Shown here piece by piece: positions 1-64,000 of a stretch of 64,000 nucleotides of DNA (positions within the stretch are counted from its first letter, which is position 1; each line of letters opens with the position of its first letter). The stretch is taken from positions 231,397-295,396 of the forward strand of contig JAQTTB010000001.1 of NCBI GenBank assembly GCA_028710985.1, written 5' to 3'. Position numbers and translations under genes: made by a program. The DNA comes from Patescibacteria group bacterium. GTDB lineage: Bacteria; Patescibacteriota; Patescibacteriia; JAHJFT01. The notes beneath the pieces were generated by a model that searched no databases, was not told the DNA's origin, and saw only the letters and a program-made list of their open reading frames with translations.

Positions 1-893
1 GCGGAATTCCTCAGCCGACTGCCAGCGGTCCTCCGGACGTTTGGCGAGCGCCTTCAGGATCACCGCGTCCAGCTCGGGCGAGATGTCGCTCCGGATCGAG
101 CTTGGCACGGGCGGCAGATTTTCGAGGTGCATGGCCACGATCCTCTGCCACCCCAGCTTTGAATCAAAGGGAACATCACCGGTCAGGAACTGGAACATGA
201 TAATGCCCGCGGAATAAATATCCGAACAGGCGCCCATGGCCTCGATGTCCCCGCGCGCCTGCTCGGGCGACATGTAGTGCGGTGAACCGAACACTATGCC
301 GGCACGCGTAAGCTTGGAGTCCTCCATCCCGTCGATGCCGAAGAGCCGCGAGATGCCGAAGTCCAGAATCTTGAGCCGCGGCGGCTGGCCGGCCGGATCA
401 ACGATCATCATGTTGCCGGGTTTCAGGTCCCGGTGCACCACGCCGACCGCGTGCGCCGCGGCTAGCCCCAAGAGAACCTGAGAGATGTAAGCGTAGGCCT
501 CTTTCGCCGGAAATGACGCTTGCTCATTCATGAGATCGTCAAGCGTCAGCCCGGTGAGGTACTCCATTACGAGATAGAACCATTTTGACCCGGCCATCAC
601 GTACTCGCCGCGGTCGTAGACCTCGATTATATTGGGGTGGTTTTTCACCCGCGTGATGGCGTATGCCTCGTTCGCGAAGCGCTGGATGAGCACGTCGCTT
701 CCGCAAAGTTCCCGGCGGAGTATCTTAATCGCCACGTCGCGCTGCAGGCGCGTATCGCGGCCGCGCAGCACGTATCCCATGCCGCCGATTCCCAGGACCT
801 CGGCCATCTCGTATCTCTTTTCTATTATCTTACCGACGAACTGCTTGGCAATCTCATAGTCTTCCTTCTCGTCCTTATCCGGTACGAACATGG
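1..893 (-). CDS. Hanks-type Ser/Thr protein kinase, N-terminal catalytic domain; the gene continues beyond the window start (C-terminus missing)
   Basis: The reverse-strand translation starts at the ATG at 893 and reads MFVPDKDEK...YEMAEVLGIGGMGYV (Gly-rich loop), VAIK, HRDLKPGNMM and DFGISR (DFG), then SPEQ. It is absent from the ORF track because there is no in-window stop. Confidence 0.8.
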
Positions 894-1071
894 CGTTCCT
901 CCTATTTCTTATGTTGTAAGGTTCATTTTATGCTAAATCTGGCGGACAAAACTAATCCGCAAGACCCTATATTTAACCACAAAATCGCGAATTTGTCAAG
1001 GGTTTAGCCAAAAAGCGGAGACGCCAGCCGCGGCTGACGTCTCCACCTTAAACGTTCTCTTGTCCGAATTC

Positions 1072-3990
1072 TTACTTCTTCTTTATTCCAATCCAGATAT
1101 CCTCCCCGTCTTTCTGCCAGATTTCGGCGTGCGCCAGCTCTTTTTTCTCGGCGCGAATATCGTCGGCCAGAACATCGGCCATAACTTCATTTTTCATATC
1201 GCGCAAAACATCAAGCGCCATGGCGAATTCTGTGTCGTAATATAAAGTGATCCGGTCGTTGATGGTGAGCCCGGCTTTCTTCCGGAGCGAATTTACATGC
1301 CGCACGATTTCGCGCGCCAGTCCCTTTTTGGCAAGCTCCGGGGTAATCACGGTATCGAGTTCAACCGCGATATCGTCCTTTCCTCCGGCTGCGATTTCAA
1401 CCGCTTCAACATTGAGTTCGTCGCGCACGAGATCAAGAAGTTCGATTTTCTTTTTTAATATGTCCGCGAGCTTCGCGTCATTAAGGCTTACCTTAACGCT
1501 TGCCAGAATCTGGCGCACCGGAATGCCGGCCACGGCGCGCGCCTCCAGGCCCCGGCTCGCGATCGCGCGCACGACTTCCATTTCAGCGAGCAATTTTTTA
1601 TCAATTAAATTCTTACGCGATTCGGGCCATGCCTCAAGATGCACGGAATCGGCGGCGCGTCCGGTCACACTTCTCCAAACCTCTTCAGCGATAAACGGAG
1701 TAAACGGCGCCATGACGAGCGCGAGCCGCACGAGCACTTCGCCGAGCGTGGCAACCGCTTTTTTCTTTTCATCCCTGTCTTCGCTCTTGAAACGGTCGCG
1801 GCTCCTGCGCACAAACCAGGTTGAAAGCTCATCAATGAATCCGACAATCGGACGACTCGCCTCTATTAAACTAAAATTGTCTAATGACGTCGTGACCTCG
1901 GCAATTAAATTTTCAAGACGCGCAATAATCCAGCGGTCAAGCACATTGTCAGAAGGCTCATCTACGCCTTGAGTATCTTCGGCCGCATAAAGTTCATAAA
2001 ACTTATAGACATTCCAGATGAGCATCAAGACCTTGCGTTCAATTTCCGCCACATCTCTTTCGCAAAAATTCAAATTTTCCGCTTCAATCGCCGGAGAAGA
2101 AAAAAGATAATAGCGCATTGAATCAACGCCATACGAATTAAAGAGAATCCACGGGTCCGGATAATTTTTAAGGCTCTTGCTCATCTTTTTACCGTCCTCG
2201 GCAAGCACAATGCCGTTCACGATCACGTTCTTGAAAGCATTTTTATTAAAAAGCGCGGTCGCGAGCACGTGCAGTTTGTTAAACCAGCCGCGCGTCTGAT
2301 CCTGCCCCTCGGCGATGAAATCCGCCGGAAAATTATCATCAAACCATTTTTTATTTTCAAAAGGATAATGCGCCTGGCCGTAAGGCATTGAGCCGGATTC
2401 AAACCAACAGTCAAAAACTTCGCGGATACGATTCATTTCTCCGCCGCAGGAACATTTAATTTTTATTTCATCAATAAACGGCCGGTGCAAATCCGTACCT
2501 TCGCGAAAATTCTCCGCCTTTTCGCCGAGTTCGGCCACGCTCCCGATTACCTCGCGCGCTCCGCAGGCCGCGCATTCCCAGACCGGAATCGGCGCGCCCC
2601 AGTAACGCGTCCGTGAAACGCACCAGTCCGGCGAAGTCTCGAGCGTCTTTCCGAAACGACCCTTCTTAATATGCTCCGGCCGCCAGTTTATATGCTCGTT
2701 ATTTTTAAGAAGCTTGGCTTTTAGGCTCGTCACATTCACGAACCAGGCATTTTGGGCTTTATAAATAAGCGGTGTTTTACAGCGCCAGCAATGTGGATAA
2801 CTGTGCACACATGTCTCGCGCTTAAAAAGCGCGCCGCGCGTTTCAAGCTCTTTCATGATATCTTCGTCCGCGTCTTTAACGAACCGTCCGGCCCACGGCG
2901 TAATTTCTGGCAAGAATTTTGCCTGATCATCGACTGTTACAATCACCGGAAGATCCGCTTTTTTACCGGCTTCCATATCTACTTCACCGAATCCGGGCGC
3001 CACATGCACAATGCCCGTACCTTCATCTGCGGTCACGAAATCGCCGGCAATCACGAAATGTGCCTTTTTATCAAGTTTAATAAAATTATAAAGAGGCTCA
3101 TACTCTAAGCCCAATAATTTTTTGCCCTTCACGATTCCCAAAAATTCAACTTTCATTTCTTCTTCATCCTCATCTTCAATCGGATAAACAATGTCTTTCA
3201 GAACTTCATTTTTTCGCGATTCAGAAAAAATATATGTTTCATTGTTTGATTTGATTCTTACCCGGAGATAATTCATCTCCGGATCAACCGCGAGAGCGGC
3301 GTTTGCCGGCAACGTCCACGGCGTCGTCGTCCAAGCAAGAAGATACGTATTAGATTCATTTTTAAGTTTAAACTTTACAATAATCGCCGGATCCTCAACG
3401 TCCTTATACGTATCAACTCCGACTTCGGTATTGGAGAGCGGCGTGGCGCAGCGCGGGCAATAATGCGACACGCGCCGATCCTTGTACACCAGTTCTTTTT
3501 TGTTTAATTCCGAAAAAACCCACCACACGGATTCAATAAATGGATTATCCATTGTCCGGTAGGTATTTTCCATATCAACCCAGCGGCCGGTGCGGCGCAC
3601 GATGCGCTTCCATTCTTCGGCATAGCGCATCACCGAATCGCGGCACGCCTTGCAGAATTTATCAATTCCCAGACTTTCAATCTCGTCTTTGGAATTCAAA
3701 CCCAGTTCTTTTTCAATCATTGTCTCAATCGGCAGGCCATGGCAGTCCCAGCCCCAGACGCGGCGCACGCGAAATCCGCGCATGGTCTTGTACCGCGGAA
3801 AAACATCCTTGATCAGGCCGGCGAGCAGATTGCCGTAGTGCGGCAAACCCGTGGCAAACGGCGGACCGTCGTAAAAAACAAACTGGCGGTCTTCCGGCCG
3901 CTCGTTGACTGAACGCTCAAAAAATTTTCCCTTATCCCAAAAATCCAGGGTCGCTTCCTCCATTTCCGCGAACTTTGACTTCTTGTCCAT
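1072..3990 (-). CDS. ileS: isoleucyl-tRNA synthetase
   Basis: A 1012-aa ORF with class I aaRS motifs (PPFATGLPHYGN HIGH-like, KMSKS), GWDCHGLP, and an editing-domain region. I moved the start to the MDKKSKF ATG at 3990 so that the gene does not overlap the divergent rpiB start. Confidence 0.9.
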   Translation of the reverse strand: MDKKSKFAEMEEATLDFWDKGKFFERSVNERPEDRQFVFYDGPPFATGLPHYGNLLAGLIKDVFPRYKTMRGFRVRRVWGWDCHGLPIETMIEKELGLNSKDEIESLGIDKFCKACRDSVMRYAEEWKRIVRRTGRWVDMENTYRTMDNPFIESVWWVFSELNKKELVYKDRRVSHYCPRCATPLSNTEVGVDTYKDVEDPAIIVKFKLKNESNTYLLAWTTTPWTLPANAALAVDPEMNYLRVRIKSNNETYIFSESRKNEVLKDIVYPIEDEDEEEMKVEFLGIVKGKKLLGLEYEPLYNFIKLDKKAHFVIAGDFVTADEGTGIVHVAPGFGEVDMEAGKKADLPVIVTVDDQAKFLPEITPWAGRFVKDADEDIMKELETRGALFKRETCVHSYPHCWRCKTPLIYKAQNAWFVNVTSLKAKLLKNNEHINWRPEHIKKGRFGKTLETSPDWCVSRTRYWGAPIPVWECAACGAREVIGSVAELGEKAENFREGTDLHRPFIDEIKIKCSCGGEMNRIREVFDCWFESGSMPYGQAHYPFENKKWFDDNFPADFIAEGQDQTRGWFNKLHVLATALFNKNAFKNVIVNGIVLAEDGKKMSKSLKNYPDPWILFNSYGVDSMRYYLFSSPAIEAENLNFCERDVAEIERKVLMLIWNVYKFYELYAAEDTQGVDEPSDNVLDRWIIARLENLIAEVTTSLDNFSLIEASRPIVGFIDELSTWFVRRSRDRFKSEDRDEKKKAVATLGEVLVRLALVMAPFTPFIAEEVWRSVTGRAADSVHLEAWPESRKNLIDKKLLAEMEVVRAIASRGLEARAVAGIPVRQILASVKVSLNDAKLADILKKKIELLDLVRDELNVEAVEIAAGGKDDIAVELDTVITPELAKKGLAREIVRHVNSLRKKAGLTINDRITLYYDTEFAMALDVLRDMKNEVMADVLADDIRAEKKELAHAEIWQKDGEDIWIGIKKK

Positions 3991-4083
3991 AACTAGCAAA
4001 ATTTTACCTGATTTATACAGGGATTTTAACAAAATCCCCTCTTTCTGTAAAGTCAGCCGCGTATCTGCTATAATAATAACACT

Positions 4084-5214
4084 ATGAAAATTTTCCTTGG
4101 TGCCGACCACGCCGGCTTCCGCCTCAAAGAGGAGATTAAAAAATATTTATCCCGCGCCAAATACGATGTCCATGACCTCGGCGCCTTTAAGCTGGAAAAG
4201 AATGATGATTACCCCGCTTATGCCGCGCGCGTCGGCCGGGCGGCGCGCCGCGACCCCGCGTCGCGCGGCCTTGTGCTTTGCGGCAACGCCGAAGGCGTCT
4301 GCATCACGGCGAATAAAATCCGCGGCGTGCGCGCCGCCCTGGGCTATTCAACCTACGCGGCAAAAACCTCCCGTACCGACGACGACGCCAACGTGCTCTG
4401 CCTCGCCGGGCGCGTCCTGAAATCCGCGGAAGCGAAAAAAATTACGGCCGCTTTTCTCAAGACAAAATTCTCCGACGCAAAGCGCCACGCACGCCGCATT
4501 AAGCAAATTAAAAAATTAGAAAAAAATGCCTGCCTCGCCGAAGCTCCGACCGAGCGAAGCGAGCGTCGGGACAAAGGCGGGCCGAAAATAATCCCCGCTA
4601 TCCTCGCGAAAAACGCGATTGATTTCGCGCAAAAGCTGCGCTTGGTTGAAGGCGCGGCTTCGCGCGTGCAGATTGACGTGATTGACGGCAAATTTGTTTC
4701 GCCAAAAAACTGGGCTGATCCGGAAATTATTAAAACCATACCCACGCCCATAAAATACGAACTCCATCTCATGGTTGCCGATCCGGCGGCGGAAATTAAA
4801 AAATGGAAAAAAATAAAAAATGTAAAAAAAGTTATTTTTCACATTGAAGTGAAACGAAATCCCGCGAGCATCATTAAAGCAATCAAGCGGTTCGGCTGGC
4901 AGGCCGGCACGGCCCTGAATCCCGCGACACCAATTACCCGCCTCCGGCCGGTTATTCAAAAAATCAACACTGTTCTTTTTCTTGGCGTCACCCCTGGCCG
5001 TTCGGGCCAAAAATTCCAGCCGCGCATTTTAAAAAAAATGCGGAACTTGAAAAAAATCGCCCCGCGGGTTACAATCCAGGTTGACGGCGGCGTAAATCTT
5101 AAAAACGCGCGCGAGATATTGAGAGCCGGCGCCGATACTCTCTGCGCCGCAAACGCGATTTACAAAACCGCTAAACCCAAAAAAATAATTAACGAATTTA
5201 AAAAAATTAATTAA
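4084..5214 (+). CDS. bifunctional ribose-5-phosphate isomerase B / ribulose-phosphate 3-epimerase fusion
   Basis: The N-terminus (MKIFLGADHAGFRLKEE...) is RpiB/LacAB-like. The C-terminus (VQIDVIDGKFV, HLMV, FHIEV, LFLGVTPGRSGQKF, VDGGVN) is Rpe-like. Such fusions are known in CPR bacteria. Confidence 0.8.
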   Translation: MKIFLGADHAGFRLKEEIKKYLSRAKYDVHDLGAFKLEKNDDYPAYAARVGRAARRDPASRGLVLCGNAEGVCITANKIRGVRAALGYSTYAAKTSRTDDDANVLCLAGRVLKSAEAKKITAAFLKTKFSDAKRHARRIKQIKKLEKNACLAEAPTERSERRDKGGPKIIPAILAKNAIDFAQKLRLVEGAASRVQIDVIDGKFVSPKNWADPEIIKTIPTPIKYELHLMVADPAAEIKKWKKIKNVKKVIFHIEVKRNPASIIKAIKRFGWQAGTALNPATPITRLRPVIQKINTVLFLGVTPGRSGQKFQPRILKKMRNLKKIAPRVTIQVDGGVNLKNAREILRAGADTLCAANAIYKTAKPKKIINEFKKIN

Positions 5215-5226
5215 TAATATCCAACT

Positions 5227-5766
5227 ATGCGCAAATTTATTTTTGCCGGAATATTGTTCGCCATGACGCTCGCCATGACCGGCGCGATTGCCCTGCCCGG
5301 CGACGCGGCAACTCTCGTTTCCGGCGATCTCATTAAAGGACAAAGCTTCTCCTCGGTCTACTACTATGCCGAAAACGGCAAACGCTATGTCTTCCCCAAC
5401 GAAAAGACATATTTTACCTGGTATACGGATTTTAGCGAAGTTAAAATAATCACCGATGCCGAGCTCGCCGCGATTCAAATTGGCGGCAATGTCACCTACA
5501 AGCCGGGATACAAAATGATTAAAATCACTACCGCGGACAAGGTCTATGCCGTTGAAGGCGGTGGAGTTATCCGCTGGGTCAAAACCGAGGAAGCGGCCGA
5601 AACCCTTTACGGACTCAACTGGAACGACTGGATTGACGACGTACCGGACGGATTTTTCACCAACTACCGCGAAGGCCAGTCAATCGAATTCGCCTCGGAT
5701 TACAGCAAGACCCAGCAGTCAACTCTGTATTACACCATCAACCACGACAAAGGATTCGTCTATTAA
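5227..5766 (+). CDS. hypothetical secreted protein
   Basis: There is an N-terminal signal peptide (MRKFIFAGILFAMTLAMTGAIALP). I found no recognisable domain. Confidence 0.5.
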   Translation: MRKFIFAGILFAMTLAMTGAIALPGDAATLVSGDLIKGQSFSSVYYYAENGKRYVFPNEKTYFTWYTDFSEVKIITDAELAAIQIGGNVTYKPGYKMIKITTADKVYAVEGGGVIRWVKTEEAAETLYGLNWNDWIDDVPDGFFTNYREGQSIEFASDYSKTQQSTLYYTINHDKGFVY

Positions 5767-5770
5767 AAAC

Positions 5771-5806
5771 AAAAGTACGGGTCGCAGATCTGCGACCCGT
5801 ACTTTT
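5771..5806. terminator. bidirectional rho-independent terminator between convergent genes
   Basis: The sequence aaaaGTACGGGTCGCAGATCTGCGACCCGTACtttttt forms a perfect 13-bp stem flanked by an A-run and a T-run. Confidence 0.75.
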
Positions 5807-5812
5807 TTAATT

Positions 5813-7744
5813 TTACCAAAGTTTTTTCAATACAATGCCGCTGTAATAATATTTCACTATCTCATCCCAGCCACGTCCTGCATTTGCCATGCCAATAGCA
5901 TCGGTACAGGCCATGCCGACTCCATGGCCCCAAAGAGTGTTATTCGCCGCGGCGTCATATGGTGCCGGAACCGACTGCAGCCAGCCATAATCAATGCCAT
6001 TTGAACCGCCCCAGACTTCTTTGTAGCTCCGCGTCCGTCCGTCGGAACGCGAGTAATATGGGGTGAAAACCGGCTCATTGTCATAATGCACAATCATGCC
6101 GCGCGTCTGCTCCACCGCGTTCGCGAGCCGCGGCACGCGGATTTCGTTTCCGTATCCGCGGTAAACCTGATCATAGGTCGCATCAAGAATAAAATGCCCT
6201 TTTGCATGCTTGGTCGGATATGAATAATGAAAATATGCGTACGAACGCGCCGCAGTCACAAGCGCTTTCTGAAATTCAGTCGGCGAATAATTTGAAGTCT
6301 CAGCCAAACCCTTGAGATAATCCTCCATCGGAAGTTCGTTGATTACCCAGGGATAATTTGTTTCCGATACCCGAAGTTCAATCACTCCGCGAAAGCGATT
6401 GTCGTTATAGGCGCGGTTCCATGCCGGCCGCTGCTCAAGACTTGTAAGTTCAAAAATATTCTGTCCCGCCCCGGCCGGCTCAAAACGCAGATAGCACGCG
6501 CCGGTATAATTTTTCGCGTCTTTGAAAAAAGAATACTGATACGTTGATTTATTATAACTCGCGGTCACTACTACCCCGGCCGCGTATGTACCCAAATCCT
6601 GGCCACAGGATGTTTTAACCACAAACGATTTATCCGCCGTAAGCGTCAAATCTCCTTCGAGATCGTAAAGCCCGATGCGCATCAGCGATTCCTGCATCAA
6701 TCCAATTGTCGGCGCCGGACTAGTTCCTTCGGACGGAATATCTCCTGAATCGTCAGTTACGGTAATCGGAATATCTAATTCGCCGCCCGAAATGTCAGTT
6801 CCGTCAGTTTGCAATTTTAAATTCACCTGATAAACACCAGCCGACGCGGCCTTAAGAGTAAAGGTAAAAAATTGCAGTGCTCCGGGCGCAGTCGGAGACG
6901 CCGATTCAGCAAGCACGGACCGTGATTTCCAGGAAATATCATAAAAATTATCCAAACCGGTTGATGCGGCTGCCACATCCGGCAAAACTATTTTTGCACT
7001 TAACCAAGTCGCTCTGCCGTAATTCTTAAAACCAGCTGTAAATTTTATCGCCTCGCCGGCGCGCATTGTAATTTGCTGGTGGCTGCGCAGAAGAAGCTTT
7101 GCCTCATAGCCCGCCGATGCCGTTGGAATTGAGGCCGCGGTTGGAGTCGGAATCGATGTTGCCACCGGCGTTGATATCGGGGTCGTGCTTCCGGATGTAT
7201 CGATTAAAATCGATACGGTAAATTCGCCGCCCGGTATCCACAAAAGATCTTCCGCGGCTAAATAAAATTTTTCTTCATAAACTCCGGATGCGATATCCGC
7301 CGGCGCGCGCAATTTAAAAACAACGTATCCGACTTGGCCGGGCGCAACGCGACTGTCTTTCATCGCCGCCGGCTGTTCGCGCAGCTTCCAGGTCGTATCC
7401 TGGAAACGGCTGGTGCGGTATTTCGGCGACCAGGTATAAATTGAAATATAATTTTTTTCCGTGTTTGTCCAGGTATTGCTTCCCGTATTCTTGAAACCGA
7501 CGGTGAATTCTTTTGTTTCACCCGGCCGCATGGTGAGGGTTTTCGCGGTCTCAATCATCTTCACGGCTTCCCACTCTGCCGCTCGAGCCTCGTGCACTGC
7601 AAAAATTTGCGTTTCCACGAGTGAAAGCATCCAGGAAAACACGACCACGATTAAAAAAACCACGGAAACGCTTGCAAAAACGCTGCCCCAGCTTTCCGTG
7701 GGCTTTAAATCACAATTATCGATTTTTAAGCCGTAATTTGGCAT
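5813..7744 (-). CDS. SpoIID/LytB-domain protein with an N-terminal TM segment and repeated Ig-like domains
   Basis: The C-terminal ~200 aa carry SpoIID-like motifs (EDYLKGLAETS, AARSYA, DQVYRGYG, QTRGMIVHY, YYSRSDGRTRS). Upstream are a Thr/Pro-rich linker and duplicated beta-rich modules. Confidence 0.7.
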   Translation of the reverse strand: MPNYGLKIDNCDLKPTESWGSVFASVSVVFLIVVVFSWMLSLVETQIFAVHEARAAEWEAVKMIETAKTLTMRPGETKEFTVGFKNTGSNTWTNTEKNYISIYTWSPKYRTSRFQDTTWKLREQPAAMKDSRVAPGQVGYVVFKLRAPADIASGVYEEKFYLAAEDLLWIPGGEFTVSILIDTSGSTTPISTPVATSIPTPTAASIPTASAGYEAKLLLRSHQQITMRAGEAIKFTAGFKNYGRATWLSAKIVLPDVAAASTGLDNFYDISWKSRSVLAESASPTAPGALQFFTFTLKAASAGVYQVNLKLQTDGTDISGGELDIPITVTDDSGDIPSEGTSPAPTIGLMQESLMRIGLYDLEGDLTLTADKSFVVKTSCGQDLGTYAAGVVVTASYNKSTYQYSFFKDAKNYTGACYLRFEPAGAGQNIFELTSLEQRPAWNRAYNDNRFRGVIELRVSETNYPWVINELPMEDYLKGLAETSNYSPTEFQKALVTAARSYAYFHYSYPTKHAKGHFILDATYDQVYRGYGNEIRVPRLANAVEQTRGMIVHYDNEPVFTPYYSRSDGRTRSYKEVWGGSNGIDYGWLQSVPAPYDAAANNTLWGHGVGMACTDAIGMANAGRGWDEIVKYYYSGIVLKKLW

Positions 7745-7859
7745 TTTCTTTTTATTTTTTCGCCCGAAGACAATAAAACCGCCTTGTCCTTTCTTCCTAA
7801 GTTAGAACGTTGGCGGATAGTCTCATTTACACTATATATAATAACATAAAAAACGCCGT

Positions 7860-7888
7860 TTGTCAAGTCTGAAAAAAAAATATATACT
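7860..7888 (+). promoter_or_regulatory. putative sigma70-like promoter for the flippase / O-antigen ligase operon
   Basis: TTGTCA, a 17-nt spacer, then TATACT, about 10 nt upstream of the ATG at 7899. Confidence 0.4.
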
Positions 7889-7898
7889 TAATTAAAAT

Positions 7899-9341
7899 AT
7901 GTCACTCACTCGCGCCATTGCCTGGAATACGATTTCGCAGGTTTCCGGAAAAATTTTAAGCACCGTTGTCGGTCTTGTTACCGTTGCTTTGATGACCCGC
8001 TACCTTGGCCGGGATGGTTTTGGCGGCTACACAACCATCACTGCTTTTTTGCAGGTCTTTGGCATTTTGGTTGATTTCGGCTTGACGCTCATGACCGTGC
8101 AGATGATTTCCGAACACGGCGACGACCGAAAATTAAACGATAAAATATTAAGTAATATTTTTACATTGCGGCTTGTTTCCGCAATTTTATTTTTGGGCGC
8201 CGCGCCGCTCATCGCGCTTTTATTCCCCTATCCGGCAATGTTGAAGTGGGGCATCGCACTTACTACTTTTTCATTTTTATTCATATCCTTAAATCAACTT
8301 CTTACCGGCGTCTTCCAAAAGCATCTTCGCATGGAACGCGTGGTAATTTCCGAGATTATCGGCCGGCTAGTTCTCCTTAGCGGCGTCGCTGGCTTTATTT
8401 TTCTTAATCTCAACTTGCTTTGGATCATGCTTGCCGTGGTTCTCGGAAGCTTTGCGAATTTTGTCGCCAACTGGATTTTTGCCAAGCCGTTCGCCGCGAT
8501 CCGCCTTTCTTTTGAATGGCCCCTCTGGCGCGAAGCCCTGGCGCGCTCCTGGCCGATCGGCATCTCCATCGCTTTCAATCTTCTTTATTTTAAAGCCGAT
8601 ACCGTAATTTTGTCCGTATTCCGCTCTCAGGCCGAAGTCGGGCTTTACGGCGCGCCTTATCGCGTGCTTGAGGTACTCATTACTCTACCGTTTATGTTCA
8701 TCGGCGTGCTGATGCCGTTTTTTGCCCGCTGGTTTGCGGAAAAAAAGCTTGAAGATTTTACCCGCCTCGCCCAGCGCGGTTTTGATTTTCTCGCTATTAT
8801 CGCCTGGCCCATGGTTTTTGGCGCCCTGATCCTTGCGACTCCAATCATGGTATTTATCGCCGGCCCGGATTTTAGCGCCTCGGGTCCAATTCTCCAAATC
8901 TTGATTATCGCGACCGGTGTAATTTATCTTTCTGTTCTTTTTTCGCACCTCATTGTTGCGATCGGCTGCCAGCGCCGGATGATCTGGGGCTATGTCGCGA
9001 CCGCCGTGGCCGCTCTCATATTTTATCTGGTTTTTATTCCCCGCTTCGGCATGCCGGCCGCCGCCTGGGGCACAGTCGCCTCCGAAGCAATGATCGCGCT
9101 TCTCACCTTTATTGTTGTTTACCGCGCAATCCGATGGCGACCGGCGCTTGGCGTCTGCAACCGCGCCTTAGCCGCGAGCCTTCTCATGGCTGCCGCGATT
9201 TATTTTATTGAACCGTATTTCTCAAATCTTCTTGTTCTGATTACTGGTGGTGCCGCAATATATGCCGCAATACTCTATGCCCTTGGCGGCGTAAAAAAAG
9301 AATTGATCATGGAAATATTTAAAATCCCCCGCAACCCATGA
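7899..9341 (+). CDS. polysaccharide biosynthesis protein / Wzx-like MOP-family flippase
   Basis: A 480-aa polytopic membrane protein (~12-14 TM) with the typical oligosaccharide flippase layout. It overlaps the next gene by 4 bp. Confidence 0.7.
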   Translation: MSLTRAIAWNTISQVSGKILSTVVGLVTVALMTRYLGRDGFGGYTTITAFLQVFGILVDFGLTLMTVQMISEHGDDRKLNDKILSNIFTLRLVSAILFLGAAPLIALLFPYPAMLKWGIALTTFSFLFISLNQLLTGVFQKHLRMERVVISEIIGRLVLLSGVAGFIFLNLNLLWIMLAVVLGSFANFVANWIFAKPFAAIRLSFEWPLWREALARSWPIGISIAFNLLYFKADTVILSVFRSQAEVGLYGAPYRVLEVLITLPFMFIGVLMPFFARWFAEKKLEDFTRLAQRGFDFLAIIAWPMVFGALILATPIMVFIAGPDFSASGPILQILIIATGVIYLSVLFSHLIVAIGCQRRMIWGYVATAVAALIFYLVFIPRFGMPAAAWGTVASEAMIALLTFIVVYRAIRWRPALGVCNRALAASLLMAAAIYFIEPYFSNLLVLITGGAAIYAAILYALGGVKKELIMEIFKIPRNP

Positions 9342-10585
9342 ATTATTTTATTCTGATAATTTTCCTCGGCCTGTTCGGATACCTCGCCTGGCGCAACTTC
9401 CGTCTTGGACTTGCGCTTCTTGTTTTTCTTTTACCTACTTACTTCATCCGTTTCCAGATCGGCCCATTGCCAACCACGCTTCTTGAACTCTACTTTGTCG
9501 TCATTGCCTTGATCTGGATAACCAAAGAGCGCGGCCTCTCCTACCGCAATCAAAATTTGATAAAATGGCGGCTGCCGATTTTTCTTTTCTTAGCGGCCGC
9601 GACAATCGGCGTCATTGTTTCTCCGGATAAAACCGCCGCTCTCGGCATCTGGAAAGCATATTTTATTGAGCCCATATTATTTTTCTTGATTCTCATCTCC
9701 AGCCTCAAGACACGGGAAGACTGGAAATTAATCTTGAATGCCCTTCTTGCTTCGGCGGCCGCGATATCGCTTTTCGCGATTTTCCAGAAAGCAACCGGCG
9801 TCGCCATTCCCCCGGCCTGGCTCGCCGAGCGCCGCGTCACTTCGGTTTTCGGCTACCCGAACGCCGTCGGCTTGTACCTTGCGCCGCTCATTATCCTGGC
9901 TTTTTCTTTATTCTACGATTCGCTACGTGAGAAAAAATATATTTACTCAACATTATATTTTCTCTCGCTCGCCTCTTCCGCGCTTGCCATATTTTTTTCC
10001 AAAACCGAAGCCGGCTGGATTGCCGCGGCGGCCGGAATTTTTATTTTTTGCGTTTTCAAAAAAAATCTCCGCGTCCCGGCCATTGCCGCAGCCGCGATTC
10101 TGATCCTCTTGATCGGTCTCACGCCCGCGCTCCGAAGTCCGGTGATTGAAAAAATCACGCTTCAGGACTGGTCCGGCCATGTCCGCCTTGTCACCTGGAG
10201 TGAATCGCTTGAAATGCTGAAATCCAACGCGATCTTCGGCGCCGGACTCTCTGGCTATCCTTTAAAAATGATCAAATTCCATCAAGCCGAATATCTGGAA
10301 ATCTTCCAATATCCTCATAATATTGTTTTGAATTTCTGGTCCGAAACCGGCCCGGTTGGGCTCATTGCGTTTCTCTGGCTCATGGCGCTCGGCATTGTCG
10401 CGTCATTAAAAAAAGCGCGCCAGTCTAGCCTCGCGCTCGCCATGCTCTGCATATTTTTTGCCATCCTGATCCACGGTTTGGTTGACGTACCCTATTTTAA
10501 AAATGATTTATCAATGATGTTCTGGCTCTTTCTCGCAGTGGCCTTTATTTTAGAGAAAAAAAACGAGACGCTTTCGCGCCTCTAA
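9338..10585 (+). CDS. O-antigen ligase / polymerase (WaaL/Wzy_C-like) membrane protein
   Basis: A 415-aa multi-TM protein with a large periplasmic loop. It is translationally coupled to the flippase. Confidence 0.65.
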   Translation: MNYFILIIFLGLFGYLAWRNFRLGLALLVFLLPTYFIRFQIGPLPTTLLELYFVVIALIWITKERGLSYRNQNLIKWRLPIFLFLAAATIGVIVSPDKTAALGIWKAYFIEPILFFLILISSLKTREDWKLILNALLASAAAISLFAIFQKATGVAIPPAWLAERRVTSVFGYPNAVGLYLAPLIILAFSLFYDSLREKKYIYSTLYFLSLASSALAIFFSKTEAGWIAAAAGIFIFCVFKKNLRVPAIAAAAILILLIGLTPALRSPVIEKITLQDWSGHVRLVTWSESLEMLKSNAIFGAGLSGYPLKMIKFHQAEYLEIFQYPHNIVLNFWSETGPVGLIAFLWLMALGIVASLKKARQSSLALAMLCIFFAILIHGLVDVPYFKNDLSMMFWLFLAVAFILEKKNETLSRL

Positions 10586-10594
10586 GATGAGCTG

Positions 10595-10891
10595 TCAGAG
10601 CGGACTGTTTGGAAAAAAGCAAATCCACTCGTTCCAGATTTGCACATCCACCGCCGACCCGCCGCAGTCGCGGATCGCGCGGACAATGCCCGGCTTATAG
10701 GACTTAAGATTCTCCAGGAATTCTTCCTTGTTGTTCACCACGCCAAATTCATCGCAGTCCGGCTTGATGAAATGGAGAAAAGTCTCCCAGTCGCTCTCGG
10801 CGATGAACATAAGTGGAGTTATCCCTTTTCCCATCGCGTGTCCCATCGGATACTTCACGGCCAAAAGCCTCGCCCTCCTGGTTTCCGACAT
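10595..10891 (-). CDS. hypothetical protein
   Basis: The start is placed at MSETRR, which is preceded by GGAGGTG. The ORF track shows a longer 10595..10951 version. Confidence 0.4.
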   Translation of the reverse strand: MSETRRARLLAVKYPMGHAMGKGITPLMFIAESDWETFLHFIKPDCDEFGVVNNKEEFLENLKSYKPGIVRAIRDCGGSAVDVQIWNEWICFFPNSPL

Positions 10892-11019
10892 CTCGCCACC
10901 TCCTAAAAAAAGACCTGCTAAAAATTTAGCTGATTTCCCCGTCCTTGTCAAGCACCCCCAATCATGTTAAACTCTGTTTTAATCATTAAAAATTTATCAT
11001 TTAAAATTGAATTAAAATT

Positions 11020-11039
11020 CCTGCCTGCCGGCAGGCAGG
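11020..11039. repeat. 20-bp perfect palindrome CCTGCCTGCCGGCAGGCAGG (copy 1 of 4)
   Basis: Exact copies lie at 22348-22367 and 60981-61000, and a variant at 47295-47315. All are intergenic or at gene 3' ends. Confidence 0.85.
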
Positions 11040-11068
11040 TAAAACTTAAAATTTAAAATTTTTAATTT

Positions 11069-11129
11069 GGAGGAGTGGCCGACCCCGCGCAGCGGGGCCC
11101 TGCTTCGCGGGGGTGGCTGAAAGCGCCGC
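11069..11129 (+). pseudogene. degenerate tRNA-Ser 5' fragment (nt 1-14 plus a D-loop/anticodon-stem remnant) interrupted by a 32-bp GC hairpin
   Basis: GGAGGAGTGGCCGA is identical to the first 14 nt of the intact tRNA-Ser at 11387. GGCTGAAAGCGCCGC differs by 2 nt from GGTTGAAGGCGCCGC. The insertion ccccgcgcagcggggccctgcttcgcgggggt lies between them. Confidence 0.5.
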
Positions 11130-11139
11130 AATTATAAAA

Positions 11140-11385
11140 ATGTTCACAACCTATATCTTAAAAAGTTTAAAAAATGGTAAACATTACATTGGGCATACTA
11201 ATGATATGCCGGCGCGATTAGAACGGCATAACCAGGGAAGGGTTAAGTCAACAAAAAATGGACGCCCCTGGGAATTAATTTATTCAGAAATATTTAAAAC
11301 AAAATCGGAAGCTAATCGTCGGGAATTTGAAATAAAGAGTTATAAAGGCGGGATATTATTTAAAAAACTTTTCAAACTCATTTAA
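11140..11385 (+). CDS. GIY-YIG nuclease family protein (UPF0213-like)
   Basis: YILKSLKNGKHYIGHTNDMPARLERHNQG...KSEANRREFEIKSYKGG carries the GIY-YIG core with conserved Arg/Glu/Asn residues. The ORF ends 1 nt before the tRNA-Ser. Confidence 0.85.
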   Translation: MFTTYILKSLKNGKHYIGHTNDMPARLERHNQGRVKSTKNGRPWELIYSEIFKTKSEANRREFEIKSYKGGILFKKLFKLI

Positions 11386-11386
11386 C

Positions 11387-11476
11387 GGAGGAGTGGCCGA
11401 GTGGTTGAAGGCGCCGCTCTCGAAAAGCGGTATGCCCGAAAGGGTATCGTGAGTTCAAATCTCACCTCCTCCGCCA
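11387..11476 (+). tRNA. tRNA-Ser (anticodon CGA), long variable arm, CCA encoded
   Basis: GGAGGAG-TG-GCC-GAGTGGTTGAA-GGC-G-CCGCT-CTCGAAA-AGCGG-(18-nt variable arm)-GTGAG-TTCAAAT-CTCAC-CTCCTCC-G-CCA. Confidence 0.9.
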
Positions 11477-11487
11477 ACCAAAATATT

Positions 11488-11931
11488 ATGCAAATTTCAA
11501 AAAATGATGTCCAATACAATATATTGAATGAAGAATTTTTGCTTGCACAGCGGCAAATGGACAAATACGACCAGCTTTCAACTACCATTAAAACCTGGGC
11601 AGTTACGCTGTGGGTAGCCGCGTCCGGCTGGGTGTTCCAAACGGAAACGAAACAGGTCGCCCTCTTAGGAGCGCTGCTAGTACTCATCTTCTGGTTCTTT
11701 GACAGCTACAATAAAGTTTATCGTACCAACTACAAGAAACGCCGTGACGAAATCCAAAATGGCTTACAAATTCTTTTTTTCGGCCGTCCCTTACCCACGG
11801 ATTTTTTATCCCCCAACCTTCCGATTCATGACGAAAAAAATGTCGTTCGAAGCATGTTTCTTCTACACGTTGGATTGCCTTACGCAATACTTATCATCAT
11901 TTCACTTCTGATCTATGCTAATTTCAATTAA
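11488..11931 (+). CDS. small hypothetical membrane protein (3 predicted TM helices)
   Basis: The start is placed at MQISKNDV, just after the tRNA. The ORF-track version (11401) overlaps the tRNA. It is bounded by copies of the tRNA-Ser 3' end. Confidence 0.45.
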   Translation: MQISKNDVQYNILNEEFLLAQRQMDKYDQLSTTIKTWAVTLWVAASGWVFQTETKQVALLGALLVLIFWFFDSYNKVYRTNYKKRRDEIQNGLQILFFGRPLPTDFLSPNLPIHDEKNVVRSMFLLHVGLPYAILIIISLLIYANFN

Positions 11932-11954
11932 AGACGACGGGGACAAAATCGCTT

Positions 11955-12033
11955 TCACCTCCTCCGCCAACCAAAATATTCAAAATTTTAAGTCGACGTA
12001 GCGGAGCGAAGTCGCTCTCACCTCCTCCGCCAA
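11955..12033 (+). repeat. two extra copies of the tRNA-Ser 3' end plus flank (att-like direct repeats)
   Basis: TCACCTCCTCCGCCAACCAAAATATT at 11955-11980 equals 11462-11487 (tRNA 3' end + CCA + 11 nt flank). A shorter copy, TCACCTCCTCCGCCAA, lies at 12018-12033. Confidence 0.75.
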
Positions 12034-12167
12034 ATTAACAAGTTAGAACCTAAGTAAAATAAGGGTATTTGGACAGCGAAAAGCCGATTTCGTCAGGAAG
12101 TCGGTTTTTTGTATTATTTTTTAACAGGGTGTACAATATAATCAATATATTTTAGTAAAGATAAATT

Positions 12168-12365
12168 ATGCCTACAATCAGTAAAAACATTCGCAAATTA
12201 AGAGAACAAAAAGGTATATCGCAAGATAGGCTTTCAAAACTGGCAAATATCTCTTTGAATACAATCGCAAAACTGGAACTCGACGAAACTCAAAATCCAA
12301 CCATTGAAACTTTGCAGAAAATTGCAAAAGCCCTAGATGTCAAAGTTGAGGATTTAATAAAATAA
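12168..12365 (+). CDS. XRE-family helix-turn-helix transcriptional regulator
   Basis: A 65-aa protein, IRKLREQKGISQDRLSKLANISLNTIAKLE, with a classic Cro/C1-type HTH. Confidence 0.75.
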   Translation: MPTISKNIRKLREQKGISQDRLSKLANISLNTIAKLELDETQNPTIETLQKIAKALDVKVEDLIK

Positions 12366-12369
12366 ATTT

Positions 12370-13488
12370 ATGGCCAGAGAAGCATCAATTAAAAATCTTA
12401 CAAATGCGAAAAGGGCAAAGAACGATGAGTTTTATACTCAGTACATCGATATTCAGAAAGAAATTGAAAAGTATTTAGATTACAACCCTAATACATTCCG
12501 AGCTAAGGTGGTGTATTGCAACTGCGACGATCCGTTCGAGAGCAATTTTTTTCGTTATTTTGTACTCAATTTCAACAAGCTTGGATTGCAACAGCTAATT
12601 ACAACGAGCTACAAACCATCGCCCGTCGCCAACACGCAACTGGGATTATTCGGTGATGACAAAACACTTGCAAAAACAAAAGGCCGTTCAAAGGTAACTG
12701 CCAATAAATTTATTATCAATGAAGTGAAAGATATAGACGGCGATGGAGAGTTCAATCTAAAAGATGTTGCCAAACAGTTAAAGGCAAACAAAAACAACGA
12801 ATGGATGCCCCTTGAGAAAGATGGTGACTTCAGAAGTCCCGAATGCATAGCATTACTGGAACAGTCTGATATCGCGGTAACCAATCCGCCGTTTAGTTTG
12901 TTTCGTGAGTATGTTAAACAACTTTTTGATTACCAAAAAAAGTTTTTGATTATTGGCAATATTAATTGCATAACTTACAAGGAGGTATTTCAAAAAATTA
13001 AAAATAATGAAATATGGCTTGGTAATGGAATGGGAAGATGGATTTCTGGTTTTATTGTACCTGAATCCTACAACTTGTACGGAACGGAGGCTCGGATAGA
13101 TGAAGATGGAAATAGAATTGTTGCCACCAATAATTGTTTGTGGCTTACCAATCTTGACCATGGTCGCCGTCACCAACCGTTGCCACTTATGACAATGAAA
13201 GAAAATTTGAAATACAGCAGACACAAAGAAATCAAAGGCAAAAAAGCGTATGAAAAATACGATAATTATGATGCGATAGAAGTATCTTTTACCGATGCGA
13301 TTCCAAGCGATTATAAAGGTGCAATGGGTGTGCCAATAAGTTTTTTGGATAAGTACAATCCTGAACAATTTGAGATATTAGGAATGGACGATCACAGGAT
13401 GCAATATCCTAATTGGAGAGGCAGAGGCCCTGACTTGAATGGAAAGCCCGCTTATAGAAGAGTTATCATCAGGCATAAGAAAAAATAA
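12370..13488 (+). CDS. N6-adenine DNA methyltransferase (NPPF motif IV; tentatively EcoRI-methylase-like family)
   Basis: DIAVTNPPF is the (D/N)PP(F/Y) catalytic motif. The N-terminal NDEFYTQ and [15 protein letters not shown] resemble the M.EcoRI family, but I am recalling this from memory and have not verified it. Confidence 0.75.
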
Positions 13489-13489
13489 T

Positions 13490-14659
13490 ATGAATACAAC
13501 TTTAAAAACCAATATCACTGTTAAAGAAATCTGCGACGGCTTTGTCTATAACGAACTTGAAGGCAAGGGTTTGTTTGGCTTGTCTGGCAAGCTCACTATT
13601 CAGCCGGAATATCAGCGAAATTATATTTATGCATCCGATGGCGGCAAAAGAGAGATGGCTGTAATTGAATCAGTCCTAAAAGAATATCCAATAGGATTGA
13701 TTTATTTCAATAAAGTTTCTACCGAAAACCTAGAAGTTTTAGACGGACAGCAACGCATCACAAGTCTCGGACGATTTATCACCGACAAATTTGCCATCAA
13801 GGACGAAAATGGCATGGAGCAATATTTTGGCGGTATGGCAAAAGACAAGCAAACCAAAATTTTGGAAACGAAACTTCTCATTTACGAGTGCGAGGGCACA
13901 GAAAGCCAGATAAAAGAATGGTTTAGGACCATAAATATTGCCGGCGTTCCGCTCAATAATCAAGAATTACTCAATGCCGTGTATTCTGGCCCATTCGTGA
14001 CTAGGGCTAAAGAGGAATTCAGTAATAGCCAAAACGCCAATATTCAAAAATGGAGTGCATATGTATCGGGTAGTGCAAACAGGCAGGAATTTTTGGAATG
14101 TGCTCTTGATTGGGTAAGCAGAGGCAATATCGGCGACTACATGAGCAAGCATCGCAAAGACAAAAACATCGATGTGTTGAAAAAATATTTCAACACAGTC
14201 ATTCATTGGGTATCTAGCGTATTTACCGATGTAGAAAGCGAAATGCGCGGGCTTAAATGGGGACGATTGTACGAGGAATATCACAAAGAGAAATATAATC
14301 CAACCAAAGTATCCGCTGAGGTGCGTGAGCTCTATGGTGACTTTTTTGTTAAAGATAAAAAGGGAATTTTTGAGTACATTTTAGGTGGTAAAAACGATAC
14401 AAAATTGCTTAATATTCACATTTTTGACGAACCAACTAAAAGAGCTATTTACGCAAAACAAACTAAGGAAGCTGAAACCAAAGAGAAATCAAACTGTCCA
14501 CATTGCGCTATTGGGCACGACGCTAATAAGGAAAAGATTTGGAGTTTCGGCGAAATGGAAGCGGATCATGTATCAGCGTGGAGCAAGAGTGGCGCGACTT
14601 CAGCGAAGAATTGTGAGATGTTGTGCAAAACCCACAATCGAGCGAAGGGAAATCGATAA
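13490..14659 (+). CDS. DUF262 (ParB-like, DGQQR) N-terminal domain fused to a C-terminal HNH (DUF1524-like) nuclease; GmrSD/SspE-like architecture
   Basis: [17 protein letters not shown] is the DUF262 signature. The C-terminus (CPHCAIGHD...[32 protein letters not shown]) is an HNH motif. The start is set at MNTTLK, 2 nt after the MTase stop. Confidence 0.8.
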
Positions 14660-14665
14660 AATAAT

Positions 14666-14860
14666 ATGGCAAATCAAACAGACAATAAAATAATGAGTGT
14701 GCCAGAGCAAATATTCGACCAGTTTCTAACGGAATTGGGAGAACAAAAAATACCGGAAGAAGTTATCGCTCGCTTAAGAAAAACTCTTGTAGACAATGGG
14801 CAGATCTCGGTTGATGCTCTCAAACAAGCATTGTTTTACAGTGATAGCACAGATGTATGA
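14666..14860 (+). CDS. small hypothetical protein (64 aa), translationally coupled to the downstream ATPase
   Basis: Its stop overlaps the ATG of the next gene (ATGA at 14857-14860). It is acidic with no known domain. Confidence 0.4.
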   Translation: MANQTDNKIMSVPEQIFDQFLTELGEQKIPEEVIARLRKTLVDNGQISVDALKQALFYSDSTDV

Positions 14861-17331
14861 TTAAGATTGACACAATAAAAATTGAAGAGTTTCGTGGCAT
14901 ACGCAACTTGACACTGGAGTTTAACGGAAAAAATTACGCTGTATGCGGACCAAACGGAACAGGTAAAAGTGGAGTGGTCGATGCTCTAGAGTTTGCTCTT
15001 ACAGGGAATATATCGCGCTTGTCTGGCGAAGGTATGGGTAATGTTTCCGTCAAAGAACACGCACCACATGTCGATAGTAAAAATAATCCCGAAAAAGCTC
15101 GCATAAACATTACATTTAAAATACCAACACTTGAAAATAAGCAAGTGACGCTCGCGAGGACAGTCAAAAATTCTACAACGCCAAGTATAAATCCATCATC
15201 ACCGGAAATACTTGAGATACTTTCACAATTTGATGGGCATCCTGAGTTTGTATTATCTCGACGCGAGATTATTCGGTATGTCATTTCAAAACCGGGCGAC
15301 AGATCAGCGGAAGTTCAGGCACTATTGCGTCTCGATAAAATTGGCGATTTACGGAGCAGTCTACTGACCATATCAAACACATACAGCAAAGAGTCAAAGG
15401 ATTCAAAAAAAGTTCAGGATCAAGCAAGCGAAAGTTTAGCACAAGGTTTGGAAATAACTGATTTGGTTAAAGCAAAGATTTTAGAAGCGGTAAATACAAG
15501 ACGCACTGTTCTCGGCTTAACGTCACTTACGGATTTAACAGCCACGACAGCTTTAAATGATGGATTAGAAACAAGTGTAAAATCTCCGGCTGTGCCGAAA
15601 GTGAATAAGGTTTCGGCAACAGCTGATCTAAAGACTTGGCGAGAGGTATCGCAAAAAATGACGGCTGAAAGTGTGCGGTCGGAGTGTTCAGAGTTGAAAG
15701 ATCAATTAACTGTTTTGAGTAGTAATCCTATTGTTACTGAGAGTGTAACGCGCGAGAAATTTTTACGCTCGGCGATAGATTTTGTAACGGAAGAAGCTTG
15801 TCCCGTTTGTGATACAAAATGGGACATATCTACATTGCAGGGTATTATCCGCTCGAAACTTGAAGGATTTGAAGAAATCACAAAGATGCGCGCTAGCCTT
15901 GAAAATCGGTTGGAACCAATTATAACTCTTGTCGACTCGCTTGATAACGCAACCGCTTTAGCTGAAAAATTAACGAAAGTCTTGACAACTGAACATACGG
16001 CAGGTCTTGCAGCTTATCGAGCAACATTATCGTCATACCGCAAGGCATTGAAAGATTTTTTGCCATTGACGGAAGCTATACCAGCAATTGTAAATATCAC
16101 AGAAATTCCTGCTGACGTAACATCTGCAATTGAAGCGATAGAAAAAGCTGTCGCAATTATTCCAGAGCCAACACAACAAGATGCGGCACGAGATTTTATT
16201 GTGCGAGCACAAGATCGCCTTGAGGCATACAGAAAAGTAGCTCGCGAAGCAGATAAGGCAAAGCAGCGGGCTGATTTATCAAAGAAGGTTTACGACACAT
16301 ATGTAGATATCAGCACCAAAGCGTTGGAGGGTGTTTATAAAGATGTAGAAGGCGAGTTCTCTAAACTGTATCGCTCGGTGAACGGCGAAGACGAGAATAG
16401 TTTTACAGCAAAGCTGGTTCCGTCTATTGGCAAATTAGGTTTTGATGTTGATTTTTATGGACGAGGGCATTTCCCTCCTGGCGCGTATCACAGTGAGGGA
16501 CACCAAGACGCGATGGGGCTTTGTTTGTATCTAGCACTAATGAGAAAACTCCAAGGCACTAATTTCAGATTTGCCGTACTCGACGATGTGCTCATGTCTG
16601 TTGATTCGAATCACCGCCGAGAAGTGTGTAATCTTCTTAAGCAACAATTTCAAGACACTCAATTTATCCTTACAACGCATGATGAAGTATGGTTAAAACA
16701 AATGACGACTGTTGGGCTTATCGCATCAGGAAACGCAACACGCTTTAGCAATTGGACTCCCGACCATGGTCCTGCGGAATGGAAAACGCGCGACGTGTGG
16801 ACTGAAATAGACACTGCTTTGAATGCAAACGATGTTCAATCAGCGGCCAGTCGCCTTCGGTATTATCTGGAGTATGTTTTTAGAGAAGTATGTGACAGCT
16901 TGCGAGCACAAGTTGAGTTTAAGGGTGATGGACGCTATGGGCTTGGGGATACCCTAGCTCCGGCCGTGGCACGCTTTCGTAAGCTTATGGTTGAAGGTAA
17001 AGAGGTTGCGGAATCACGGAGCCAAACTGATGTTGCAAAAGCTCTCCAATTGCAAGAAAAGAACCTTGCAGATTCTTTAGTCGCGACCAACGCTGAACAA
17101 TGGCAGGTTAATCCGGCTATTCACTATAACGAATGGGCGAATCTTTCGGTTAATGATTTTAATCCCGTGGTTGCTACTTTTCGTAATTTGGTGCAAAAAT
17201 TCTTTTGTGAAAAGCCAGAGTGTAGTAGTTTTGTATATTTAACTACGACGCCACCAAAAACGCCGGATGCAGTTCGCTGTAATTGTGGATTGATAAATAT
17301 AAACCTAAAGAAACCGGCGCAGAAAGATTAA
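14857..17331 (+). CDS. SMC/Rad50-like ABC ATPase (AAA_15/AAA_23-type head, long coiled coil, putative CxxC zinc hook)
   Basis: The N-terminal Walker A is GPNGTGKSGVVDALEFAL. The C-terminal Walker B and D-loop are FAVLDDVLMSVD and ILTTHDE. About 450 aa of predicted coiled coil lie between them, carrying CPVCDTKW near the middle. A C-terminal Cys cluster (CEKPECSS...VRCNCG) follows. Confidence 0.8.
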   Translation: MIKIDTIKIEEFRGIRNLTLEFNGKNYAVCGPNGTGKSGVVDALEFALTGNISRLSGEGMGNVSVKEHAPHVDSKNNPEKARINITFKIPTLENKQVTLARTVKNSTTPSINPSSPEILEILSQFDGHPEFVLSRREIIRYVISKPGDRSAEVQALLRLDKIGDLRSSLLTISNTYSKESKDSKKVQDQASESLAQGLEITDLVKAKILEAVNTRRTVLGLTSLTDLTATTALNDGLETSVKSPAVPKVNKVSATADLKTWREVSQKMTAESVRSECSELKDQLTVLSSNPIVTESVTREKFLRSAIDFVTEEACPVCDTKWDISTLQGIIRSKLEGFEEITKMRASLENRLEPIITLVDSLDNATALAEKLTKVLTTEHTAGLAAYRATLSSYRKALKDFLPLTEAIPAIVNITEIPADVTSAIEAIEKAVAIIPEPTQQDAARDFIVRAQDRLEAYRKVAREADKAKQRADLSKKVYDTYVDISTKALEGVYKDVEGEFSKLYRSVNGEDENSFTAKLVPSIGKLGFDVDFYGRGHFPPGAYHSEGHQDAMGLCLYLALMRKLQGTNFRFAVLDDVLMSVDSNHRREVCNLLKQQFQDTQFILTTHDEVWLKQMTTVGLIASGNATRFSNWTPDHGPAEWKTRDVWTEIDTALNANDVQSAASRLRYYLEYVFREVCDSLRAQVEFKGDGRYGLGDTLAPAVARFRKLMVEGKEVAESRSQTDVAKALQLQEKNLADSLVATNAEQWQVNPAIHYNEWANLSVNDFNPVVATFRNLVQKFFCEKPECSSFVYLTTTPPKTPDAVRCNCGLININLKKPAQKD

Positions 17332-17441
17332 ATCTGCTCGGATAAACCTAGCAATTGTTGTTTACTAAAAAGAGAGCCGCCCGCGTCAGCGGACGGGCTT
17401 GTATGCGCGCTAATAGGGATTTTATATAGAATAATCCACCT

Positions 17442-17612
17442 CATCTTTGCCTTTGACCGACTTAGGTTTAGGCGTCTCAAACCACTCCGGATGAACTTCG
17501 TAGATAGCCCTTAATTCCTGTATACTTTTATCAAGATCCTCGAATTTGAGCCATTTTCTTGGTTCAAAGTTCCGGAGATCGTGCCCGCCAAATTATAAAA
17601 AACTAATTACCA
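17442..17612 (-). pseudogene. start-less ORF remnant (...RNFEPRKWLKFEDLDKSIQELRAIYEVHPEWFETPKPKSVKGKDEVDYSI*), a possible gene fragment at the island boundary
   Basis: The open reading frame on the minus strand has no start codon and runs into the 5' region of the 17616 gene. It is too short for the ORF track. Confidence 0.3.
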
Positions 17613-17615
17613 AAT

Positions 17616-18101
17616 ATGTCAGATCAAGAAATTAAATCAACCGGCTGTTGCGAGCCGTTCAATCCCGAACCGTGGCATGAAAAAGAAATTGTCTGGAAAG
17701 ATAAAATTTTTGTCAAAGACTATGTTACGAGTTTTTTGCACATTCCGCTCAATATGGGGAAAAAAATCATAAAAAATATAGCGCTGATTGAAAAAGCCGG
17801 CGCTAAATCCCCGTATCAGCTCATGCTCTGCGACGAAAAATCTCTTTGGGGTTCTGACATTTATATTGATGTTGCGAAAGATGTCCCCGGCGCGCAGATG
17901 GCAAAAATTTCCGGCACTTTCCTAACGAAAGTTTTTGAAGGTCCGTATCAAAACGCCGGCAAATGGGCGGTTGAAATGAATGAATATGTGAAAAACAAAG
18001 ACAAAGAAATTAAAAAATTATATTTTTCTTACACCACCTGCCCAAAGTGCGCCAAGGCTTACGGCAAAAACTACGTGGTGCTCTTCGCGCAGATTGACTA
18101 A
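17616..18101 (+). CDS. hypothetical protein with N-terminal CC and C-terminal CPKC Cys pairs
   Basis: A 161-aa ORF with no confident family assignment. Confidence 0.5.
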   Translation: MSDQEIKSTGCCEPFNPEPWHEKEIVWKDKIFVKDYVTSFLHIPLNMGKKIIKNIALIEKAGAKSPYQLMLCDEKSLWGSDIYIDVAKDVPGAQMAKISGTFLTKVFEGPYQNAGKWAVEMNEYVKNKDKEIKKLYFSYTTCPKCAKAYGKNYVVLFAQID

Positions 18102-18182
18102 AGAACATACAGGACAGCATGCAAATGCAGGAATTTATTCGTCTTTTATCGGACGATTTTTTATTTGCGCTAAACCACGCCC

Positions 18183-18220
18183 TTGACAATATGTAAGGTA
18201 TACATTACAATAAGTAATGT
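18183..18220 (+). promoter_or_regulatory. sigma70-type promoter with an overlapping palindromic operator (ACATTAC-N5-GTAATGT)
   Basis: TTGACA, a 17-nt spacer, then TACAAT. The inverted repeat acattacAATAAgtaatgt overlaps the -10 and sits upstream of the DUF2178-XRE pair. Confidence 0.5.
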
Positions 18221-18238
18221 AAACTTAACTTAATCAAT

Positions 18239-18640
18239 ATGAACTACAAACAATTCAAAAGAATGCGCCTATTAACCGCCTCGTTTGTTTCGGCCACGGT
18301 GGCGATTGCGGTTGTTTATAATAACATTGTCTTGGCCCTGGCCGGAGTCGTAATCGGCCTGCTTTTTCTCCTCCTGGTCAGAAAAAAAACAAATGCGGTT
18401 ATAATTGACGAGAGAATTCAAAAAATTGGCGACCGCGCGGCTCGCCTTACTTACACGACTTTAACCCTCGCCACTGCTTTTCTTTCTTTGATTTTCATCG
18501 TGATCGGCCGGCGGATCGGCGAGGCAAATTACGAAACCCTGGGAATAATATTAAGTTATATTACCCTGTTCAGCCTTGCCCTTTATTCGCTTTCATACAA
18601 ATATTTCAGCAAAAAATATGGAGAAACAGACGACGAATAA
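18239..18640 (+). CDS. DUF2178-like small membrane protein (4 TM), usual partner of an XRE regulator
   Basis: A 133-aa protein with four hydrophobic helices, followed immediately by an HTH gene. This is a conserved two-gene arrangement. Confidence 0.55.
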   Translation: MNYKQFKRMRLLTASFVSATVAIAVVYNNIVLALAGVVIGLLFLLLVRKKTNAVIIDERIQKIGDRAARLTYTTLTLATAFLSLIFIVIGRRIGEANYETLGIILSYITLFSLALYSLSYKYFSKKYGETDDE

Positions 18641-18818
18641 AATTAAAGTTTTCCGAGCAATGCGCGAAATGACTCAGGAACAACTGGCTGATAAAGTTGG
18701 CGTTACTCGTCAAACCATAATCGCGATTGAAAAAAATAAATACGTTCCGTCCCTGGAGCTGGCATTTAAAATCGCCGGAGTTTTTGGCGAGACGATTGAG
18801 AACGTCTTTCAACGTTAA
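18618..18818 (+). CDS. XRE-family HTH transcriptional regulator
   Basis: MEKQTTNKIKVFRAMREMTQEQLADKVGVTRQTIIAIEKNKYVPSLELAFKIAGVF. The start is moved to the internal ATG. Confidence 0.8.
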   Translation: MEKQTTNKIKVFRAMREMTQEQLADKVGVTRQTIIAIEKNKYVPSLELAFKIAGVFGETIENVFQR

Positions 18819-18884
18819 GTATTCTTACCTCTATTGAAAAATTTTTTGCCCTCTGATAACATCCCCGTAGAGAAGGAGGATGCC

Positions 18885-19643
18885 ATGACAACGTCCGCAA
18901 ATCTTGTTCTTATCCCCGGCATCGACACCTATACCCTGCTTGACCTTTTAAAGTTAGCCGCACGTCATAAGGGCCTCGAGCTTTGGTGGAACGCTTCAAA
19001 AACCTTTTTCAAGCCGATCAAAAAATATACGCTCGATGACCGGCTCCTCGATATTCTTGAATCGCGCAACATCAAGCGAGAGCCCCGCCCCGATCTTTCC
19101 TTCACCTTGGTCGACCAGAACCCCCAGGAGATAACTCCCGGACACCGCCCGAGCAACTACTGGAGCTTTAAGCTACTCAAGGGCAGTAACTACAACTATG
19201 ATCTCCTGATCAGTCTGAGCGTCCGCTACGAAGTCAGCACCAAAAAACAGGGCATTATCCTTTTGCCCCTAGCGATTGGAACTGTCCTTTCTCCGGCAGA
19301 CCACTTGCCAAACCTCCGCATGTTCCAAGCGCTGGTCGAAAGCGACAGGGACGCACCAGCCATCGCTAAAGAAATCGCCGGAAACGCGAGCGGCCTAATC
19401 GTCACCTGGAGCGATCTTGGTCTCGGGGGCATTCGTCGGCTCACTGAGCTCTTCCACGAGTTCACGAATCGGAACGTCGCTATCGAAAACCTCAGTCGGC
19501 AGGATGGTGTTTTCAGCCCCACCCCGCACCCCTACCAACAACAACTTACGGATGAACTGTTTATTACCGAACTGGCGCAACTCAGAATTCTTAAAGCATG
19601 GCGGAATCAACTCGAAGCCTATCGCAACAGCCACGCCCCATAA
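18885..19643 (+). CDS. hypothetical protein
   Basis: GAAGGAGG precedes the ATG at 18885 (MTTSANLVLIPG...). There is no known domain. Confidence 0.45.
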   Translation: MTTSANLVLIPGIDTYTLLDLLKLAARHKGLELWWNASKTFFKPIKKYTLDDRLLDILESRNIKREPRPDLSFTLVDQNPQEITPGHRPSNYWSFKLLKGSNYNYDLLISLSVRYEVSTKKQGIILLPLAIGTVLSPADHLPNLRMFQALVESDRDAPAIAKEIAGNASGLIVTWSDLGLGGIRRLTELFHEFTNRNVAIENLSRQDGVFSPTPHPYQQQLTDELFITELAQLRILKAWRNQLEAYRNSHAP

Positions 19644-19743
19644 GACACGCTTGCTCAAGGGAGTTCGTGAAAACGACTCCTTTTTTTTATGATATAATCA
19701 CTGCAGAGCTTTTTCAGCCATATTAATAATAATTAATTAACGC

Positions 19744-20880
19744 ATGAAAATTCGCCCTGCACATCTCATTATTGGTTCAATAGTTTTGTTTATATTGGAT
19801 TTTTTAACCTTAGCCAATGACACTATTTTTCCAAACCGTGAACCGAAAGGAATTGCAACAGTTATCGTCTTTGGCTGCGCATTAACTTTTATCGCGGGGA
19901 CCGCGTGGGCAATATTTAGGCTGATCTTTAAAGGGAAAAGGTCGCGCAAGGCAACCACCGCGGCCGCTCCGCCAGCGATCGCGCCGGAAAAAAGCCGATT
20001 CTCTTTAACCACATTGGAAATTGTATTTAATCGAATTTTTGCGGTCTTGTTAATCCTCTCCGCCCCGTTGTTGTTATTTAATCCTTTCACTGTCCCGACG
20101 GTGGTGATCTTTGTCGTGTTTGCCTTGTTTCTTTTTTTCGCTAAAAGATACCATCCGGTAATCAACGCCATCTTCGCGCTAATCGCCCTCGGCGTATATT
20201 TTATTCCCTTGCCGATCGATTGGGGATTTTTTCTCGGCCTAAAAGAATGGCGGATGGGCGGTTTTGTTTTTCACCCAATCATTATCTTTTTTTACCTTTC
20301 CCCATTAATTTTTATTTCTCTTTCTGCCAGAAATATTTTAGGAAATATCCTGTCATTTTTTAAGCCAAACACACGCTGGCGTAATCTTTTATTTTTCCTT
20401 TCTCTAATAACCGCGATAATAGTAATCCTGGCCTATCCGTTGCTAAGCAGTATTAAATTACGTGAACGAGCAATGGAAGATGATGATGGTAGTAGCCAAT
20501 TGTCCTATGCCCTGACAAAACAAGAACTTAAAATAGAACCGGGAAAGAGCGGCTCTAGTAGTAGTGCTCTCGCCCGGCGGTATTACACGGCCCGTTTTGA
20601 TCCGGCCACGAAAAAATATATCTATCGCTTGAATCTTGCGGATCCGCTTTCCGCGTCTATTGAATTCACGGCGGTTGAAACCGACGGTGAAAAAATTAAT
20701 TTTACAACCGACTCTCGAATACAGTGTTTGAATTGCCAGAAAGATACAAGCGATCCTTACGGCTTGGTTTTCCCCGCCGGCAAAAATATTGATTTCACCT
20801 TGACTAGCGACAAGCTAATTATGGCGATAAAATTCACTGAGCCCGGAGACAAGGTGGCTAAGTTTATTTTTTGGAAATAA
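19744..20880 (+). CDS. hypothetical polytopic membrane protein with a C-terminal soluble domain
   Basis: A 378-aa protein with about 8 hydrophobic segments followed by a ~130-aa hydrophilic domain. Confidence 0.5.
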   Translation: MKIRPAHLIIGSIVLFILDFLTLANDTIFPNREPKGIATVIVFGCALTFIAGTAWAIFRLIFKGKRSRKATTAAAPPAIAPEKSRFSLTTLEIVFNRIFAVLLILSAPLLLFNPFTVPTVVIFVVFALFLFFAKRYHPVINAIFALIALGVYFIPLPIDWGFFLGLKEWRMGGFVFHPIIIFFYLSPLIFISLSARNILGNILSFFKPNTRWRNLLFFLSLITAIIVILAYPLLSSIKLRERAMEDDDGSSQLSYALTKQELKIEPGKSGSSSSALARRYYTARFDPATKKYIYRLNLADPLSASIEFTAVETDGEKINFTTDSRIQCLNCQKDTSDPYGLVFPAGKNIDFTLTSDKLIMAIKFTEPGDKVAKFIFWK

Positions 20881-21012
20881 ATTTTCCGCATGTGCCATAT
20901 TCAAAAAAATAATACCTGACAAGGCGCTTTGATATTAGATAAAATAAGCACCAAATAGCGGGCCTCCCCCGCTTTTTTAGTTATACGCCAATGATGGTAT
21001 AATAATATCGTT

Positions 21013-22347
21013 ATGCCCAAACGCGACATCCAAAAATCATTTTACAAATACCATCAGCCGGTTGATTTCCGGAACACCTGGCGCATTTTTAAAATCATGT
21101 CCGAGTTCGTTGAAGGATACCACCTGCTCTCCGGCCTGAAGCGCGAAGTCACATTCTTCGGCTCGGCGCGCGCCAAACCCTCAAGCCGGCATTACCGCGA
21201 AACCGAAAAATTGGCAAAAATACTTGGAAAAAATGGCCACGCCATTATCACCGGCGGCGGACCCGGCATCATGGAGGCCGCGAACAAGGGCGCGGCCGCG
21301 GTCGGCGCCGAATCCATTGGCCTCAACATCCAGTTGCCAAGCGAACAGATTCTAAACCCCTACTGCAAAAAATCCCAGGGTTTTTATTATTTCTTCACCC
21401 GCAAGGTCATGCTCACCTCCCCGTCGCAGGCATTTTTCTTTCTGCCCGGCGGCTTTGGCACCCTGGATGAATTCTTTGAAGTTATTGACCTCATCGAAAT
21501 CAACCGCATGCCCCCCGTGCCCGTGGTGGCCATGATGAGCGATTTTTGGAAAGAACTTTATAATTTTCTGAGCGAATATTCGCTAAAACGCATCGGTGCC
21601 ATCAAACCGAAAAACCTTGAATGCATCCATATCGTTGACACGGCCGAGGAGGCCGCCGAGTTCGCGCGCGGCGTCAAAGAACGGCCGTTCTTTGGAGATA
21701 TTAATCCGACCGGCAATCCGTCAAACATTGACTGGAAAGTCTTCCGCATCATGGCCGAACTGGTAGAGGGCTTTGAATTCGTAAACCGCCTAAAAAACGA
21801 CGTTACCATTCTCGGCACCGGCAAACTCGGGCCCGGAACTCCCTATTACCAGGCCGCCGAAGAACTCGGCCGCGTGCTTGGCCATGACGGCTACACCATT
21901 GTGACCGGCGGCGGGCCCGGCATCATGGAGGCCGCGAACAAAGGCGCTTTTGAGGCCGGCGCCGATTCCGTGGGCCTGAATATCAGTTTTGACGGCACGG
22001 TGCGCGCCAACCCCTACGTCAAGCGCTCCATGGGCTTCTTCTTTCCCTTCACCCGCAAGCTCATTATCACCGCGCCGTCGCTTGCCTTTGTCTGCTTCCC
22101 CGGCGGCTTCGGCACCCTGCACCAGCTTTTTGAGCTCCTCGTGCTCATGCAAACCGGCAAAATGGGCCGCATGCCCATCATTCTTTTCGGCCGGGAATTC
22201 TGGAAGCCGCTTGCCGATTACCTCGGCCGAGTCGCCTGCCGGCTCTATAGCGCCCTGGATCCCGGGGATCTCAAACTGTTTGATATCGTGGATTCGGTGG
22301 AAGAAGCCGTTCTTATCATCAAGAAAGTCCCAAAAACAAAATCCTGA
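21013..22347 (+). CDS. tandem-duplicated LOG-family (TIGR00730 Rossmann-fold, cytokinin riboside 5'-monophosphate phosphoribohydrolase-like) protein
   Basis: Two complete LOG modules, each with GGGPGIMEAANKGA and PGGFGT(L)(D/H)(E/Q) motifs, lie at residues ~30-220 and ~235-440. An extended -10 (TGgTATAAT) sits at 20994-21002. Confidence 0.75.
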   Translation: MPKRDIQKSFYKYHQPVDFRNTWRIFKIMSEFVEGYHLLSGLKREVTFFGSARAKPSSRHYRETEKLAKILGKNGHAIITGGGPGIMEAANKGAAAVGAESIGLNIQLPSEQILNPYCKKSQGFYYFFTRKVMLTSPSQAFFFLPGGFGTLDEFFEVIDLIEINRMPPVPVVAMMSDFWKELYNFLSEYSLKRIGAIKPKNLECIHIVDTAEEAAEFARGVKERPFFGDINPTGNPSNIDWKVFRIMAELVEGFEFVNRLKNDVTILGTGKLGPGTPYYQAAEELGRVLGHDGYTIVTGGGPGIMEAANKGAFEAGADSVGLNISFDGTVRANPYVKRSMGFFFPFTRKLIITAPSLAFVCFPGGFGTLHQLFELLVLMQTGKMGRMPIILFGREFWKPLADYLGRVACRLYSALDPGDLKLFDIVDSVEEAVLIIKKVPKTKS

Positions 22348-22440
22348 CCTGCCTGCCGGCAGGCAGGTTCCATTATTCATGATTCCTGATTCTCGTGTTG
22401 CTGGAATCATGTTTTTTTATTATAATAGTAGTGTATTTTT

Positions 22441-23310
22441 ATGAACAAGATAACAAAAGTCGTCATCCCGGTCGCCGGTTTCGGCACGCGCTTTCTGCCC
22501 GCCACCAAGGCAATGCCCAAAGAGATGCTTACCGTGGTAGATAAACCCGTAATTCAGTACGTGGTGGAGGAAGCCGTCGCCGCGGGCATCACCGATGTAA
22601 TTCTGGTCACCGGCGCCTCAAAGCGCGCGGTTGAGGATCATTTTGATTACAACCACGAATTGCAGAACTGGCTCAAGAAACAGGGAAAAAACGATCTGCG
22701 GGAGGAAATAAAAAAAATTGCCGACATGGCAAATTTTATTTATATCCGGCAGAAGGGACCGTACGGCAACGGTACGCCGATCCTCTGCGCCGAGAAGATA
22801 ATCGGCGACGAGCCGTTCGCCGTTCTCTGGGGAGATGAATTTTTTTACGGCAAAAAAAACCGCCTGTCCCAGCTTATCCGCGTTTTTGAGAAATACGGCG
22901 ACCCCGTTCTCACCGCCTACGGAGTAAAATCCGCGGACACCGTGCGATACGGCATGCTTGACGCGGTTAAGATTGAAAAAAACATTTACCAGGTAAAAAA
23001 AATCATTGAAAAACCCGGACCGAAAAAATCGCCCTCTCTCCTCGCCTCCCTCGGCGGCTTTATCCTGACTCCGGACATCTTTCACGCGCTCCGCAATACC
23101 AAGCGCGGAAAAGGCGGCGAGCTCTGGCTCACCGACGCGATTCATAATCTTTCCAAGCGCCGGCCTCTTTACGCCTGCGAGGTGAGTGACGCGACGTATT
23201 ACGACACCGGCTCCAAGCTCGGCTATCTCAAGGCAAATGTTGATTTTGCCCTGCGCCGGCCGGATCTAAAAAAAGATTTTATCAAATATCTCAAATCTTT
23301 GAAAATATGA
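22441..23310 (+). CDS. galU: UTP--glucose-1-phosphate uridylyltransferase
   Basis: KVVIPVAGFGTRFLPATKAMPKEMLTVVDKPVIQYVVEEA matches the GalU N-terminus. A TTGCTG-17-TATAAT promoter lies at 22398-22426. Confidence 0.85.
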   Translation: MNKITKVVIPVAGFGTRFLPATKAMPKEMLTVVDKPVIQYVVEEAVAAGITDVILVTGASKRAVEDHFDYNHELQNWLKKQGKNDLREEIKKIADMANFIYIRQKGPYGNGTPILCAEKIIGDEPFAVLWGDEFFYGKKNRLSQLIRVFEKYGDPVLTAYGVKSADTVRYGMLDAVKIEKNIYQVKKIIEKPGPKKSPSLLASLGGFILTPDIFHALRNTKRGKGGELWLTDAIHNLSKRRPLYACEVSDATYYDTGSKLGYLKANVDFALRRPDLKKDFIKYLKSLKI

Positions 23311-24701
23311 AAAAAATATTTTTTTCTTTTGTCATCCTTTCTCTGATCGCCACCGCCGGCTTCGGCTGCAAAACCCAATCTGAAGCCGAAAAAGAAGCCA
23401 CCAAACCTGTCACTCTGAATTTTTGGGGAGTTTTTGACGAATCCGACGCCATCCAGCCGCTTATCACCGCCTACCGCGCCAAGCATCCCAATGTCACCAT
23501 CAACTACAAGATGTACCGGTTTGACGAATACGAAGACGAGCTGCTGAACGCCCTGGCCGAAGACCGCGGACCGGATATCTTTATGGTGCACAACCACTGG
23601 ATGCGCGGCTATCTCGCCAAAATCCTGCCCCTTCCGGCCGAACTCACCATCGCCTATGTCACGCAGTCCGGAGGCGCTCTGGGAAGCGAAACCAAAGCCA
23701 CCCTGGCAAAAGAAAAAACCATGACCCTGCGCGCGCTTCAGGACAGCTTTGTGCAGGTCGTGGCCGATGACGCCGTGGCGCCGGTCTGGAACGCGACCGA
23801 CGAAGTGAATGAAAATAAAATCGTCGGACTGCCGCTTTCCGTGGACACGCTCGCGCTTTATTATAACCGCGACATTTTGAACGCCGCCGGCATCGCCGAG
23901 CCGCCGACCACCTGGACCGATTTTCTGGAACAGGTAAAAACCATCACCAAACTCAACGCCGACGGCGGCATCGCCCAGTCCGCGGCCGCGATCGGCACAT
24001 CTTCCAACATTGAACGGTTCAGCGACATCGTTTCCGCGCTCATGATGCAAAACGGCACCGAAATGACCAATGAATCCGGATTCGCCACGTTCAATAAAAT
24101 CCCCAAAGCCCTTACCGGCCGCAGCGAACCCCCGGGATTCGGCGCGGTCCGTTTTTACACCGACTTTGCCAACTCCGGAAAAGAAGTCTACACCTGGAAT
24201 GACGACTTTCCGAATTCACTGGACGCTTTTTCCACCGGCCAGACCGCGTTCTTTTTTGGCTACTCGTATCATCTTTCCCAAATCCGCACCAAGGCGCCCA
24301 AGCTCAATCTCGGCATCGCCCGGCTCCCCCAGCTTGAGGGCAATCCGGAAGTAAATTATGCCAACTACTGGCTGAACTCGGTTTCCGCAAAGAGCAAGAG
24401 TTCAAATTACGCCTGGGACTTTGTGCAGTTTGCCGCAAGCGAAGCCAACGTCAAGGCCTATCTTGACGCCGCCAAGCGCCCGACCGCTCTGCGCTCGCTC
24501 CGCGACAGCCAGCTTGAAGATGTGGACCTTTCGGTTTTCGCTTCCCAGCTTCTCACGGCCAAAGACTGGTACCGCGGCAAAAACTGGGCCGCGGTTGAGC
24601 AGACCTTTGCCGACATGATTGATTCACAGGTCTACGGCACCATGGAGCTTAAAGACGCAATTAATCTTGCGGTGAGTAAAGTAAATCAGACCATTCAATG
24701 A
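23307..24701 (+). CDS. extracellular solute-binding lipoprotein (ABC transporter SBP family 1-like)
   Basis: There is a signal peptide with a lipobox-like AGFGC, and the size and composition are typical of a sugar-binding SBP. No permease or ATPase lies adjacent. Confidence 0.55.
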   Translation: MKKIFFSFVILSLIATAGFGCKTQSEAEKEATKPVTLNFWGVFDESDAIQPLITAYRAKHPNVTINYKMYRFDEYEDELLNALAEDRGPDIFMVHNHWMRGYLAKILPLPAELTIAYVTQSGGALGSETKATLAKEKTMTLRALQDSFVQVVADDAVAPVWNATDEVNENKIVGLPLSVDTLALYYNRDILNAAGIAEPPTTWTDFLEQVKTITKLNADGGIAQSAAAIGTSSNIERFSDIVSALMMQNGTEMTNESGFATFNKIPKALTGRSEPPGFGAVRFYTDFANSGKEVYTWNDDFPNSLDAFSTGQTAFFFGYSYHLSQIRTKAPKLNLGIARLPQLEGNPEVNYANYWLNSVSAKSKSSNYAWDFVQFAASEANVKAYLDAAKRPTALRSLRDSQLEDVDLSVFASQLLTAKDWYRGKNWAAVEQTFADMIDSQVYGTMELKDAINLAVSKVNQTIQ

Positions 24702-25576
24702 AAAAATACATAACAATTATTCTCGCGATAATCATCGTGCTTGCTCCGATTCCGGTTTTGGCGTTTCAGCTTATTCCTTCCGGCTGTACCGGGCAGAATG
24801 TCACGACCCAAAACTGCGGTCTTACGGAAATTTTTCAGACGTTCATTAATTTCGCGAACTTTCTCCTTAGCATCGCCGGCTCGGTCACGCTGCTCATGTT
24901 CATCTATGGCGGTTTTGTCTGGCTCACTTCGGGCGGGGCTTCGGATAAAATAAAAAAAGGCAAAGACATCATGGTGAACACGACCATCGGGCTTGTGATC
25001 ATGCTTGCCGCCGCGACCGTAATTTATTCGGTCGGCACTTTTCTCTGCGGCGGCGACCAATCATGCCTCCGCCAGCTTAATATATACGGCGCGGCCGAGG
25101 GCCAGGAAGGCGGCATGGACTGCCGCAAGCAGGAAAATGACGGCAAAACCTGCGGCACGGAAAAAAACTATGTCTGCTCGTACGAGGCGCGAAAATGCGT
25201 CACCCGCTGTGAAGCCGACCAAAATCTCGCGAGCCGCGGCTACGCCTGTCAGACCGTTCCGCTCGCGAGCAAAGACAAAGCCTCGGCAAGCCTTTACGCC
25301 GAATCCTACAGCTGCAAATTAAATCTCTGCCCCGGCGATTGGGACACCCTCTGCTGCCCGGCGCACGAAGCCGCCACCACCTGCTGCAAGTGTGAAATCA
25401 ACGATGCCTCTGCCACTACTTATTATTTTCCGTCCGATTCGGGCGCTGACTGCATCACTGCCTGCGAATCGGCGCGCGATCTCATAGGAGCAACCACGAT
25501 TCCTGAAATAACGCCCGGCATTGAGCGCACCGAAGACCCGGGCTGCGAGGAAGCGCTTTCTCGAAGAGGGATATAA
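24698..25576 (+). CDS. TrbC/VirB2-like pilin domain with a C-terminal Cys-rich extension (paralog 1 of 6)
   Basis: The N-terminal ~110 aa are homologous to the downstream pilin paralogs (SVTLLMFIYGGFVWLTSGG...KGKDIMV..IGLVIML). The C-terminal ~170 aa carry 22 Cys. Confidence 0.6.
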   Translation: MKKYITIILAIIIVLAPIPVLAFQLIPSGCTGQNVTTQNCGLTEIFQTFINFANFLLSIAGSVTLLMFIYGGFVWLTSGGASDKIKKGKDIMVNTTIGLVIMLAAATVIYSVGTFLCGGDQSCLRQLNIYGAAEGQEGGMDCRKQENDGKTCGTEKNYVCSYEARKCVTRCEADQNLASRGYACQTVPLASKDKASASLYAESYSCKLNLCPGDWDTLCCPAHEAATTCCKCEINDASATTYYFPSDSGADCITACESARDLIGATTIPEITPGIERTEDPGCEEALSRRGI

Positions 25577-25578
25577 AT

Positions 25579-26214
25579 ATGAAAATTTTTTCAATTATTA
25601 CAATCGCCATTCTCATCTTTGCCGCCGTTCCGGCTTTGGCCGAGGATGTTGGCTCCTGCGTCTGCGACTTTACCATGAGCGGGATTCTTATTACCGGCCC
25701 GACCGGCTGCTCCGGGATTCCCGAAGCGCAATGCAACTGGAACAGCGGCGCTTCAAATTGCGGATGCATGGGCGAAATTCGCCGCAGTGTCACGCAAGAA
25801 GATTGTTTTCCCGACGCCGCCGGCATGATTAGCGCAACCTATGGTATCACCTCTCCCACCTATATAATTACCGGATCCTGCTCCTGGACCCCTGCGCCTT
25901 CGACCGGTGAAGAAACCGGCGAAACTCCTTCAACCGGCGCCGGCACTCCGCCGCGCCTGGAATTTGAGCCGCCCCTCGGCACCACGGACGTGAATGAGCT
26001 CATCGGCTATATCATCCGCGCCGTCACCGGCATTGTCGGCAGTATCGCGCTTCTCATGTTCGTAGCCGGCGGATTCGTCTGGATGACCGCTGCCGGAAAC
26101 GAAGAGCGCGTCAAGCTCGGAAAAAATATCCTGATCTGGTCAACCCTCGGCCTCGTCGTCATCTTCTCGGCCTATGCCGTCACGCGCTATATCTTAACCG
26201 CCTTACTGGAATAA
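25579..26214 (+). CDS. Cys-rich N-terminal domain fused to a TrbC/VirB2-like pilin (paralog 2)
   Basis: The C-terminus GSIALLMFVAGGFVWMTAAGNEERVKLGKNILIWSTLGLVVIFSAYAV matches the family motif. Confidence 0.6.
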   Translation: MKIFSIITIAILIFAAVPALAEDVGSCVCDFTMSGILITGPTGCSGIPEAQCNWNSGASNCGCMGEIRRSVTQEDCFPDAAGMISATYGITSPTYIITGSCSWTPAPSTGEETGETPSTGAGTPPRLEFEPPLGTTDVNELIGYIIRAVTGIVGSIALLMFVAGGFVWMTAAGNEERVKLGKNILIWSTLGLVVIFSAYAVTRYILTALLE

Positions 26215-26215
26215 T

Positions 26216-26602
26216 ATGAAATCATTTTTTATTGTTTCAATCGCTCTCTTCGCGCTCACCCTGCTTATCCCAACCGCTTTAGCTATTACGACCCCCACTT
26301 CCACCGATACCGGCGTTCCGCAAAAAGTTGAGCTCAATCCGCCGTTCGGCCAAGCGGCAGCGGCGCCGGATGTCTTTATCCAGACCATGATCGGCCGCAT
26401 CATCCAGTACGCCCTGGGCATTGTCGGCTCAATTGCGCTTCTTATATTCGTGGCCGGCGGCTTTATTTGGTTGACCTCAGCCGGCAATGCTGATAGAATT
26501 AAGTCAGGCAAAAACATGATTGTTTGGGCGGTAATCGGCCTCGCGGTAATTTTTTCCGCCTACGCAATTACAAAATTTATTTTAACCGCCCTATTGGGCT
26601 GA
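26216..26602 (+). CDS. TrbC/VirB2-like pilin (paralog 3)
   Basis: A signal peptide is followed by GSIALLIFVAGGFIWLTSAGNADRIKSGKNMIVWAVIGLAVIFSAYAI. Confidence 0.65.
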   Translation: MKSFFIVSIALFALTLLIPTALAITTPTSTDTGVPQKVELNPPFGQAAAAPDVFIQTMIGRIIQYALGIVGSIALLIFVAGGFIWLTSAGNADRIKSGKNMIVWAVIGLAVIFSAYAITKFILTALLG

Positions 26603-26631
26603 ATTTAATAATTAATTACTTAATAAAAAGT

Positions 26632-27015
26632 ATGCGTAATTTAATGAAGAATACTGTTGCGCGCAATATCTGCGCTTTCGCAATTCTCTCCCTCATCTTC
26701 GTTCCGCTTTCAGCCGCTTTGGCCCTGGAAGTCGGCATTGAAGAGGTTGAGTCCGAGATTGAGCTCGGCAAACGCGATATCCGCGCCACCGTCGCTTCAA
26801 TCATCAACGTGGCCATGGGCCTCCTCGGCATCGTCGCCGTGGGCATAATCCTCATCGGCGGCTTTCAGTGGATGACCGCCGGCGGCAACGAGGAAAACGT
26901 AACTAAAGCAAAACAAAGAATTATTCAGGGCATTATCGGACTTGCCATCATTTTGGCTTCATGGGCAATCGCCCGCTTCGTGCTCGAGAGCCTGGTTACC
27001 GCAACTCAGGACTAA
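26632..27015 (+). CDS. TrbC/VirB2-like pilin (paralog 4)
   Basis: The start is at MRNLMKN. The motif is GIVAVGIILIGGFQWMTAGGNEENVTKAKQRIIQGIIGLAIILASWAI. Confidence 0.65.
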   Translation: MRNLMKNTVARNICAFAILSLIFVPLSAALALEVGIEEVESEIELGKRDIRATVASIINVAMGLLGIVAVGIILIGGFQWMTAGGNEENVTKAKQRIIQGIIGLAIILASWAIARFVLESLVTATQD

Positions 27016-27022
27016 ATAAATT

Positions 27023-27424
27023 ATGAAACTCACCCGGGCGCGCAAATTGTTATTGATTCTGCCGCTTCTTGCGTGGGTTTTAATTTCCGCAAACGCGGTT
27101 CTCGCGCTCACGGTTTCCGAAACCGGCCTTGAAACCACGGCCGAAGCCTCCGAGCTTCCCAAGGGCGAACTTACCGCCACTGTCGGACGCGTCATCTCCA
27201 TTTTTCTCTCGCTCGTTGGTGTAATCTTCTTTGTCCTCCTAATTTACGGCGGAATCCTCTGGATGACTGCCATGGGAAATGAAGAAACCGTCAAGCGCGC
27301 AAAGAATCTGATCACGAGCGCCATTCTCGGCCTGATTATTATCTTTGCCGCCTACGCCATCGCCCAGTTCGTGATTTCCATGCTTCTCGGCGCCGAAGTC
27401 CAGCCCACTGCCCCAACCCCATAA
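27023..27424 (+). CDS. TrbC/VirB2-like pilin (paralog 5)
   Basis: GVIFFVLLIYGGILWMTAMGNEETVKRAKNLITSAILGLIIIFAAYAI. Confidence 0.65.
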   Translation: MKLTRARKLLLILPLLAWVLISANAVLALTVSETGLETTAEASELPKGELTATVGRVISIFLSLVGVIFFVLLIYGGILWMTAMGNEETVKRAKNLITSAILGLIIIFAAYAIAQFVISMLLGAEVQPTAPTP

Positions 27425-27452
27425 AAATCACATAATCCTTAATTAATAAATT

Positions 27453-27854
27453 ATGTTCAAGAATAAAATATTCTTTACGCTAAGCGTCATCACGCTTGTT
27501 TCGCTTGTATTCGCTCCTTGCCTCGCGCTTGCAGAAGGCACCGATCCGAATCCGGAAACCCTGCTTCAGCAAGCCGGTGAAAGCGCGGGATTCAGCGCCG
27601 GCACAGGCCAAGAACAGTTCCTGGAAATCGTCGGAAATATTATCACCGTGCTTCTCTCACTCCTCGGCGTCATCTTCTTTGTGCTCTTAATCTACGGCGG
27701 CTTCCTCTGGATGACCTCCCAAGGCAAGGAAGAAACAGTGAAAAAAGCCAAGCAATTAATTACCGACGCAATTATCGGCTTAGTTATCATCCTCGCGGCT
27801 TACGCGATTTCCGCATTCGTTATCGACGCTTTGGTCACCGCGACACTGGATTAA
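27453..27854 (+). CDS. TrbC/VirB2-like pilin (paralog 6)
   Basis: GVIFFVLLIYGGFLWMTSQGKEETVKKAKQLITDAIIGLVIILAAYAI. Confidence 0.65.
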   Translation: MFKNKIFFTLSVITLVSLVFAPCLALAEGTDPNPETLLQQAGESAGFSAGTGQEQFLEIVGNIITVLLSLLGVIFFVLLIYGGFLWMTSQGKEETVKKAKQLITDAIIGLVIILAAYAISAFVIDALVTATLD

Positions 27855-27861
27855 ACAATTT

Positions 27862-27897
27862 AAAAACCACCCCGTTCGCTATCGGGGTGGTTTTTTT
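27862..27897 (+). terminator. rho-independent terminator after the pilin array
   Basis: aaaaACCACCCCGttcgctatCGGGGTGGttttttt. Confidence 0.8.
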
Positions 27898-27985
27898 ATA
27901 AAAAAAATGAGCCCGCCAAAGTTTCGATTTCTCGATAACCTTGACGGGCCGTGCTGTAGGAGCGACCCTCGCGGTCGCCCAGCGG

Positions 27986-28852
27986 TCAGTCGTACTCGTG
28001 GAGGATGACGGTCCGATTGGACACGTCTTTGATGGACGCGGCCTTTTTCTTGTCGCCCTTGAGCACGCACTTGCCGCCGGTCATGTAGCAGACCTGGACA
28101 AGCACCTCGAAGGGGCCGAAAGACTCAACCGGAACGTAGCCATCGGCCTGGGGCGGAAGCAATGGGAGCATAACGATGCCGCCATCTTCCAGAACCGGCA
28201 GCACCATCTCTCCAGCCCAGATCACCTCCTTGCCGTTCACCCAGACCCGGAAGTAGGCGCCATCCTTGACGTCTTCGCCCGAGATGTGGATGTTGAGGTT
28301 AGAGCCAGCCGGCGGAGCATAGGTATAACCCGTGATTCCGGCCGGGAATGGCTGGTACGGCATCATGGATGCGCCGAACGGCGCGGGCGAGATGCCGTAG
28401 CCGTAGATGGGCGGGACCGGCTGGAGAACCGGCTTGGGCGGGGGCGGGAGTAGCGTCGGCTTGGCCTCGGCCTCCAACTTGGCGTTGATTGCCTCGGCCT
28501 GGGCGATGAGGTCCGTGAGCTCAGCGACCTTCTTCTCGTTGATCGCTTCGTTCTCGGAGATGGATTCCATTTCCACTTCCGCGACCACGGTCTTGGAAAC
28601 CGCGGCCGGCTCGCTTCCGAGCATGCTCTCGAGCTCGGCGTTCTTGGTCTCGTAGCTGAGCGCGAGATCGTACATCTCGTCGCCCCGCGCCTGGGCGTCC
28701 GCGAGCTCGGCCTCCAGGTCATTCACCTCGGACTGCAGACTCGCGAGGTCGCTCGTCGCGCTCGCGAAGTCGTCGGAACTCACCGGACACTTGGGAGCCG
28801 CGGCGCACGCCGCAAGAACCACCATCACGAACAGAGTTAGGTACGTCTTCAT
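27986..28852 (-). CDS. hypothetical secreted protein with a coiled-coil N-terminal half, a Pro-rich linker and a C-terminal beta-rich domain (first gene of the high-GC island)
   Basis: A signal peptide (MKTYLTLFVMVVLAACAAAP) with a GGAGGA RBS. The segment LLPPPPKPVLQPVPPIYGYG is Pro-rich. GC is about 65%. Confidence 0.5.
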   Translation of the reverse strand: MKTYLTLFVMVVLAACAAAPKCPVSSDDFASATSDLASLQSEVNDLEAELADAQARGDEMYDLALSYETKNAELESMLGSEPAAVSKTVVAEVEMESISENEAINEKKVAELTDLIAQAEAINAKLEAEAKPTLLPPPPKPVLQPVPPIYGYGISPAPFGASMMPYQPFPAGITGYTYAPPAGSNLNIHISGEDVKDGAYFRVWVNGKEVIWAGEMVLPVLEDGGIVMLPLLPPQADGYVPVESFGPFEVLVQVCYMTGGKCVLKGDKKKAASIKDVSNRTVILHEYD

Positions 28853-28972
28853 CTCGTTATCCTCCGCTGTTGATTGTTGTTCAAAGGATCAATCCAAAAG
28901 ACAAATTATTTTATCTTCTTGATAGATCCGCGCAGAGATGAGAAGCACCTCTGCGCGAGAACTGAAAGAGCG

Positions 28973-29584
28973 TCAGGGCGAGGGCGTCGTCGCGGCGAGC
29001 GCTTCCTCGGTCTCCTCGATCTCCAAGTCCAGGATCTTTTCGGCGATCGCCTTGAGTTCCGCGATCTTGGCCGAGTAATCCGGACTCGCTGACGGCGTTG
29101 ACCAGACACTCGCAGCTGCAGATGCGTACTGGCTGTACGCCTGTTGCTGCGCGGTCATGACCTGCGCCATTTGGATGCCGGCCTGGGTCTTGACCCAGGT
29201 GTCGCACCAGTTGGCGCTCATGTACGGACAGCCGGGATATCCCATCATGGGAGAACCCCAGCCAGACATGCCGTAGCCGCCGCCGTAGCCCATGCCCATA
29301 CCCATGTAGTAGGGGTATCCGCCGTGAATCTCACGGCAGGTCTCAGCGTCGTACGATCCCAGACATGCTTCCCACGCCTGCTGGAGCTTGAACTGGTAGT
29401 TCACGAGCTCGGCCTGCATGGAGTACTGGTAGGCCATCTGTTTATCTTGGAGCACGAGCGAACCGTAAGCCGGACTCGGCAGATAGGGGCTGACGCCGTC
29501 GGCCGTCATGCCCGGGGACTGCACGGATGCATGGTAGCAACCAGCGAGCGCGAACGCGAAAAGAACGCAAACCAGCTTCTTCAT
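28973..29584 (-). CDS. hypothetical lipoprotein, Gly/Met/Tyr-rich
   Basis: The start is at MKKLVCVLFAFALAGC (lipobox) with a GGAGGA RBS. The segment YYMGMGMGYGGGYGMSGWGSPMMGYPGCPYM is low-complexity. High GC. Confidence 0.5.
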   Translation of the reverse strand: MKKLVCVLFAFALAGCYHASVQSPGMTADGVSPYLPSPAYGSLVLQDKQMAYQYSMQAELVNYQFKLQQAWEACLGSYDAETCREIHGGYPYYMGMGMGYGGGYGMSGWGSPMMGYPGCPYMSANWCDTWVKTQAGIQMAQVMTAQQQAYSQYASAAASVWSTPSASPDYSAKIAELKAIAEKILDLEIEETEEALAATTPSP

Positions 29585-29726
29585 GGCTATTTCCTCCTTG
29601 GTGATTGGCTGATTTTGAACTCTCAAATATACCATATTTTCACGATTTTGTCAATGCCCATGGGCAATTTTTTGGCTAAAAATCATCATAATTATGACAA
29701 AATATCCGGCCGTGAATATCGGATGT

Positions 29727-29838
29727 AGGGGCGGACCCCTGTGTCCGCCCCGTCACGGTTGGCTGGGGGCTGGCATAATCCTTATCCGGGCAGACACGGG
29801 GCATAATCCTTATCCGGGCAGACACGGGGGTCTGCCCC
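29727..29838. repeat. GC-rich hairpin and tandem-repeat cluster (a 30-bp unit GCATAATCCTTATCCGGGCAGACACGGGG x2, flanked by ggggcggac-cctgt-gtccgcccc and cagac-acggg-ggtctg hairpins)
   Basis: Direct repeat units lie at about 29772-29801 and 29802-29831. The flanking stems are self-complementary. The cluster is intergenic, between the lipoprotein gene and the small membrane protein gene. Confidence 0.6.
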
Positions 29839-29996
29839 TACCCGCTTCGCTCTAACGGTGCCACCCTTGACAAAGCCGCCAATTTTTGGCATGATTAAGC
29901 CACTAAAAAGACGAAAAATGCGTTTTCCCGAAAAGAGGCGCATTTTTGCGTAAAAGTCGGTCTTTTTACCAAAAAGCGCTTAATTAACCTAAACCA

Positions 29997-30302
29997 TTGC
30001 CCATGATTCTCTTTTTCATCGGTTTCCTGGAAATGATTATCGCCACTGCCTGGACCCGCGTGGTCACCAAGGCGCAAATCATGGCAAGCGGGTTTGTCAC
30101 CCTGGTCAATATCTTTATCTGGTACTACGTGCTCCAGCGCATAATTTCCGATATCAGCAACACCCAGCTGATTGTTATCTACGCGCTCGGATGCGCCATC
30201 GGCACCATGTTCTGCACCGCGTATTTTCATTATTTTGACAAAATATGCCGGCGCAAAAATAAAGTACGGTCAGCCCAGCCCGTTCTTCAGGAGAATAAAT
30301 AA
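29997..30302 (+). CDS. small hypothetical membrane protein (3 TM)
   Basis: A 101-aa ORF with three hydrophobic helices. Confidence 0.45.
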   Translation: MPMILFFIGFLEMIIATAWTRVVTKAQIMASGFVTLVNIFIWYYVLQRIISDISNTQLIVIYALGCAIGTMFCTAYFHYFDKICRRKNKVRSAQPVLQENK

Positions 30303-30340
30303 TATGGCACAAGATACAGAGCCCGTCCCCCGTGATTACT

Positions 30341-30380
30341 AAAAGCATCCTTTATACAAATAGAGGATGCTTTTGTTTTT
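30341..30380 (+). terminator. rho-independent terminator
   Basis: aaaAGCATCCtttatacaaatagaGGATGCTtttgttttt. Confidence 0.7.
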
Positions 30381-30403
30381 AAAAAATCCAAATGCTTAAA
30401 TCG

Positions 30404-30474
30404 AGAATCAAGAATTATGAATCAGGAATCAGGGTCTTTTAAAGCGACTTCTCCTGATTCATGATTCCTAATTC
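30404..30474. repeat. inverted repeat built from TGATTC/GAATCA heptamers (gaatcaagaattatgaatcaggaatcagg ... cctgattcatgattcctaattc)
   Basis: The arms lie at 30404-30432 and 30453-30474 in a convergent intergenic region. It is related to 22375-22412 and 46669-46747. Confidence 0.55.
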
Positions 30475-30538
30475 GCGTAAAAAAAGACGCCCGTCAACAG
30501 TGAACCTGTCAACGAGCGTCGGAAGAACAATGAAAGAA

Positions 30539-31954
30539 CTACTCGATCGCCTGAACCCGGACCTTGAGTGCCCGGAGCTCGGCGAGCTTGGCCTCGAGCT
30601 TGGCCCGCCCCTCGTCCGAGAGCGCGGGCGGTGGCTCGACCGGATCAGCTGCCGAAATGATCAGTGTAGACTGAGTCTTGGCAGGCGCGGCGGGAGTGAC
30701 GAGTGCGGACGTCGTTGTCGGCACGGTTGGCGTTTTCGCCACGACCGCGAAACCTTTCCTGGTTCTCAGCTCCTTAAGCTCGGCCTTGGCTTTGGCATAG
30801 CCCACGCCCATGACGCTCATCCCGTAGTTCCAGAACTCGATCGGCGTCCCGGGACGGAGCTTGGCGTCAAGCTTGGCGAGTCGTCCGAGCTCTTCGCGGT
30901 AGTCCAGCCGCGCATTGTTGAGGTAGAGCTCGTCGCGCGCCTTGAGGCACTCTCGGGTCGTGCAGGAAGAGCTAAATGTCATTCCTGGAATCGGGAGCTT
31001 GCAGTCGCAGACGATGTTGCGCATCCCGTCGACGCACTGGTCACAGCGCGTTGAAGGATCCTGCCGCACGACCGGCGACGGCTGGTCTTCGATGCCGATG
31101 CCCCACCTGTCCACGTACCCCTCGACCGCCATCGCGTACTTGTCGTACAAGTCCGCATAAACGATCTGGGTCCGCAGATGATGGTTGTACTGCTTGCCAC
31201 GAAGCAGGCTCTGGCCGAAATTGATGGTTGTTGCAAGGAGCACGAACCCGACAAAGGCAAGCGCGACGCGCCTTGACCACGGGCTCTTGAGCTCCCACCC
31301 AACCGTCGCAAACCCGATGAACAACGCAATGAGCAGTACCACGAGGAAAGCGAACGGATTGGTGTAGACCGGAAACACGCTTGCGTAAATGCCGAGCACT
31401 GCGAGCCAGGCCATGACGCTCATGAGCTGACGCAACAGTTTCCCGGCTTTGGCCTGACCGATCCCGGTCTGCACATGCGTCCAGTCGAAGGTAAACCGCT
31501 CGCTGGAGCAGATGAGCAGCTTATCGCCTTCTCTCGACAGCTTGATGCCGGGGAAAGAAAGCTTGGGGAGCGGGATCTTCTCGATGGCGCCGGCGAGTAT
31601 CACCAGCACCTCCGCGAATATCGCGGTTCTGAACCAGAGGTAGGCGAGCATGGCGGCGAAGCCAAGACTGCCGAACGCGATGATGATCCGGCCCAGATTC
31701 ATGAGCCAGATCACGCCCCAAACGTGACCGAGGTAACCCGTGACCACGCCGAGCGTCCAGAGAATCACGAGCCTCCACACCGTGCGGAAAAGCACGCGAC
31801 GGAGCTCGCGCGCCTCGGCGATGCCGCGCGAAACGAGTTCCACGACAATGGTCTCCACGTCGTCGTGAAGAATCGTGAAGAGAGCGCTCGCATCGGTGAA
31901 GAAGTGTGTTACGAGCTTGGTTATGGATGTCCATATGCTAGAGGACTTTTTCAT
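30539..31954 (-). CDS. hypothetical polytopic membrane protein with a C-terminal Cys-cluster/coiled-coil cytoplasmic domain (high-GC island)
   Basis: A 471-aa protein with about 8 TM segments in the N-terminal 270 aa. CDQCVDGMRNIVCDCK...SSSCTTREC is a Cys cluster. It ends AKLAELRALKVRVQAIE. Confidence 0.45.
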   Translation of the reverse strand: MKKSSSIWTSITKLVTHFFTDASALFTILHDDVETIVVELVSRGIAEARELRRVLFRTVWRLVILWTLGVVTGYLGHVWGVIWLMNLGRIIIAFGSLGFAAMLAYLWFRTAIFAEVLVILAGAIEKIPLPKLSFPGIKLSREGDKLLICSSERFTFDWTHVQTGIGQAKAGKLLRQLMSVMAWLAVLGIYASVFPVYTNPFAFLVVLLIALFIGFATVGWELKSPWSRRVALAFVGFVLLATTINFGQSLLRGKQYNHHLRTQIVYADLYDKYAMAVEGYVDRWGIGIEDQPSPVVRQDPSTRCDQCVDGMRNIVCDCKLPIPGMTFSSSCTTRECLKARDELYLNNARLDYREELGRLAKLDAKLRPGTPIEFWNYGMSVMGVGYAKAKAELKELRTRKGFAVVAKTPTVPTTTSALVTPAAPAKTQSTLIISAADPVEPPPALSDEGRAKLEAKLAELRALKVRVQAIE

Positions 31955-31967
31955 GCCAGACTCCTTT

Positions 31968-33191
31968 CTATATTCCCAGCAGGTTACGGAGAATGCCTAC
32001 GAAGCCACGCCTCGGCGGTGGAGGCGCAAGACGCGCCCTCGCGCGCGCGTAGGCTGCGTAGCAGCCCTCGCTCGCTCGATTTGCTACGTCGCGCAGTGGC
32101 GTGCTCACTCTCTGCTCCAGACCCTCGTCGATCTGCTCCAGACCCGTGGCGATGCCCTCCTCCTTGTCTTCCACGCATTTCTTCGCCCGCTTATACAAAC
32201 CAGAAACGTGTTTCTTGGAGAAGAACTTCTCCTTCTTCGGCTCCGAAAGCTTGATGATCGTACCGAGCGCGAGCACCATCTCCTCGGTTTGTGAATCAAG
32301 AAGCGCCGCGGCTTCCGCGTCCGGATCCACTTCTTCACCGGCCGTGAGCCTCGTAGTTATCTGATTGTGGAGTTCCCGGTACTCGTCGCGCTGGCGCCGA
32401 ATCTTACGCATCAAAAGCCTCAGCTCTGCCGTCCTGGTGATTGCCATCACATACGGCTTGATGCGCTTGGCGCGCCCCGCGTCCAGCTCGGAAAGCCACC
32501 GCTGGAACTCCTCGGCCTCGATCGGATCGACATCCATCAGGACCGTCGCGAGGGTGCCGGTATGTTCCGCACGCGCTTCCTCGTCCTTCGTCGCGAACCA
32601 TCTCCAGCAACAGTCAGCCGGAGAACGACCGGCGATTTCCGCATCCAATCGTTCACCCATAAGCACCTGCGACTGCTGTTGCTGTTTTCCACGCCCTCCG
32701 CGTTGTATCTGTCTCGCGATCGGACACATGGGCTGATGATAATGCAGACCGTTACGATCGAGTGCCACCTCACAGTTGATCCCGTTCATGCGTGCGTTGA
32801 ATGCGTGCTGGAATTTCTTCTCGTCGAATTTACCTTTCCCGTCCTCCCATGGCTCAGTGAGCCCCTCGCCGATTCCGGAGAACAGGGCATCCACGAGCTC
32901 GTTTGCCAGGCGATAACTTGATTCCTTCTTGAACCAGCTTCTCTGAAGCAGAATGTAGCCGCCTAGGCTTCGCACGCCGAGCTCTAAGAAGTTTCGCACT
33001 CCTTCATCCAACTGATCGGTCATGGGCTTGACGTAGGAGTTGTGAATCAAGAGCTTGCCCAGCCGTTCCGCTTGTCTCTCTAAATGCGGCTTTAGCGTCC
33101 TCATGACCGCATTCATATCGTCAGTTGGTGTCGCTCCTGAAACAGAAACCTGAGCCGGATTGGCTACCGACTCTTTCCTACTGTTCGCCAT
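31968..33191 (-). CDS. hypothetical soluble protein (407 aa), co-directional with 30539..31954 across a 13-bp gap
   Basis: There is no recognisable domain. It lies in a high-GC context. A GGAGGAT-like RBS sits upstream. Confidence 0.45.
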   Translation of the reverse strand: MANSRKESVANPAQVSVSGATPTDDMNAVMRTLKPHLERQAERLGKLLIHNSYVKPMTDQLDEGVRNFLELGVRSLGGYILLQRSWFKKESSYRLANELVDALFSGIGEGLTEPWEDGKGKFDEKKFQHAFNARMNGINCEVALDRNGLHYHQPMCPIARQIQRGGRGKQQQQSQVLMGERLDAEIAGRSPADCCWRWFATKDEEARAEHTGTLATVLMDVDPIEAEEFQRWLSELDAGRAKRIKPYVMAITRTAELRLLMRKIRRQRDEYRELHNQITTRLTAGEEVDPDAEAAALLDSQTEEMVLALGTIIKLSEPKKEKFFSKKHVSGLYKRAKKCVEDKEEGIATGLEQIDEGLEQRVSTPLRDVANRASEGCYAAYARARARLAPPPPRRGFVGILRNLLGI

Positions 33192-33338
33192 GTTTCCTAT
33201 CCTCTCTTTCTATTTTTTTCCGCTGTTTAATTGTTAACGAACCTAAGAAAACGCCACCCGAGCGCAACCCAGGTAACAGCGCATTTTAGCACAAAAAATG
33301 CAAAATGTCAAGGCGCGCGGACAAATTTTGCCCGACCC

Positions 33339-33367
33339 TTGACAAAAACCCAAAAATGCTCTATGAT
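33339..33367 (+). promoter_or_regulatory. consensus sigma70 promoter (TTGACA-17-TATGAT) driving 33394..33831
   Basis: TTGACAaaaacccaaaaatgctcTATGAT, followed by GGGAGGA and the ATG at 33394. Confidence 0.55.
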
Positions 33368-33393
33368 TGAATGTTTTCTGAAGGGAGGAAACC

Positions 33394-33831
33394 ATGAAGG
33401 AACCCCCTACGAATCGCGGCATTATGTTCGTGGAATATTTGGAACACAACAATCCGGCCATTCTTGAGCACATTTTCCGCCCGGCCGACCGCGCCCTGCG
33501 CCAGACGAATCCCACAATTGAGGAGCTGCTTCGCGCCTTCAATCTGATGATTGATTTCATCGACCGGAAAATTCAGCTATTCCCCCGCGTCTCGGATAAG
33601 ATTGCGCGCGCCGTGGCTGACGAAATCGCCAAAACGCCGAACGAGATGCGCAAGCGGGAAGCGGCGCTTGCCTCCACGAGCGACGACCCGGCCGTCAAGG
33701 AATGGGGCGAGCTGGTCATCTGCCAGGAAGTCACCGCTTCGCTCGTCATTACCGAGAACGATAAAGTTCTCGAGGTTCTAAGCAGATTCTTCTGGGGAGT
33801 CTTCGCCTGCCTGCGGCGATCTCCACACTAA
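33394..33831 (+). CDS. hypothetical protein
   Basis: A 145-aa ORF with a strong RBS and no known domain. Confidence 0.45.
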   Translation: MKEPPTNRGIMFVEYLEHNNPAILEHIFRPADRALRQTNPTIEELLRAFNLMIDFIDRKIQLFPRVSDKIARAVADEIAKTPNEMRKREAALASTSDDPAVKEWGELVICQEVTASLVITENDKVLEVLSRFFWGVFACLRRSPH

Positions 33832-33878
33832 AAAAGGCACCTGACGCTCTTCCTTGCGCCAGGTGCAACTTTTTTTAT
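33831..33878 (+). terminator. rho-independent terminator closing the high-GC island
   Basis: aaaaaGGCACCTGacgctcttccttgcgcCAGGTGCaactttttttat. Confidence 0.6.
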
Positions 33879-33886
33879 TAACTGTT

Positions 33887-34252
33887 TTATGCCGCCGGAC
33901 CTATCGTCTTGCCGTAGCGCGTCAACATTTGACCAACCTGTTTATTCAGAGCGGCCTGAAGCTCATCCGGAGGCACGCCGGTTTTCTTAAGATTTTTGAT
34001 TGATGCAAAAATCTGCTCAAAGGAGTCGCCCCTACCCTCAAAAATTCCGTGCGACTTGATATTCTCAACAATCGCGCGATGCGCCTTGTCCTGCGAAGCT
34101 ACTTTTTCGAACGCGTCAATTACCTCCTGCTGTTCGAGTGTATAATCCCCCTTTTTTGGTTTCCCTTTACTCGCGTCAACCGTCGCGCCCTCCAGCATTT
34201 CGCGCTCGGCCTCCGACAACTTCTCCATTGGTATAGATTTTTCTGGTATCAT
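33887..34252 (-). CDS. hypothetical protein
   Basis: A 121-aa hydrophilic ORF. Confidence 0.4.
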   Translation of the reverse strand: MIPEKSIPMEKLSEAEREMLEGATVDASKGKPKKGDYTLEQQEVIDAFEKVASQDKAHRAIVENIKSHGIFEGRGDSFEQIFASIKNLKKTGVPPDELQAALNKQVGQMLTRYGKTIGPAA

Positions 34253-34263
34253 ATTATTTATAA

Positions 34264-35298
34264 TTAATTACTCAGTTTTTTCTTAAGAAAATTAACCCAT
34301 GGGATATCCGAAGGATCTTTGCCATTCATGATGCCGAGATAAAAACTCAAATATGCTCCGAGCATCAGCGCCTCGGACGCCTGCGCGAGCTTCGCGGTTT
34401 CGGAAAAACGATAAGTCAGGGTTTTAATCTTATTTCTTTCAATAATCTGCCGCGTGAGCGCGTACCGCCGCTGGACTTGGGGATGATACTTTTTGGATTC
34501 AAAAAATACGAATCTCATATCGCGCTTCGGCCGCTCGGGAAAAGAAAGCCCCTCAAGCAAATGATGGTTGATTTCCGGAATCAGAAAATATGTCGCGAAC
34601 TGCTTTGATGTTTCGTTGATTTGATTTGCCGCGATGTGCATGTTGCCTTCCAAAAATTCCGAACCAATTAAAATCACCTGTTTCCCCTTGAGCTGGCGCG
34701 CCAAATTCTTTGCCGGATTTGTGCCGTTTGCGGCAAACCGCTTTGCCTGCCGAGCAAGCGCGCGGATCATTGCCTCGCCTTCGCTCTCCGAAACGCGCGC
34801 CAGACCGGCGCGCGAGAGAAGCGCGAGTGTCCCGAATATCGCGTATCCAAGCCCGAGCCGCGGCTGGCCGCACGGATTCCACTTCGGCGTAAATTCATAC
34901 ATCGGCCAGGAATATTTTTTTGCCATCTCCGCAAGCACACCGCCTGCGGCAATTACCATAATTTTCGCGCGCTTTGCCCGGGCCTCGCGCGCACACGAAA
35001 TTACTTCTTCGGTCGTGCCCGAATATGAAGATAATAAAACCAAAGTATTTTCATCCACGTAAGCCGGCAGATTATAACTGTTTATAATCTGCATCGGCGC
35101 ATCAATCTTGTCGTAAAAAATTGAACGCACCGCGTGCGGTCCGATTGCCGAACCGCCCATGCCGCAAACCAAAATACGCGAAACCCTCGAATAATTTTTC
35201 GGGATCTTAATCCGCCGCGCTTCGCTCCAGGCCTGAGCCGCCTGTTTGGGAATAAAGCCGATTGAACCAAAAACATCGCGTGAATCAAGTTTTTTCAT
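34264..35298 (-). CDS. SIS-domain sugar-phosphate isomerase (bifunctional phosphoglucose/phosphomannose isomerase-like)
   Basis: ILVCGMGGSAIGPHAV and LLSSYSGTTEE are SIS motifs. The start is at MKKLDSRD (35298). An alternative start at 35319 would overlap the upstream stop. Confidence 0.6.
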   Translation of the reverse strand: MKKLDSRDVFGSIGFIPKQAAQAWSEARRIKIPKNYSRVSRILVCGMGGSAIGPHAVRSIFYDKIDAPMQIINSYNLPAYVDENTLVLLSSYSGTTEEVISCAREARAKRAKIMVIAAGGVLAEMAKKYSWPMYEFTPKWNPCGQPRLGLGYAIFGTLALLSRAGLARVSESEGEAMIRALARQAKRFAANGTNPAKNLARQLKGKQVILIGSEFLEGNMHIAANQINETSKQFATYFLIPEINHHLLEGLSFPERPKRDMRFVFFESKKYHPQVQRRYALTRQIIERNKIKTLTYRFSETAKLAQASEALMLGAYLSFYLGIMNGKDPSDIPWVNFLKKKLSN

Positions 35299-35308
35299 GA
35301 TTTTTACA

Positions 35309-36457
35309 CTAATTTCCATAAATTTTTGATATACCCATTTTATCTTTAATTGCGGCCTCAAGCAAGCCCCGCTCCGAAGCGTCGCCCGCGAGCGCCGCCC
35401 CGCGGATTTTACCGTCTTTTACAAATATTTCTTTCACCGCGTCCGCGCCGGACATCTTCTCAACCACTTCGTCCGCCGCCTCGCGCCGCGTGTCTCCTAA
35501 AAAAACCACCGGCAATCCAAAAATATCCAAAGCGTTCACCGTCACTTCGCAAAATTCTTCGTTCGCGCCGGCCATATTCGCTCCGGCGATCCGGCCCTGG
35601 CGCGCCGCGTTCGCCCAGTTGCCCTGCCGGCGATATTCTTCAGCCGCCGCGTCAAAAAATTTCACCACATCACCGGCCGCATATACGTCCCGGGCACTCG
35701 TCTCCATGCGCTCATTCACCCTGACTCCGTCGTCCGTCTCCACACCCGAACCGGCAAGCCATTCAATATTCGGTTTCATGCCCACGCCCGCGAAAACAAT
35801 ATCCCCTTTTATTTCTTCTCCCGCCGCCTCAAAACTCTTATGCAAAATAATGCCCTGCTCAATAAATTTTTTATTGATTAATTCGCCGGCGACTTTTCCC
35901 AATATCTTTGACCAGTAGTATTCGCCCCGCATATAAAGATGCGTCTCCAGTCCCCTCGCCCGGCAAATCTTAAGAAATGCCTGGCCGATAAATCCGCCGC
36001 CCACAACCGCGGCTCGCCGCGGTTTTATTTCCCGAAAGGCCTGCAGAATTTTTTCCGCATCTTCAAGGTTCCAAAGATAAAAAATATCAGCTCCATTCTC
36101 ACGGGCTGACAGCAAACGAGGCCGCACGCCGGACGCGATTAACAATTTTCCGTATTCAATTTCGTCTCCGGACTCGGTTGTGACAATTTTTTTCTCCGCA
36201 TCAAGCAATTCCGCGCGCGATTCCGTCACGAATATTATTTTCTGTTCATCAAACCATTTTTTATCACGCAAAAACAACTTTTGTTTTTCAATCCCGCCTT
36301 CTAAATATTTTGTAAGTAAAATACGCGAGTAACCCGGCTCTTTCTCGTCACTCAAAACCGCAATTCCGGCATTCGCGTCGCGTTGCCTCAGCTCTTCGGC
36401 CGCGGCCATGCCCGCGGCGCTCGCGCCCACAATTAAATATTCGGCCTGTCTTTTCAT
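35309..36457 (-). CDS. FAD-dependent pyridine nucleotide-disulfide oxidoreductase (NADH oxidase / CoA-disulfide reductase-like)
   Basis: EYLIVGASAAGMAAAEEL is the N-terminal FAD Rossmann fold. AAVVGGGFIGQAF is the second NAD(P) site. YAAGD is the C-terminal FAD motif. Confidence 0.7.
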   Translation of the reverse strand: MKRQAEYLIVGASAAGMAAAEELRQRDANAGIAVLSDEKEPGYSRILLTKYLEGGIEKQKLFLRDKKWFDEQKIIFVTESRAELLDAEKKIVTTESGDEIEYGKLLIASGVRPRLLSARENGADIFYLWNLEDAEKILQAFREIKPRRAAVVGGGFIGQAFLKICRARGLETHLYMRGEYYWSKILGKVAGELINKKFIEQGIILHKSFEAAGEEIKGDIVFAGVGMKPNIEWLAGSGVETDDGVRVNERMETSARDVYAAGDVVKFFDAAAEEYRRQGNWANAARQGRIAGANMAGANEEFCEVTVNALDIFGLPVVFLGDTRREAADEVVEKMSGADAVKEIFVKDGKIRGAALAGDASERGLLEAAIKDKMGISKIYGN

Positions 36458-36459
36458 AA

Positions 36460-36903
36460 TCAATGATTTTTCCTCTTTTCCCAATCCGCGATCGCCGCCC
36501 GGAGCGCCTGGTCGCCGAGCACTGAGCAGTGAACTTTGATTTGCGGCAGTCCGCCAAGCTGCTTGATAATATCCTCCGGTGTTATTTTTTTCGCTTCATC
36601 CACCGTCATGCCGATGGCCATTTCCGAGAGCGCCGAGGTTGAGGCGATCGCCGAAGCGCATCCGAAAGTGCGCCACTTGCAGTCCGTAATCTTGCGGGTT
36701 ACGGGATCAACCTTTATCCAAACGCGCATCATGTCGCCGCACGCCGGTGACCCGACTTCCCCGATTCCATCGGCCTGATAATTATTTAGCAAATCCTCGG
36801 TCATCACGTTGCGGGGATTAAAAAAATGATCCTTTACTCGTTCGGAGTAAAGCCACACTTCTTCGCCGCGCACGAGATCCGATTTATTATTATTTTTTTT
36901 CAT
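36460..36903 (-). CDS. Fe-S cluster assembly scaffold NifU/IscU
   Basis: GSPACGDMMRVWIKV...CKWRTFGCASAIASTSA matches the IscU/NifU N-terminal domain with its three conserved Cys. The start is moved to MKKNNNK. Confidence 0.8.
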   Translation of the reverse strand: MKKNNNKSDLVRGEEVWLYSERVKDHFFNPRNVMTEDLLNNYQADGIGEVGSPACGDMMRVWIKVDPVTRKITDCKWRTFGCASAIASTSALSEMAIGMTVDEAKKITPEDIIKQLGGLPQIKVHCSVLGDQALRAAIADWEKRKNH

Positions 36904-38086
36904 AAATAAACTTAGTTGGTGACATTGATCGTATTTTTTGGACAACCGACGGCAAAATCTTGAGCACATAATCAAGATCCGCCTTTTTTGTCTCCCGGCC
37001 GAGCGTAAAGCGCACCGAAGAATGTGCCACTTCGTGCGGCGCGCCGCAGGCAAGTATCACGTGCGAGGGATCAAGCGACCGCGAAGTGCACGCCGACCCG
37101 GATGAAACCGACACGCCTTTGGCATCAAGGTACAAAATCATCGCCTCCCCCTCGGCGTTCAAGAAAGAAAAATTTATATTGTTTGGCAACCTCTCCGTCG
37201 CATGGCCGTTGAGATAAGCGTCCGGAATTATTTTTAGAACTTTTTTTATAAAATAATCTCTGAGCGCCACGAGCCGCTTATTTTCCCGCGCGCGCCCGGC
37301 CGAAGCAATTTCCAACGCCTTGGCGAGGCCGACGATTGCCGAAACATTTTCCGTGCCCGGGCGGCGACCCGCTTCTTGCCCGCCGCCGAAGGTAAGGGAT
37401 TCAAATTTTGCCCCGGCCCGCGTGTAGAGCAGCCCCGCGCCCTTGGGCCCGTAAACCTTGCTGCCGTTTAATGTTAAAAAATCAACGTGTAATTTTTCCA
37501 CATTTAAATCCACGGCGCCGGCCGCCTGGCACGCATCGGTATGAAAAAGCGGATACCCCGTACCGTGCGCCTTGCGCCATTTTAAAATTCGCTTGCCGAT
37601 TTCCGCGATTGGCTGAATGGTGCCGATTTCATTGTTCGCCGCCATCACGGAAACCAAAATCGTATTTTTGGTAATTAACCTCTCCACTTCGTCCGGATCA
37701 ACGATTCCAAACTTATCAACCCCGGCTTCGGTGACGCGGAAACCTTCTTTTTCGCGGAGATGGTGCATTGGCTCAAGCACGGCATGGTGTTCAATCGCCG
37801 AGGCCACAAGATGGTTGCCGGCCGCCCGGTTCGCCCGCGCCGCGCCCAAAACCGCCATGTTATCCGACTCCGTACCGCCCGAGCAAAAAATAATCTCCCG
37901 GGGGCGGCAATTTAAAAATCCGGCCGCGCTCCGCCGTGCCGCCTCAACTGCATTCTGGGCTTCTTTACCCACGGAATGGAAACTTGAAGGATTGCCAAAA
38001 CGTTCACCCAGATATGGCATCATTTCGGCCATGACACGCCGGTCAAGCCGGGTCGTTGCCGCATTGTCCAAGTATATTTTTTTCAT
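36890..38086 (-). CDS. cysteine desulfurase (NifS/IscS, class V aminotransferase)
   Basis: MKKIYLDNAATTRLD and FLTLNGSKVYGPKGAG (PLP Lys region) are present, and SSGSACTS is the active-site Cys loop. Confidence 0.85.
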   Translation of the reverse strand: MKKIYLDNAATTRLDRRVMAEMMPYLGERFGNPSSFHSVGKEAQNAVEAARRSAAGFLNCRPREIIFCSGGTESDNMAVLGAARANRAAGNHLVASAIEHHAVLEPMHHLREKEGFRVTEAGVDKFGIVDPDEVERLITKNTILVSVMAANNEIGTIQPIAEIGKRILKWRKAHGTGYPLFHTDACQAAGAVDLNVEKLHVDFLTLNGSKVYGPKGAGLLYTRAGAKFESLTFGGGQEAGRRPGTENVSAIVGLAKALEIASAGRARENKRLVALRDYFIKKVLKIIPDAYLNGHATERLPNNINFSFLNAEGEAMILYLDAKGVSVSSGSACTSRSLDPSHVILACGAPHEVAHSSVRFTLGRETKKADLDYVLKILPSVVQKIRSMSPTKFIYEKK

Positions 38087-38140
38087 AATAATAGAATATC
38101 AGAAAACCCTAAAATTTGCTATAATATACGCATCAAACTT

Positions 38141-39121
38141 ATGTCTAAACAAATTACCATCATCGGCTGCGGCAATATGGGCACCGCCATGGCGCAGATG
38201 CTCGCAAAGGGCGGACATCGCGTCGCGATTTGGTGCGTTGAACCCGCCGTTCTTCGGGAAATCGGCAAAAAAAGACAAAATAAGAAATATCTCCCCGACG
38301 TAAAACTTGACCGCAAGATTTGGCCGGCTTCAAGCCTCTCCGCAGCGCAGAGAGGCGCCGACGCCGTTCTCTTGGCCGTCCCATCCCGGGTTGTTTTGGA
38401 CGTTCTTCATCGCGCTCTCCGATCCATCGGCAAAAAAACCTTAATCATTTCTGTCATCAAGGGCCTTGATCCTAAAAGCCTGCGCCCGGTTGCCGAAGAA
38501 ATCCTGCACTTCCTTCCCAAGGATTTAAAAAATAACTTTGTAAGCATGACTGGTCCGGCCATGGCCGGTGAAATCGCCCGCGGATTTCCGACCACCGTGG
38601 AAATCGCATCATTGAGTCCGGCATCCAGCCACGAAGCGAAAAAAATTCTTCAAACTCCGGAATTCAAAGTGCACATTATCCGCGACCTACGCGGCGCCGC
38701 GCTCTGCGCTTCACTCAAAAATGTTTATGCCATCCTTTTCGGCATGGCCGGCGCGCTCGGCCAAGAGCTCAACGCCAAATCCGAACTTTTGAAACAAATT
38801 ATTGAGGAGATGCGCCGCATTCTCCCTCCGCTCGGCGGCAAATCCAAAACCGCCCTCTCGCTCTCCGGTCTAGGCGATCTTCTGGTGACAGTCATGAGTT
38901 CAAAAAGCCGCAACGTCACCTACGGCCGGCTGGCGGTCGGACGGCGGAGAATCCTCTCCCCGGCCGCGCTCGGCATGAAACAAACCGCCGAAGGCTACTT
39001 CGCCGCCCCGCTTTTTGCCAAACTTTTCCGGAAGAAAAAAATCCGCGCCCCGCTCGCGATCCTGGTAAACGACATCCTGCAAAACAAAATCAGCCCGAAA
39101 AAGGGGCTGCAAAAAATATAA
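38141..39121 (+). CDS. gpsA: NAD(P)H-dependent glycerol-3-phosphate dehydrogenase
   Basis: IIGCGNMGTAMAQML is the N-terminal Rossmann fold. The conserved GpsA core and length are present. Confidence 0.85.
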   Translation: MSKQITIIGCGNMGTAMAQMLAKGGHRVAIWCVEPAVLREIGKKRQNKKYLPDVKLDRKIWPASSLSAAQRGADAVLLAVPSRVVLDVLHRALRSIGKKTLIISVIKGLDPKSLRPVAEEILHFLPKDLKNNFVSMTGPAMAGEIARGFPTTVEIASLSPASSHEAKKILQTPEFKVHIIRDLRGAALCASLKNVYAILFGMAGALGQELNAKSELLKQIIEEMRRILPPLGGKSKTALSLSGLGDLLVTVMSSKSRNVTYGRLAVGRRRILSPAALGMKQTAEGYFAAPLFAKLFRKKKIRAPLAILVNDILQNKISPKKGLQKI

Positions 39122-39126
39122 TATTT

Positions 39127-39174
39127 CATGTACGGGGCGCATATATGCGAAATGTACGGGGCGCATATATGCGA
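39127..39174. repeat. tandem direct repeat (ATGTACGGGGCGCATATATGCGA x2) with a terminal inverted complement cccgtacat; a probable bidirectional terminator
   Basis: It lies between the convergent genes gpsA and the VIT-family gene. Confidence 0.7.
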
Positions 39175-39183
39175 CCCGTACAT

Positions 39184-39741
39184 TTATTTCAAATATTCTC
39201 CCGCCATCCGGCCAACGGCATAACCCACTACGATTGCCGCAAAACAAAGCACCGCAATCTCCAACCCGCTCTTCCACCACAATTTGCCCGTGAATTTCGT
39301 CTTCAGCGCGCCGAGCAAAAAAAGCGCAACAATTGTGAACAGAATGGACGGAAAAATTGCCGCCATGACCGGCATGAAAAAAAACGGCAGAAGAGGCAGG
39401 AAACCGCCGATGACATAAGACACAAACATCACGAGCCCGCGCCTCGCGTCAAGCGCCTCGGCCGATTGCTCGGTCCGCGCAAAAAACCGGCGGCGCGGAT
39501 ACATGCCCTCTTTTACCTCGCGTTCGGATTTTGAAGAAATATAAGTCCCAAGACCCATAGAAAGGGATTCCACAAAAATAATCACCAGACCGGAGAGGAT
39601 TACCACGAACCGATCACGGCTTCCTTCAGCGATGCCAATTATTGCGCCAAGCGTTGAGACCAGACTGTCCTGAAAACCGAATACAACCTGATAAATGTAC
39701 CTCCCAACGATTTCGCGTATTTTTTTGGATGACTCGGCCAT
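39184..39741 (-). CDS. VIT1/CCC1-family iron/manganese transporter-like membrane protein
   Basis: FGFQDSLVSTLGAIIGIAEG and SMGLGTYISSKSE match the VIT-family N-terminal region. There are 5 TM segments. Confidence 0.6.
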   Translation of the reverse strand: MAESSKKIREIVGRYIYQVVFGFQDSLVSTLGAIIGIAEGSRDRFVVILSGLVIIFVESLSMGLGTYISSKSEREVKEGMYPRRRFFARTEQSAEALDARRGLVMFVSYVIGGFLPLLPFFFMPVMAAIFPSILFTIVALFLLGALKTKFTGKLWWKSGLEIAVLCFAAIVVGYAVGRMAGEYLK

Positions 39742-39807
39742 ATATTTTAGTTTATCAGAAATTTCAAGTATAATATAGTGTAGATATTAAGAATTAGAAT
39801 TTTATCT

Positions 39808-40272
39808 ATGCGCATTCCTCAAGACCTGCAGCAGCCCGGCGAGAACACCCTTCTGGTCGTTGCCAACACGCAGACAGCTTTAATATACGCGAATGACGGC
39901 GAAAACATCGTGCTCGCCAAAAAAATATTTTTTGAAAAAGAACGCGCGAGCGATAAAGAAGGCTGCGCGATGAGGTCTGCCCGCGGCCCGAGCGGCGGCC
40001 GTCAAATCCAGGGACTCGACAACGTCGCACCCATCGCCGATGACGATCACCTACTCATCGACCATCTCTGCAAAACCCTGGACAATGAGCTCTTTACCCG
40101 CTTCAAAAATAAAGAATTTGAAAAATGGTATCTTGTCGCGCCGGATTATATAATAAAAATCGTCAAAAACCAGATGCATCCGTATCTTAAAAAATCGCTT
40201 TCAAAAACTCTTCCGCAAAATCTGGTGCGGCGCGGTGCCCTTGAAATCCTAAAAAAAATTCGTGAAAAATAA
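39808..40272 (+). CDS. hypothetical protein
   Basis: A 154-aa ORF with no confident family. Confidence 0.4.
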   Translation: MRIPQDLQQPGENTLLVVANTQTALIYANDGENIVLAKKIFFEKERASDKEGCAMRSARGPSGGRQIQGLDNVAPIADDDHLLIDHLCKTLDNELFTRFKNKEFEKWYLVAPDYIIKIVKNQMHPYLKKSLSKTLPQNLVRRGALEILKKIREK

Positions 40273-40340
40273 AAAAAGCCCCGGCGACCGGATGAACCGG
40301 GCGGGGCGAGAACCAGACTCAGGGCAAGAACCTTAGCGCG

Positions 40341-40562
40341 TCAGCTGATGGACGACGAAACCTTGTCCTTCGGCTCGGGCAAAACGAGAGACATCTGCCT
40401 CTCTCCCCCGAGGTTCAGCCGGACCTGGGTCGGATCGATTGGGCGCAGTGGCAACTCGCGCTCGAGACCGCGATAGTCCACGCCGTCATCACCCATGCCG
40501 CAGGGACAAATACCTCCCTCGTCAAAATAATTGCCGCAATGTGTGCACCTGATCTGCATCAT
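40341..40562 (-). CDS. small zinc-ribbon protein (CxxC...CPCG)
   Basis: MMQIRCTHCGNYFDEGGICPCG. Confidence 0.4.
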   Translation of the reverse strand: MMQIRCTHCGNYFDEGGICPCGMGDDGVDYRGLERELPLRPIDPTQVRLNLGGERQMSLVLPEPKDKVSSSIS

Positions 40563-40629
40563 CTCCTCCTTGTCGAAAACCTAAAACGATTATAAATCAA
40601 CGTTAAAAATAAATCAAGTAAAAAATTTT

Positions 40630-41334
40630 ATGAAAAAATTTTTCATCCTGCCAATAATATTCGCGCTCCTGCTCCTTGGCGCCGGCTGTGGCAAAGATTC
40701 TGGCACGACCGAAACATCTCCGACTCCATCCGACTCACTTGAGGAAATCACTTCCAAGGCCGAAAAAATCCAAGAAATGAGTTGCGACCTCGTGGTAACC
40801 AGTGGCGAAGAGCCGGAATATACCGCAAAAATGTATATGAAGGGCACGCGCATGCGCCAAGAATTTGAACTCCAGGGACAAAAAATCGTTATGCTCGGTG
40901 ATATGGCAACCGCGCTTTATATGTATTATCCGGACAAAAATACCGCAATCAAAACGGATCTCAGTGAAAGCCAAGATAAAACCAAAAATAATCCCTATGA
41001 ATATATTGATGAATCCGCGGATTCAACGACCATTATCGGCCACGAAACCATTGATAACAAAAAATGCGTTGTCACTGAAACCAAAACCGGGGTCGGCGAA
41101 AATCTGATTATCAAAAAAATGTGGATTTGGGAAAAGTATGACATGCCGATTAAAATCGTAAGCACGAGCGGAAATCAAGTAACCACCACGGAATACAAAA
41201 ATATTGAAATCGGCAACCAGTCCGACGCCCTGTTCGAACTTCCGGCTGGCGTACAAATAATCGACATGGGTGCGCTTATGCAGGGCAACCTTGATGCCGA
41301 CGCCCTCAAGACGCTTGAAGGTCTTGGACAATAA
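40630..41334 (+). CDS. hypothetical lipoprotein
   Basis: The signal peptide carries the lipobox LLGAGCG. The protein is 234 aa. Confidence 0.5.
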   Translation: MKKFFILPIIFALLLLGAGCGKDSGTTETSPTPSDSLEEITSKAEKIQEMSCDLVVTSGEEPEYTAKMYMKGTRMRQEFELQGQKIVMLGDMATALYMYYPDKNTAIKTDLSESQDKTKNNPYEYIDESADSTTIIGHETIDNKKCVVTETKTGVGENLIIKKMWIWEKYDMPIKIVSTSGNQVTTTEYKNIEIGNQSDALFELPAGVQIIDMGALMQGNLDADALKTLEGLGQ

Positions 41335-41341
41335 AAGAATT

Positions 41342-41377
41342 AAAAAACGCCCGCAGATGGGGTGACCAGAGGGAATT
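41342..41377. repeat. 36-bp duplicate of the tRNA-His 3' end plus downstream flank (identical to 41535-41570)
   Basis: aaaaaacgcccgcagatggggtgaccagagggaatt occurs twice, 193 bp apart. The first copy is not part of a tRNA. Confidence 0.7.
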
Positions 41378-41550
41378 TCACATCGTCCCCCGCACCGCGG
41401 GGGACTCTTGCGGGAACCTTCAGGTTCCCGCAGGCCCTCCTCCGAATGTAAGAGGGCTCCGCCCCCTTACCATCCCCTGGTTCAATTCCCATTCCGAAAG
41501 TGCACCTTCTCGACAAAAAAATATTTCGCAAAATAAAAAACGCCCGCAGA

Positions 41551-41625
41551 TGGGGTGACCAGAGGGAATTGAACCCTCGTCATCGGAGCCACAATCCGAT
41601 GCTCTACCATTGAGCTATGGCCACC
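41551..41625 (-). tRNA. tRNA-His (anticodon GTG) with G-1, CCA encoded
   Basis: The minus-strand read is G-GTGGCCA-TA-GCTC-AATGGTA-GAGC-A-TCGGA-TTGTGGC-TCCGA-TGAC-GAGGG-TTCAATT-CCCTC-TGGTCAC-C-CCA. Confidence 0.85.
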
Positions 41626-41655
41626 CAACCACGGACGTTTTTATTTTTAATTAGT

Positions 41656-42417
41656 TTACTCCGCTTTTTTATTTTTATCGTTGTATGTTTCAAACGCACG
41701 CAGGACTTCAAGCGGAATCGCAAAGACAATTGTGTTTGACTGGTCCGAAGAAACATCGTTGATCGTGGAAAGCGTCCGGAGATGAAGCGCGCCCGGACTT
41801 TTGGCGAGCGTCTCCGCCGCCTTGCGCAGATTCTCCGAGGCGGATACTTCACCCTCGGCCTTGATGACCACCGCGCGCCGCTCCCGTTCGGCTTCGGCTT
41901 GCTTGGCGATCACTCTCTGCATGTTCTCCGGCAGGGTGATATCTTTGAGATCGACCGACTGCACTTCAATGCCCCACGGATCAGTTAGCTTTTCAACAAT
42001 GTCCCTGATTTTTTGCGATGCCTCTTCGCGCTTTGAAAGAAGCTCGTCCAAATCCATCTGGCCGCAGACATTTCTCATCGTGGTCTGCGCGAGCTGCGAC
42101 GTGGCGTAGCGGAAATCTTCAACTTCAATAATGGCCTTTTGCGCTTCTTTAACTTTGTAATATATAACCGCGTTTATCTTGGTGGATACATTATCACGGG
42201 TAATGGCTTCCTGAAAAGGCACGTCCGTGGCTTTGACGCGGATATCGACTTTTTGCATGCCCTGAAAAATCGGAAAAACCAGCCGCCATCCCGGCTCCAG
42301 GACTTTTTTATACTTGCCAAGCTGAAATTTCACTCCGCGCTCATACTGCTTTATCTGCCGGATTGAAATCAGAATCACGAAAAGAACTACGCCGACTATC
42401 CAATATAATATATCCAT
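41656..42417 (-). CDS. SPFH/band-7 (stomatin/prohibitin-like) membrane protein
   Basis: An N-terminal TM segment is followed by the SPFH core (VDIRVKATDVPFQEAITRDNVSTKINAVIYYKV) and a C-terminal coiled coil. Confidence 0.8.
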   Translation of the reverse strand: MDILYWIVGVVLFVILISIRQIKQYERGVKFQLGKYKKVLEPGWRLVFPIFQGMQKVDIRVKATDVPFQEAITRDNVSTKINAVIYYKVKEAQKAIIEVEDFRYATSQLAQTTMRNVCGQMDLDELLSKREEASQKIRDIVEKLTDPWGIEVQSVDLKDITLPENMQRVIAKQAEAERERRAVVIKAEGEVSASENLRKAAETLAKSPGALHLRTLSTINDVSSDQSNTIVFAIPLEVLRAFETYNDKNKKAE

Positions 42418-42511
42418 ACATTTAAAATTTAAAATTGAATTAAAATATTATTGAAAAATTTTCCGCCCGAGGCGGATGCGCCTCTGGCGCAAAAATTGCC
42501 CGAAGGGCTGG

Positions 42512-42621
42512 TACGCCCAGTAGGAATCGAACCTACATATCCAGCTTACCTGCCCGCCAGTGCCTCTACCCCCAGTAGGAATCGAACCTACATATCCAGC
42601 TTACCTGCCCGCCAGTGCCTC
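42512..42621 (-). repeat. two tandem 55-bp units, each a tRNA-Arg 3' half (anticodon-stem 3' strand to acceptor end) plus a 24-nt flank (CCTGCCCGCCAGTGCCTCTAC-containing)
   Basis: cccagtaggaatcgaacctacatatccagcttacctgcccgccagtgcctctac is repeated. The outermost copy ends in the acceptor TGGGCGT rather than TGGGGGT. Confidence 0.7.
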
Positions 42622-42693
42622 TACCCCCAGTAGGAATCGAACCTACATATCCAGCTTAGAAGGCTGGTGTTCTATCCATTGAACTATAGGGGC
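42622..42693 (-). tRNA. tRNA-Arg (anticodon TCT)
   Basis: The minus-strand read is GCCCCTA-TA-GTTC-AATGGATA-GAAC-A-CCAGC-CTTCTAA-GCTGG-ATAT-GTAGG-TTCGATT-CCTAC-TGGGGGT-A. The acceptor stem has two G-U pairs. Confidence 0.7.
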
Positions 42694-42712
42694 ACAGGCC
42701 ATGGCAGGCGGG

Positions 42713-42747
42713 GAAGGCTGGTGTTCTATCCATTGAACTATGGGCGC
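42713..42747 (-). pseudogene. isolated tRNA-Arg 5' half (acceptor GCGCCCA through the anticodon loop CTTC), complementary to the outermost 3' half at 42512-42545
   Basis: GCGCCCATAGTTCAATGGATAGAACACCAGCCTTC is followed by the linker CCCGCCTGCCATGGCCTGT (revcomp CCATGGCAGGCGGG, also seen at 52420). Confidence 0.5.
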
Positions 42748-42758
42748 ATAAATTTTTT

Positions 42759-42830
42759 TGCCCCCGAGAGGAATTGAACCTCTATTTAGAGCTTAGGAGT
42801 CTCCCGTTCTATCCGTTGAACTACAGGGGC
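42759..42830 (-). tRNA. tRNA-Arg (anticodon CCT)
   Basis: The minus-strand read is GCCCCTG-TA-GTTC-AACGGATA-GAAC-G-GGAGA-CTCCTAA-GCTCT-AAAT-AGAGG-TTCAATT-CCTCT-CGGGGGC-A. There is one A-G mismatch at the base of the anticodon stem. Confidence 0.6.
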
Positions 42831-42839
42831 ATGATTCAA

Positions 42840-43070
42840 CTATCGCCTTGACAATCTTTTTACTTTTCTTTTTTTAATAAACCTTTCTCTGCGATAGGCC
42901 TCTTCAATACTATCAAATTCTTCGATTCTGGCAATCTTCCATGGCTTAAATGCCGAAGTATATCGGGATAATCCATTATTATGCTGAGCCAATCTTCTTT
43001 TTATATTATTTGTAACTCCAACATAATAACTGCCATTTTTTAAACTTTCTAGAATATATAGAAAATGCAT
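42840..43070 (-). CDS. GIY-YIG nuclease family protein (UPF0213-like)
   Basis: MHFLYILESLKNGSYYVGVTNNIKRRLAQHNNG...EEAYRRERFIKK. The ORF ends 9 nt before the tRNA-Arg(CCT) 5' end, on the same strand. Confidence 0.8.
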   Translation of the reverse strand: MHFLYILESLKNGSYYVGVTNNIKRRLAQHNNGLSRYTSAFKPWKIARIEEFDSIEEAYRRERFIKKRKVKRLSRR

Positions 43071-43083
43071 CTTTAAAATATTA

Positions 43084-43190
43084 GAAGACCTCTATTGTAT
43101 CCATTGAATCCCGACGTTCCGCCGCAGGCGGAAGTCGGGATCCCGACCCCCCGACCCCGCGGGCGTCGGGGCGTCGGGACTACAGGGGCG
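43084..43190 (-). pseudogene. degenerate tRNA-Arg 5' fragment (GCCCCTGTAGT ... TTCAATGGATA ... CTTCTAA) split by a ~70-bp GC hairpin insertion, immediately upstream of the GIY-YIG start
   Basis: The minus-strand read is CGCCCCTGTAGT-[cccgacgcc...gtcggga hairpins]-TTCAATGGATACAATAGAGGTCTTCTAATATTTTAAAG-ATG(GIY-YIG). This is the same layout as at 11069-11140. Confidence 0.45.
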
Positions 43191-43228
43191 AAAAAACGCT
43201 CTAAATATAGCACAAAATTAATACACTG

Positions 43229-44179
43229 TCAATCATCGCGCCGCTGTTTTCCGTGGAATGCCTGATGGACCTCGCGGAGCTGCTTATTCGTGATATGGGT
43301 ATATATCTGCGTCGTGGTGATTGACGAATGCCCGAGCATTGACTGCACCGAACGGATGTCCGCTCCGTTCATCAAGAGATCCGTGGCGAACGAATGGCGC
43401 AGAGTATGCGGCGATACATGCTTGGTAATGCCGGCGGCTTTGCTGTAGCGCTCAATCAGTCGCTGGATGCTCCGCGGCGTGAGCCGCGCGTCTTTTTCGG
43501 ACGCGGCCGCTGCGCCCTTGGCCCGGTCGTGACGCACAAAAAACGCCGGATGCGCGTCATTTCGTTTTTTCAGATATTCATGGAGCCAAAATTTCGCCTG
43601 ATTGGATAAAAACACCACGCGCGTCTTTGAACCCTTGCCGCGAACCGTGAATTCATCGCGGTCAAGATTCACGTCTTCAATATCCAGGCCCACGAGCTCG
43701 GAAACGCGCATGCCGGTTGAAAATAAAAGTTCAAGAATGGCGCGGTCGCGTTTGGCGATGATCTCCGGCTGTTTTAATTTCTGCGGCTGCTCAATCAGGC
43801 GGTCCAAATCTCCGCCTTCCAAAAAATCAACCTGCCGGTCCGGCATTTTCGCGAGCTCAATCTTTTCCGCCGGCATGGTCTTGATGTCCCGCTTGGCCAG
43901 ATACTTGAGCCAGGCGCGGAGCGCGATGAGATGATAATTCTGCGTTGATTTGGAAAGCGGCTGTTTAAATTTGTCTTCCATCCGGTTGAGATAAAGCCGG
44001 AAATCGCGCACCCGGTCGGCGGTGATCTCCTCGGGCTTGGCGATCTTGGCCCAATCCAAAAATCTCTGAAGATAAAATTCGTAATTCGCCCGCGTCCGCC
44101 GGCTCCGGCCTTTTTCAATTTCAAGATAATCAAGAAAATCACCAAGCAGCTGCTGAATTTTTGTTGTCGGCTTTGCCAT
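43229..44179 (-). CDS. tyrosine recombinase, XerC/XerD family (could also be an integrase for the adjacent tRNA-linked repeats)
   Basis: The N-terminal core-binding domain is followed by C-terminal HTLRHSFATDLLMNGADIRSVQSMLGHSSITTTQIYTH, which carries the R...HxxR...Y catalytic motifs. Confidence 0.85.
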   Translation of the reverse strand: MAKPTTKIQQLLGDFLDYLEIEKGRSRRTRANYEFYLQRFLDWAKIAKPEEITADRVRDFRLYLNRMEDKFKQPLSKSTQNYHLIALRAWLKYLAKRDIKTMPAEKIELAKMPDRQVDFLEGGDLDRLIEQPQKLKQPEIIAKRDRAILELLFSTGMRVSELVGLDIEDVNLDRDEFTVRGKGSKTRVVFLSNQAKFWLHEYLKKRNDAHPAFFVRHDRAKGAAAASEKDARLTPRSIQRLIERYSKAAGITKHVSPHTLRHSFATDLLMNGADIRSVQSMLGHSSITTTQIYTHITNKQLREVHQAFHGKQRRDD

Positions 44180-44241
44180 ATTGACAAAAATCGTTTTTTA
44201 TTGTATTGTTCCTGGTCCCTTTGATTGAAAAAGGAGAAGCC

Positions 44242-44649
44242 ATGGCCAATGAGAAAAGCATCTCCGTGAGCGCGACCCCGGCACAGCTTAGGCTCATGAT
44301 CGCGAGCGCGATTGATGCCCTGCTTTCCGACCTCGGGGATTCCGAGGAAACCGTGACCATCACCCTCACCCCCGGTCCGATCGGAGCAAGACGTGCTCTC
44401 GAGCTCCCCTACGATCCGTCGGCTCTTCGGGATCTGCTCATCCAGATCGCGAAAAGCGCCGGAATAACCGAGCCCACTAACAAGGTTCTCGCTCAAGCCT
44501 TGAACATCGATCCCGGGTTTCTTTCAAGAGTTATGAACGGCAAAGGCCGCCTCACCAAAAAGCGCGCCCGCGCCATCTACGATCGAATGGCGCACAAAGG
44601 CGCGAGCAGCAAGCTGCTCGACAAGCTGCTCATCCTGATCGACAGTTGA
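44242..44649 (+). CDS. hypothetical protein (possible HTH near the C-terminus)
   Basis: The start is at MANEKS, preceded by AAAGGAG. Confidence 0.4.
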   Translation: MANEKSISVSATPAQLRLMIASAIDALLSDLGDSEETVTITLTPGPIGARRALELPYDPSALRDLLIQIAKSAGITEPTNKVLAQALNIDPGFLSRVMNGKGRLTKKRARAIYDRMAHKGASSKLLDKLLILIDS

Positions 44650-44869
44650 TTACCTGCCGGTTTCCCCCTGCCCTGCCTATCTCGCCCCCGCCTCGGGAGT
44701 GAGATTTTTTTATCTGTTTTAAAGGGCCAGTCTTGACAAAAGTGCTAATTTATGATATAATTTCCCGTTAAATTGGAGGAGTGCTTTACCTGGGCAGATT
44801 AAAGATTTGAAGCCTTCTTCCAATCTTTAATTCGCCCTTTTTTATTAACTTCCACAAGGAGAGGATATA

Positions 44870-45583
44870 ATGGCCTACACCGAAGAGCACGCCCGCGCCG
44901 AAAACCTTGGTCTTGCGACCGGACTCGGTATCATCGGGCTCGTGATTCTCCTCGGCATCGTCTGGGGTGTCGGCAGCCTATACGCCGCCTCCCAGGAGTG
45001 GAAGCACTCATTCAAGACCCCGACCCGTCAGCAGACCGCGGCTCCCCGGATCGCCATCGCTCCCCCCGCCTCGACCGCCACCAGTGCTTTCCAGGATTCC
45101 CGTTGCATCGGCAACCCCTGGAGCCAGCCCGCCGCCGACGCATTCGGCGTCCCCGAGCCGCTCCTCGGATGCATGCACTACGCGGAGACCCGTTGCGGCA
45201 CCGGCGGCCTAGTAGAAGGCGGCTATCAGGCAGTGACGGCCGTCAAGAATCTCCCCCGGCCCGTAACGAACGCTCAAGCGCTCGCCAAGATCGCGACTCA
45301 CATCGGTGTTCCGATCGAAGACATGCGCTCCAACCGCGTCGGCGCCATGGGCCCGTTCCAATTCGTTCCCGCCACCTGGCTCGCTTACGCGGCCGACGGC
45401 GACCGCGACGGCATCGCGAGCCCCTACGATCTGGCGGATGCGACGTTCACCACCGCGAATCATCTTGCCCAAGCCCATGCCAAACGCGGCAACTGGGCCA
45501 AGGTGCTCCACGGCTGGAACCGGAGCCACAGTCCGCAGGTCAAGAAGAACATCCGTAACATTCTCGCCTGCGCCGGCCTCTAA
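44870..45583 (+). CDS. lytic transglycosylase-like (SLT/lysozyme-like domain) membrane-anchored protein
   Basis: An N-terminal TM segment and a Pro/Ala-rich linker are followed by GAMGPFQFVPATW...DGDRDGIASPYDLADATFT, which is the transglycosylase motif. Confidence 0.6.
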   Translation: MAYTEEHARAENLGLATGLGIIGLVILLGIVWGVGSLYAASQEWKHSFKTPTRQQTAAPRIAIAPPASTATSAFQDSRCIGNPWSQPAADAFGVPEPLLGCMHYAETRCGTGGLVEGGYQAVTAVKNLPRPVTNAQALAKIATHIGVPIEDMRSNRVGAMGPFQFVPATWLAYAADGDRDGIASPYDLADATFTTANHLAQAHAKRGNWAKVLHGWNRSHSPQVKKNIRNILACAGL

Positions 45584-45689
45584 ACCCACCACAAAAACCT
45601 ACCTCGCCCCGACCACTGCTCTGCATTGGCCGGGGTTCTTCATATATTACGGTAAGAGATCCCTCGCCCCCGCACTGCGGGGGACTCGG

Positions 45690-45727
45690 GATGAAATCAG
45701 GCGTCGTTGCGCCTGATTTCATTTTAC
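45690..45727 (+). terminator. rho-independent terminator
   Basis: gatGAAATCAGGCGtcgttgCGCCTGATTTCatttt. It is preceded by a cccccgcactgcggggg hairpin. Confidence 0.6.
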
Positions 45728-45789
45728 GACACTTTTGAATTTTTGACTAGAAACGAATATATGATACTATCAAATTAGAGGAGGACACC

Positions 45790-46134
45790 ATGGACCCAAA
45801 CAACGATGCGTGGAAATACGGCCTGTTCTTTTGGGGCGGGCTCTTTGTCCTGATTGCCGCAAGCACGTTCATTCGGTCGCCCGGTCCGGATAATGGCGCA
45901 AGGGCGTGCGTCGCGAATCAAGATACCCTGGTCTTTACCATGCAGATGGACGTATCAGACGCCATCATCTACACGCCGCGCGCCATTCGTGTCGGCAGCA
46001 AGGGCAATATGTTCGAACGCCTCACCTCAATCAAGGCCGGGCCAAACGGCACTTGGCTTGCCACCTTTCACAACACCCTCACCGGCCGCACCGGTACCAA
46101 GATCCTTCCAGCCTGTCCCAAGGACAACAAGTAG
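45790..46134 (+). CDS. hypothetical protein with an N-terminal TM/signal segment
   Basis: A strong RBS (GAGGAGG) and a 114-aa ORF. Confidence 0.45.
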   Translation: MDPNNDAWKYGLFFWGGLFVLIAASTFIRSPGPDNGARACVANQDTLVFTMQMDVSDAIIYTPRAIRVGSKGNMFERLTSIKAGPNGTWLATFHNTLTGRTGTKILPACPKDNK

Positions 46135-46151
46135 CCCCCCCCCCTCCGCTC

Positions 46152-46186
46152 GCGCCCGATCTCTGATCCGGCGCTTTTTTATTTTT
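46152..46186 (+). terminator. rho-independent terminator
   Basis: GCGCCCGATCtctGATCCGGCGCttttttattttt. Confidence 0.55.
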
Positions 46187-46359
46187 CAAGCCCTATCATT
46201 TGACAAACCCGAGCCTATTTGATACACTCTCATCAATTCCCTTAACAATTAATGCGCTTAGGGCGGCCTCGGCTCCCCTTTGTCGTGCAGCGAGCTGGTT
46301 TAGAAGCTTCACAAAACCCAAAATTTTTGGGGCCCATAAACCGGCTCGAGAAAATAAAT

Positions 46360-46620
46360 ATGCTTGATAAAAAGAAAAAAGAGAAAATCATTGAGAAATT
46401 TAAAACTCATGAGACCGACACCGGTTCTCCGCAGGTGCAAATCGCCATCCTCACCGAGGAAATCAGCGAGCTCACCGAGCATCTCCGGGACCATAAGAAG
46501 GATTTTTCTTCCCGCCGCGGCCTGATCCGCAAGGTCGGCGAGCGCCGGAGACTTCTCAAATATCTTCACCGCGAAGACCCGAAAGCATACGAAAAATTAG
46601 CTGAAGCGTTAAAAATATAG
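46360..46620 (+). CDS. rpsO: 30S ribosomal protein S15
   Basis: [49 protein letters not shown]. The start is at the internal ATG, MLDKKKK. Confidence 0.9.
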
Positions 46621-46621
46621 T

Positions 46622-46652
46622 AAAGGCCCCGAATTGTCGGGGCTTTTGTTTT
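46622..46652 (+). terminator. rho-independent terminator after rpsO
   Basis: aaaGGCCCCGaattgtCGGGGCttttgtttt. Confidence 0.75.
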
Positions 46653-46668
46653 AGATAATAAACTATCG

Positions 46669-46747
46669 GTGAATCAGTTAATCAGTGAATCGGGCAAAAC
46701 GCCTTAATATAAACCTGATTAACCGATTACCTGATTCACTGATTAAC
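46669..46747. repeat. imperfect inverted repeat of TGAATC/GATTCA units (ggtgaatcagttaatcagtgaatcgg ... ccgattacctgattcactgattaac) upstream of the NYN gene
   Basis: The arms share the 15-nt core GTTAATCAGTGAATC in inverted orientation, about 30 nt apart. Confidence 0.55.
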
Positions 46748-46756
46748 ATTAAACAT

Positions 46757-47347
46757 ATGATTATACGACCAGATCAGCGAATCGGCGTTTTCATTGATGT
46801 GCAGAATCTTTATTACTCGGCGCGCAATCTTTTCGGCGCCAAAGTGAATTTTGGAAATATCGTTACCACCGCGGTCGGCGGACGCAAACTCATCCGGGCA
46901 ATCGCCTATGTGGTGAGCACGCCGTCCGGCGAAGAAAAACCATTCTTTGAAGCCTTATATCATCTGGGCATTGAAACCCGCGAAAAAGAATTGCAGGAAT
47001 TTTTCGGCGGCGCGAAAAAAGCCGACTGGGATGTCGGCCTCGCGGTTGACGCCATCCGCATCGCCGAACTTCTTGACGTCGTGGTGCTGGTTTCCGGCGA
47101 CGGCGATTACTGCCCGCTCGTGGAATATCTCAAGGGCCGCGGCCGCCAGGTTGAAATCGCGGCTTTCGGCGAAACAACTTCATCCCGCCTCAAAGAAATG
47201 GCCGACGAATTCATTGACTTGAGCAAAGACCCCGGCAACTTCCTGATCCGCCCGAAATCCGCAAATCGTCGCAATCAAAATCCAAAATCCAAAACCTGCC
47301 TGCCGGCAGGCAAGGTCCAAAATCCAAAATTTAATAATAAATATTAA
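46757..47347 (+). CDS. NYN-domain (LabA/DUF88-like, PIN-related) protein
   Basis: RIGVFIDVQNLYYSAR...VVLVSGDGDYCPLVEYL carries the GDGDY signature. The start is set at MIIRPDQ. The C-terminal tail reads through the CCTGCC palindrome. Confidence 0.75.
   Translation: MIIRPDQRIGVFIDVQNLYYSARNLFGAKVNFGNIVTTAVGGRKLIRAIAYVVSTPSGEEKPFFEALYHLGIETREKELQEFFGGAKKADWDVGLAVDAIRIAELLDVVVLVSGDGDYCPLVEYLKGRGRQVEIAAFGETTSSRLKEMADEFIDLSKDPGNFLIRPKSANRRNQNPKSKTCLPAGKVQNPKFNNKY
47295..47315. repeat. variant copy of the 20-bp palindrome (CCTGCCTGCCGGCAGGCAAGG), flanked by direct repeats TCCAAAATCCAAAA
   Basis: The 14-bp direct repeats lie at 47281-47294 and 47316-47329. Confidence 0.8.
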
Positions 47348-47350
47348 TCT

Positions 47351-49612
47351 ATGTCGCAAAAGTTCAACATCGATTGGGCCGGACACAATATGGAAATTGA
47401 GATCGGCCGATTAGCAGGACAAGCCAACGGCAGCTGCACCGTGCGCTACGGCGACGCGGTCGTGCTCGGCACCGCCGTCATGGCGCATCAGCCGCGCGAG
47501 GGCATTGATTTTTTGCCCCTCACGGTTGAATACGAAGAACGCCTTTATGCCGCCGGCAAAATCAAAGGCTCGCGCTTCATCAAGCGCGAAGGCCGTCCGT
47601 CCGACGAGGCGGTTCTCACCGGCCGTTTTATTGACCGCGCCATCCGGCCGCTTTTTGATAAAAAAATACGCAATGAAATCCAGGTCATCGTGACCGTGCT
47701 TTCGGTTGACGGAGAGAACGACCCTGATGTCCCGGCCATGGTTGCCGCCTCCACCGCGCTCATGATTTCCGACATTCCCTGGAATGGTCCGGTTGCCTTT
47801 ATCCGCGTCGGACAGATTGAAGGCGAATGGGTTTTGAACCCGACCTACGAAGCGCGCGAAAAAAGCCTTCTGGATCTCGCCGTCGCCGGCACGCCGGAGC
47901 GGGTCATCATGCTTGAGGCCGGCGCCAATCAGGTTGACGAAGAAACCGCGATTAAGGCTATTGAATTCGGGCAGAAGCATCTTAAAGACGTCATCGGCCT
48001 GATTTCCAAAGTCGCCGAAGCCGTGGGCAAACCGAAAATTAAAATTTCCCAAGAGCCGGAAGACGAAGAAGCCCGGCTCGCCCTTGAAGAACAGAAAAAA
48101 ATCATCAGCTTAGCTGAAGAATTTCTGAAAGAAAAAATTCAAACCGCGCTGTTTGATATTCCAAAAGCAAGTAAAGTCGAGCGCAAAGAATCCATAAAAA
48201 TTCTTGAGGATGAGCTGGACGAGCATCTCAAGGCCCAGCAAATCGGCAAAGACAAGAGAAAAATCGGACTCGCGCATGTGTACGAATTCGTGGAACAAGA
48301 AGTGTCGCGCGCCATTCTGGAGCAGGAAAAACGCGTTGACGGCCGCACGCTCACTGAAATCCGACCGCTTTCCGCCGAAGTCTCCATTCTGCCGCGCACT
48401 CATGGCTCGGCGCTTTTCCAGCGCGGCGCGACCCAGTCGCTTTCGGTTGTCACTCTCGGCGCTCCGGGCGATGAACAAACCCTTGAAGGCATGGAAATAA
48501 ACGGAAAAAAACACTACATGCACCATTATAATTTTCCGCCCTATTGCGTCGGTGAAACCGGCCGCATGGGTTCGCCGGGTCGCCGCGAAATCGGCCATGG
48601 CGCACTCGCGGAAAAAGCCCTGGTGCCGGTTCTGCCGACCCGCGAAGAATTTCCTTACACCATCCGCGTGGTCTCCGAAACCCTTTCATCCAACGGCTCG
48701 AGCTCCATGGCCGCGACCTGCGGCTCAACGCTCGCTTTGATGGACGCCGGCGTTCCGCTTAAAGAACCCGTCGCCGGAATCGCCATGGGCCTTGCGGCAA
48801 ACGAAAACGGAGACTTTAAAATCCTTACCGATCTTCAGGACCTGGAAGATTCGCCCGGCGGCATGGACTTTAAAATCGCCGGCACGCGTAACGGCATCAC
48901 CGCAATTCAGATGGATACCAAGACCAAAGGCTTGTCACCCGACATTATCCGTAAGACAATCACGCAGGCCCGCGACGCCCGCCTCAAGATTCTTGATGTC
49001 ATGCTTGCCGCCATTCCCGAACCGCGTAAAGAGCTCTCGCCGTTTGCGCCGCGCATTATCACAATCCATATCAACCCGGATAAAATCCGCGACGTCATCG
49101 GTCCGGGCGGAAAAATCATCAATGAAATCATTGACAAAACCGGCGTCCAGATTGATATTGAACAGGACGGCTCGGTATTTATCACCTCGGCCGACGAAGA
49201 CGGCGCCAGGCGCGCGATTGAATGGATTGAAGGCCTCACCGCCGAACCGGAAATCGGCAAAACCTACAAAGGCAAAGTCGTGCGCCTGCTTGATTTCGGC
49301 GCCTTTGTCCAGTTTATGCCCAACACCGACGGCTTGATTCATGTTTCTGAACTCGCGCCGTGGCGCGTAGAACGGGTCACCGACGTAGTGAACATCGGCG
49401 ACGAAGTAACAGTAAAAGTAATTGAAATCGATGACCAGGGACGCGTGAATCTTTCGCTCCGCCAGGCTGAGGGCTATACTGCTCCGCCCAAACCCGAAGG
49501 CGCGATCGATCACCCAACCGGCGGATTCTCCCACCGCAGTGACCGACCGGATCGCGGCAGTCGTGACCGCAACGGACGAAGCGGCGGACGCGGCTTCTTC
49601 AAGCGAAGATAA
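47351..49612 (+). CDS. pnp: polynucleotide phosphorylase / polyadenylase
   Basis: There are two RNase PH domains (GSSSMAATCGSTLALMDAGVP), KH and S1 domains (GKVVRLLDFGAFVQF), and a C-terminal Arg/Gly-rich tail. Confidence 0.92.
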   Translation: MSQKFNIDWAGHNMEIEIGRLAGQANGSCTVRYGDAVVLGTAVMAHQPREGIDFLPLTVEYEERLYAAGKIKGSRFIKREGRPSDEAVLTGRFIDRAIRPLFDKKIRNEIQVIVTVLSVDGENDPDVPAMVAASTALMISDIPWNGPVAFIRVGQIEGEWVLNPTYEAREKSLLDLAVAGTPERVIMLEAGANQVDEETAIKAIEFGQKHLKDVIGLISKVAEAVGKPKIKISQEPEDEEARLALEEQKKIISLAEEFLKEKIQTALFDIPKASKVERKESIKILEDELDEHLKAQQIGKDKRKIGLAHVYEFVEQEVSRAILEQEKRVDGRTLTEIRPLSAEVSILPRTHGSALFQRGATQSLSVVTLGAPGDEQTLEGMEINGKKHYMHHYNFPPYCVGETGRMGSPGRREIGHGALAEKALVPVLPTREEFPYTIRVVSETLSSNGSSSMAATCGSTLALMDAGVPLKEPVAGIAMGLAANENGDFKILTDLQDLEDSPGGMDFKIAGTRNGITAIQMDTKTKGLSPDIIRKTITQARDARLKILDVMLAAIPEPRKELSPFAPRIITIHINPDKIRDVIGPGGKIINEIIDKTGVQIDIEQDGSVFITSADEDGARRAIEWIEGLTAEPEIGKTYKGKVVRLLDFGAFVQFMPNTDGLIHVSELAPWRVERVTDVVNIGDEVTVKVIEIDDQGRVNLSLRQAEGYTAPPKPEGAIDHPTGGFSHRSDRPDRGSRDRNGRSGGRGFFKRR

Positions 49613-49623
49613 GCATTCCCAAA

Positions 49624-51006
49624 ATGCAAAAATTAAAAAACTCCCTCTTGCTTGCCATTGGATATTTGAAAAACAAAAATCCGAGGCATCAATTTGCCGT
49701 AGGGAGTTTTTTAATTATCGCCCTGATCGGAATACTGAGCATCCGCGCGCTTGCGCCCGGCGACCGGCTCATTGACTGGGTTCCGCCTAATTCTGAAATA
49801 TATTTGCATCTCCGCCTCCCGGCCGCCGAAAAAATTCTTAACAAAATCGGCTCCCTTGAACCGTTCGGTGATAATGGAATTTCTCTCAGCCGAGTTATTC
49901 CGCCGAATGCCGAGCAAATTGGCATCTTCCAAAATAGCAACCGCGTCGGAGTTCTGATTTTCTCCAAAAATAATCCACCAGCCGTTGAAAATTTATTGAT
50001 TAAAAAAATTGACGAAAATATTTTCATTATTTCATCCGTCGATTTCGGTGAATTTACAAAAAACGAAAATCAAAACCTCGCGCGCCGCAATAACGCTCCC
50101 GAAGAGCCGCTCATGAATCCGGGGTATATTTTTCTGAATCAGCCCTCTCTTCCGAGCTACGTTCCCCTGGCCGACGGCTGGAGCGATTATTCCGAAATAG
50201 CCACTCAGCCGTCTGCTTGGTCGCTCGACCTAAAATCAGATGCCATTATCTGGAAGAATCTGACCTCGCCCGTGATCACGCCAACCGTTGGACTCAAAAC
50301 CTCCGCCCTGCCGCAGAATGCCATATTCTGGACCCACGGCGATAGCTGGCAAAAATCCTGGCAGGAAAGCCTTTCGGCAATCCCCTCGGGCAAAAACTCG
50401 CTTACCGCGGCCGCCACGGCGCTCAAGCGCGAATTTGAAAACATCAACCAGCCCGACGAAACATTCCAGCCGCTCCTTGCCGCGGCTTTTGATCTTTTCA
50501 TCGTACAAAAAGAAGATTATTCATTTATATTAAAATTGGAAAAATCCACGGATGAGAATCCGCTCTGGCGTAATAATTTTGAGAAATACTGGATGGACTA
50601 TTTAAGCGAATCCGCGCCTGAGCGCATCGCACGCCGCCTGCCTGACGGAAGTACTGCCGCCGAAATCGTGAAAAACTCTTCTCTCACCTGGAAAGAACAG
50701 CGTATGGACGATGAGAGTCTGCGCTGGATCGAGAACAAAGACCACGATTTTCTGCTTGGATACTTTGAAACCCCGGATAGCGTAATTTTAAGCAATAACT
50801 ACGGTAATCTGATCGATTTTCTCTATGCCAAAGACATGGCCGGCTGGACCAACCTCCCGGCGCTTGCCGAACGGTGCAATTTTAACCAAAATCAACTAGC
50901 TTCCCTGTTTTCTCCTCGGGAAGATATAGCTAATTTTAGCGAATTTTTCCCACTTTTCGGCCCCTGGCTCGTCAATGCCTCGGGTGACCTCTGCCATTTT
51001 GAGTAA
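49624..51006 (+). CDS. hypothetical protein with an N-terminal TM anchor
   Basis: A 460-aa ORF with no recognisable domain. Confidence 0.5.
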   Translation: MQKLKNSLLLAIGYLKNKNPRHQFAVGSFLIIALIGILSIRALAPGDRLIDWVPPNSEIYLHLRLPAAEKILNKIGSLEPFGDNGISLSRVIPPNAEQIGIFQNSNRVGVLIFSKNNPPAVENLLIKKIDENIFIISSVDFGEFTKNENQNLARRNNAPEEPLMNPGYIFLNQPSLPSYVPLADGWSDYSEIATQPSAWSLDLKSDAIIWKNLTSPVITPTVGLKTSALPQNAIFWTHGDSWQKSWQESLSAIPSGKNSLTAAATALKREFENINQPDETFQPLLAAAFDLFIVQKEDYSFILKLEKSTDENPLWRNNFEKYWMDYLSESAPERIARRLPDGSTAAEIVKNSSLTWKEQRMDDESLRWIENKDHDFLLGYFETPDSVILSNNYGNLIDFLYAKDMAGWTNLPALAERCNFNQNQLASLFSPREDIANFSEFFPLFGPWLVNASGDLCHFE

Positions 51007-51149
51007 TCCAAAGGCAAAACAACTTTTTTTCGCTAAAAATATAGGCGCAGTGGATAACTCTGTGTATATAAACAGGCTTATCCACACCCCCAGGATTTTG
51101 CCAAAACCCTGACAACGCAAAAATGCCATTTTTTGGCTAAGTTAAGCGC

Positions 51150-51178
51150 TTGACAACTGAACAAAAATGTGATACAAT
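51150..51178 (+). promoter_or_regulatory. consensus sigma70 promoter (TTGACA-17-TACAAT) with no ORF downstream for ~430 bp
   Basis: TTGACAactgaacaaaaatgtgaTACAAT. Confidence 0.55.
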
Positions 51179-51184
51179 AATAGT

Positions 51185-51525
51185 ACAGAATAGTACTTTA
51201 CCATCTATCCCTGGAGGTAAATCTGTCTCGAGACAGGATAGTCTCCTCTCTATAGCTGATCTATAACGCACAATAAAACAAAAATAAAAGAAGCCTTTCG
51301 TGGTAACCCTGGGGTATTTCCGGGGCAATGCCTCTAGATCGGCAATAGAGTTCTTTCTAGACGTCGGTTGATTATCCTCCGTCGGGAGTCGGTTTTTGGC
51401 GCCAATGCCTGTTTGCGCTAAAAAGTGGCTCCCGAACCGGAGGTATATCGTCGTCTCCGGAGCATGGAGCCACTACAAATCATTCAACATTGATAATAGG
51501 GCCTCACCATGCTCCGTTTTATTTT
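51185..51525 (+). ncRNA. candidate structured non-coding RNA of unknown class (~340 nt, promoter-to-terminator unit, no ORF on this strand)
   Basis: It is bounded by the promoter at 51150-51178 and a 3' hairpin (GGAGCATGG...CCATGCTCC) plus gTTTTaTTTT at 51459-51525. Several internal hairpins are visible (tatagCTGATctata, ccggagGTATATCGTCGTctccgg, ctctaGATCGGCAAtagag). Confidence 0.4.
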
Positions 51526-51612
51526 GCCAAAATTACCAAAAAAAGCCTCATCCCGTGCCTTGACTAATCAAACCCGGGCTTGTATAATTTCCTGTATAAT
51601 ATAAATTAGAAT

Positions 51613-51984
51613 ATGGACCAGGAATTTATAAAACAAATCAAGAAAAACCTTGAAACCGAGCGCACCCGTCTCGAAGAAGAGCTCAAGGAATTCACCACCA
51701 AGAACAAGCACAATCCCGAGGATTATAACGCTGAATTTCCCCAGCTCGGCGACAAGGAAGATGAAAACGCGAACGAAGTCGCTCTATACAGCGATAATTT
51801 GACGCTGGAACGCACTTTGGAAAAGTCGCTCCGCGACGTTGTTAAGTCCCTGGAACGCATTGAAAAGGGCGAATACGGCATCTGCAAATACTGCGGCAAG
51901 GAAATATCTAAAGAGCGGCTGCTCGCCCGGCCGACTTCTAGCGCATGCATCGAATGCAAAAAAGTCCTGACCCAAGAACTCTAA
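51613..51984 (+). CDS. DksA/TraR-family C4-type zinc-finger protein
   Basis: An N-terminal coiled coil is followed by CKYCGKEISKERLLARPTSSACIECK, which supplies the four Cys. Confidence 0.7.
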   Translation: MDQEFIKQIKKNLETERTRLEEELKEFTTKNKHNPEDYNAEFPQLGDKEDENANEVALYSDNLTLERTLEKSLRDVVKSLERIEKGEYGICKYCGKEISKERLLARPTSSACIECKKVLTQEL

Positions 51985-52466
51985 GGCTAATCTATGCCGC
52001 TTTCCTTGGTCTGGGTTTTTTGCTCGATCGGGCATTAAAATATCTGGCAATGCGAGGGCTCCCACAAGAGGAGCTTTTTATTATCCCAAAAATCTTGAGC
52101 TTTACTCTTTATGAAAACCGCGGCATGGCATTCGGCATCGCGGTGCCACATCTGCCGCTCGTCGCCACCGGCGCCGTACTTCTCGTCCTTCTCTTTGCCA
52201 TGATTATTTATTCTGTAAAAATGAACCGCTCGATCTGGCTCTACGCTTCGTGCGCCATCTTCGCTGGCGGCTTAAGCAACTTCATTGACCGCGCTCTCTG
52301 TGACGCGACTATTGACTATCTCTACCTCCGGCCGTACTCTTTTATCAATATCGCAGATATAATGATCGTGGGCGGCTGCCTCATTTCTATTGCCGCCTGC
52401 CCGCCAGGCCTTGCCAGGCATGGCAGGCGGGCTCTGCATAATGGCAAAAAATTACATGTCCAATAA
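51945..52466 (+). CDS. lspA: lipoprotein signal peptidase II
   Basis: ENRGMAFGI and FINIADIMIVGG match the LspA conserved boxes. The start is uncertain (a non-ATG start is possible). The C-terminal end reads through a GC palindrome. Confidence 0.6.
   Translation: MHRMQKSPDPRTLRLIYAAFLGLGFLLDRALKYLAMRGLPQEELFIIPKILSFTLYENRGMAFGIAVPHLPLVATGAVLLVLLFAMIIYSVKMNRSIWLYASCAIFAGGLSNFIDRALCDATIDYLYLRPYSFINIADIMIVGGCLISIAACPPGLARHGRRALHNGKKLHVQ
52397..52432. repeat. GC-rich near-palindrome CCTGCCCGCCAGG...CATGGCAGGCGGG, related to the tRNA-Arg flank motifs and to the CCTGCC palindrome family
   Basis: CCTGCCCGCCAG also occurs 3x in the tRNA-Arg repeat units. CATGGCAGGCGGG also occurs at 42700-42712. 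Confidence 0.65.
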
Positions 52467-53979
52467 AATTTACTCCATGGCCGTCATCGGCCTGGAATCC
52501 GAACCCGTTGAAGTTGAAGCCGACACCTCGCAAGGCATTCATTTTTTAATTGTCGGCCTGCCGGATACCGCGGTTCAGGAATCGAAAGAGCGCGTGCGCT
52601 CGGCCATCAAAAATTCTGGATTTGAATTTCCGCGCGGCAAGGTCGTGGTTAATCTCGCGCCCGCAGACATCAAAAAACAAGGCCCGAGCTTTGATCTTCC
52701 GATCGCCGTGAGCATTCTTAAAAAAACCGGCCAGATTCCCGATACCTTTGCCGAATCGCCCAAGGAGATCTTCGCCGGAGAACTTTCTCTTGAAGGTGGC
52801 CTTCGCCCCATCACCGGCGTGCTCGCCATGGCAATTTCCGCCAAGGCGCTCGGCGCCGAATCTTTTTATGTGCCCGCGGCCAATGCCGCCGAGGCGGCGC
52901 TCGTGCCCGGCCCAAAAATTTTTGCCGTGGAAAATCTTGAACAACTCGCGCGCCACCTGCGCGGCGAACAGATTATTGAACCTTATGAAAAAACTTTTAA
53001 TTCCCTGCCGCCGCCGAGCGCGGAAACGGCTTATGACTTTGCCTACGTCAAAGGGCAAGAGCATGTAAAGCGCGCTCTAGAAATCGCCGCCGCCGGAGCG
53101 CACAATGTTCTCATGTCCGGTCCGCCCGGCTCGGGTAAAACGCTCCTCGCGCGCGCCCTGCCGAGCATCCTGCCCGACCTCACGATTGAGGAAGCCCTGG
53201 AAATTACCAAAATCTACAGCGTTGCCGGCCAGCTCCCCACCGATAAACCAATCATTTCCGAGCGTCCGTTCCGCTCGCCGCACCATACCGCGAGCGGCGT
53301 CTCCCTCGTGGGCGGCGGCGCCTGGCCCAAGCCCGGCGAGGTGAGCCTTGCCCACCGCGGCGTTCTTTTCCTGGATGAATTTCCGGAATTTACGCGCCAG
53401 GTTCTGGAAAATCTACGCCAGCCCCTGGAAGACGGCTCAATCACCGTTTCGCGCGCCGCCGGCACTCTCCAGTTTCCGGCAAAATTCATGCTCGTGGCCG
53501 CGCGCAATCCCTGCCCCTGCGGCTATGCGAGCGACCCACTGACCGCCTGCTCCTGCAGTCCGATCAACATCATAAATTATAATAAAAAAATATCCGGCCC
53601 ATTGCTTGATCGCATCGATCTTCATGTCGACGTGCCGAAAATTAAATTTGAAAAATTGGAAACCGACACTCTCTCCGAACCGTCATCGATAATCAAAGCG
53701 CGCGTACAGGCCGCTCGCGACATCCAGGCCAAGCGCTTCCGCGGACTGAATATCCTGACCAACGCGGAAATGAACAACCAAATGATAAAATCATTCTGCC
53801 AATTGGATCAAGAATCGCGCGAGCTCATGCGCCAGGCGGTTGAACAAATTCATCTTTCGGCACGCGGTTATTTCCGCATGCTAAAAATCAGCCGCACTAT
53901 CGCCGACCTCGAAGCCGCGGAAGCAATCACAAGCCGCCACGTCGCCGAAGCGTTGCAATATAGACCAAGAGTTGAATAG
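52441..53979 (+). CDS. comM: Mg-chelatase-like AAA+ ATPase YifB/ComM
   Basis: AVIGLESEPVEVEADTSQGIHFLIVGLPD is the N-terminal Lon-like domain. GPPGSGKT is the Walker A and VLFLDEFPEF the Walker B. There is a C-terminal Mg-chelatase domain. An alternative start lies at 52456. Confidence 0.85.
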   Translation: MAKNYMSNKIYSMAVIGLESEPVEVEADTSQGIHFLIVGLPDTAVQESKERVRSAIKNSGFEFPRGKVVVNLAPADIKKQGPSFDLPIAVSILKKTGQIPDTFAESPKEIFAGELSLEGGLRPITGVLAMAISAKALGAESFYVPAANAAEAALVPGPKIFAVENLEQLARHLRGEQIIEPYEKTFNSLPPPSAETAYDFAYVKGQEHVKRALEIAAAGAHNVLMSGPPGSGKTLLARALPSILPDLTIEEALEITKIYSVAGQLPTDKPIISERPFRSPHHTASGVSLVGGGAWPKPGEVSLAHRGVLFLDEFPEFTRQVLENLRQPLEDGSITVSRAAGTLQFPAKFMLVAARNPCPCGYASDPLTACSCSPINIINYNKKISGPLLDRIDLHVDVPKIKFEKLETDTLSEPSSIIKARVQAARDIQAKRFRGLNILTNAEMNNQMIKSFCQLDQESRELMRQAVEQIHLSARGYFRMLKISRTIADLEAAEAITSRHVAEALQYRPRVE

Positions 53980-53999
53980 GTGTTAGGTTTTAGGTATCA

Positions 54000-54039
54000 G
54001 GTATTAGGTACTTGGTATAAAATCGTAAAATTTTTATTA
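54000..54039. repeat. left arm of an imperfect ~35-bp inverted repeat flanking the four-helix-bundle gene
   Basis: ggtgttaggttttaggtatcaggtattaggtacttggtat. Confidence 0.6.
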
Positions 54040-54428
54040 TGGAGGAAAATAAAATAGTATCATATAAAGATCTGATTATTTGGCAAAAATCGATTGAACT
54101 AGTCGTTGAGATATATAAAATAACCGCCAGTTTTCCCAAAAATGAAACTTTTGGGCTCGTATCGCAAATGCGCAGAAACGCGGTTTCTATTCCTTCCAAT
54201 ATTGCCGAGGGACGCAGCCGCGGAACAAGAAAAGACTTTCGTCAATTTTTAATAATTGCATACGGATCAGCCGCTGAGATGGAAACGCAAATTATTATTG
54301 TAAAAAAATTAGCTTTTGGAAAGGAAATAAATTTCGAGCATTCGGAAAAACTTCTAAATGAGATCGTCAGAATGCTAAATCGGGCAATCCACACCCTCAA
54401 AACCCAATACCTAGTACCTAAAACCTAG
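54039..54428 (+). CDS. four-helix-bundle protein (TIGR02436 / 23S rRNA intervening-sequence protein family)
   Basis: YKDLIIWQKSIELVVEIYKITASFPKNETFGLVSQMRRNAVSIPSNIAEG is the characteristic N-terminal helix pair. Confidence 0.7.
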   Translation: MEENKIVSYKDLIIWQKSIELVVEIYKITASFPKNETFGLVSQMRRNAVSIPSNIAEGRSRGTRKDFRQFLIIAYGSAAEMETQIIIVKKLAFGKEINFEHSEKLLNEIVRMLNRAIHTLKTQYLVPKT

Positions 54429-54437
54429 CACCTAACC
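54404..54437. repeat. right arm of the inverted repeat (reverse complement ggttaggtgctaggttttaggtactaggtattgggt)
   Basis: It shares AGGTTTTAGGTA and TAGGTATTGG-like blocks with the left arm. Confidence 0.6.
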
Positions 54438-54445
54438 CGCCCCGT

Positions 54446-55264
54446 ATGATTTCAATAATCATTCCAACATTCAACGAAGAGCGTCTTCTCCCCAAGCTGC
54501 TTGATTCAATCAAGCGGCAGACTTATCGCGATTATGAAGTGATCGTTGCCGATGCCGCCTCCCGCGACCGCACCCACGAGATTGCGGAAGCCTGGGGCGC
54601 ACGCGTGGTCGAAGGCGGCACGCCGGCCGCCGGACGAAATGCCGGCGCCCGCGCGGCCCGCGGGCAGTATCTCTTATTCCTGGACGCCGACGTTATTCTG
54701 CCCGTAAATTTCCTGCGCACCGCTCTTTCTGAATTCAATACAAATTATTTTGAAATCGCCACACCGACCCTCTTCCCCATCTCTGATCTGAATATTGATA
54801 AAATAATTTTCTTTTTCGCAAATCTCATCATTGAATCGACGCAGGATTTTTATTCCTTCGCCCCGGGCGCCGGGATTCTGGTTACCCGCCGCCTCCACGA
54901 GCGCATTCGCGGCTTCAATGAAACTCTTAAAATGTCCGAAGACCACGATTATGTCGAGCGCGCGCGCGAATTCGCCAAATACGGCGTGCTCAAAAATGCC
55001 TACCTCTTCTTAAGTGTCCGCCGACTCGACCATGAAGGCCGTCTGAATCTTTTAAGAAAATATTTTTTGCTCGATGTCTACCGCTTTATAAATAAAAAAG
55101 TCGACAAGCAAATGGTCCAATACGAATTTGGCGATTTTCACAAAGTCAAAGGATTGAATGCCGTGGAAAAAACCCTGGAACAAACCATCACCGGCGCGCA
55201 AAAACTCTCCAAGGCGTTCAAAAAATTCGCCGACAAAATGAAGCAATTCGTTGAAGAGGAATAA
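54446..55264 (+). CDS. family 2 glycosyltransferase
   Basis: ISIIIPTFNEERLLPKLLDSIKRQTYRDYEVIVADAASRD...LFLDADV is the GT-A fold with the DxD motif. Confidence 0.75.
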   Translation: MISIIIPTFNEERLLPKLLDSIKRQTYRDYEVIVADAASRDRTHEIAEAWGARVVEGGTPAAGRNAGARAARGQYLLFLDADVILPVNFLRTALSEFNTNYFEIATPTLFPISDLNIDKIIFFFANLIIESTQDFYSFAPGAGILVTRRLHERIRGFNETLKMSEDHDYVERAREFAKYGVLKNAYLFLSVRRLDHEGRLNLLRKYFLLDVYRFINKKVDKQMVQYEFGDFHKVKGLNAVEKTLEQTITGAQKLSKAFKKFADKMKQFVEEE

Positions 55265-56108
55265 TGACATGAAACCAATCATCCCGGATCCACAAAAATT
55301 TGAAAGAATAATGCAGGAAATTAAAAAATCCGGCTATGGGAACTTGCATATTTTAACCGATTTCGACCGCACTTTAACCTACGGTTGCATAGATGGAATT
55401 AAAACGCCTTCAATTATTGCCATGCTCCGAGACGGAAATCATCTGACCCCGGAATATACGGAAAAAGCACGATCGTTCGCCGATAAATATCATACCATTG
55501 AGATTGACCCCGACATTCCGATTGAGGAAAAGAAAATATCGATGAGGGAGTGGTGGGCGCAACACACCGAACTGCTTATCCAATCCGGACTGTCAAAGGC
55601 CGATCTAGAAGACATCGTGCAGAATGGACCCGTAAAACTAAGGCGGGGCGTTACCGAATTTCTGGACATTCTGCAAAAAAACAACATCCCCCTCGTAATC
55701 ATCTCGTCAAGCGGCTGTGGCGATGCAATCCGGATGTATTTTGAAAAAAACAAAAGCGATTATGAAAATATATTTTACGTGACAAACCAATTTGTTTGGG
55801 ATGAAGCCGGCAAGGCCATTTCCGCCAAACAGCCAATTATTAATTGCATGAACAAGGACGAAACAATCCTTCAAAATATACCCGAAGTTTATCGCGCCAT
55901 CAAAAACAGAAAAAACGTTATTTTGCTCGGCGACAGTCCTGGTGATCTTGGCATGATTGAAGGTTTCAATTATGCCAATCTTCTCAAGATCGGATTTCAA
56001 AATTGCGAATATAATTCAGAGGAAGAATTTAAAAAATATTTTGACATCATTCTTCAAGGCGACGAAACTTTTGACTACATAAATTCACTGGTAAAAACTA
56101 TTAAATAA
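55251..56108 (+). CDS. HAD-superfamily hydrolase, pyrimidine 5'-nucleotidase-like (tentative)
   Basis: ILTDFDRTLT carries the DxDxT catalytic motif near the N-terminus. A C-terminal GDSPGDL is present. An alternative start lies at 55269. Confidence 0.5.
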   Translation: MKRNNDMKPIIPDPQKFERIMQEIKKSGYGNLHILTDFDRTLTYGCIDGIKTPSIIAMLRDGNHLTPEYTEKARSFADKYHTIEIDPDIPIEEKKISMREWWAQHTELLIQSGLSKADLEDIVQNGPVKLRRGVTEFLDILQKNNIPLVIISSSGCGDAIRMYFEKNKSDYENIFYVTNQFVWDEAGKAISAKQPIINCMNKDETILQNIPEVYRAIKNRKNVILLGDSPGDLGMIEGFNYANLLKIGFQNCEYNSEEEFKKYFDIILQGDETFDYINSLVKTIK

Positions 56109-56128
56109 ACCGTTTGTACCAATAAATC

Positions 56129-56161
56129 AAAAACGTCCGCATTACTCGCGGACGTTTTTTG
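56129..56161. terminator. bidirectional rho-independent terminator
   Basis: aaaaACGTCCGCattactcGCGGACGTtttttg. Confidence 0.8.
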
Positions 56162-56194
56162 TTCTATTGTTCTCTTGCTCCATTGTTCCATTGA

Positions 56195-57295
56195 TTATCT
56201 GATATACGAGAGCGGATTGTATTTCGCGCCGTTGATGATTACCTCAAGATGAATATGCGGACCGGTTGACCGGCCGGTTGAACCAACAAGCCCGACGGTC
56301 TGGCCGCGCGAAACCTTGTCGCCCGGCTTTACATATATTTTGGACGCGTGGCCGTAGCGCGTCATCATGCCGTTGCCGTGATTAATGTCAATGCAATTGC
56401 CATAACCAACATACCAGCCGGCGCGCGTTACGGTACCAGCTTCAGCCGCGTAAATCGGTTCGCCGAGCGGCACCGCGATATCCAAGCCGCTGTGGCCCCA
56501 ATGATAATATTGCGAGATGCGGTGGCCGATCGTCGGCCAGAGCAGGCGCGTCCTTGATTGCGAAGTGCTCCCGGGCGGCGGGTTGCTGCCAAAAATCGTG
56601 CTGACCGGCGCGGTATAGCTCGGCCGCGGAGCAGCCGGCATGATTCCGCCGGGCACCACAATCTTTTCACTCACGCGCAAATCACTCGCGCTCGCGAGCT
56701 TATTGAATTCAATAATCTTCTCGGACTCGGATTTATATTTCTTCGCGATGCCGGCGACCGTCTCCCCGCTCTTCACGGTATGCAAAACGCCGGACGTCGG
56801 CAAGATCGTTAACTTGCCGCCCGGATGAATGAAGCTGCCGGCCGAAAGGCTGTTCGCCCAAAGCAGGGTATTCAAACTGATGTTAAACTTTTCGGCAATC
56901 AAATTCAGGGTGTCTCCATCTTCAACTATATATTCTTCCACACTCGTGCGCGGCGCGACCGATTCTCCGCCCTCTGGAATTGACGGCTGAATCACCGCGT
57001 TGCCTTCGCCCACGGTCTGAATCAAGCCGTAGTCCGGCTCTTCGTTATAATCAACCTGCGGCAGAACCGCAAGCGCATCGCCGGCGCCGTAACTTTTTTC
57101 CTGCTGTATGAGCTCGAGATCCAGGGTTTCTTCGGTAAGCTCCAAATCCTCATTGCCAACAATAGAATATAATAGGCTGCCCTCGCCGAATGTTTCGGTA
57201 CGAACCTCATACGCGTTCAGGCTACTCACGCTCGTAAAAATCGCAATAAGCGCCACCGCTATATGGATTGTATAGCGATTGGTAAAAATATACAT
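56195..57295 (-). CDS. LysM-domain M23-family metallopeptidase (LytM-like)
   Basis: Two LysM repeats (YIVEDGDTLNLIAEKFNISLNTLLWAN and HTVKSGETVAGIAKKY) are followed by the M23 core HWGHSGLDIA...GNCIDINHG...GSTGRSTGPHIHLEV. The start is moved to MYIFTNRY, which precedes a signal peptide. Confidence 0.8.
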   Translation of the reverse strand: MYIFTNRYTIHIAVALIAIFTSVSSLNAYEVRTETFGEGSLLYSIVGNEDLELTEETLDLELIQQEKSYGAGDALAVLPQVDYNEEPDYGLIQTVGEGNAVIQPSIPEGGESVAPRTSVEEYIVEDGDTLNLIAEKFNISLNTLLWANSLSAGSFIHPGGKLTILPTSGVLHTVKSGETVAGIAKKYKSESEKIIEFNKLASASDLRVSEKIVVPGGIMPAAPRPSYTAPVSTIFGSNPPPGSTSQSRTRLLWPTIGHRISQYYHWGHSGLDIAVPLGEPIYAAEAGTVTRAGWYVGYGNCIDINHGNGMMTRYGHASKIYVKPGDKVSRGQTVGLVGSTGRSTGPHIHLEVIINGAKYNPLSYIR

Positions 57296-57794
57296 GAAGG
57301 TATTCTTGGCCGGAAGCGCCAGTCCGCCGGCAAAAGAACGCGACTGCCGAAATGCGCGAAAACCGAGCAAAATAAAAACCCTGAGGATTTTTTGTCCAAT
57401 GATGCGAATCGGCGCGAACGCGGCTCTTGCAATGCCTCCCATGCCGCAAAGCGCGATTCCGACAACCTTGTACAACCCCAGGAATGTCTGAACAGTGAAT
57501 TTTTTTATTGCTATTTTTATATGGACCTCGAATTTTTCCGCACTCCAAGCAATTTTCCCTAGAATTAGCCAAAAAATCGTAAAAATTGCTCTAAAAGCCG
57601 GAAAATTAGCTCAAATGAGCTTAATTATTCTTACATTCAAAAACCTTATTTGACGTTCAAGATAATACCATATTTTGGGAAAATTGTCAACCCTCCGGCC
57701 GACTTCTGTGCAAACGCCGGATTGACAAAACCGCACCAAAAAACTATGATATATTTCGCTAAGATTTAATAAATTTCTCTTTAATTATACACCT

Positions 57795-59798
57795 ATGTCT
57801 GTCCCACTCCTAGTTTCGATTCTCGCGCCAATTGTCGCCATTATCTACGGCTGCATTCTCATCGGCTGGATCCTTAAACTCCCCCAAGGCGACGGTAAAA
57901 TGAAGGGTATTGCCCTGGCAATCCAGGAAGGCGCCCGCGCCTATTTAAACCGCCAATATAAGGTAATCGCCGCCATTGGCGCGGTGATTTTTGTCCTGCT
58001 CTGGATCGGGCTCGGCGCCAAGGTCGCGCTCGGCTTCATGGTCGGCGCCGCGCTTTCGGCCGCTGCCGGCTATATCGGCATGAACGTTTCGGTTCGCGCC
58101 AATGTCCGCACCGCCGAAGCCGCGAAGCGCGGCATGTCCGCCGCCCTTCAGGTAGCGGTCCGCGGTGGCTCAGTCACCGGCCTTCTCGTAGTCGGGCTCG
58201 CGCTTTTGGGCGTTGCCGTATTTTTTGCCGCAACCGGCGATCTCAAGGCCCTGATTGGGCTCGGATTTGGCGGCAGTTTAATTTCCGTGTTTGCCCGCCT
58301 CGGCGGCGGCATCTATACAAAAGCCGCGGATGTGGGCGCCGACTTAGTGGGAAAAGTTGAAGCCGGCATACCGGAAGACGATCCCCGAAATCCGGCCGTG
58401 ATTGCCGACAACGTCGGCGATAATGTCGGCGACTGCGCCGGCATGGCGGCCGATCTTTTTGAAACTTACGCCGTTACCGCGGTTGCCGCCATGCTTCTCG
58501 GCTCCTTGCTTTTCCCCACCTCGCCGAACATTGTTCTCTATCCGCTTGTGATCGGCGCGGTTTCCATCATCGCCTCAATCATCGGCACATTCGCCATCCG
58601 CCTCGGCAAAAGCCAGAACATCATGGCCGCGCTTTATCGCGGGCTCGCGGTTGCCGGAGTCGTTGCCGCCGCTGCTTTCTACCCGGTCACCCGCTGGATG
58701 CTTGCCTCAAGCTTCAACGATCCGGCGGAAATCAATAATATATTTTTCGCTTCGCTCATCGGGCTTGCAGTGACCGCGCTCATGGTTATCATTACCGATT
58801 ATTACACATCAACAAAATATAATCCCGTGAAAAAAATCGCCAAGGCAAGCGAGACCGGCCATGGCACAAACATCATCGCCGGACTCGGCATCGGCATGAA
58901 ATCAACCGCCCTGCCGGTGATTGTCATCGCCCTGGGCATCTGGGCTGCTTTTGCCTTTGCCGGGCTCTACGGCATCGCCATTGCCGCGATGAGCATGCTT
59001 TCCCTCACCGGAATTATTATTGCAATTGATGCCTACGGCCCGATTACGGATAATGCCGGCGGCATCGCCGAAATGGCCGAACTGCCGGAAGAGGTTCGCA
59101 ATATCACCGATCCGCTTGATGCGGTCGGCAACACCACCAAGGCCGTGACCAAGGGATACGCCATTGGTTCGGCCGGACTGGCCGCGCTCGTGCTCTTTGC
59201 CGCATACGCCGAAGAGCTCACCACCGGCGGACGCGAATTCCTGTTCCAGCTCTCCGATTACCGCGTGATCATCGGCCTCTTTATCGGCGGACTCCTGCCG
59301 TATCTTTTCGGCGCCTTTGCCATGGAGGCCGTGGGTAAAACCGCGGGCAAGGTAGTTGAAGAAGTTCGCCGCCAGTTCCGCGAAATCAAAGGCATTATGG
59401 AAGGAACGGCCAAACCCGATTACGCAAAATGCGTTGATATCGTGACCCGCGGCGCCCTGCGCCAGATGATTGTGCCGGCTCTGATTCCGGTTCTCGCGCC
59501 GATTGTCATCGGATTTGTTCTCGGACCCGAAGCCTTGGGCGGACTCTTGATCGGCTCAATCGTCACCGGCCTTTTTATCGCCATTTCCATGACCACCGGC
59601 GGCGCGGCCTGGGACAACGCAAAAAAATATATTGAAAAAGGAAACTACGGCGGCAAAGGCTCGCTCGCCCATCAGGCGGCCGTCACCGGCGACACGGTCG
59701 GCGACCCGTACAAAGACACCGCCGGCCCGGCCATCAACCCGATGATTAAGATACTGAACATCGTCGCGCTTCTCATCATCGGATTCATGGTGAAATAA
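57795..59798 (+). CDS. hppA: membrane-bound proton-translocating pyrophosphatase (V-type H+-PPase)
   Basis: [20 protein letters not shown] and [21 protein letters not shown] are the H+-PPase signature motifs. There are about 16 TM segments. Confidence 0.9.
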
Positions 59799-59810
59799 AA
59801 ATAATAAAAA

Positions 59811-59842
59811 TAACCGCTCCATAATACCGGGGCGGTTTTTTG
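59811..59842 (+). terminator. rho-independent terminator after hppA
   Basis: AACCGCtccataataccggGGCGGTTtttt. Confidence 0.6.
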
Positions 59843-59884
59843 TTAATCGTGTACTTTCATAAAACAAGCTTTTAGTGTTAAAAT

Positions 59885-60151
59885 ATGGCTGTATTCCATA
59901 AATTAATACAAATGAAAAACAGACTTATATTCATAATTAAACTGGTTTTATCAGCATTTCTTTCCCTGATATGGTTTTTTCTCATTCAGGGAGAATATGA
60001 AATGATTACAAAACCCGAGCTGCAAAATGATTTCCCGATCATTAAGGGTGTTTATGCGGTTTACTTTCTTGGCTTTATTTTATTCGCCATCGGCGGAATT
60101 ATTGTTTATTTATTATTTTCAATCAAAAAAAATAAAATATGGAAGAAATAA
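59885..60151 (+). CDS. small hypothetical membrane protein (2 TM)
   Basis: An 88-aa ORF. Confidence 0.4.
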   Translation: MAVFHKLIQMKNRLIFIIKLVLSAFLSLIWFFLIQGEYEMITKPELQNDFPIIKGVYAVYFLGFILFAIGGIIVYLLFSIKKNKIWKK

Positions 60152-60825
60152 TTTTTCAAAAATTAAAAGACGCGGCGGAAAAAGAAATCTCAAATATGAC
60201 GGACCCTTCGCACGACATGGGCCATGTCCTGCGAGTATATAATCTCGCCCTGACTATCGCGAAAAATGAAAGTGCGGTTGACTTGGACGTTTTGCAAGCC
60301 GCGGCGCTCCTGCACGATATCGGCGGATACAAAGAGCTCAACGACCCGAGCGGCAATACCGATCACGCAATAGTCAGCGCGGAAATGGCCGTACCGATTC
60401 TAAAAAACCTGAGTTTTTCCGCCGAAAAAATCAAGCATGCGCAGGACTGCATTATTTCCCATCGCTACAAAACCGAACACAAACCCCAAACCATTGAAGC
60501 CAAAATACTATTTGACGCCGACAAACTTGATGCCACCGGCGCGATCGGCATGGCGCGCGGATTTACCTGGGTTGGAAAAAATAATGCAAATATTTTTAAA
60601 AAAGTTGATATCAACGAATATATTAAAGAAAACATGGGCGGCAAAATAAACGGCCGGATTCATGACAAAACCAAACACAGTCCGCAGATTGAATTTGAAA
60701 CAAAACATAAATTTTTAATTGACAAACTATTCACTCAAACCGCGAAAAATATCTGCAGTGAGAGAATAACATATATGAAAAATTTTTATGGCCGCCTGGA
60801 ACGTGAAATAAACGGCGAGCTGTAG
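60139..60825 (+). CDS. HD-domain phosphohydrolase
   Basis: HDMGHVLRV is the H...HD start. LLHDIGG and FDADKLD supply the conserved D. Confidence 0.7.
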   Translation: MEEIIFQKLKDAAEKEISNMTDPSHDMGHVLRVYNLALTIAKNESAVDLDVLQAAALLHDIGGYKELNDPSGNTDHAIVSAEMAVPILKNLSFSAEKIKHAQDCIISHRYKTEHKPQTIEAKILFDADKLDATGAIGMARGFTWVGKNNANIFKKVDINEYIKENMGGKINGRIHDKTKHSPQIEFETKHKFLIDKLFTQTAKNICSERITYMKNFYGRLEREINGEL

Positions 60826-60980
60826 AAATATTGTTTCGCTAACAACATTTCTACCCGCGCCTCCTCCAATGGATCCGCCTCCGGCGGAAAAGCCGCGGGT
60901 TTTATTTTATTAGAAGCCCGCTTACCCTGTAATCTTGTCTCGGGGTAAGCGGGCAATATGAATAAATATGTCGGCGGAGC

Positions 60981-61000
60981 CCTGCCTGCCGGCAGGCAGG
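60981..61000. repeat. 20-bp perfect palindrome CCTGCCTGCCGGCAGGCAGG (copy 4)
   Basis: An exact copy, downstream of the HD gene. Confidence 0.85.
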
Positions 61001-61128
61001 CGACTCTTCTTCTAAAAAACCCGCCCAGATGCCCTGCACTAAAAGCGCAGGGTCGGGTTTATGGCTTGACGCTCAATAAGAATAGTTGATATATTATTAG
61101 CATAACAAAGCTAAATTTAACCAAATAT

Positions 61129-62634
61129 ATGGCATTTTCAGAACGACTTGCCGCCATGAAATCCAAACAAGAAGCCGCCGATCAAGCCAAGGCGGAAGCC
61201 GAACAGGCTAAAAAACAGGAGGCCGAACGCGCCGCTCAAGCGGAAAAAGAATCAAAAAAGGGCGAACTCTCGGCCGATCGTGAACGCGTTGGCGCCGAAC
61301 TTGCGAGTGCCGAAGTCGAAGCCCAAGGAGCTGACACCGCCGTGGCTGAAGCCGAAACATTTGCCGCCGAGCAGGGCGAGAACTTGGATGCCGAAGCCAA
61401 GGCGGAAATTGACGCCATCAAGCAAGAAGCCGCCGCGGCCAAAGAAAAATTTGAAAATCTCAAAGCCGAAGCTGCGCGGATTGACGCCGAACTTTCGACG
61501 CTTGAAAGCGGCGAACCCGTACCGGCCGAAACCGTGACCGAAACCCCAGCCGCCGAAGCATCCGTCGAGGCACCGGTCGAAGCGCCAGCCGCAGAAAAAC
61601 CCTTGGAAACACCCGCTGAAGCGCAAAAAACGGAAAAATTTTTTGGTGCAGATGATATTAAAGAATACCTCGCAAAATTTTCGCTTGATGAAGTCTACGG
61701 TGTTGAATCCATGGCGCGAGGATTAGAGAATATACCCAAAAAACAAAAGGCTAAAATAACGACTGAAGGTCTTACGGAGTTGCAGAATGTACAGGCCAAA
61801 ATGGCAGAGAATCCAAAATTTCAAGAACAGAGTAAACGGCTTAGCGAGGTTATCAACGGAATGGAACATTACTTGAACCTGCGGGACAATCCCAAATATT
61901 TAAAGGAAGCGGCGCAGATTGTTATTGAAAAAATGAAGACCGGGAATGTATCTATGCAGCGCGATGGTCGTAGAAATCTAAGTAGACTTATTGATGATTC
62001 TCAAGCCGTCGGACCGGTAGCAATGGCGCGTTTGACCGAAGCGCTCGAAACGCAACCTCTTGACATAGTCAAGGAAAAGAAAACAGAAAAACAAAAACAG
62101 CGCGACGAAGTGTCTAAAATACGAGGGGAAGCGCTTCCCAAGGTTGACTATTTTCAAACTGAAGGATTCCATGACATCCCAAAATTAGCCGCGGCCATTG
62201 AAACCGTGGACCCACAAAAAGCTGATAAGTATCATGAATTTTTTGTTAATGGCTTAGTGGATTCGTTAAAAGACAAAAAGCCGGCCGAGGTGCGCGTAGA
62301 TTTATTCGCTCGAGGAGATAGGGATTCGGTCGTAGAAGAACTTGGCACTTTGCTTAAGCGCATGGATAAAGGGGAGGGATTTTCACCGGATCTTGAAAAA
62401 GCTATCGCGCAACTCCTACCAATATTAGAGGCTAGCGACAAGATTGAAGAGGTAAAATTTCCTCAAAGCGGAAAATGGGCAAAAGTTAAAGGCACATCCG
62501 AATTTCTAACTGATCCTTTTCTTTTTCGCTCGCTAGACCGCGGCGGTACCGAAGAAGATGAAATGAATAAACAAGCGATAGATAGGGTCCGAAAAACTCT
62601 GAACGAAATAAAAGCGAAGAATGGAACGGCATAA
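61129..62634 (+). CDS. hypothetical protein, N-terminal Ala/Glu/Lys-rich coiled coil
   Basis: KAEAEQAKKQEAERAAQAEKE... is low-complexity. The C-terminal ~300 aa are unannotated. Confidence 0.5.
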   Translation: MAFSERLAAMKSKQEAADQAKAEAEQAKKQEAERAAQAEKESKKGELSADRERVGAELASAEVEAQGADTAVAEAETFAAEQGENLDAEAKAEIDAIKQEAAAAKEKFENLKAEAARIDAELSTLESGEPVPAETVTETPAAEASVEAPVEAPAAEKPLETPAEAQKTEKFFGADDIKEYLAKFSLDEVYGVESMARGLENIPKKQKAKITTEGLTELQNVQAKMAENPKFQEQSKRLSEVINGMEHYLNLRDNPKYLKEAAQIVIEKMKTGNVSMQRDGRRNLSRLIDDSQAVGPVAMARLTEALETQPLDIVKEKKTEKQKQRDEVSKIRGEALPKVDYFQTEGFHDIPKLAAAIETVDPQKADKYHEFFVNGLVDSLKDKKPAEVRVDLFARGDRDSVVEELGTLLKRMDKGEGFSPDLEKAIAQLLPILEASDKIEEVKFPQSGKWAKVKGTSEFLTDPFLFRSLDRGGTEEDEMNKQAIDRVRKTLNEIKAKNGTA

Positions 62635-62648
62635 TAACTAAAATATTA

Positions 62649-62682
62649 AAAAAACTTAGAAGAATTTTTCTAAGTTTTTTTA
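62649..62682. terminator. bidirectional rho-independent terminator
   Basis: aaaaaaaCTTAGAAgaatttTTCTAAGttttttt. Confidence 0.7.
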
Positions 62683-62688
62683 ATATAG

Positions 62689-62880
62689 TTATGTCAGGCC
62701 GATCTGCTTCCTGATCTTTTCAATCTCCCGCTGGTCGCGGCTTGCCATACCGTCTTCCCTCACTTTTCGCGATCTTTTCTTGAGGTCGCGTAACTTTGCC
62801 TGAAGCGAGATTAACTCCGTCTCTATTCCTAGAAGTCTTTTGCGGTATTCTTCGCGTTTTTTCGCGGTCATTTTTGCCAT
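62689..62880 (-). CDS. small hypothetical coiled-coil protein
   Basis: A 63-aa basic ORF. Confidence 0.35.
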   Translation of the reverse strand: MAKMTAKKREEYRKRLLGIETELISLQAKLRDLKKRSRKVREDGMASRDQREIEKIRKQIGLT

Positions 62881-62960
62881 ATACGCCTAGTATATCATAT
62901 TTTCCGAATTTCCGGACAGCAATTGACGGTTTTCGTATTTTCGGCTATACTCCACCCAAT

Positions 62961-64000
62961 ATGCCATACACATTTCAAAAACTTCCAAAATCATGCGCTG
63001 AATTTTCATTCACCATTCCGGTTGACGAAATCCAGCCGTTTTTAATACAGGCGGCCGAACGGCTCTCGCAAAAATCAACCATCCCCGGCTTCCGCCCGGG
63101 CAAAGCGCCCTACGACATGATCATGAAGCGCTTTGGCGAAATGGCGATCTGGGAAGAGGCGCTTGAACACATCGTGCGCAAACATTACGCCAACGCGCTC
63201 GCGGCCGAAAGCCTGGAGACCATCGGTTCGCCGGAAATCAACGTGGAAAAGCTCGCGCCCGGCAATCCGCTTGCCTTCAAAATTAAAACTTCCCTCGTCC
63301 CGGAGATTGATAAGCTCGCGGACTATTCCGTAAAAAAATTTGACCGCAAAACCCCGGAGATTGAGGACAAAAAAATTGATAAAGTGATTGAAGACGTCCG
63401 TAAAATGCAGACCAAGGAAAAATTGGTTGACCGCCCGGCCACCGCCGCCGACAAAGTCGTGATTGAAATGGAAATGACGCAGAACGGCGTCATTATGGAG
63501 GGCGGCAAGAGCCCGAATTTCCAGGTCTACCTCGCCGAGGAAAATTACATACCCGGCCTGACCCGGGAACTTGTGGGATTAAAATCCGGCGATGAAAAAA
63601 AATTCACCTTAAAATTTCCGGACCAGCATTTTCAAAAAAGCATGCAGGGAAAAAATGTTGATTTCCGCGTCAAAGCGACTGGAGTATACGAACTCGAACC
63701 CCCGGAGATTAACGACGAATTCGCAAAAACCATGGGCCAGCCCGATCTCGCGGCAATGAAAAAACTCATCCGCGAGAATCTCGTGAACGAAGCCGCGGAA
63801 GAAGAAGAGCGCCGGCTTGAACGCGCCATCTTTGACGATCTGATCTCCGCGAGCCGCTTCGGCGACATGCCCGACTTGCTGGTGAACGAGGAAATCAACA
63901 AAATGCTTCACGAGCTTGAACACAATGCCGAGCACCAGGGCATGAAGTTTGAAGACTATCTCGCGAGCATCAAAAAAACCGTCGCCGACCTCAAAATTGA
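62961..64000 (+). CDS. tig: trigger factor (partial; the C-terminus lies beyond the window)
   Basis: MPYTFQKLPKSCAEFSFTIP...GFRPGKAPYDMIMKRFG is the trigger-factor N-terminal ribosome-binding signature. The frame stays open to the window end. Confidence 0.85.
   Translation, partial: MPYTFQKLPKSCAEFSFTIPVDEIQPFLIQAAERLSQKSTIPGFRPGKAPYDMIMKRFGEMAIWEEALEHIVRKHYANALAAESLETIGSPEINVEKLAPGNPLAFKIKTSLVPEIDKLADYSVKKFDRKTPEIEDKKIDKVIEDVRKMQTKEKLVDRPATAADKVVIEMEMTQNGVIMEGGKSPNFQVYLAEENYIPGLTRELVGLKSGDEKKFTLKFPDQHFQKSMQGKNVDFRVKATGVYELEPPEINDEFAKTMGQPDLAAMKKLIRENLVNEAAEEEERRLERAIFDDLISASRFGDMPDLLVNEEINKMLHELEHNAEHQGMKFEDYLASIKKTVADLKI

Follow-up and report, generated by a model that had tools for sequence, protein, structure and literature searches.

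A 20-bp palindrome found in many bacterial phyla and phages as a candidate trans-mobilised selfish insertion element

A 64-kb stretch of DNA from a Patescibacteria (CPR) MAG, referred to here as the window, contains a 20-bp perfect palindrome, CCTGCCTGCCGGCAGGCAGG (PAL), in three exact copies and one variant (Table 1). What kind of element is PAL, and how did its copies arise? A preliminary description of this DNA had reported all four copies, which we confirmed, and viewed them as a dispersed repeat of the REP or MITE type. The proposed roles were a terminator or attenuator, a protein-binding site, or a minimal mobile element. The repeat is a real dispersed one: four copies occur in 64 kb, whereas 100 dinucleotide-preserving shuffles of the window gave no match, i.e., none is expected by chance.

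Table 1. Coordinates of PAL copies, related hairpins and neighboring tRNA and GIY-YIG features in the window
Feature	Position	Strand	Remarks
PAL copy 1	11020..11039	.	exact; intergenic, AT-rich DNA
tRNA-Ser 5' remnant, positions 1 to ~31	11069..11129	+	compared with intact tRNA-Ser 11387-11476; D loop broken by a 30-nt GC-rich hairpin insert (11083-11112), not PAL
GIY-YIG minigene 1	11140..11385	+	Pfam PF01541, E=1e-16; between tRNA-Ser remnant and intact tRNA-Ser
PAL copy 2	22348..22367	.	exact; abuts TGA stop of LOG/SLOG gene 21013-22347
E2-type arm CCTGCCCGCCAGTGCCTC	42549..42566	+	joins tRNA-Arg(TCT) 3' halves; second copy 42604-42620
Opposite E2-type arm ACAGGCCATGGCAGGCGGG	42694..42712	+	between inner intact tRNA-Arg(TCT) 42621-42693 and outer 5' half 42713-42747
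GIY-YIG minigene 2	42840..43070	-	PF01541, E=2.9e-18; also matches Pfam T5orf172; between tRNA-Arg-like 5' remnant and tRNA-Arg(CCT) 42758-42831
tRNA-Arg-like 5' remnant	43078..43189	-	69-nt GC-rich hairpin insert 43110-43178 in D arm
Left TCCAAAATCCAAAA copy	47281..47294	+	two TCCAAAA heptamers; adjoins PAL copy 3
PAL copy 3	47295..47314	.	1-nt variant G19A, CCTGCCTGCCGGCAGGCAAG
Right TCCAAAATCCAAAA copy	47316..47329	+	one base (G47315) past PAL copy 3
E2 imperfect hairpin, 36-39 nt, CCGCCTGCCCGCCAGGCCTTGCCAGGCATGGCAGGCGG	52393..52431	+	lspA C-terminal tail, just before comM
PAL copy 4	60981..61000	.	exact; intergenic, between HD-domain gene 60139-60825 and ORF 61129-62634

The answer begins outside the window, and the main point is not visible from the window alone: the identical 20-mer is spread over many phyla and phages. 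Among species-representative genomes at least 120 contain it, as do 35 viral contigs and at least 120 contigs from metagenomes, against a chance expectation of approximately 0.5 matches in 596 Gb (596e9 x 4^-20). The genome matches listed fall into about 10 phyla and include seven cultured Bacteroidota isolates; the record titles listed name Patescibacteria, Bacteroidota, Omnitrophota, Planctomycetota/Verrucomicrobiota, Bdellovibrionales, Thermodesulfovibrionales, Chloroflexi, Elusimicrobia and Ignavibacteria. Control palindromes of identical composition, one with swapped arms and one a compensated double mutant, each had no viral matches, showing that specificity lies in the sequence and not in structure alone. 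The identity extends across phyla without homology of the flanks, which are unrelated and have in common only a weak A|T or C|C(G) preference.

PAL also avoids coding sequence. Sixty percent of its sites fall outside any ORF of 120 aa or more, compared with 17% of random positions, and this avoidance was replicated (43% versus 84%). The preference for non-coding DNA and gene ends that had been suggested from the window is supported and is not confined to one contig, and the window copies fit it. Copy 1 is followed by the tRNA-Ser 5' remnant 30 nt downstream and by a GIY-YIG minigene 100 nt downstream. At copy 2 the palindrome grows to 22 bp (A...T), and an NTP-transferase gene starts 73 nt further on. 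Copy 3 falls among the 17 final codons of the NYN-domain gene (46685-47347) that separates rpsO from pnp; its in-frame reading is TCLPAGK, in a variable C-terminal tail that is missing from the closest NYN relatives. Copy 4 lies 156 nt past the end of the HD-domain gene. In other genomes, PAL survives in frame within genuine genes, including those for FtsK, RfbB, GatB and a GT39-like protein; the commonest in-gene reading, LPAGRQ, is used at 22 of 39 sites deep within ORFs. A GatB ortholog with 95% identity is without PAL, and the net change in this case is +12 nt rather than +20, so PAL junctions are not always clean.

At 12 sites, PAL breaks a tRNA 5' fragment while an intact paralog in the same locus runs straight across the junction. 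In all 12, the two differ by exactly the 20 inserted bp, nothing being duplicated or deleted, which shows that PAL was inserted precisely as a unit. It also nests and decays: PAL is inserted within PAL at four loci (L018, L021, L042 and L052), forms a 21-nt tandem array at another (L155), and occurs in 1.24 Mb as degenerate copies with one (15), two (21) or three (18) mismatches, with none in shuffles. The paralog comparisons and the one ortholog pair suggest that PAL is still moving.

Identical clean insertions at hundreds of unrelated sites imply that PAL behaves like an extremely small selfish element. We propose that it is probably a non-autonomous, horizontally spreading insertion element of 20 bp that is mobilised in trans; of the three roles suggested previously, the minimal mobile element fits best. 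New copies would arise from a sequence-specific activity acting in trans and not from duplication of surrounding DNA, and would land almost anywhere, with no fixed target sequence and normally no target-site duplication. Selection would then purge harmful copies, leaving those in spacers, just past stop codons, in dispensable protein tails, in dead tRNA fragments, and in tolerant protein loops where the net change preserves the frame; the four window copies would be such survivors. Gene transfer among Patescibacteria, Omnitrophota and Bacteroidota, GIY-YIG genes included, has been reported (PMC12455944). PAL, or its mobilising function, may likewise cross phyla horizontally and be carried by phages. 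Active mobilisation would presumably involve a homodimeric enzyme that recognizes the palindrome, and the best candidates for this enzyme, or for making the breaks that receive PAL, appear to be the horizontally mobile GIY-YIG mini-nucleases encoded beside tRNA genes. We know of no earlier mechanism by which a bare 20-bp duplex would be inserted bluntly and without duplication.

The GIY-YIG minigene is the only strongly recurrent neighbor of PAL; no transposase, RAYT or recombinase family recurs beside PAL or occurs in the window. It lies within 300 nt at 12 of 276 loci, seven of these being within 150 nt (0.8 expected, P<2e-4), and the adjacency was replicated in an independent sample (5 of 10, 1.8 expected, P=0.008). 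At eight independent loci, PAL sits within a tRNA 5' remnant, 20-62 nt upstream of the GIY-YIG ORF, and tRNA genes are enriched near PAL, 28 of 78 being within 400 nt versus 13.4 expected. The association of PAL with tRNA remnants and GIY-YIG minigenes is thus established, and PAL might be a target or scar of these genes and not an independent element. The nuclease might recognize or cleave at PAL, with the minigene homing beside it, or PAL might be filler placed at nuclease breaks, in which case it would protect the cassette by destroying a cleavage site within the tRNA remnant. Cassettes lacking PAL, including both in the window and one elsewhere (L039), hold other, unrelated GC hairpins at the same D-arm position, and the tRNA-Arg-like remnant has the architecture of PAL-bearing remnants in other genomes. 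At one locus (L060), a GIY-YIG domain with PAL at its 5' edge is inserted into what reads, from its translation, as a putative type I restriction specificity (HsdS-like) gene. We nevertheless consider this explanation unlikely. A nearby GIY-YIG gene is lacking at more than 90% of PAL sites, neither minigene is close to three of the four window copies, and the template for the filler is left without explanation. The proteins adjoining PAL have a mutual identity of just 35-46%, a poor fit with all of them recognizing one invariant 20-mer. The association can also be indirect, as GIY-YIG insertion makes dead tRNA fragments in which PAL can survive.

A second alternative is that PAL is the relic of a conventional IS, with 10-bp terminal inverted repeats (CCTGCCTGCC and GGCAGGCAGG) joined after loss of the interior, either as an excision footprint or as an extreme MITE moved by the parent transposase. 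The two perfect 10-bp inverted arms are what such a relic would have, and direct repeats of at least 7 nt abut PAL at 7 of 166 sites (exactly 7 bp in five cases, 8 or 14 bp in others). The preliminary description had read the 14-nt repeats at copy 3 as a target-site duplication. These repeats exist, each consisting of two units of a TCCAAAA heptamer run, but such duplication is not the rule, as the counts above indicate, and none was seen at the 12 sites with a verifiable empty paralog. In addition, 1.24 Mb contained no solo arm, each isolated 10-mer arm being within a degenerate full palindrome; no two arms were seen to enclose a long interior, and PAL neighborhoods share no recurring transposase. 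An IS origin therefore seems improbable.

There is similarly little likelihood that PAL is a cis element kept for the benefit of the host, whether to terminate or attenuate transcription, to stabilise mRNA as a hairpin, or to serve a conserved dimeric DNA-binding protein as its operator. Its 8-bp stem with a CCGG loop is stable (-8 kcal/mol as ssDNA), gene ends and spacers are preferred, and the exact sequence is conserved with compensated variants absent, as a protein-binding site would predict. However, T is raised only at outward positions 1 (104/252) and 3 (91/252) and ranges from 52 to 77 of 252 at all other positions from 2 to 15, with no T tract on either side, and a lenient terminator scan was passed by two of the four window copies, one of them on the strand opposite the upstream gene. 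These data speak against the terminator or attenuator role suggested earlier. Moreover, no regulated gene family recurs in the flanks, PAL is missing at the orthologous position in near relatives, and it is also found within the FtsK, GatB and RfbB coding sequences, dead tRNA fragments, itself and a phage tRNA.

Finally, although a contaminating synthetic oligonucleotide (an adapter or linker) or an assembler-made palindrome could put a fixed short palindrome into many unrelated assemblies, a technical artefact is hardly credible, given that gene order is unbroken across copies (rpsO-NYN-pnp, gatB, ftsK), that copies avoid coding DNA, preserve frame, mutate, nest and form arrays, that their sources range over isolates, a single-cell genome and MAGs produced by many laboratories, some assemblies being apparently long-read by their contig names only, and that we know of no adapter matching PAL.

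PAL should also be distinguished from a second family of hairpins. Half-site matches in the window number 17 versus 3.2 expected. The "related half-motifs" noted previously are present as half-sites with one mismatch (42549, 42604, 42703, 52396 and 52422), but these belong to a longer, different hairpin family (E2) and are not copies of the 20-mer; CCTGCCCGCC and GGCAGGCGGG represent this separate, local 36-nt family. The near-palindrome reported between lspA and comM is an E2 hairpin, and E2 and PAL have in common only a GCCTGCC/GGCAGGC core. Overall, the earlier interpretation is partly supported, its assignments to REPs and classical MITEs being among the parts that find no support (see the comparisons below).

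REPs and REPINs, which are associated with RAYTs (IS200/IS605-like Y1 transposases), resemble PAL as short (20-40 bp), GC-rich, multi-copy and mostly extragenic palindromes that have no coding capacity or target-site duplication and whose mobilisation is presumed to occur in trans. One end of a REP has a conserved tetranucleotide, GTAG or CGTC (PMC3733652). REPs are also imperfect, species- or genus-specific and usually arranged in pairs (REPINs), and they flank a RAYT gene, whereas PAL is perfect, untagged, identical across phyla and phages, also intragenic, and has no RAYT in sight. Prokaryotic MITEs, like PAL, are non-autonomous and hairpin-forming, have inverted-repeat ends, favor AT-rich spacers and can form in-frame fusions. 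They possess interior sequence, with a typical total length of <500 bp, far above 20 bp, TIRs related to a parent IS and, when young, flanking target-site duplications (PMC10969869). PAL, with just 20 bp, lacks an interior; verified sites show no duplication, and we found no parent IS.

Rickettsia palindromic elements (RPEs) are, like PAL, selfish palindromic repeats that survive in frame inside protein-coding genes. RPEs have also been reported in RNA genes. They are ~150 bp long and restricted to Rickettsia, with a longer peptide encoded by every family (PMC10969869). PAL, by contrast, contributes 4-7 codons and is not limited to one phylum. Uptake sequences (Neisseria DUS, Pasteurellaceae USS) are 10-12-nt words, often in inverted pairs downstream of genes, in which they resemble PAL. 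They are lineage-specific, occur about once per kb and are kept by uptake bias rather than inserted as a unit, whereas PAL is rarer (4 per 64 kb), always a complete 20-mer and common to unrelated phyla.

Free-standing GIY-YIG homing endonucleases (T4 SegB; the T5orf172 family) occur in phage tRNA gene clusters and, like the window minigenes, are encoded between tRNA genes. Seg proteins have ~200 aa with DNA-binding domains, whereas the minigenes here encode 76-90 aa comprising the catalytic domain only; to our knowledge, no palindromic passenger of Seg genes has been described. The mobile GC clusters of fungal mitochondria (yeast and others) are short GC-rich palindromes in AT-rich spacers that become inserted in one another and, in frame, in the var1 gene, often near endonuclease ORFs and tRNA genes. 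PAL is like them in being a GC-rich, self-nesting palindrome that inserts in frame and lies near endonuclease and tRNA genes. GC clusters are 30-60 bp long, organelle-specific, and fall into several sequence classes with characteristic short target repeats, whereas PAL is one invariant 20-mer carried by phages as well as by free-living and symbiotic bacteria.

The recurrent repeat of this region is a 20-bp perfect palindrome, CCTGCCTGCCGGCAGGCAGG (PAL), composed of two 10-bp arms, CCTGCCTGCC and GGCAGGCAGG. A sequence search recovered the three exact copies and the one-mismatch variant (G19A) of the preliminary description, and gave no match in 100 dinucleotide-preserving shuffles of the window. 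In a search for GC-rich inverted repeats, PAL was the sole recurrent perfect palindrome of the window. Single-stranded PAL DNA forms a hairpin with a stem of 8 bp and CCGG as the loop (-8 kcal/mol). Copy 3 encodes TCLPAGK and lies in a tail of the NYN protein that is missing from its nearest NYN relatives (74-79% identity in the alignment). The NYN protein itself is 100% identical to one of a Patescibacteria-group MAG. A Logan contig matches 6,956 bp of the window, the variant copy included, and the exact S15 protein of the window occurs in one other contig only, from the same organism. The nearest relatives (~80% amino-acid identity) carry no PAL and are too diverged for base-level comparison. 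Among 50 window ORFs, Pfam recognized ordinary CPR housekeeping genes but no transposase, RAYT or HUH enzyme, and an Rfam search of the window returned tRNAs only.

Table. Features of the window and of comparison loci (L-numbers: other genomes, viral contigs and metagenome contigs). Positions without an L-number refer to the window.
Feature	Location	Context
PAL copy 1, exact	11020	AT-rich spacer, upstream of GIY-YIG minigene and tRNA-Ser
PAL copy 2, exact	22348	Immediately 3' of LOG/SLOG gene stop codon
PAL copy 3, variant	47295	Inside last 17 codons of NYN-domain gene; rpsO-NYN-pnp order
PAL copy 4, exact	60981	Spacer 3' of HD-domain gene
Abutting direct repeats, 7 nt	L045, L080, L082, L101, L140	
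Abutting direct repeats, 8 nt	L124	
Abutting direct repeats, 14 nt (2x7)	L130; 47281-47329	
tRNA/GIY-YIG cassettes, window	11069-11476; 42758-43189	GIY-YIG genes at 11140-11385 and 42840-43070
tRNA/GIY-YIG cassettes, other loci	L037, L039, L106, L118, L153, L207, L213, L236, L257	
AT-rich string TTTAAAATTGAATTAAAAT	10999-11019; 42427-42446	Directly 5' of PAL copy 1; edge of tRNA-Arg mosaic
PAL-arm matches, one mismatch	42549, 42604, 42703, 52396, 52422	E2 element
Mosaic tRNA-Arg(TCT) locus	42495-42750	Minus strand; parts follow in minus-strand order
Mosaic: outer 5' half	42713-47	
Mosaic: GC-rich arm		
Mosaic: inner tRNA-Arg(TCT)	42621-93	
Mosaic: arm		
Mosaic: 3' half		
Mosaic: arm		
Mosaic: outer 3' half	42509-48	
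Low-GC island	12000-20000	GC 0.39-0.45 vs ~0.50; directly downstream of tRNA-Ser
EcoRI-type adenine methylase	12370-13488	Low-GC island
GmrSD-N/HNH nuclease	13439-14659	Low-GC island
SMC/AAA ATPase	14857-17331	Low-GC island
T4SS-pilin domain (PF18895) ORFs	24698-27854	Five paralogs in a row
23S rRNA intervening-sequence protein (PF05635)	54039-54428	Free-standing small gene; bAvd-like four-helix bundle
PAL-variant array	L155 3916-4135	Viral contig
Paralogous repeats, 20-mer or 16-mer	L128 3829, 3923	
PAL in tRNA-Met	L146 2284-2303	Viral contig

PAL is present in many phyla and in phages. The exact sequence was found in at least 120 stretches of a one-genome-per-species collection, 35 stretches of a viral-contig collection and at least 120 stretches of metagenome contigs; from collection size, the chance expectation for an exact 20-mer is ~0.5 in 596 Gb. 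An approximate tally by record title of the 120 genome matches listed gave ~36 Patescibacteria, ~38 Bacteroidota, 10 Omnitrophota, 8 Planctomycetota, Verrucomicrobiota or PVC, 12 labeled Gammaproteobacteria or Pseudomonadota, 6 'delta', Bdellovibrionales or Thermodesulfobacteriota, 3 Thermodesulfovibrionales, one each of Chloroflexi, Elusimicrobia and Ignavibacteria, and 4 unclassified. L104, L106 and other TPA MAG records labeled 'uncultured Gammaproteobacteria' seem to be misassigned; for L104, the GatB protein is most similar to those of Candidatus Shapirobacteria. These 120 records include one single-cell genome and seven cultured Bacteroidota isolates, among the cultured carriers being Winogradskyella echinorum KCTC 22026, Flagellimonas yonaguniensis 334s03, Longitalea luteola SYSU D00799 and Aquiflexum lacus CUG 91378. 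Two control palindromes of the same base composition, one with swapped arms (GGCAGGCAGGCCTGCCTGCC) and one a compensated double mutant (CCTGCCAGCCGGCTGGCAGG), had no match in the viral collection. Thus, it is the sequence itself that is propagated, and not merely a stable hairpin or an effect of composition.

PAL enters DNA as an exact 20-bp unit in a sequence-specific manner; its target is not fixed, and insertion leaves no duplication. Around 126 PAL sites, and subsequently around 297, the flanks are unrelated, the only signal being a preference for junctions of A with T (34/126) or of C with C(G). The inverted symmetry continues past the 20-mer for 1 bp or more at 36% of sites and for 2 bp or more at 11%, near the chance level, and an extended conserved element around the 20-mer was therefore rejected. 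At 12 sites, PAL interrupts a partial tRNA 5' copy while an intact tRNA at the same locus reads straight across the junction (in L037, for example, GGTAGA-PAL-GCAGCGGC vs intact GGTAGAGCAGCGGC). These intact tRNAs imply a precise 20-bp insertion in which target bases were neither duplicated nor lost. One tRNA remnant, in L257, contains two PALs.

The 14-nt direct repeats around copy 3, which in the preliminary description looked like a target-site duplication, are real, but such duplication is not a regular feature: none of the 12 paralog-verified sites shows any. Of 166 sites, 7 have abutting direct repeats of 7 nt or longer (control 0.13%); five of these repeats are exactly 7 nt, often in heptamer arrays as at copy 3, so that a 7-bp class exists and is rare. 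Such repeats could be occasional target duplications, hairpin-provoked slippage, or traces of repeated insertion and loss. Insertion into hairpin loops was suggested by many anecdotal cases with PAL at the apex of a pre-existing hairpin and was dropped as a general rule, since the junction falls in a predicted loop (stem of at least 5 bp) at 11% of 82 non-coding sites vs 14% of 854 non-coding controls.

Once inserted, PAL decays and is filtered by selection. Of the sites, 60% fall outside ORFs of 120 aa or more, vs 17% of random positions in the same loci, and 20% fall deep inside ORFs, vs 60% of random positions. The depletion is repeated in the metagenome sample, where 43% of PAL sites are inside ORFs vs 84% of bases. 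Of the 297 sites, 13% are deep in long ORFs, several of them in genuine genes. None of the reading frames of PAL contains a stop codon, as its sequence directly shows, and the frame of the gene runs through it in FtsK (L013), RfbB (L021, where the insert is a nested double PAL of 42 nt), GatB (L104) and GT39-like membrane proteins (L043, L071). Of 39 sites deep within ORFs of 250 codons or more, 22 use the frame that encodes LPAGRQ.

PAL was gained recently relative to the tRNA paralogs and to one ortholog, GatB. At 95% amino-acid identity, the GatB ortholog has no insert (ETDD-LPAGRQ-VVYTPL with PAL vs ETDD----GQTVYTPL), and the DNA reads GATGA-PAL-TGGTTTATACT vs GATGA-CGGTCAAAC-TGTCTATACT, a net gain of 12 nt that includes an 8-nt loss. 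It follows that, in coding DNA, only insertions of a frame-preserving net length survive. Copy 3, in the NYN tail that near relatives lack, fits such in-frame survival.

Several observations bear on turnover. PAL is nested within PAL, always at an 11/9 split, in L018, L021, L042 and L052. Degenerate copies in 1.24 Mb number 15 with one, 21 with two and 18 with three mismatches, vs 0 in shuffles. The same 1.24 Mb contain no solo arms, each isolated 10-mer being part of a decayed full copy. Arm length is fixed at 2.5 CCTG units (169 sites of type (2,2), one of type (2,3)); telomerase-like addition of (CCTG)n to both break ends predicts variable arms and was rejected. A viral contig, L155, carries an array in which ten or more 21-nt units, CCATGCCTACCGGCAGGCAGG, follow one another in tandem, each a 2-mismatch PAL variant plus one base, equal to seven codons. 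Together, nesting, point variants, the array, the absence of solo arms and the fixed arm length indicate repeated insertion followed by neutral decay. Elsewhere, paralogous repeats of L128 contain either the 20-mer or a 16-mer, CCTGCCTGCAGGCAGG, without the central CCGG, which shows that the loop was deleted within a larger repeat.

We favor, with moderate confidence, the view that PAL is a selfish insertion element mobilized in trans. PAL would be recognized by an enzyme, in the simplest case a homodimer that matches its two-fold symmetry, and this enzyme would excise and rejoin it or copy it into breaks. Junctions that vary by ±1 nt, and the 8 nt lost in gatB, are more suggestive of break repair than of a staggered cut by a transposase. 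Horizontal transfer would spread the mobilizing activity or the element, consistent with the gene flow, GIY-YIG genes included, that has been reported between Patescibacteria, Omnitrophota and Bacteroidota (PMC12455944).

The most conspicuous neighbor of PAL is a minigene encoding a 76-90-aa GIY-YIG protein. The window has two (Pfam E=1e-16 and 2.9e-18), each between a tRNA 5' fragment, with a GC-rich hairpin inserted in its D arm, and an intact tRNA. The same order forms a cassette in CPR, Bacteroidota, a viral contig and metagenome contigs; in L037, L106, L118, L153, L207, L236 and L257, the D-arm hairpin is PAL. This cassette, of which we found no earlier description, resembles a mobile minigene whose targets are tRNA genes, which it rebuilds through partial duplication. 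In a first sample, 7 of 12 GIY-YIG domains lay within 150 nt of PAL (0.8 expected by within-locus relocation, P<2e-4), and in an independent metagenome sample 5 of 10 did so (1.8 expected, P=0.008). tRNA genes are within 400 nt of PAL in 28 of 78 cases vs 13.4 expected. All-against-all clustering of ORFs within 300 nt of PAL in 276 loci left the minigene as the only strongly recurrent family (12 loci). Second came ParB-like genes, with PAL within ~30 nt or inside the gene end in L001, L048, L147, L244 and L274; this adjacency in five unrelated loci could be chance.

The association may be causal, the nuclease making breaks or recognizing PAL, or indirect, the insertion of minigenes leaving dead tRNA fragments where PAL does no harm. 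That PAL is simply the target or scar of these nucleases appears unlikely, because the adjoining GIY-YIG proteins are only 35-46% identical to one another, a divergence that speaks against their all recognizing a single invariant 20-mer. A PAL-specific GIY-YIG clade was rejected, adjacent proteins being just marginally more alike than others. PAL also occurs in the variable loop of a phage-encoded tRNA-Met (L146), with a truncated relative in L123. This tRNA is 92 nt long, with a long extra arm, otherwise normal and still called by ARAGORN; the insertion may be tolerated or even functional.

The cassette regions of the window have further peculiarities. An AT-rich string, TTTAAAATTGAATTAAAAT, recurs at both and may serve tRNA-linked cassettes as a common promoter, terminator or boundary sequence. 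The low-GC island next to tRNA-Ser is probably a defense island integrated at the tRNA. At the second cassette lies a mosaic tRNA-Arg(TCT) locus. Here, and in lspA, the half-motifs linked to the palindrome by the preliminary description do match a PAL arm with one mismatch, but they belong to a different element, E2. This is an imperfect hairpin of 36-39 nt (-17.8 kcal/mol) in the lspA C-terminal tail, and the arms of a split copy stand on either side of an intact tRNA-Arg(TCT), itself placed within the anticodon loop of an older, broken one. The inner tRNA is complete and has a different acceptor stem. The arms 3' of the 5' half and 5' of the 3' halves are complementary, and the tRNA 3' half with its linker is repeated 2.7 times (period 55, 98% identity). 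The outer halves match a single ancestral tRNA-Arg(TCT) gene of a relative of the window organism, L159, whose order is Band7, tRNA-Arg(TCT), tRNA-Arg(CCT), integrase, with no minigene, remnants or GC hairpins; this simple arrangement implies that the complex region of the window is derived. Nanoarchaeum has split tRNA genes, which the mosaic recalls; here the layout is bacterial and in cis. E2 arms were absent from all other loci compared. E2 and PAL have in common a GCCTGCC/GGCAGGC core and a habit of occupying protein tails and tRNA loops, and the two may be homologous. Outside these regions, the window contains a row of T4SS-pilin paralogs and a gene for a 23S rRNA intervening-sequence protein, another small-gene family scattered over the same kinds of genomes.

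Could PAL instead be the footprint of a conventional IS? We consider this improbable, as neither solo arms nor long arm pairs occur in 1.24 Mb and no transposase was found. A transposon with a long interior or solo TIRs was rejected on the same 1.24 Mb, no recurrent transposase lies near the 297 sites, and Pfam searches for a mobilizer in the multi-copy viral contig L142 gave phage structural and lysis matches only. There is equally little chance that PAL is a host cis-element, as it has no T tract and no regulon. An intrinsic terminator combines a GC stem-loop with a U tract, oriented with the upstream gene; PAL has the stem and lacks the T tract. The terminator role proposed earlier thus fails: over 126 sites T is not enriched beyond outward positions 1 and 3, and scans of the window were inconsistent (copy 1 on the minus strand only, copy 4 weakly, copy 2 not at all). 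An operator serving a conserved regulon should be seen again and again ahead of the same kinds of genes, whereas the only recurrent neighbor families of PAL are GIY-YIG (12/276 loci) and ParB-like (5). A technical artefact is hardly credible, given intact synteny, avoidance of coding DNA, a kept frame, mutating copies, and the presence of copies both in isolates and in assemblies of diverse origin.

If insertion of PAL is an active process, it sets a new lower size limit for mobile genetic elements and shows that one 20-bp sequence can pass between phyla as far apart as Patescibacteria, Bacteroidota and Planctomycetota and enter phages. More tentatively, PAL could be the smallest mobile DNA known: a bare 20 bp, with no cargo, flanking duplication or lineage boundary. 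A sequence-specific dimeric enzyme, moving among at least 10 phyla and their phages, would copy it or cut and paste it into DNA breaks. That enzyme might be the GIY-YIG mini-nucleases colonizing tRNA genes; PAL and the minigenes would then make up a two-part selfish system, reshaping tRNA loci and supplying essential proteins with LPAGRQ-type peptides. A PAL-recognizing activity, with 20-bp specificity and near-seamless, duplication-free insertion, would be of interest for genome engineering. The finding, surprising as it is, is supported by independent samples, and the cultured Bacteroidota carriers make these questions directly testable. PAL also marks insertions in the essential genes gatB and ftsK, traces horizontal exchange among uncultured ultra-small bacteria and their neighbors, and points to tRNA-linked GIY-YIG cassettes that leave dead tRNA halves. 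A literature search did not find the 20-mer or the peptides LPAGRQ, PACRQAG or CLPAGR, which is not proof that PAL is undescribed; on REPs, MITEs and GIY-YIG genes it yielded background only.

PAL resembles several known classes, and the preliminary description placed it near REPs and MITEs. REPs carry a conserved GTAG or CGTC tetranucleotide at one end (PMC3733652). They are extragenic palindromes of 20-40 bp in high copy number; PAL fits in size and palindromy, but it is perfect rather than imperfect, starts with CCTG and finishes with CAGG, and has no conserved tetranucleotide in the flanks of 126 sites. REPs are also species- or genus-specific and linked to a Y1 transposase (RAYT), whereas PAL spans about ten phyla and no Y1_Tnp occurs among 50 window ORFs, although a RAYT may lie elsewhere in the 744-kb genome; membership in the REPs is thus not upheld. 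MITEs are typically below 500 bp, with an internal sequence, the TIRs of a related IS and target duplications when young (PMC10969869). PAL has terminal inverted repeats trivially, its two 10-bp halves being perfect inverted repeats, but it has no interior, no parent IS was found (one may exist elsewhere), 1.24 Mb hold no long arm pairs, and 0 of 12 sites with an intact paralogous tRNA are duplicated; it is not a classical MITE.

Other systems share single properties with PAL. IS200/IS605-type PATEs likewise insert without duplication, but they have two different subterminal hairpins and a fixed 4-5-nt 5' target, whereas in PAL a single hairpin is the whole element and no flanking tetranucleotide is fixed. 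DNA uptake sequences are lineage-specific 9-12-mers, present about once per kb and often as single copies; PAL occurs four times per 64 kb, without solo 10-mer arms, and across phyla. Rickettsia palindromic elements also insert in frame into ORFs, but are ~100-150 bp long and Rickettsia-specific, vs 20 bp and other taxa for PAL. Overall, PAL recalls REPs, MITEs, Rickettsia palindromic elements and mitochondrial GC clusters, without the defining features of REPs and MITEs, and it is set apart from all four by being one invariant 20-mer across phyla.

Follow-up and report, generated by a model that had tools for sequence, protein, structure and literature searches.

A proposed mobile or once-mobile cassette of a single-domain GIY-YIG nuclease gene and hairpins at tRNA genes

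Elements that encode a tyrosine integrase enter tRNA genes, carry the displaced tRNA segment, leave the gene intact and are flanked by a direct repeat of the tRNA. Nuclease genes with links to tRNA genes or to other essential genes have also been described. SegB of phages T4 and T6 is a free-standing GIY-YIG homing endonuclease located in a tRNA gene cluster (PMC2330249; PMC13096335), and fungal mitochondrial mORFs carry a replacement gene terminus, as in Allomyces atp6 and Glomus atp6, atp9, cox2 and nad3 (PMC3630166). The Ssn family consists of single-domain GIY-YIG nucleases, specific for a site on ssDNA, with cognate hairpin repeats; Ssn genes are flanked by hairpins, and the authors remark on the IS-like hairpin-gene-hairpin layout (PMC11893778). 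The tRNA is nowhere mentioned in that paper, and the role of this very large single-domain GIY-YIG family is stated as open outside Neisseria.

The closest known system to the loci described here is the Ssn family (SsnA/NTS; CDD cd10448; Chenal et al. 2025, PMC11893778). The nucleases encoded in the window, by which we mean the whole stretch of 64,000 nucleotides that was analysed, from a bacterium of the candidate phyla radiation (CPR), likely belong to it, membership being unproven because the published hairpin motif (SRM) does not match. We take these nuclease genes to be part of a cassette, mobile now or in the past, whose target is the tRNA gene; it restores the tRNA and draws on the tRNA promoter, and its mechanism of mobility we infer.

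Organization of the two tRNA loci

The window has two GIY-YIG genes only, at loci 1 and 2. Locus 1 lies on the plus strand at tRNA-Ser(CGA) and has the following features.

10945..10973, plus strand: putative native tRNA-Ser promoter (TTGTCA-17-TAAACT with a TG extension), detected by a promoter scan and presumed functional
11069..11082, plus strand: resident tRNA-Ser 5' fragment, nt 1-14, an exact copy
11083..11113, plus strand: GC-rich double hairpin, CCCCGCGCAGCGGGG and CCCTGCTTCGCGGGGG, 31 nt, 87% GC
11114..11129, plus strand: tRNA-like remnant, nt 16-31, 14/16 identical to tRNA-Ser
11140..11385, plus strand: GIY-YIG nuclease gene (Ssn-like), 81 aa, single domain (PF01541, E 7e-17), 32.5% GC
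11387..11476, plus strand: intact tRNA-Ser(CGA) (ARAGORN, Rfam), 1 nt past the ORF stop (11385)
11955..11980, plus strand: tRNA-Ser 3'-end repeat, nt 76-90 and 11 nt of 3' flank, a direct repeat of 11462-11487
12016..12032, plus strand: second tRNA-Ser 3'-end repeat, nt 74-90

A preliminary description of this DNA had reported nt 1-14 of the tRNA-Ser upstream of the intact gene, a remnant with two mismatches that stops inside the anticodon stem, and an ORF ending 1 nt before the intact, co-oriented tRNA. All of this was confirmed, with the remnant stopping in the anticodon stem, in its 5' strand. Two of its measurements had to be corrected: the hairpin does interrupt the tRNA-like sequence but is 31 nt long and not 32 bp, and the GIY-YIG ORF encodes 81 instead of 82 aa and begins 10 instead of 11 nt past the remnant, with the start at ATG 11140 fixed by the homologue alignment. 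The pattern lies far above chance. An exact match to nt 1-14 is expected in a 400-nt stretch with a probability of about 1.5e-6 (BLAST E = 0.016 over the whole window), and among the related loci a self-fragment of at least 11 nt is present within 500 bp of 69 of the 89 GIY-adjacent tRNAs, versus 8 of the 23 non-adjacent ones; control flanks of about 5 kb give roughly zero tRNA-fragment matches.

The insert at locus 1 measures about 320 bp. The box TTGTCAAGC in its promoter region is common to the orthologous loci, and a 'ttgtcaagc' box is also found 5' of the tRNA-Ser in the empty-site loci L089 and L091. The body of the intact tRNA-Ser is of native type, with a variable arm and a T stem like those of the L089 orthologue and of the resident 3' remnant at L088, and the tRNA-like remnant is collinear with the L088 cassette. 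The repeat at 11955..11980 is one of two things, a 3' remnant of the resident gene or an att site that belongs to a separate insertion. An island of integrated DNA lies directly downstream of the tRNA-Ser.

Locus 2 follows the same plan on the minus strand at tRNA-Arg(CCT), as the preliminary description had also noted, and all of its parts were located there.

43204..43232, minus strand: native tRNA-Arg promoter (TTGACA-17-TATATT), overlapping the xer stop codon and directly 5' of the fragment
43179..43189, minus strand: resident tRNA-Arg(CCT) 5' fragment, nt 1-11
43109..43178, minus strand: GC-rich double hairpin, 70 nt, 80% GC, homologous to the L086 hairpins
43081..43108, minus strand: degenerate remnant resembling tRNA-Arg (about nt 12-38), its anticodon loop of TCT type
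42840..43070, minus strand: GIY-YIG nuclease gene, 76 aa (Pfam E 3e-18), 31% GC
42759..42830, minus strand: intact tRNA-Arg(CCT) (Rfam), 9 nt past the ORF stop

The two nuclease ORFs are 45% identical. The locus 2 promoter is conserved in L086 and in the empty site L083, where it stands immediately before the intact tRNA. About 40 nt separate the fragment of locus 2 from the end of the upstream tyrosine recombinase gene xer (44179-43229).

The nuclease and its hairpins

PF01541 spans nearly the entire protein at both loci (81 and 76 aa). The AF2 model (pLDDT 89.5) has a GIY-YIG fold, in agreement with a PDB fold search, and the closest solved relatives are UPF0213 BH0048 (E 1e-14) and SLX1. 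In the homologue alignment Y5, Y16, R26, H30, N31 and E62 (locus 1 numbering) are invariant. Pfam, the alignment and the AF2 model leave no residues outside the catalytic domain for a DNA-binding module (76-81 aa), and an 81-aa catalytic domain of this kind fits the Ssn type better than a classical homing endonuclease. At E <= 1e-10 the single-domain family counts 7,932 cluster representatives. Both ORFs show a strong AT shift (31-33% GC versus 50% for the window). Searches of the phage and plasmid collections and of IMG/VR returned weak YazA/UPF0213-like matches and no true relatives, so that a phage vector is unsupported.

In the window, and in most of the related loci, the nuclease ORF has a double hairpin beside it. 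The hairpins occupy fixed positions in the tRNA: about 15 loci have them after nt 14, at least five after nt 11 and at least 12 at 34/35. The preliminary description had named the anticodon region as the target. This does not hold for the window, where the junctions follow nt 14 and nt 11, in the D-loop or D-stem; it is a sister subclass in other genomes that sits at 34/35 in the anticodon. The hairpin is also a conserved element: in the hairpin alignment (A3) 90.9% of cells are paired, compensatory changes are present (UA<->CG, GC<->CG), and none of 500 shuffles reached the observed covariation score. The cassettes of L012, L042 and L088 have hairpins at both ends. The locus 2 double hairpin folds as DNA with -37.6 kcal/mol (z = -5.5). 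The DNA fold of the locus 1 leader is not significantly stabler than shuffles (z = -1.1), and the hairpin there is supported instead by conservation and covariation. The double hairpin at 11083..11113 is the left end of the cassette and probably the recognition element of the nuclease. Hairpins of this type are few and confined to the neighbourhood of tRNA loci. The published SRM motif, HGTCWYN(0-2)YYVSBRHN(0-5)WNVSBRGN(0-2)RNCYNB, has no match in the window and none within 300 bp of the nuclease gene in the 80 homologous loci.

Homologous loci and the proposed mechanism

Homologous loci were searched for with a narrower homologue alignment (A2), alignment A1 being too diverse. In 66 of 80 such loci from other genomes a co-oriented tRNA lies within 400 bp of the nuclease gene, in 60 of them within 150 bp; no locus has an anti-oriented tRNA in this range. 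The nuclease gene precedes the tRNA in 39 of the 66 and follows it in 27; the latter class duplicates the 3' half of the tRNA, whereas loci 1 and 2 duplicate the 5' part. Most of these loci have a partial copy of the same tRNA across the ORF from the intact one, and L039 and L042 are tandem arrays. Carriers that can be grown in culture include Pedobacter and Mucilaginibacter, where the nuclease gene follows tRNA-Leu(TAA). A split-tRNA reading (Nanoarchaeum-like) of tRNA-Arg(TCT) halves was dropped, an intact gene lying between the halves and the junctions having hairpins as elsewhere. The cassette design is found at tRNA genes of many bacterial phyla, and we found no description of the nuclease-hairpin-tRNA-fragment architecture in the literature on GIY-YIG with tRNA fragments, CPR or COG2827.

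Comparison with orthologous loci supports the view, already taken in the preliminary description, that a selfish cassette has been inserted in these tRNA genes. At the empty sites L083, L089, L090 and L091 the promoter directly precedes the tRNA; in the window the same native promoter instead precedes the tRNA fragment, the original 5' end of the resident gene that has stayed beside it. L086 and L088 hold related cassettes in the same tRNA gene with frameshifted nuclease genes, and at L081 and L085, where the nuclease gene is missing, orphan hairpins accompany tRNA fragments. In the window the tRNA-Arg gene was entered past nt 11, in the related L086 past nt 38. At L088 the resident ends GGAGGAG.../...CTCCTCC enclose a cassette with a complete tRNA-Ser of acceptor stem GGTGGGG/CCCCACC, and the 5' fragment matches the resident-type acceptor stem, not that of the cargo tRNA. 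At L012, likewise, resident halves split at 34/35 enclose a hairpin, the ORF, a foreign tRNA and a hairpin. A functional tRNA is either regenerated or brought in whole (L088, L012), as had been suggested. The notion of a decaying 5' half left behind stands as far as a resident 5' end beside the native promoter is concerned, but the hairpin in it is a conserved cassette end and not damage. The cassettes of locus 1 and L088 may share descent, and separate events at locus 1 are therefore not proven.

We propose, with a probability of roughly 0.62, that locus 1 is a small selfish cassette in the D-loop of tRNA-Ser(CGA), whose Ssn-type nuclease would set off its copying by way of tRNA homology. The cassette would consist of the left GC-rich double hairpin, a short tRNA-like remnant carried over from an earlier target, the nuclease gene and, at its right end, a tRNA 5' segment that would rejoin the resident gene to give a complete tRNA 1 nt past the ORF. 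The second copy of nt 1-14 was either cassette-borne or duplicated locally. The displaced nt 1-14 would remain joined to the native promoter and for that reason a single transcript is expected, in which fragment, hairpins, nuclease mRNA and tRNA are presumably made as one RNA and from which RNase P would free the tRNA. The preliminary description had offered hitch-hiking of the GIY-YIG genes on tRNA promoters as an alternative; the use of the promoter stands, but there is no room for a promoter between nuclease gene and tRNA, and hitch-hiking is therefore part of the same picture. Most likely the nuclease works in the Ssn manner: it would bind to its cognate hairpin when the DNA is single-stranded and nick close by, and recombination or repair with the tRNA sequence as homology could then copy or amplify the cassette at tRNA genes. 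The insertion would be tolerated because the tRNA remains functional or is replaced by a cargo copy. Later decay of the nuclease gene would leave orphan hairpins and tRNA fragments. Several points count against this model: the hairpins have no match to the SRM motif, 11-14 nt is little homology for recombination by RecA and, to our knowledge, a hydrolytic nuclease is unable to join DNA itself, as the insertion step would demand.

Tentatively, this picture may be extended to Ssn-type nucleases and their hairpins at large, as autonomous mobile elements specialised on tRNA genes that move these genes between lineages. They would act on single-stranded tDNA and either set hairpins into the D, anticodon or T arm or substitute them for it; they would escape counter-selection by bringing along half a tRNA as replacement, or a complete one, and destruction of the resident copy would make the host reliant on the cassette tRNA. 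Such tRNA transfer would extend across CPR bacteria, Bacteroidota, Ignavibacteriota, Desulfobacterota, Omnitrophota and others. If true, this would supply the missing role of the Ssn family outside Neisseria.

A domesticated host function is unlikely. Here the cell would keep nuclease and hairpins at tRNA loci, for instance to limit recombination or transformation or to block integrative elements, the tRNA fragments being by-products of hairpin-induced slippage or repair and not footprints of mobility. [quoted passage not shown] Moreover, tRNA genes are hot spots of island integration, with an island just 3' of the tRNA-Ser in the window, and the junction 'ccttc|cccgcctgcca' is conserved between the window and L085 despite a Xer identity of just 75%. 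However, the cassette is patchy in close relatives with frameshifted nuclease genes (L086, L088), its ORFs are strongly AT-shifted, foreign cargo tRNAs lie between resident halves (L088, L012), and the same tRNA gene was entered at two different positions (nt 11 in the window, nt 38 in L086).

Classical double-strand homing, in which the duplex tRNA gene of chromosomes that have no cassette suffers a double-strand break, repair copies the ORF with the adjacent tRNA and the hairpins merely destroy the target site in the leftover copy, is quite improbable. In its favour, the conserved T-psi-C motif of tRNA genes is what SegB recognises, and segB is spread by it together with neighbouring tRNA genes (PMC2330249); the tandem amplification of tRNA and segB that it drives (PMC13096335) resembles the L039 and L042 arrays. 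A conserved target with presence/absence polymorphism, as for Seg-type enzymes, is found here too (L083 and L089-L091 empty, versus the window, L086 and L088 filled), but the DNA-binding domain joined to the GIY-YIG domain is absent from the window proteins, which are the catalytic domain alone. The intact tRNA adjoining the ORF would also stay a target, a process guided by hairpins and specific for one strand is suggested by the conserved, covarying direct hairpins at both ends of the cassette, and no relatives of the nuclease turned up in the phage or viral collections.

There is very little to be said for a remnant of a tyrosine-integrase element with the Xer-like recombinase of locus 2 as its agent. 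That gene does lie next to the locus 2 fragment, and the tRNA 3'-end repeats downstream of the tRNA-Ser resemble att sites; yet xer is a syntenic housekeeping gene, found likewise at L081, at L085 and at L083, where the site is empty, the duplicated part of the tRNA is 5' and not 3', locus 1 is devoid of a recombinase, and it is the nuclease, not an integrase, that is common to 66 of the 80 loci. Xer as the agent was rejected, being contradicted by the empty-site synteny. Least credible of all is a group I intron, or its remnant, with a homing endonuclease ORF: such introns are frequent in Patescibacteria tRNA genes (PMC13011429) and NCBIfam yields only TIGR01453, a group I intron endonuclease model, at a sub-threshold E of 5e-4; but according to that paper, which has no mention of GIY-YIG, most tRNA introns are free of endonuclease genes, and the reading is contradicted by a contiguous, uninterrupted downstream tRNA-Ser and an absent ribozyme core, a whole-window Rfam scan giving four tRNAs only, with no intron and no other RNA family.

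Significance and comparison with known systems

The loci are direct comparative evidence that nuclease-hairpin modules act as insertions with a defined target, the loops of tRNA genes, and the named empty and filled sites make the mobility hypothesis testable. A selfish element can hold a tRNA gene of a reduced genome without killing its host when the tRNA is regenerated or replaced and the promoter borrowed, and the design offers a route for horizontal tRNA gene replacement. In CPR and Bacteroidota annotations the cassette also accounts for tRNA pseudo-fragments and for ORF calls made over-long by a start in the hairpins. Hairpin-guided ssDNA nucleases of new specificity are of practical interest.

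Like IS200/IS605 and REP/RAYT elements (cited in PMC11893778), the cassette combines a small nuclease gene with short GC-rich hairpins on one strand, and non-autonomous hairpin copies outlast the gene. Those systems rely on HUH/Y1 transposases with covalent intermediates, of which a GIY-YIG hydrolase is incapable. For them, we know of no tRNA-loop targeting or target regeneration. Tyrosine-integrase elements share insertion in a tRNA gene that is kept intact and a tRNA direct repeat flanking the insert, but they duplicate the 3' part and encode an integrase, whereas loci 1 and 2 duplicate the 5' part and the window-type cassette, an insert of about 320 bp, has no recombinase of its own.

In mORFs, as here, an endonuclease ORF lies within an essential gene and supplies a substitute for the part that it disrupts, the native part remains as an unexpressed duplicate, and the inserted part can be foreign (compare L088 and L012). 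Their targets, however, are organelle protein-coding genes in which the 3' terminus is replaced, their enzymes are full-length LAGLIDADG or GIY-YIG proteins, and no hairpin is defined in the unit (PMC3630166). With SegB the cassette shares a nuclease gene that adjoins tRNA genes, a target in conserved tRNA-gene sequence, joint inheritance of nuclease gene and tRNA, and nuclease-dependent tandem amplification of the two. SegB is larger (about 220 aa) and has a DNA-binding part; its substrate is duplex DNA and it is phage-borne. It has no hairpin elements, and no tRNA gene is split or regenerated.

From Ssn systems, the closest, the window-type hairpins differ in being few and near tRNA loci (Ssn hairpins occur by the hundreds, genome-wide), in lying at fixed sites inside tRNA gene copies with the module bounded by tRNA fragments, and in failing the SRM motif, only the palindromic core resembling NTS. 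That core, TCCCGCG-loop-CGCGGGA, is nearly the NTS TTCCCGCG..GCGGGAA. The two systems further have in common a protein of about 80-95 aa with a GIY-YIG domain only, the spacing of the catalytic Tyr/Tyr/Glu (Y5, Y16 and E62 at locus 1; Y6, Y17 and E64 in SsnA), and short GC-rich hairpins that flank the gene directionally, in direct orientation.

Anatomy of the two loci and neighbouring tRNA scars

Our analysis confirmed the preliminary description of a tRNA-Ser fragment, a GIY-YIG ORF and an intact tRNA at 11069-11476 (locus 1) in this window of a Patescibacteria (CPR) genome, where the functional tRNA adjoins the ORF:

11069-11082, + strand: copy of tRNA-Ser nt 1-14, exact match
11083-11113, + strand: GC-rich insert, 31 nt
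11114-11129, + strand: copy of tRNA-Ser nt 16-31, 14/16 identity
next, + strand: 10-nt spacer between the tRNA-Ser remnant and the ORF
11140-11385, + strand: GIY-YIG ORF 1, 81 aa, Pfam E 7e-17
11387-11476, + strand: intact tRNA-Ser(CGA), 1 nt beyond ORF 1

The ORF 1 protein is a GIY-YIG domain only, and its structural model has the GIY-YIG fold (pLDDT 89.5). The same element order was found, as also described initially, on the opposite strand at locus 2: tRNA-Arg nt 1-11, a 70-nt double hairpin, a degenerate tRNA continuation, a 76-aa GIY-YIG ORF and tRNA-Arg(CCT). The two proteins share 45% identity, and no other GIY-YIG genes occur within the window. GC content is 31-33% in both ORFs and 80-87% in the hairpins, compared to 50% for the window. 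ORF 1 also has a 90-aa version with a GTG start (11113-11385), and many family proteins in databases (P0245-P0390) are 100-130 aa long with the domain beginning at residue 20-50; such N-terminal extensions probably reflect start codons wrongly called in hairpin or tRNA-fragment sequence.

Further tRNA-derived arrangements were observed in the window. A tRNA-Arg(TCT) array without a nuclease gene occupies 42741-42516 (- strand):

42741-42713, - strand: tRNA-Arg(TCT) 5' half copy, nt 7-35, then 'cccgcctgccatggcctgt'
42693-42622, - strand: intact tRNA-Arg(TCT)
42603-42566 and 42548-42516, - strand: two extra tRNA-Arg(TCT) 3' halves, nt 36-end, each preceded by 'gaggcactggcgggcagg'

The spacer 'gaggcactggcgggcagg' is approximately the reverse complement of the first spacer, and the junction 'ccttc/cccgcctgccatg' of this array is also found in L085, a locus 2 orthologue. 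Just 3' of the array lies an orphan double hairpin (TGCGCCAGAGGCGCA + TCCGCCTCGGGCGGA; 42491-42462, - strand) of the same type as the T-loop hairpins of loci L081 and L088 from other genomes. At tRNA-His (41624-41341, - strand), two GC hairpins (41432-41409 and 41405-41385) are located about 120 nt on, followed by a repeat of the tRNA 3' end from the T-loop onwards with its terminator (41377-41341); this scar consists of hairpins and a fragment and contains no nuclease gene. Downstream of tRNA-Ser, a 147-aa ORF (11488-11931) encoding a predicted membrane protein with no match in Pfam is enclosed by 26-nt direct repeats (11462-11487 and 11955-11980), each combining the 3' end of tRNA-Ser with 11 nt of flanking sequence, and looks like a separate small insertion at this 3' end; the locus 1 orthologues have another gene downstream. 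A low-GC (40%) island follows 3' of tRNA-Ser (12168-17331), coding for an XRE-type HTH protein, an EcoRI-like adenine methyltransferase, a GmrSD_N/HNH nuclease and an SMC/AAA ATPase; this is probably a defence island that integrated at tRNA-Ser. The palindrome CCTGCCTGCCGGCAGG(CAGG), a REP-like repeat, has four intergenic copies (11020, 22348, 47295 and 60981), one of them separating the tRNA-Ser fragment from the conserved promoter box. Other GC hairpins of similar style (CCCCCGCACTGCGGGGG; GCCCCGAATTGTCGGGGC) are intergenic and away from tRNA genes (45600-45725 and 46626-46643).

Recurrence of the cassette and its hairpin ends

The proteins belong to a large family, with 7,932 cluster representatives at E <= 1e-10. 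We scanned for homologues in one genome per species and analyzed 80 loci encoding relatives. The nearest tRNA was within 400 bp in 66 of them and within 150 bp in 60, co-oriented every time, while contig ends interrupt most of the 14 loci without a near tRNA. The nuclease gene precedes the tRNA in 39 loci, mostly from CPR genomes and with tRNA-Ser or tRNA-Tyr, and follows it in 27 (Bacteroidota, Ignavibacteria, Desulfobacterota, Omnitrophota and others, with tRNA-Leu, Ala, Pro or Asn). Since complete chromosomes and cultured isolates are among the carriers, an assembly artefact is ruled out. Across the ORF from the intact tRNA, an incomplete copy of that tRNA is present in nearly all cases. 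This pattern is far above chance: a self-fragment was present for 69/89 GIY-adjacent tRNAs versus 8/23 non-adjacent ones, and a search for tRNA copies in control flanks of ~5 kb gave roughly no matches.

Where the nuclease gene precedes the tRNA, the tRNA copy breaks at only a few fixed positions, always with a GC-rich double hairpin at the break, and hairpins at defined tRNA positions delimit the inserts:

after tRNA nt 14 (D-loop): ~15 loci, including locus 1
after tRNA nt 11: at least 5 loci, including locus 2
between anticodon positions 34 and 35: at least 12 loci

When 24 double hairpin elements were aligned, two helices emerged, with 91% of cells paired. Helix 2 shows compensatory changes (UA<->CG 13:11; GC<->CG) which follow the insertion site and not the tRNA identity, and none of 500 shuffles reached the covariation score. 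Cassettes with hairpins at both ends have them in direct orientation. The double hairpin forms the conserved end of the cassette, instead of an interruption of the remnant as initially described. In loci of the opposite order, a downstream pseudo-tRNA carries a TCCCGA..TCGGGA hairpin in place of the anticodon arm, and its T arm is often likewise swapped for a CCCGA..TCGGG hairpin. Pseudo-tRNAs 3' of the ORF that keep a cloverleaf-like order, with GC hairpins for the anticodon arm and often the T arm, were seen in L041, L056, L058, L063, L071, L074 and L080.

Empty and occupied orthologous sites

Comparison with related genomes, as the preliminary description had proposed, defined the empty sites and revealed that occupancy differs among relatives. 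Locus 2 orthologues were reached via homologues of the adjacent Xer recombinase (72-80% identity) and keep the synteny xer, tRNA-Arg(CCT), tRNA-Arg(TCT), Band_7 and tRNA-His. One of them, L083, is a clean empty site in which the promoter TTGACA-17-TATATT is followed at once by tRNA-Arg(CCT) and then tRNA-Arg(TCT); fragment, hairpin and nuclease are all absent from it. In the window the same promoter is directly 5' of the 11-nt tRNA-Arg fragment. It follows that the resident 5' end has stayed beside its promoter as this fragment, and that the nuclease gene and intact tRNA-Arg sit downstream of the native promoter, in line with the use of tRNA promoters suggested earlier. In L086 a related cassette in the tRNA-Arg(CCT) gene has hairpins after nt 38 and a frameshifted nuclease gene, and L081 and L085 have hairpins and tRNA fragments without a nuclease gene; nuclease genes decay, and hairpins and fragments remain.

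Locus 1 orthologues were reached via relatives of the upstream O-antigen-ligase-like gene, whose synteny with tRNA-Ser(CGA) is conserved. Three tRNA-Ser sites are empty (L089, L090 and L091). The L088 cassette is collinear with that of the window (76% nucleotide identity across 412 nt), with a frameshifted nuclease gene. Its upstream fragment (GGAGGAGTGGCCGA) and downstream 3' remnant (AATCTCACCTCCTCCGCCA) are parts of one resident tRNA, the latter lying between a second double hairpin and the native downstream gene, and the complete tRNA between these resident ends has a different acceptor stem (GGTGGGG/CCCCACC) and variable arm. In L012 the resident tRNA is likewise split, at anticodon positions 34/35, and its 5' half (up to ...GGCTTG) and 3' half (from GAAAGCC...) enclose a hairpin, the ORF, a foreign tRNA and a hairpin. 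A cassette can therefore hold an entire tRNA. The intact tRNA-Ser of the window has a native-type body, which fits regeneration rather than wholesale replacement.

Proposed mechanism, alternatives and known systems

The initial proposal of a selfish GIY-YIG cassette which regenerates the tRNA and leaves a 5' part behind was thus largely right, except that the site in the window is the D-loop and not the anticodon region. The nuclease is probably an ssDNA enzyme guided by hairpins and not a homing endonuclease of the classical kind. Such an enzyme would recognise the hairpins on ssDNA laid bare during transcription, replication or DNA uptake, and its nick could start recombination or repair with the tRNA sequence as homology. 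In this way the cassette may reach empty tRNA genes and give rise to the tandem arrays of L039 and L042. Nuclease mRNA and tRNA would share one transcript, from which RNase P would free the tRNA. Two weak points are that a hydrolase cannot carry out the ligation and that the homology arms are short (11-14 nt); under a simple homing model, moreover, the intact tRNA would still be a target.

The cassette may instead have a domesticated role for the host at tRNA loci; this fits poorly with the patchy distribution, the decayed nuclease genes, the AT-rich composition and the cargo tRNAs of foreign origin. Two features weaken the case for classical duplex homing, as by the phage endonuclease SegB: the nuclease has no DNA-binding domain, and the hairpins are conserved. 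Synteny of the Xer gene at empty sites excludes an integrase-borne islet, and an Rfam scan and the contiguous tRNA exclude a group I intron.

SegB drives the amplification of tRNA + segB units in phage T6 (PMC13096335), a precedent for tandem arrays. Resembling this segmental amplification, a unit of nuclease ORF and hairpin-bearing pseudo-tRNA is duplicated in tandem in L039 (2906-3700), and L042 (60-760) contains arrays of a hairpin and a tRNA-Tyr 3' half. Fungal mitochondrial mobile ORFs, which supply a substitute terminus for the gene that they enter and leave the native terminus stranded, offer a close conceptual parallel (PMC3630166). The nearest solved structures to the nuclease are UPF0213 proteins and SLX1. 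Adjacency to tRNA genes is not mentioned in a GIY-YIG phylogenomic survey, nor GIY-YIG in a study of Patescibacteria tRNA introns.

Among described systems, the closest is the Ssn family of single-domain GIY-YIG proteins (~94 aa), which bind their cognate hairpin repeat (NTS; core TTCCCGCG..GCGGGAA) on ssDNA only and cut a few nucleotides upstream of it; 71% of Ssn genes have such hairpins nearby (PMC11893778). Protein size and catalytic residues are in common, and the window-type hairpins share a palindromic core (TCCCGCG.AGCGGGA), although the published search motif has no match in them. The Ssn authors noted that the hairpin-gene-hairpin arrangement resembles an insertion sequence and regarded the family's role outside Neisseria as unknown; tRNA is absent from their paper altogether (PMC11893778), and our literature search found no work following it. 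The cassette loci are well placed to show whether modules of the Ssn type are mobile elements.

Follow-up and report, generated by a model that had tools for sequence, protein, structure and literature searches.

The window analysed here, a stretch of 64 kb from a 744-kb genome, carries an intact tRNA-Ser(CGA) gene followed by displaced copies of its own 3' end and, further downstream, by low-GC genes that begin at position 12168 (Table 1). This tRNA gene keeps its place behind a Wzy_C gene in 44 of the 80 related loci. Immediately upstream, a GIY-YIG nuclease gene ends 1 nt short of tRNA-Ser; its homologues occupy the same position in L039 and L027 and are missing from most other Wzy_C/tRNA-Ser loci.

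Table 1. Features of the tRNA-Ser(CGA) locus and its surroundings, in window positions
Feature	Position	Strand	Evidence
GIY-YIG nuclease gene, 90 aa	11113..11385	+	Pfam GIY-YIG E 1e-16; GC 0.34
tRNA-Ser(CGA), intact, CCA encoded, 3' end is copy 1	11387..11476	+	ARAGORN; Rfam tRNA 60.7 bits
Copy 1, 26-nt repeat	11462..11487	+	exact match TCACCTCCTCCGCCAACCAAAATATT
Sole gene of unit 1, 147-aa small membrane protein	11488..11931	+	PADLOC PDC-M50A E 1.3e-9; GC 0.41
Left arm before copy 2, TAAAGACGACGGGGACAAAATCGCTT, homologous to the arm before copy 3	11929..11954	+	alignment
Copy 2, 26-nt repeat	11955..11980	+	26/26 identity to copy 1
Spacer of 63-bp "empty" unit 2	11981..12015	+	alignment; RNA structure not significant (z -1.3); no Rfam family
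Copy 3, 18-nt tRNA-Ser 3' fragment TCTCACCTCCTCCGCCAA	12016..12033	+	direct reading of sequence
Trailer after copy 3, 42 nt	12034..12075	+	blastn 86-91% to L088, L104, L182; alignment; motif scan
Rho-independent terminator-like hairpin	12076..12112	+	pattern scan; fold -25 kcal/mol, z -5.3
Type II restriction-modification operon	12168..14659	+	Pfam; PADLOC MTase_II E 2e-115, REase_II E 4e-81
64-aa ORF and 824-aa SMC/LmuB-like ATPase	14666..17331	+	Pfam SMC_N, AAA_23; PADLOC LmuB E 1e-26
Core of small, highly conserved Patescibacteria ORF	17425..17592	-	80% nt identity to L182
Rest of variable region	17616..22347	+	Pfam
NTP_transferase, first syntenic core gene, right edge of variable region	22441..23310	+	tblastn synteny, 22 related loci; Pfam

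According to our repeat search, the copies of the tRNA-Ser 3' end all lie in direct orientation and start at the 3' strand of the T-stem (26, 26, and 18 nt), with start-to-start spacings of 493 and 63 nt. The 26-mer TCACCTCCTCCGCCAACCAAAATATT has two exact occurrences (11462-11487 and 11955-11980; chance expectation 0) and is made up of 4 nt of the T-stem 3' strand, 7 nt of the acceptor, the discriminator G, CCA, and 11 nt of flank, its tRNA part being the final 15 nt of tRNA-Ser(CGA), while its 16-nt core TCACCTCCTCCGCCAA is found a third time at 12018-12033. The preliminary description of this DNA had reported the tRNA-Ser 3' end in triplicate, composed of the T-stem 3' strand, acceptor, CCA, and 11 nt of flank, and the 26-mer pair, the 18-nt third copy, and direct reading of the repeat bear it out; the positions are also as claimed, although the gaps measure 467 nt rather than 470 (copy 1 to copy 2) and 35 nt rather than 40 (copy 2 to the 18-nt copy 3). 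The fourth copy that it proposed to look for as a mark of a distal boundary is absent from the 64-kb window on both strands, also when all 10- to 12-mers of the tRNA tail are searched, and no further match of at least 11 nt to the last 39 nt of the tRNA-Ser region exists in the 64 kb. Similar 26-mers unrelated to tRNAs, which it had named as speaking against its reading, find no counterpart either, the core TCACCTCCTCCGCCAA having no other match in the window, whichever strand is read, when as many as two mismatches are allowed. TRF detected no tandem array at the tRNA-Ser repeats.

The copies delimit two units of 493 and 63 bp. In unit 1, the start codon lies 11 nt past the CCA with no terminator in between, and the stop codon lies 23 nt before copy 2. 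The first interval had been credited with one small protein with three transmembrane segments; the single 147-aa ORF stands, whereas its hydropathy profile shows two strong hydrophobic segments and a weaker third. The protein is identical to MDD4995068.1 (locus tag PHW53_01195), and its family displays a weak but consistent similarity to DUF2270 in five members. Other Patescibacteria have homologues at 44-69% identity, most of them not near a tRNA and in unrelated contexts, and the DNA homology within the family ends at the ORF ends. In another lineage (L211, L212, L215), the family lies downstream of tRNA-Ser(GGA). None of the five contexts that we read shows tRNA-end copies flanking the homologue, and no second genome with a gene sandwiched by tRNA-end copies was found among the relatives compared. 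The tight spacing between tRNA and ORF was rejected as a special feature since it is frequent in these compact genomes.

As for unit 2, its spacer resembles unit 1 at its start and ends with the left arm of copy 3. This arm and that of copy 2 share ~80% identity over ~27 nt with one 4-nt indel (two instances only). The two units have the right-hand start and the left arm in common and are of the same kind, one loaded and one empty; at 63 bp, unit 2 cannot have integrated as a circle by itself. Under ~20% neutral divergence, the 26/26 identity of the core would persist with a probability of ~0.003 (our own calculation), so that the core is either constrained or was acquired separately. A simple slippage duplication was rejected for the tRNA-Ser units, given their unequal lengths (493/63 nt) and a core that is 100% identical against ~80% in the arms. 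The attC-like folding of arm plus core was no better than that of shuffles (z 0.03 and -1.3), and Rfam searches at permissive thresholds returned only tRNAs and no RNA family in the inserts.

Homologues of the trailer directly follow intact tRNA-Ser(CGA) or tRNA-Ser(TGA) genes in other contigs, the consensus after a tRNA-Ser being GATGTCCAAGTTTGAACCTAAGCAAAATAAGGG. In four metagenome contigs (L088, L182, L104, and L176), which are distant relatives rather than same-species strains, an intact tRNA-Ser is joined straight to the copy-3 trailer sequence, and 11477-12015 is therefore inserted DNA. On this comparison, copy 3 with its flank is evidently the older tRNA/trailer junction. Past tRNA-Ser, the + strand shows no terminator-like site before the hairpin at 12076-12112, which stands after copy 3, so that expression of the unit-1 gene from the tRNA promoter is possible; as far as can be read from the DNA, unit 1 is evidently foreign and holds exactly one gene, predicted to be readable from the tRNA promoter to this terminator. 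An empty site would join the tRNA directly to AATTAACAAGTTAG, and an excised unit-1 circle would carry the junction ...TCGCTT-TCACCTCCTCCGCCA-ACCAAAATATTATG; no free or alternative form of unit 1 or 2 was found in the sequences searched, and viral contigs contain neither the repeat with its flank nor the conserved trailer. In five genomes that have the conserved tRNA-Ser/trailer junction, a different restriction-modification or defence system follows in each.

The gap between tRNA-Ser and the NTP_transferase gene measures 10,965 nt in the window, against 102 nt in L046, 203 nt in L068, and 1.2 to 6.1 kb in ten others; judging by these lengths, it is a genuine insertion hot spot in the relatives. 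No homologue of the gap genes of the window was found at the same site in the 80 related loci. The restriction-modification operon consists of an HTH controller protein, an EcoRI-type methyltransferase, and a DUF262(GmrSD_N)+HNH endonuclease, whereas 17616-22347 holds Bact_hydrolase, a DUF2178+HTH pair, a 269-aa ORF, a weak SLATT-like membrane protein, and a double LOG/SLOG protein. The small ORF at 17425-17592, with 92 homologous clusters at 53-91% identity, has no ATG, GTG, or TTG start here, lies where the cargo ends distally, in L182 as well as here, and is absent from viral contigs. The tRNA-Ser repeats are not the borders of the defence island, which lies past copy 3 and the terminator without a distal copy and is thus not enclosed by them. 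The best explanation is that the island is separate cargo in the 11-kb variable region that extends from tRNA-Ser to the NTP-transferase gene.

No recombinase of any class was detected between 11.4 and 22.4 kb (Pfam on the larger ORFs at 11.1-22.3 kb, motif and phmmer screens). The sole tyrosine recombinase in the window is the Xer-type gene 43232-44197, 31 kb off; large serine recombinases are absent from the 64 kb. At the homologous tRNA-Ser site, instead, large serine recombinases with Resolvase, Recombinase, and Zn_ribbon_recom domains are adjacent in L031 and L054 and lie 1.7-3.2 kb off in L061 and L062, while the 80 related genomes yielded no tyrosine integrase at this hot spot (for the 120 gap ORFs of the relatives, our Pfam tally covers families with at least two members). 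The serine recombinase locus of L061 has defence-like cargo, and neither it nor that of L062 shows a distal tRNA-fragment repeat. Tyrosine integrases with partial-tRNA junctions bearing the same 18-mer are present in other metagenome contigs (L120, L138, and L145), and in L087 a tyrosine integrase adjoins the same tRNA-Ser 3' 18-mer.

These results modify the preliminary description, according to which serial integrations of tyrosine-integrase elements, by now possibly decayed, had left the repeats just upstream of the defence island. That no integrase is encoded inside the repeats agrees with our screens, and insertion at the tRNA 3' end accords with the inserted DNA, the empty-site contigs, and the hot spot, although the units are 493 and 63 bp long. 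An origin from a tyrosine integrase is not supported, the only such gene being Xer-type and 31 kb away and the relatives carrying large serine recombinases here. Nor do the units pass for ordinary decayed islands, for which their size is insufficient, and unit 1 is an exact single-ORF cassette. Low-GC genes do begin soon after the last copy, but the trailer and the hairpin intervene and the repeats enclose no island.

In our judgement, it is about an even call that the copies are integrase-less insertion scars of two small units at the tRNA 3' end, later reshaped locally; the scars themselves represent a known phenomenon in a small-scale variant. Two units would have come to separate the body of tRNA-Ser(CGA) from what used to be its 3' end, with trailer and terminator. 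At least one of them may have entered via recombination inside the 16 nt common to all copies (T-stem/acceptor/CCA), with the entry logic of tRNA-targeting integrative elements, where the incoming DNA came with a copy of the tRNA end and thereby left tRNA-Ser intact. The enzyme would have acted in trans or have since been lost; the relatives suggest that it could belong to the large serine recombinases and not to the tyrosine integrases. Unit 2, of 63 bp, could derive from a local duplication with deletion of the ORF or from the erosion of a second related unit. The 26-nt identity continues 11 nt beyond the tRNA, and flank is also included in the repeats at tRNA-His and in L126, so that in this respect the repeat resembles a local duplication more than a recombinase core.

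Among known systems, the ssrA islands of Dehalococcoides are tandem, with ~20-bp 3' repeats, T-loop insertion, a serine recombinase, and some units lacking an integration module; they are kb-scale, most carry the recombinase beside attL, and a motif precedes each repeat (PMC3146451). The present locus is alike in its ~20-bp 3'-end repeats, in the arm upstream of the displaced copies (two instances), and in units free of an integration module, and the recombinase class of the ssrA islands is the one found at the tRNA-Ser hot spot in L031, L054, L061, and L062. Unlike those islands, it has no large serine recombinase beside attL or elsewhere in the window, its units are 10-100x smaller, and its target is a tRNA rather than a tmRNA gene. 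CIMEs and the accretion arrays of ICEs and IMEs (reviewed in PMC5704250) offer a further parallel, as here too att-type repeats flank units that lack recombination and transfer genes of their own and that are stacked in tandem at one site. CIMEs, however, are defined by a cognate ICE or IME of their own species; for the present units, which are putative mobile DNA, no such element is known.

The surroundings of other tRNA genes bring in an explanation that dispenses with recombinases. Partial 3' duplications exist at three of the four tRNA genes in the window, namely, tRNA-Ser, tRNA-His, and tRNA-Arg(TCT). At tRNA-His, a 40-nt direct repeat reaches ~20 nt past the tRNA, and the insert contains a perfect 12-nt inverted copy of the T-arm. 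At tRNA-Arg(TCT), an array at 42512-42658 (55 nt x 2.7, 98% identity by TRF) is built of equal head-to-tail units, as in a simple tandem duplication, each with the 36-nt 3' half and an identical 19-nt spacer, and a 5'-half fragment lies upstream. In related loci, a copy of the acceptor 3' strand occurs within 1 kb downstream at 22 of 283 tRNA genes (~8%), some of these being neighbouring tRNA genes with similar ends (e.g., in L166). Repeat lengths vary from 12 to at least 65 nt (the latter in L126), often with flank included. Inverted T-arm copies of at least 10 nt are enriched downstream (13/290, versus 0/290 upstream), and duplications are commoner where a GIY-YIG gene lies just upstream (4/10 versus 18/273 otherwise; p = 0.004, from few and non-independent loci). 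The footprint is consequently not specific to the island, similar duplications being found at tRNA-His, at tRNA-Arg(TCT), and at ~8% of the tRNA genes in related loci. An IS200-like transposase in L003 was rejected as the cause of duplication since it has its own hairpin ends and sits beyond the partial copy. Our literature search on PDC-M50, or on partial tRNA duplications in the Candidate Phyla Radiation, retrieved nothing.

It is possible, if somewhat doubtful, that tRNA breakage or template switching at the anticodon loop, the T-loop, or the 3' end was followed by a repair that inserted filler or foreign DNA with a long target duplication. The further idea that slippage later expands arrays, with the tRNA-Ser triplication as one case of a genome-wide process, we hold just as tentatively. 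Besides the duplications listed above, a precedent is known in which restriction-modification genes were inserted without mobility genes and with duplications of the target that are long and vary in length, where repeats of >30 bp flank the restriction-modification genes themselves (PMC2853133). The locus shares with that class the direct target repeats of variable length (16-40 nt, and at least 65 in L126), the lack of a transposase or integrase, and the surroundings rich in restriction-modification genes; here, however, a membrane-protein gene and an empty unit stand between the repeats instead of the restriction-modification operon, and the repeat is always the 3' part of a tRNA. Against the proposal, the repeats begin on their left at the anticodon loop and at the T-loop, canonical sublocations of integrase crossover; random filler leaves the homologous arms on both sides of the tRNA-Ser units unexplained, as well as a 26-nt core that is perfect next to arms that differ by ~20%; and both the GIY-YIG association and the count of 22 are subject to the limits given above. 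A process independent of recombinases could explain all three duplicated tRNA genes of the window.

That two full-size tyrosine-integrase islands arrived in succession and were then deleted internally, leaving 478 and 35 bp between the att sites, appears unlikely. Direct repeats of tRNA 3' ends are the standard signature of Islander-type islands, which measure ~9-120 kb, use tRNA or tmRNA genes and tyrosine integrases (PMC4383910), and have tRNA fragments as attR (PMC9897764). As in those islands, the locus has an intact tRNA, a displaced direct 3' fragment, a repeat that spans from the T-arm to the 3' end, and several copies, like tandem arrays, together with an empty site in distant relatives. 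The tyrosine integrases beside the same 18-mer in L120, L138, L145, and L087 also speak for such an origin. Another point in favour is the strong deletion bias of streamlined genomes. Against this, the locus has no internal integrase, and its intervals are of 493 and 63 bp, one of them a single gene that is complete and no random remnant; a displaced distal tRNA fragment exists for these units only, the kb-scale defence island at 12.1-22.3 kb being neither enclosed nor provided with one. Two separate deletions would each have had to spare the att sites and the homologous arms, the 80 related genomes have no tyrosine integrase here, and tiny intervals are likewise found at two other tRNAs of the window.

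Integron arrays have IntI, attI, and Pc beside the array and folded attC sites at the ends of their cassettes. A dedicated platform on which tRNA 3'-end copies load and stack promoterless single-gene cassettes in an integron-like manner, with a recombinase encoded elsewhere in the genome, is very unlikely in our view. Unit 1 is in fact a tight, promoterless single ORF with a conserved arm and a core site, ending in site-like sequence and stacked by a fixed site with an upstream promoter, and unit 2 resembles an empty cassette; the same gene family after tRNA-Ser(GGA) in L211, L212, and L215 fits as well. Among the loci examined, however, there is one such loaded cassette only, the family lies away from tRNAs in most lineages, and ORFs a few nt past a tRNA are common in these genomes. 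Upstream are the GIY-YIG gene and the tRNA instead of IntI, attI, and Pc, no integron-type integrase was found, and the tRNA end is not a folded attC, the arm plus core showing no such palindrome.

In a broader form, that tRNA genes in Patescibacteria serve as integron-like expression and loading platforms, previously undescribed, with mini-units of 50-500 bp stacked before the terminator, the notion is improbable, too. Each mini-unit would then end in a copy of the tRNA 3' part; some would be structured and code for nothing, a CTGC-loop hairpin preceding an inverted T-arm copy in them, whereas others would be loaded with a single gene, here the PDC-M50A-like membrane protein. The enzyme in trans could be a serine recombinase, the GIY-YIG nucleases encoded just upstream of these tRNAs, or something else.

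An assembly artefact is scarcely credible: the source is a metagenome-assembled genome, and two short-read assemblies break at 11028 and 21252, but the three copies have three distinct left and right contexts, two of them bracket a complete conserved ORF, and analogous structures recur in many independent assemblies. The two assemblies concerned, made independently by Logan from the same strain, match 5777-11028 and 21252-33310 at 100% identity, and, since their contigs end before the repeat region is reached, they speak neither for nor against the repeats; no record exists for most of the window proteins.

Repeated tRNA fragments are routine markers for the borders of genomic islands, a rule that would misplace the borders here, as the 10-kb defence island lies outside the repeats and only 0.5 kb is enclosed. 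Partial tRNA copies near their parent gene can also mislead tRNA annotation and island-finding software. The locus further indicates that tRNA 3' ends gather insertions even in 0.7-Mb genomes almost without recognisable mobile-element genes. Should the units prove mobile, an uncultivated phylum would have in them a minimal system of gene delivery; as repair scars, they would point to an unusual fragility of tRNA genes in these organisms.

Two candidate features of the downstream region were also rejected. The block 17425-17592 was considered as an RNA gene, for which it showed neither structure nor family, and its differences by codon position (11/5/23) indicate that it is coding. The 20-nt palindrome CCTGCCTGCCGGCAGGCAGG was discarded as an island boundary since it has four occurrences across the window, which makes it a dispersed REP-like or terminator element.

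In the window, part of a metagenome-assembled genome of the Patescibacteria (CPR), the 3' end of the tRNA-Ser(CGA) gene does occur three times, as the preliminary description said. The 26-mer TCACCTCCTCCGCCAACCAAAATATT is exact at copies 1 and 2, its 16-nt core recurs at 12018-12033 and is unique beyond these copies in the 64 kb, and direct reading gives copy 3 an 18-nt match to the tRNA; 0 to 0.05 such repeat matches are expected by chance. Start-to-start spacings are 493 and 63 nt, slightly different from the distances first given, and a search for a fourth copy on both strands of the 64-kb window found no other tRNA-tail fragment of at least 11 nt.

Features of the tRNA-Ser locus, of two other tRNA regions of the window, and of large serine recombinase genes in relatives (L-numbers denote loci in related genomes or other metagenome contigs)
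Feature	Position	Strand	Remarks
Small GIY-YIG nuclease gene	11113-11385	+	First in order; ends just 5' of tRNA-Ser
Intact tRNA-Ser(CGA)	11387-11476	+	ARAGORN, Rfam
Copy 1	11462-11487	+	
Unit 1	11462-11954	+	Exactly one gene
ORF of unit 1	11488-11931	+	Starts 11 nt past CCA
Arm	Between ORF stop codon and copy 2	+	23 nt
Copy 2	11955-11980	+	
Unit 2	11955-12017	+	63 bp
Spacer	Between copies 2 and 3	+	35 nt
Copy 3	12016-12033	+	
Trailer	12034-12075	+	42 nt, between copy 3 and hairpin
Terminator-like hairpin	12076-12112	+	First such on + strand; low-GC gene set beyond
tRNA-His	41551-41624	-	40-nt direct repeat 41338-41377 / 41531-41570, 39/40, spacing 193 nt
tRNA-Arg(TCT)	42621-42694	-	Array 42512-42658: TRF period 55, 2.7 copies, 98%
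Small GIY-YIG gene	~42840-43070	-	Ends just 5' of tRNA-Arg(CCT)
Serine recombinase, L031	~11270-12898	-	Resolvase + Recombinase + Zn ribbon
Serine recombinase, L054	~11140-12963	-	Resolvase + Recombinase + Zn ribbon
Serine recombinase, L061	13591-15045	-	Resolvase + Recombinase + Zn ribbon
Serine recombinase, L062	14611-15942	-	Resolvase + Recombinase + Zn ribbon

The gene in unit 1 encodes a 147-aa protein identical to MDD4995068.1 (PHW53_01195), on a 744,538-bp contig, which matches the PADLOC candidate PDC-M50A (E 1e-9) and, weakly but consistently, DUF2270. Among its 33 homologues in Patescibacteria, those in L203, L206, L208, and L213 have no nearby tRNA, and DNA homology stops at the ORF boundaries. 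In one Patescibacteria lineage (L211, 4159-4942; L212; L215, 1-591; L216), a homologue with 63-66% identity lies 110-250 nt 3' of tRNA-Ser(GGA), with a degenerate partial T-arm copy in between in L211; counting the window, this makes two lineages in which the family is tied to a tRNA-Ser. In unit 2, the shared 26-mer is followed by ~10 nt resembling the start of unit 1, and the last ~27 nt align with the arm before copy 2 at ~80% identity with one 4-nt indel; the two units are thus homologous at either side, the first carrying a gene and the second empty. An arm divergence of ~20% against a perfect 26-nt core has, by our calculation, a probability of ~0.003 under uniform neutral divergence, so either constraint or conversion has preserved the core, or the two units arrived independently, each with that core. 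Since circles of ~60 bp are far under the persistence length of DNA, unit 2 could not have integrated as such and must be a product of deletion or duplication.

A metagenome scan with the last 18 nt of the tRNA as query returned 120 loci. Among them, two with Ser-CGA (L088 and L182) and two with Ser-TGA (L104 and L176) join an intact tRNA-Ser directly to a homologue of the trailer. The consensus of this junction is CCA/GATGTCCAAGTTTGAACCTAAGCAAAATAAGGG, with a trailer of ~40 nt, and the post-tRNA sequence of L071 begins in the same way. Given these intact joins, copy 3 with the trailer represents an older tRNA/trailer junction, relative to which 11477-12015 is an insertion. Upstream of the trailer the context varies (different genes, two tRNA-Ser isoacceptors), and the genes after it are a different defence cargo in every case: an SNF2 helicase with DUF2779 (L182), a PLD-like nuclease with an M.Eco57I-type methylase (L104), an N6/N4 methylase, MutH-like endonuclease, and C5 methylase (L176), an MvaI/BcnI endonuclease (L088), and an EcoRI-type restriction-modification system in the window. 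Because the near-empty sites L046 and L068 have trailers differing from that of the window, the trailer may not be native sequence but the left end of a family of islands whose cargo can be exchanged.

The upstream Wzy_C gene has relatives in 80 Patescibacteria genomes (34-58% identity), 44 of which carry tRNA-Ser(CGA), mostly just 3' of this gene. The next conserved genes in the Wzy_C-bearing genomes encode an NTP-transferase and then a solute-binding protein, corresponding to 22441-24701 in the window. Between the tRNA and the NTP-transferase gene, L046 has 102 nt and L068 has 203 nt; ten other relatives have 1.2-6.1 kb, and the window has 10,965 nt. None of the window genes in this gap was found at the site in relatives, and the site is therefore a genuine insertion hot spot.

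As the preliminary description had noted, no integrase lies inside: Pfam, motif, and phmmer screens detected no recombinase or transposase in 11.1-22.4 kb, and the sole tyrosine recombinase gene of the window is of Xer type (43232-44197). At the homologous hot spot, four relatives carry large serine recombinase genes, which abut tRNA-Ser(CGA) in L031 and L054 and lie 1.7-3.2 kb off in L061 and L062. The latter two share the post-tRNA flank ACAAYATTTAGTATCGA and have small cargo, which in L061 includes an AAA_21/AAA_15 ATPase; neither shows a distal repeat of a tRNA fragment. Tyrosine integrases stand beside copies of this tRNA end, partial or complete, in the metagenome contigs L120, L138, L145, and L087, and an IS200-like transposase in L003 proved unconnected to the tRNA fragment of that locus.

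In the reading we favor, with about an even chance of being correct, small insertions at the tRNA 3' end left the three copies as scars at their junctions. The inserted DNA would have carried its own copy of the tRNA end, following the logic of integrative elements, and local duplication or deletion would afterwards have produced the 63-bp unit; no enzyme for the insertion is encoded here.

Partial 3' duplication is limited neither to tRNA-Ser nor to the defence island. Short-range duplications of tRNA-Ser 3' ends, at distances of 31-200 nt, are found in L003, L014, L018, L039, L077, L106, L186 (three copies), and L194, similar ones occur at tRNA-Gly, Lys, Glu, and Arg genes in related loci, and the acceptor 3' strand is copied within 1 kb downstream in 22 of 283 tRNA genes. 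In the window, the tRNA-His repeat spans the T-loop to the 3' end plus ~20 nt of flank, and its 153-nt insert (41378-41530), which matched no Rfam family, is strongly structured (z -4.7) with a perfect 12-nt inverted T-arm copy, GGGAATTGAACC. Behind the tRNA-Arg(TCT) gene, its 36-nt 3' half (from the anticodon loop to the 3' end) is repeated twice more, each time after the identical 19-nt spacer GAGGCACTGGCGGGCAGGT; 34 nt of its 5' half are also copied upstream (~42714-42747), between tRNA-Arg(CCT) and tRNA-Arg(TCT). Many inserts in related genomes have one non-coding layout: a hairpin, immediately after it the inverted T-loop and T-stem of the tRNA itself, and then a direct partial 3' copy. 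Inserts with a hairpin and inverted T-arm are found 3' of various tRNAs (L106, ~8496-8630; L109, L088, L105, L149, L186, L039, L126); the hairpins often have a CTGC loop and show compensatory changes in their stems, and one of 22 nt, GCAAGCAAACTGCTTTGCTTGC, is identical in L106 (Ser) and L109 (Glu). Of 290 tRNAs, 13 have an inverted T-arm match of at least 10 nt on their downstream side, and none has one upstream. The window's tRNA-Ser units have neither such a hairpin nor an inverted T-arm copy.

The main rival explanation, though rather unlikely, is that tRNA genes in general undergo a process that needs no recombinase, in which DNA is inserted with a long target duplication of variable length and slippage follows. 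It is favored by the varying repeat length, the local flank included in some repeats, and the tRNA-Arg array, which is a plain tandem repeat. Its known counterpart, which likewise involves no mobility genes, is "insertion with long target duplication" (PMC2853133). A tentative link to GIY-YIG genes may be mentioned alongside it: such genes also precede tRNAs in L039, L027, L194, and L104, and 3' partial duplications are commoner with a GIY-YIG gene upstream (4/10 versus 18/273, Fisher p = 0.004), in a small sample of non-independent loci. The original interpretation is partly supported: insertion at the tRNA 3' end agrees with the trailer junctions. The accompanying proposal of two decayed tyrosine-integrase islands is strained and improbable, since one interval is precisely a single gene and the other a 63-bp unit, and their arms match. 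More improbable still is that the tRNA end serves as an integron-like platform for cassettes.

Our preferred reading of insertion scars shares its integration logic with tDNA genomic islands (PMC4383910, PMC9897764) and with the tandem ssrA islands of Dehalococcoides, which have 20-bp 3' repeats as their boundaries and enter at the T-loop by means of a CcrB-like serine recombinase; some of them lack an integrase and have been taken for cis-mobilizable elements (PMC3146451; review PMC5704250). The tRNA-Ser case falls outside the integrase-island class in integrase presence, size, and island enclosure, and is a small-scale, integrase-less form of a known phenomenon. The triplication by itself is unsurprising; such scars appear unusually common in this lineage, and the pervasive tRNA mini-duplications, the hairpin and inverted-T-arm inserts, and the tRNA-Ser trailer before interchangeable defence systems deserve systematic study.

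Under all readings, the defence island lies outside the repeats and is separate cargo of the 11-kb variable region. GC content is 0.28-0.43 over most of 11.1-20.9 kb versus 0.50 window-wide. The low-GC set comprises an HTH controller, an EcoRI-type methyltransferase, a DUF262+HNH endonuclease (PADLOC REase_II, E 4e-81), a 64-aa ORF, and an SMC/LmuB-like ATPase, and beyond it lie a Bact_hydrolase, a DUF2178+HTH pair, two unknown ORFs (one weakly SLATT-like), and a double LOG/SLOG protein. At 19744-22347, a 378-aa membrane protein (weak SLATT_5, E 8e-4, under the curated cut-off) adjoins the protein with two LOG/SLOG domains. Since nucleotide-signalling conflict systems typically show such a pair, the defence-like region may reach as far as 22.3 kb, against which counts the host-like GC (0.55) of the LOG/SLOG gene.

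The 20-nt GC-rich palindrome CCTGCCTGCCGGCAGGCAGG, a dispersed REP-like or terminator element, occurs four times (11020-11039, 22348-22367, 47295-47314, 60981-61000; one copy with 1 mismatch). The region from GIY-YIG to LOG happens to fall between two copies, and one same-strain short-read assembly ends inside the first. A small ORF core at 17425-17592 (-), also present in L182 (11165-11341) and L044 (13196-13408), has the motif GG[DH]D.RNFEP.KWLKFEDIDKSIQELRAIYKVHPEWFETPKPKS.KGKNEVDYSI and matched no Pfam, PHROG, or Rfam family. A bias across codon positions (11/5/23) marks it as coding, and the window copy has no canonical start codon. Homologues form 92 protein clusters with 53-91% amino-acid identity, from sources including Daviesbacteria, Ryanbacteria, and Magasanikbacteria, mostly on short contigs and with unrelated N-termini. 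In both the window and L182, this ORF is located at the distal end of the defence cargo.
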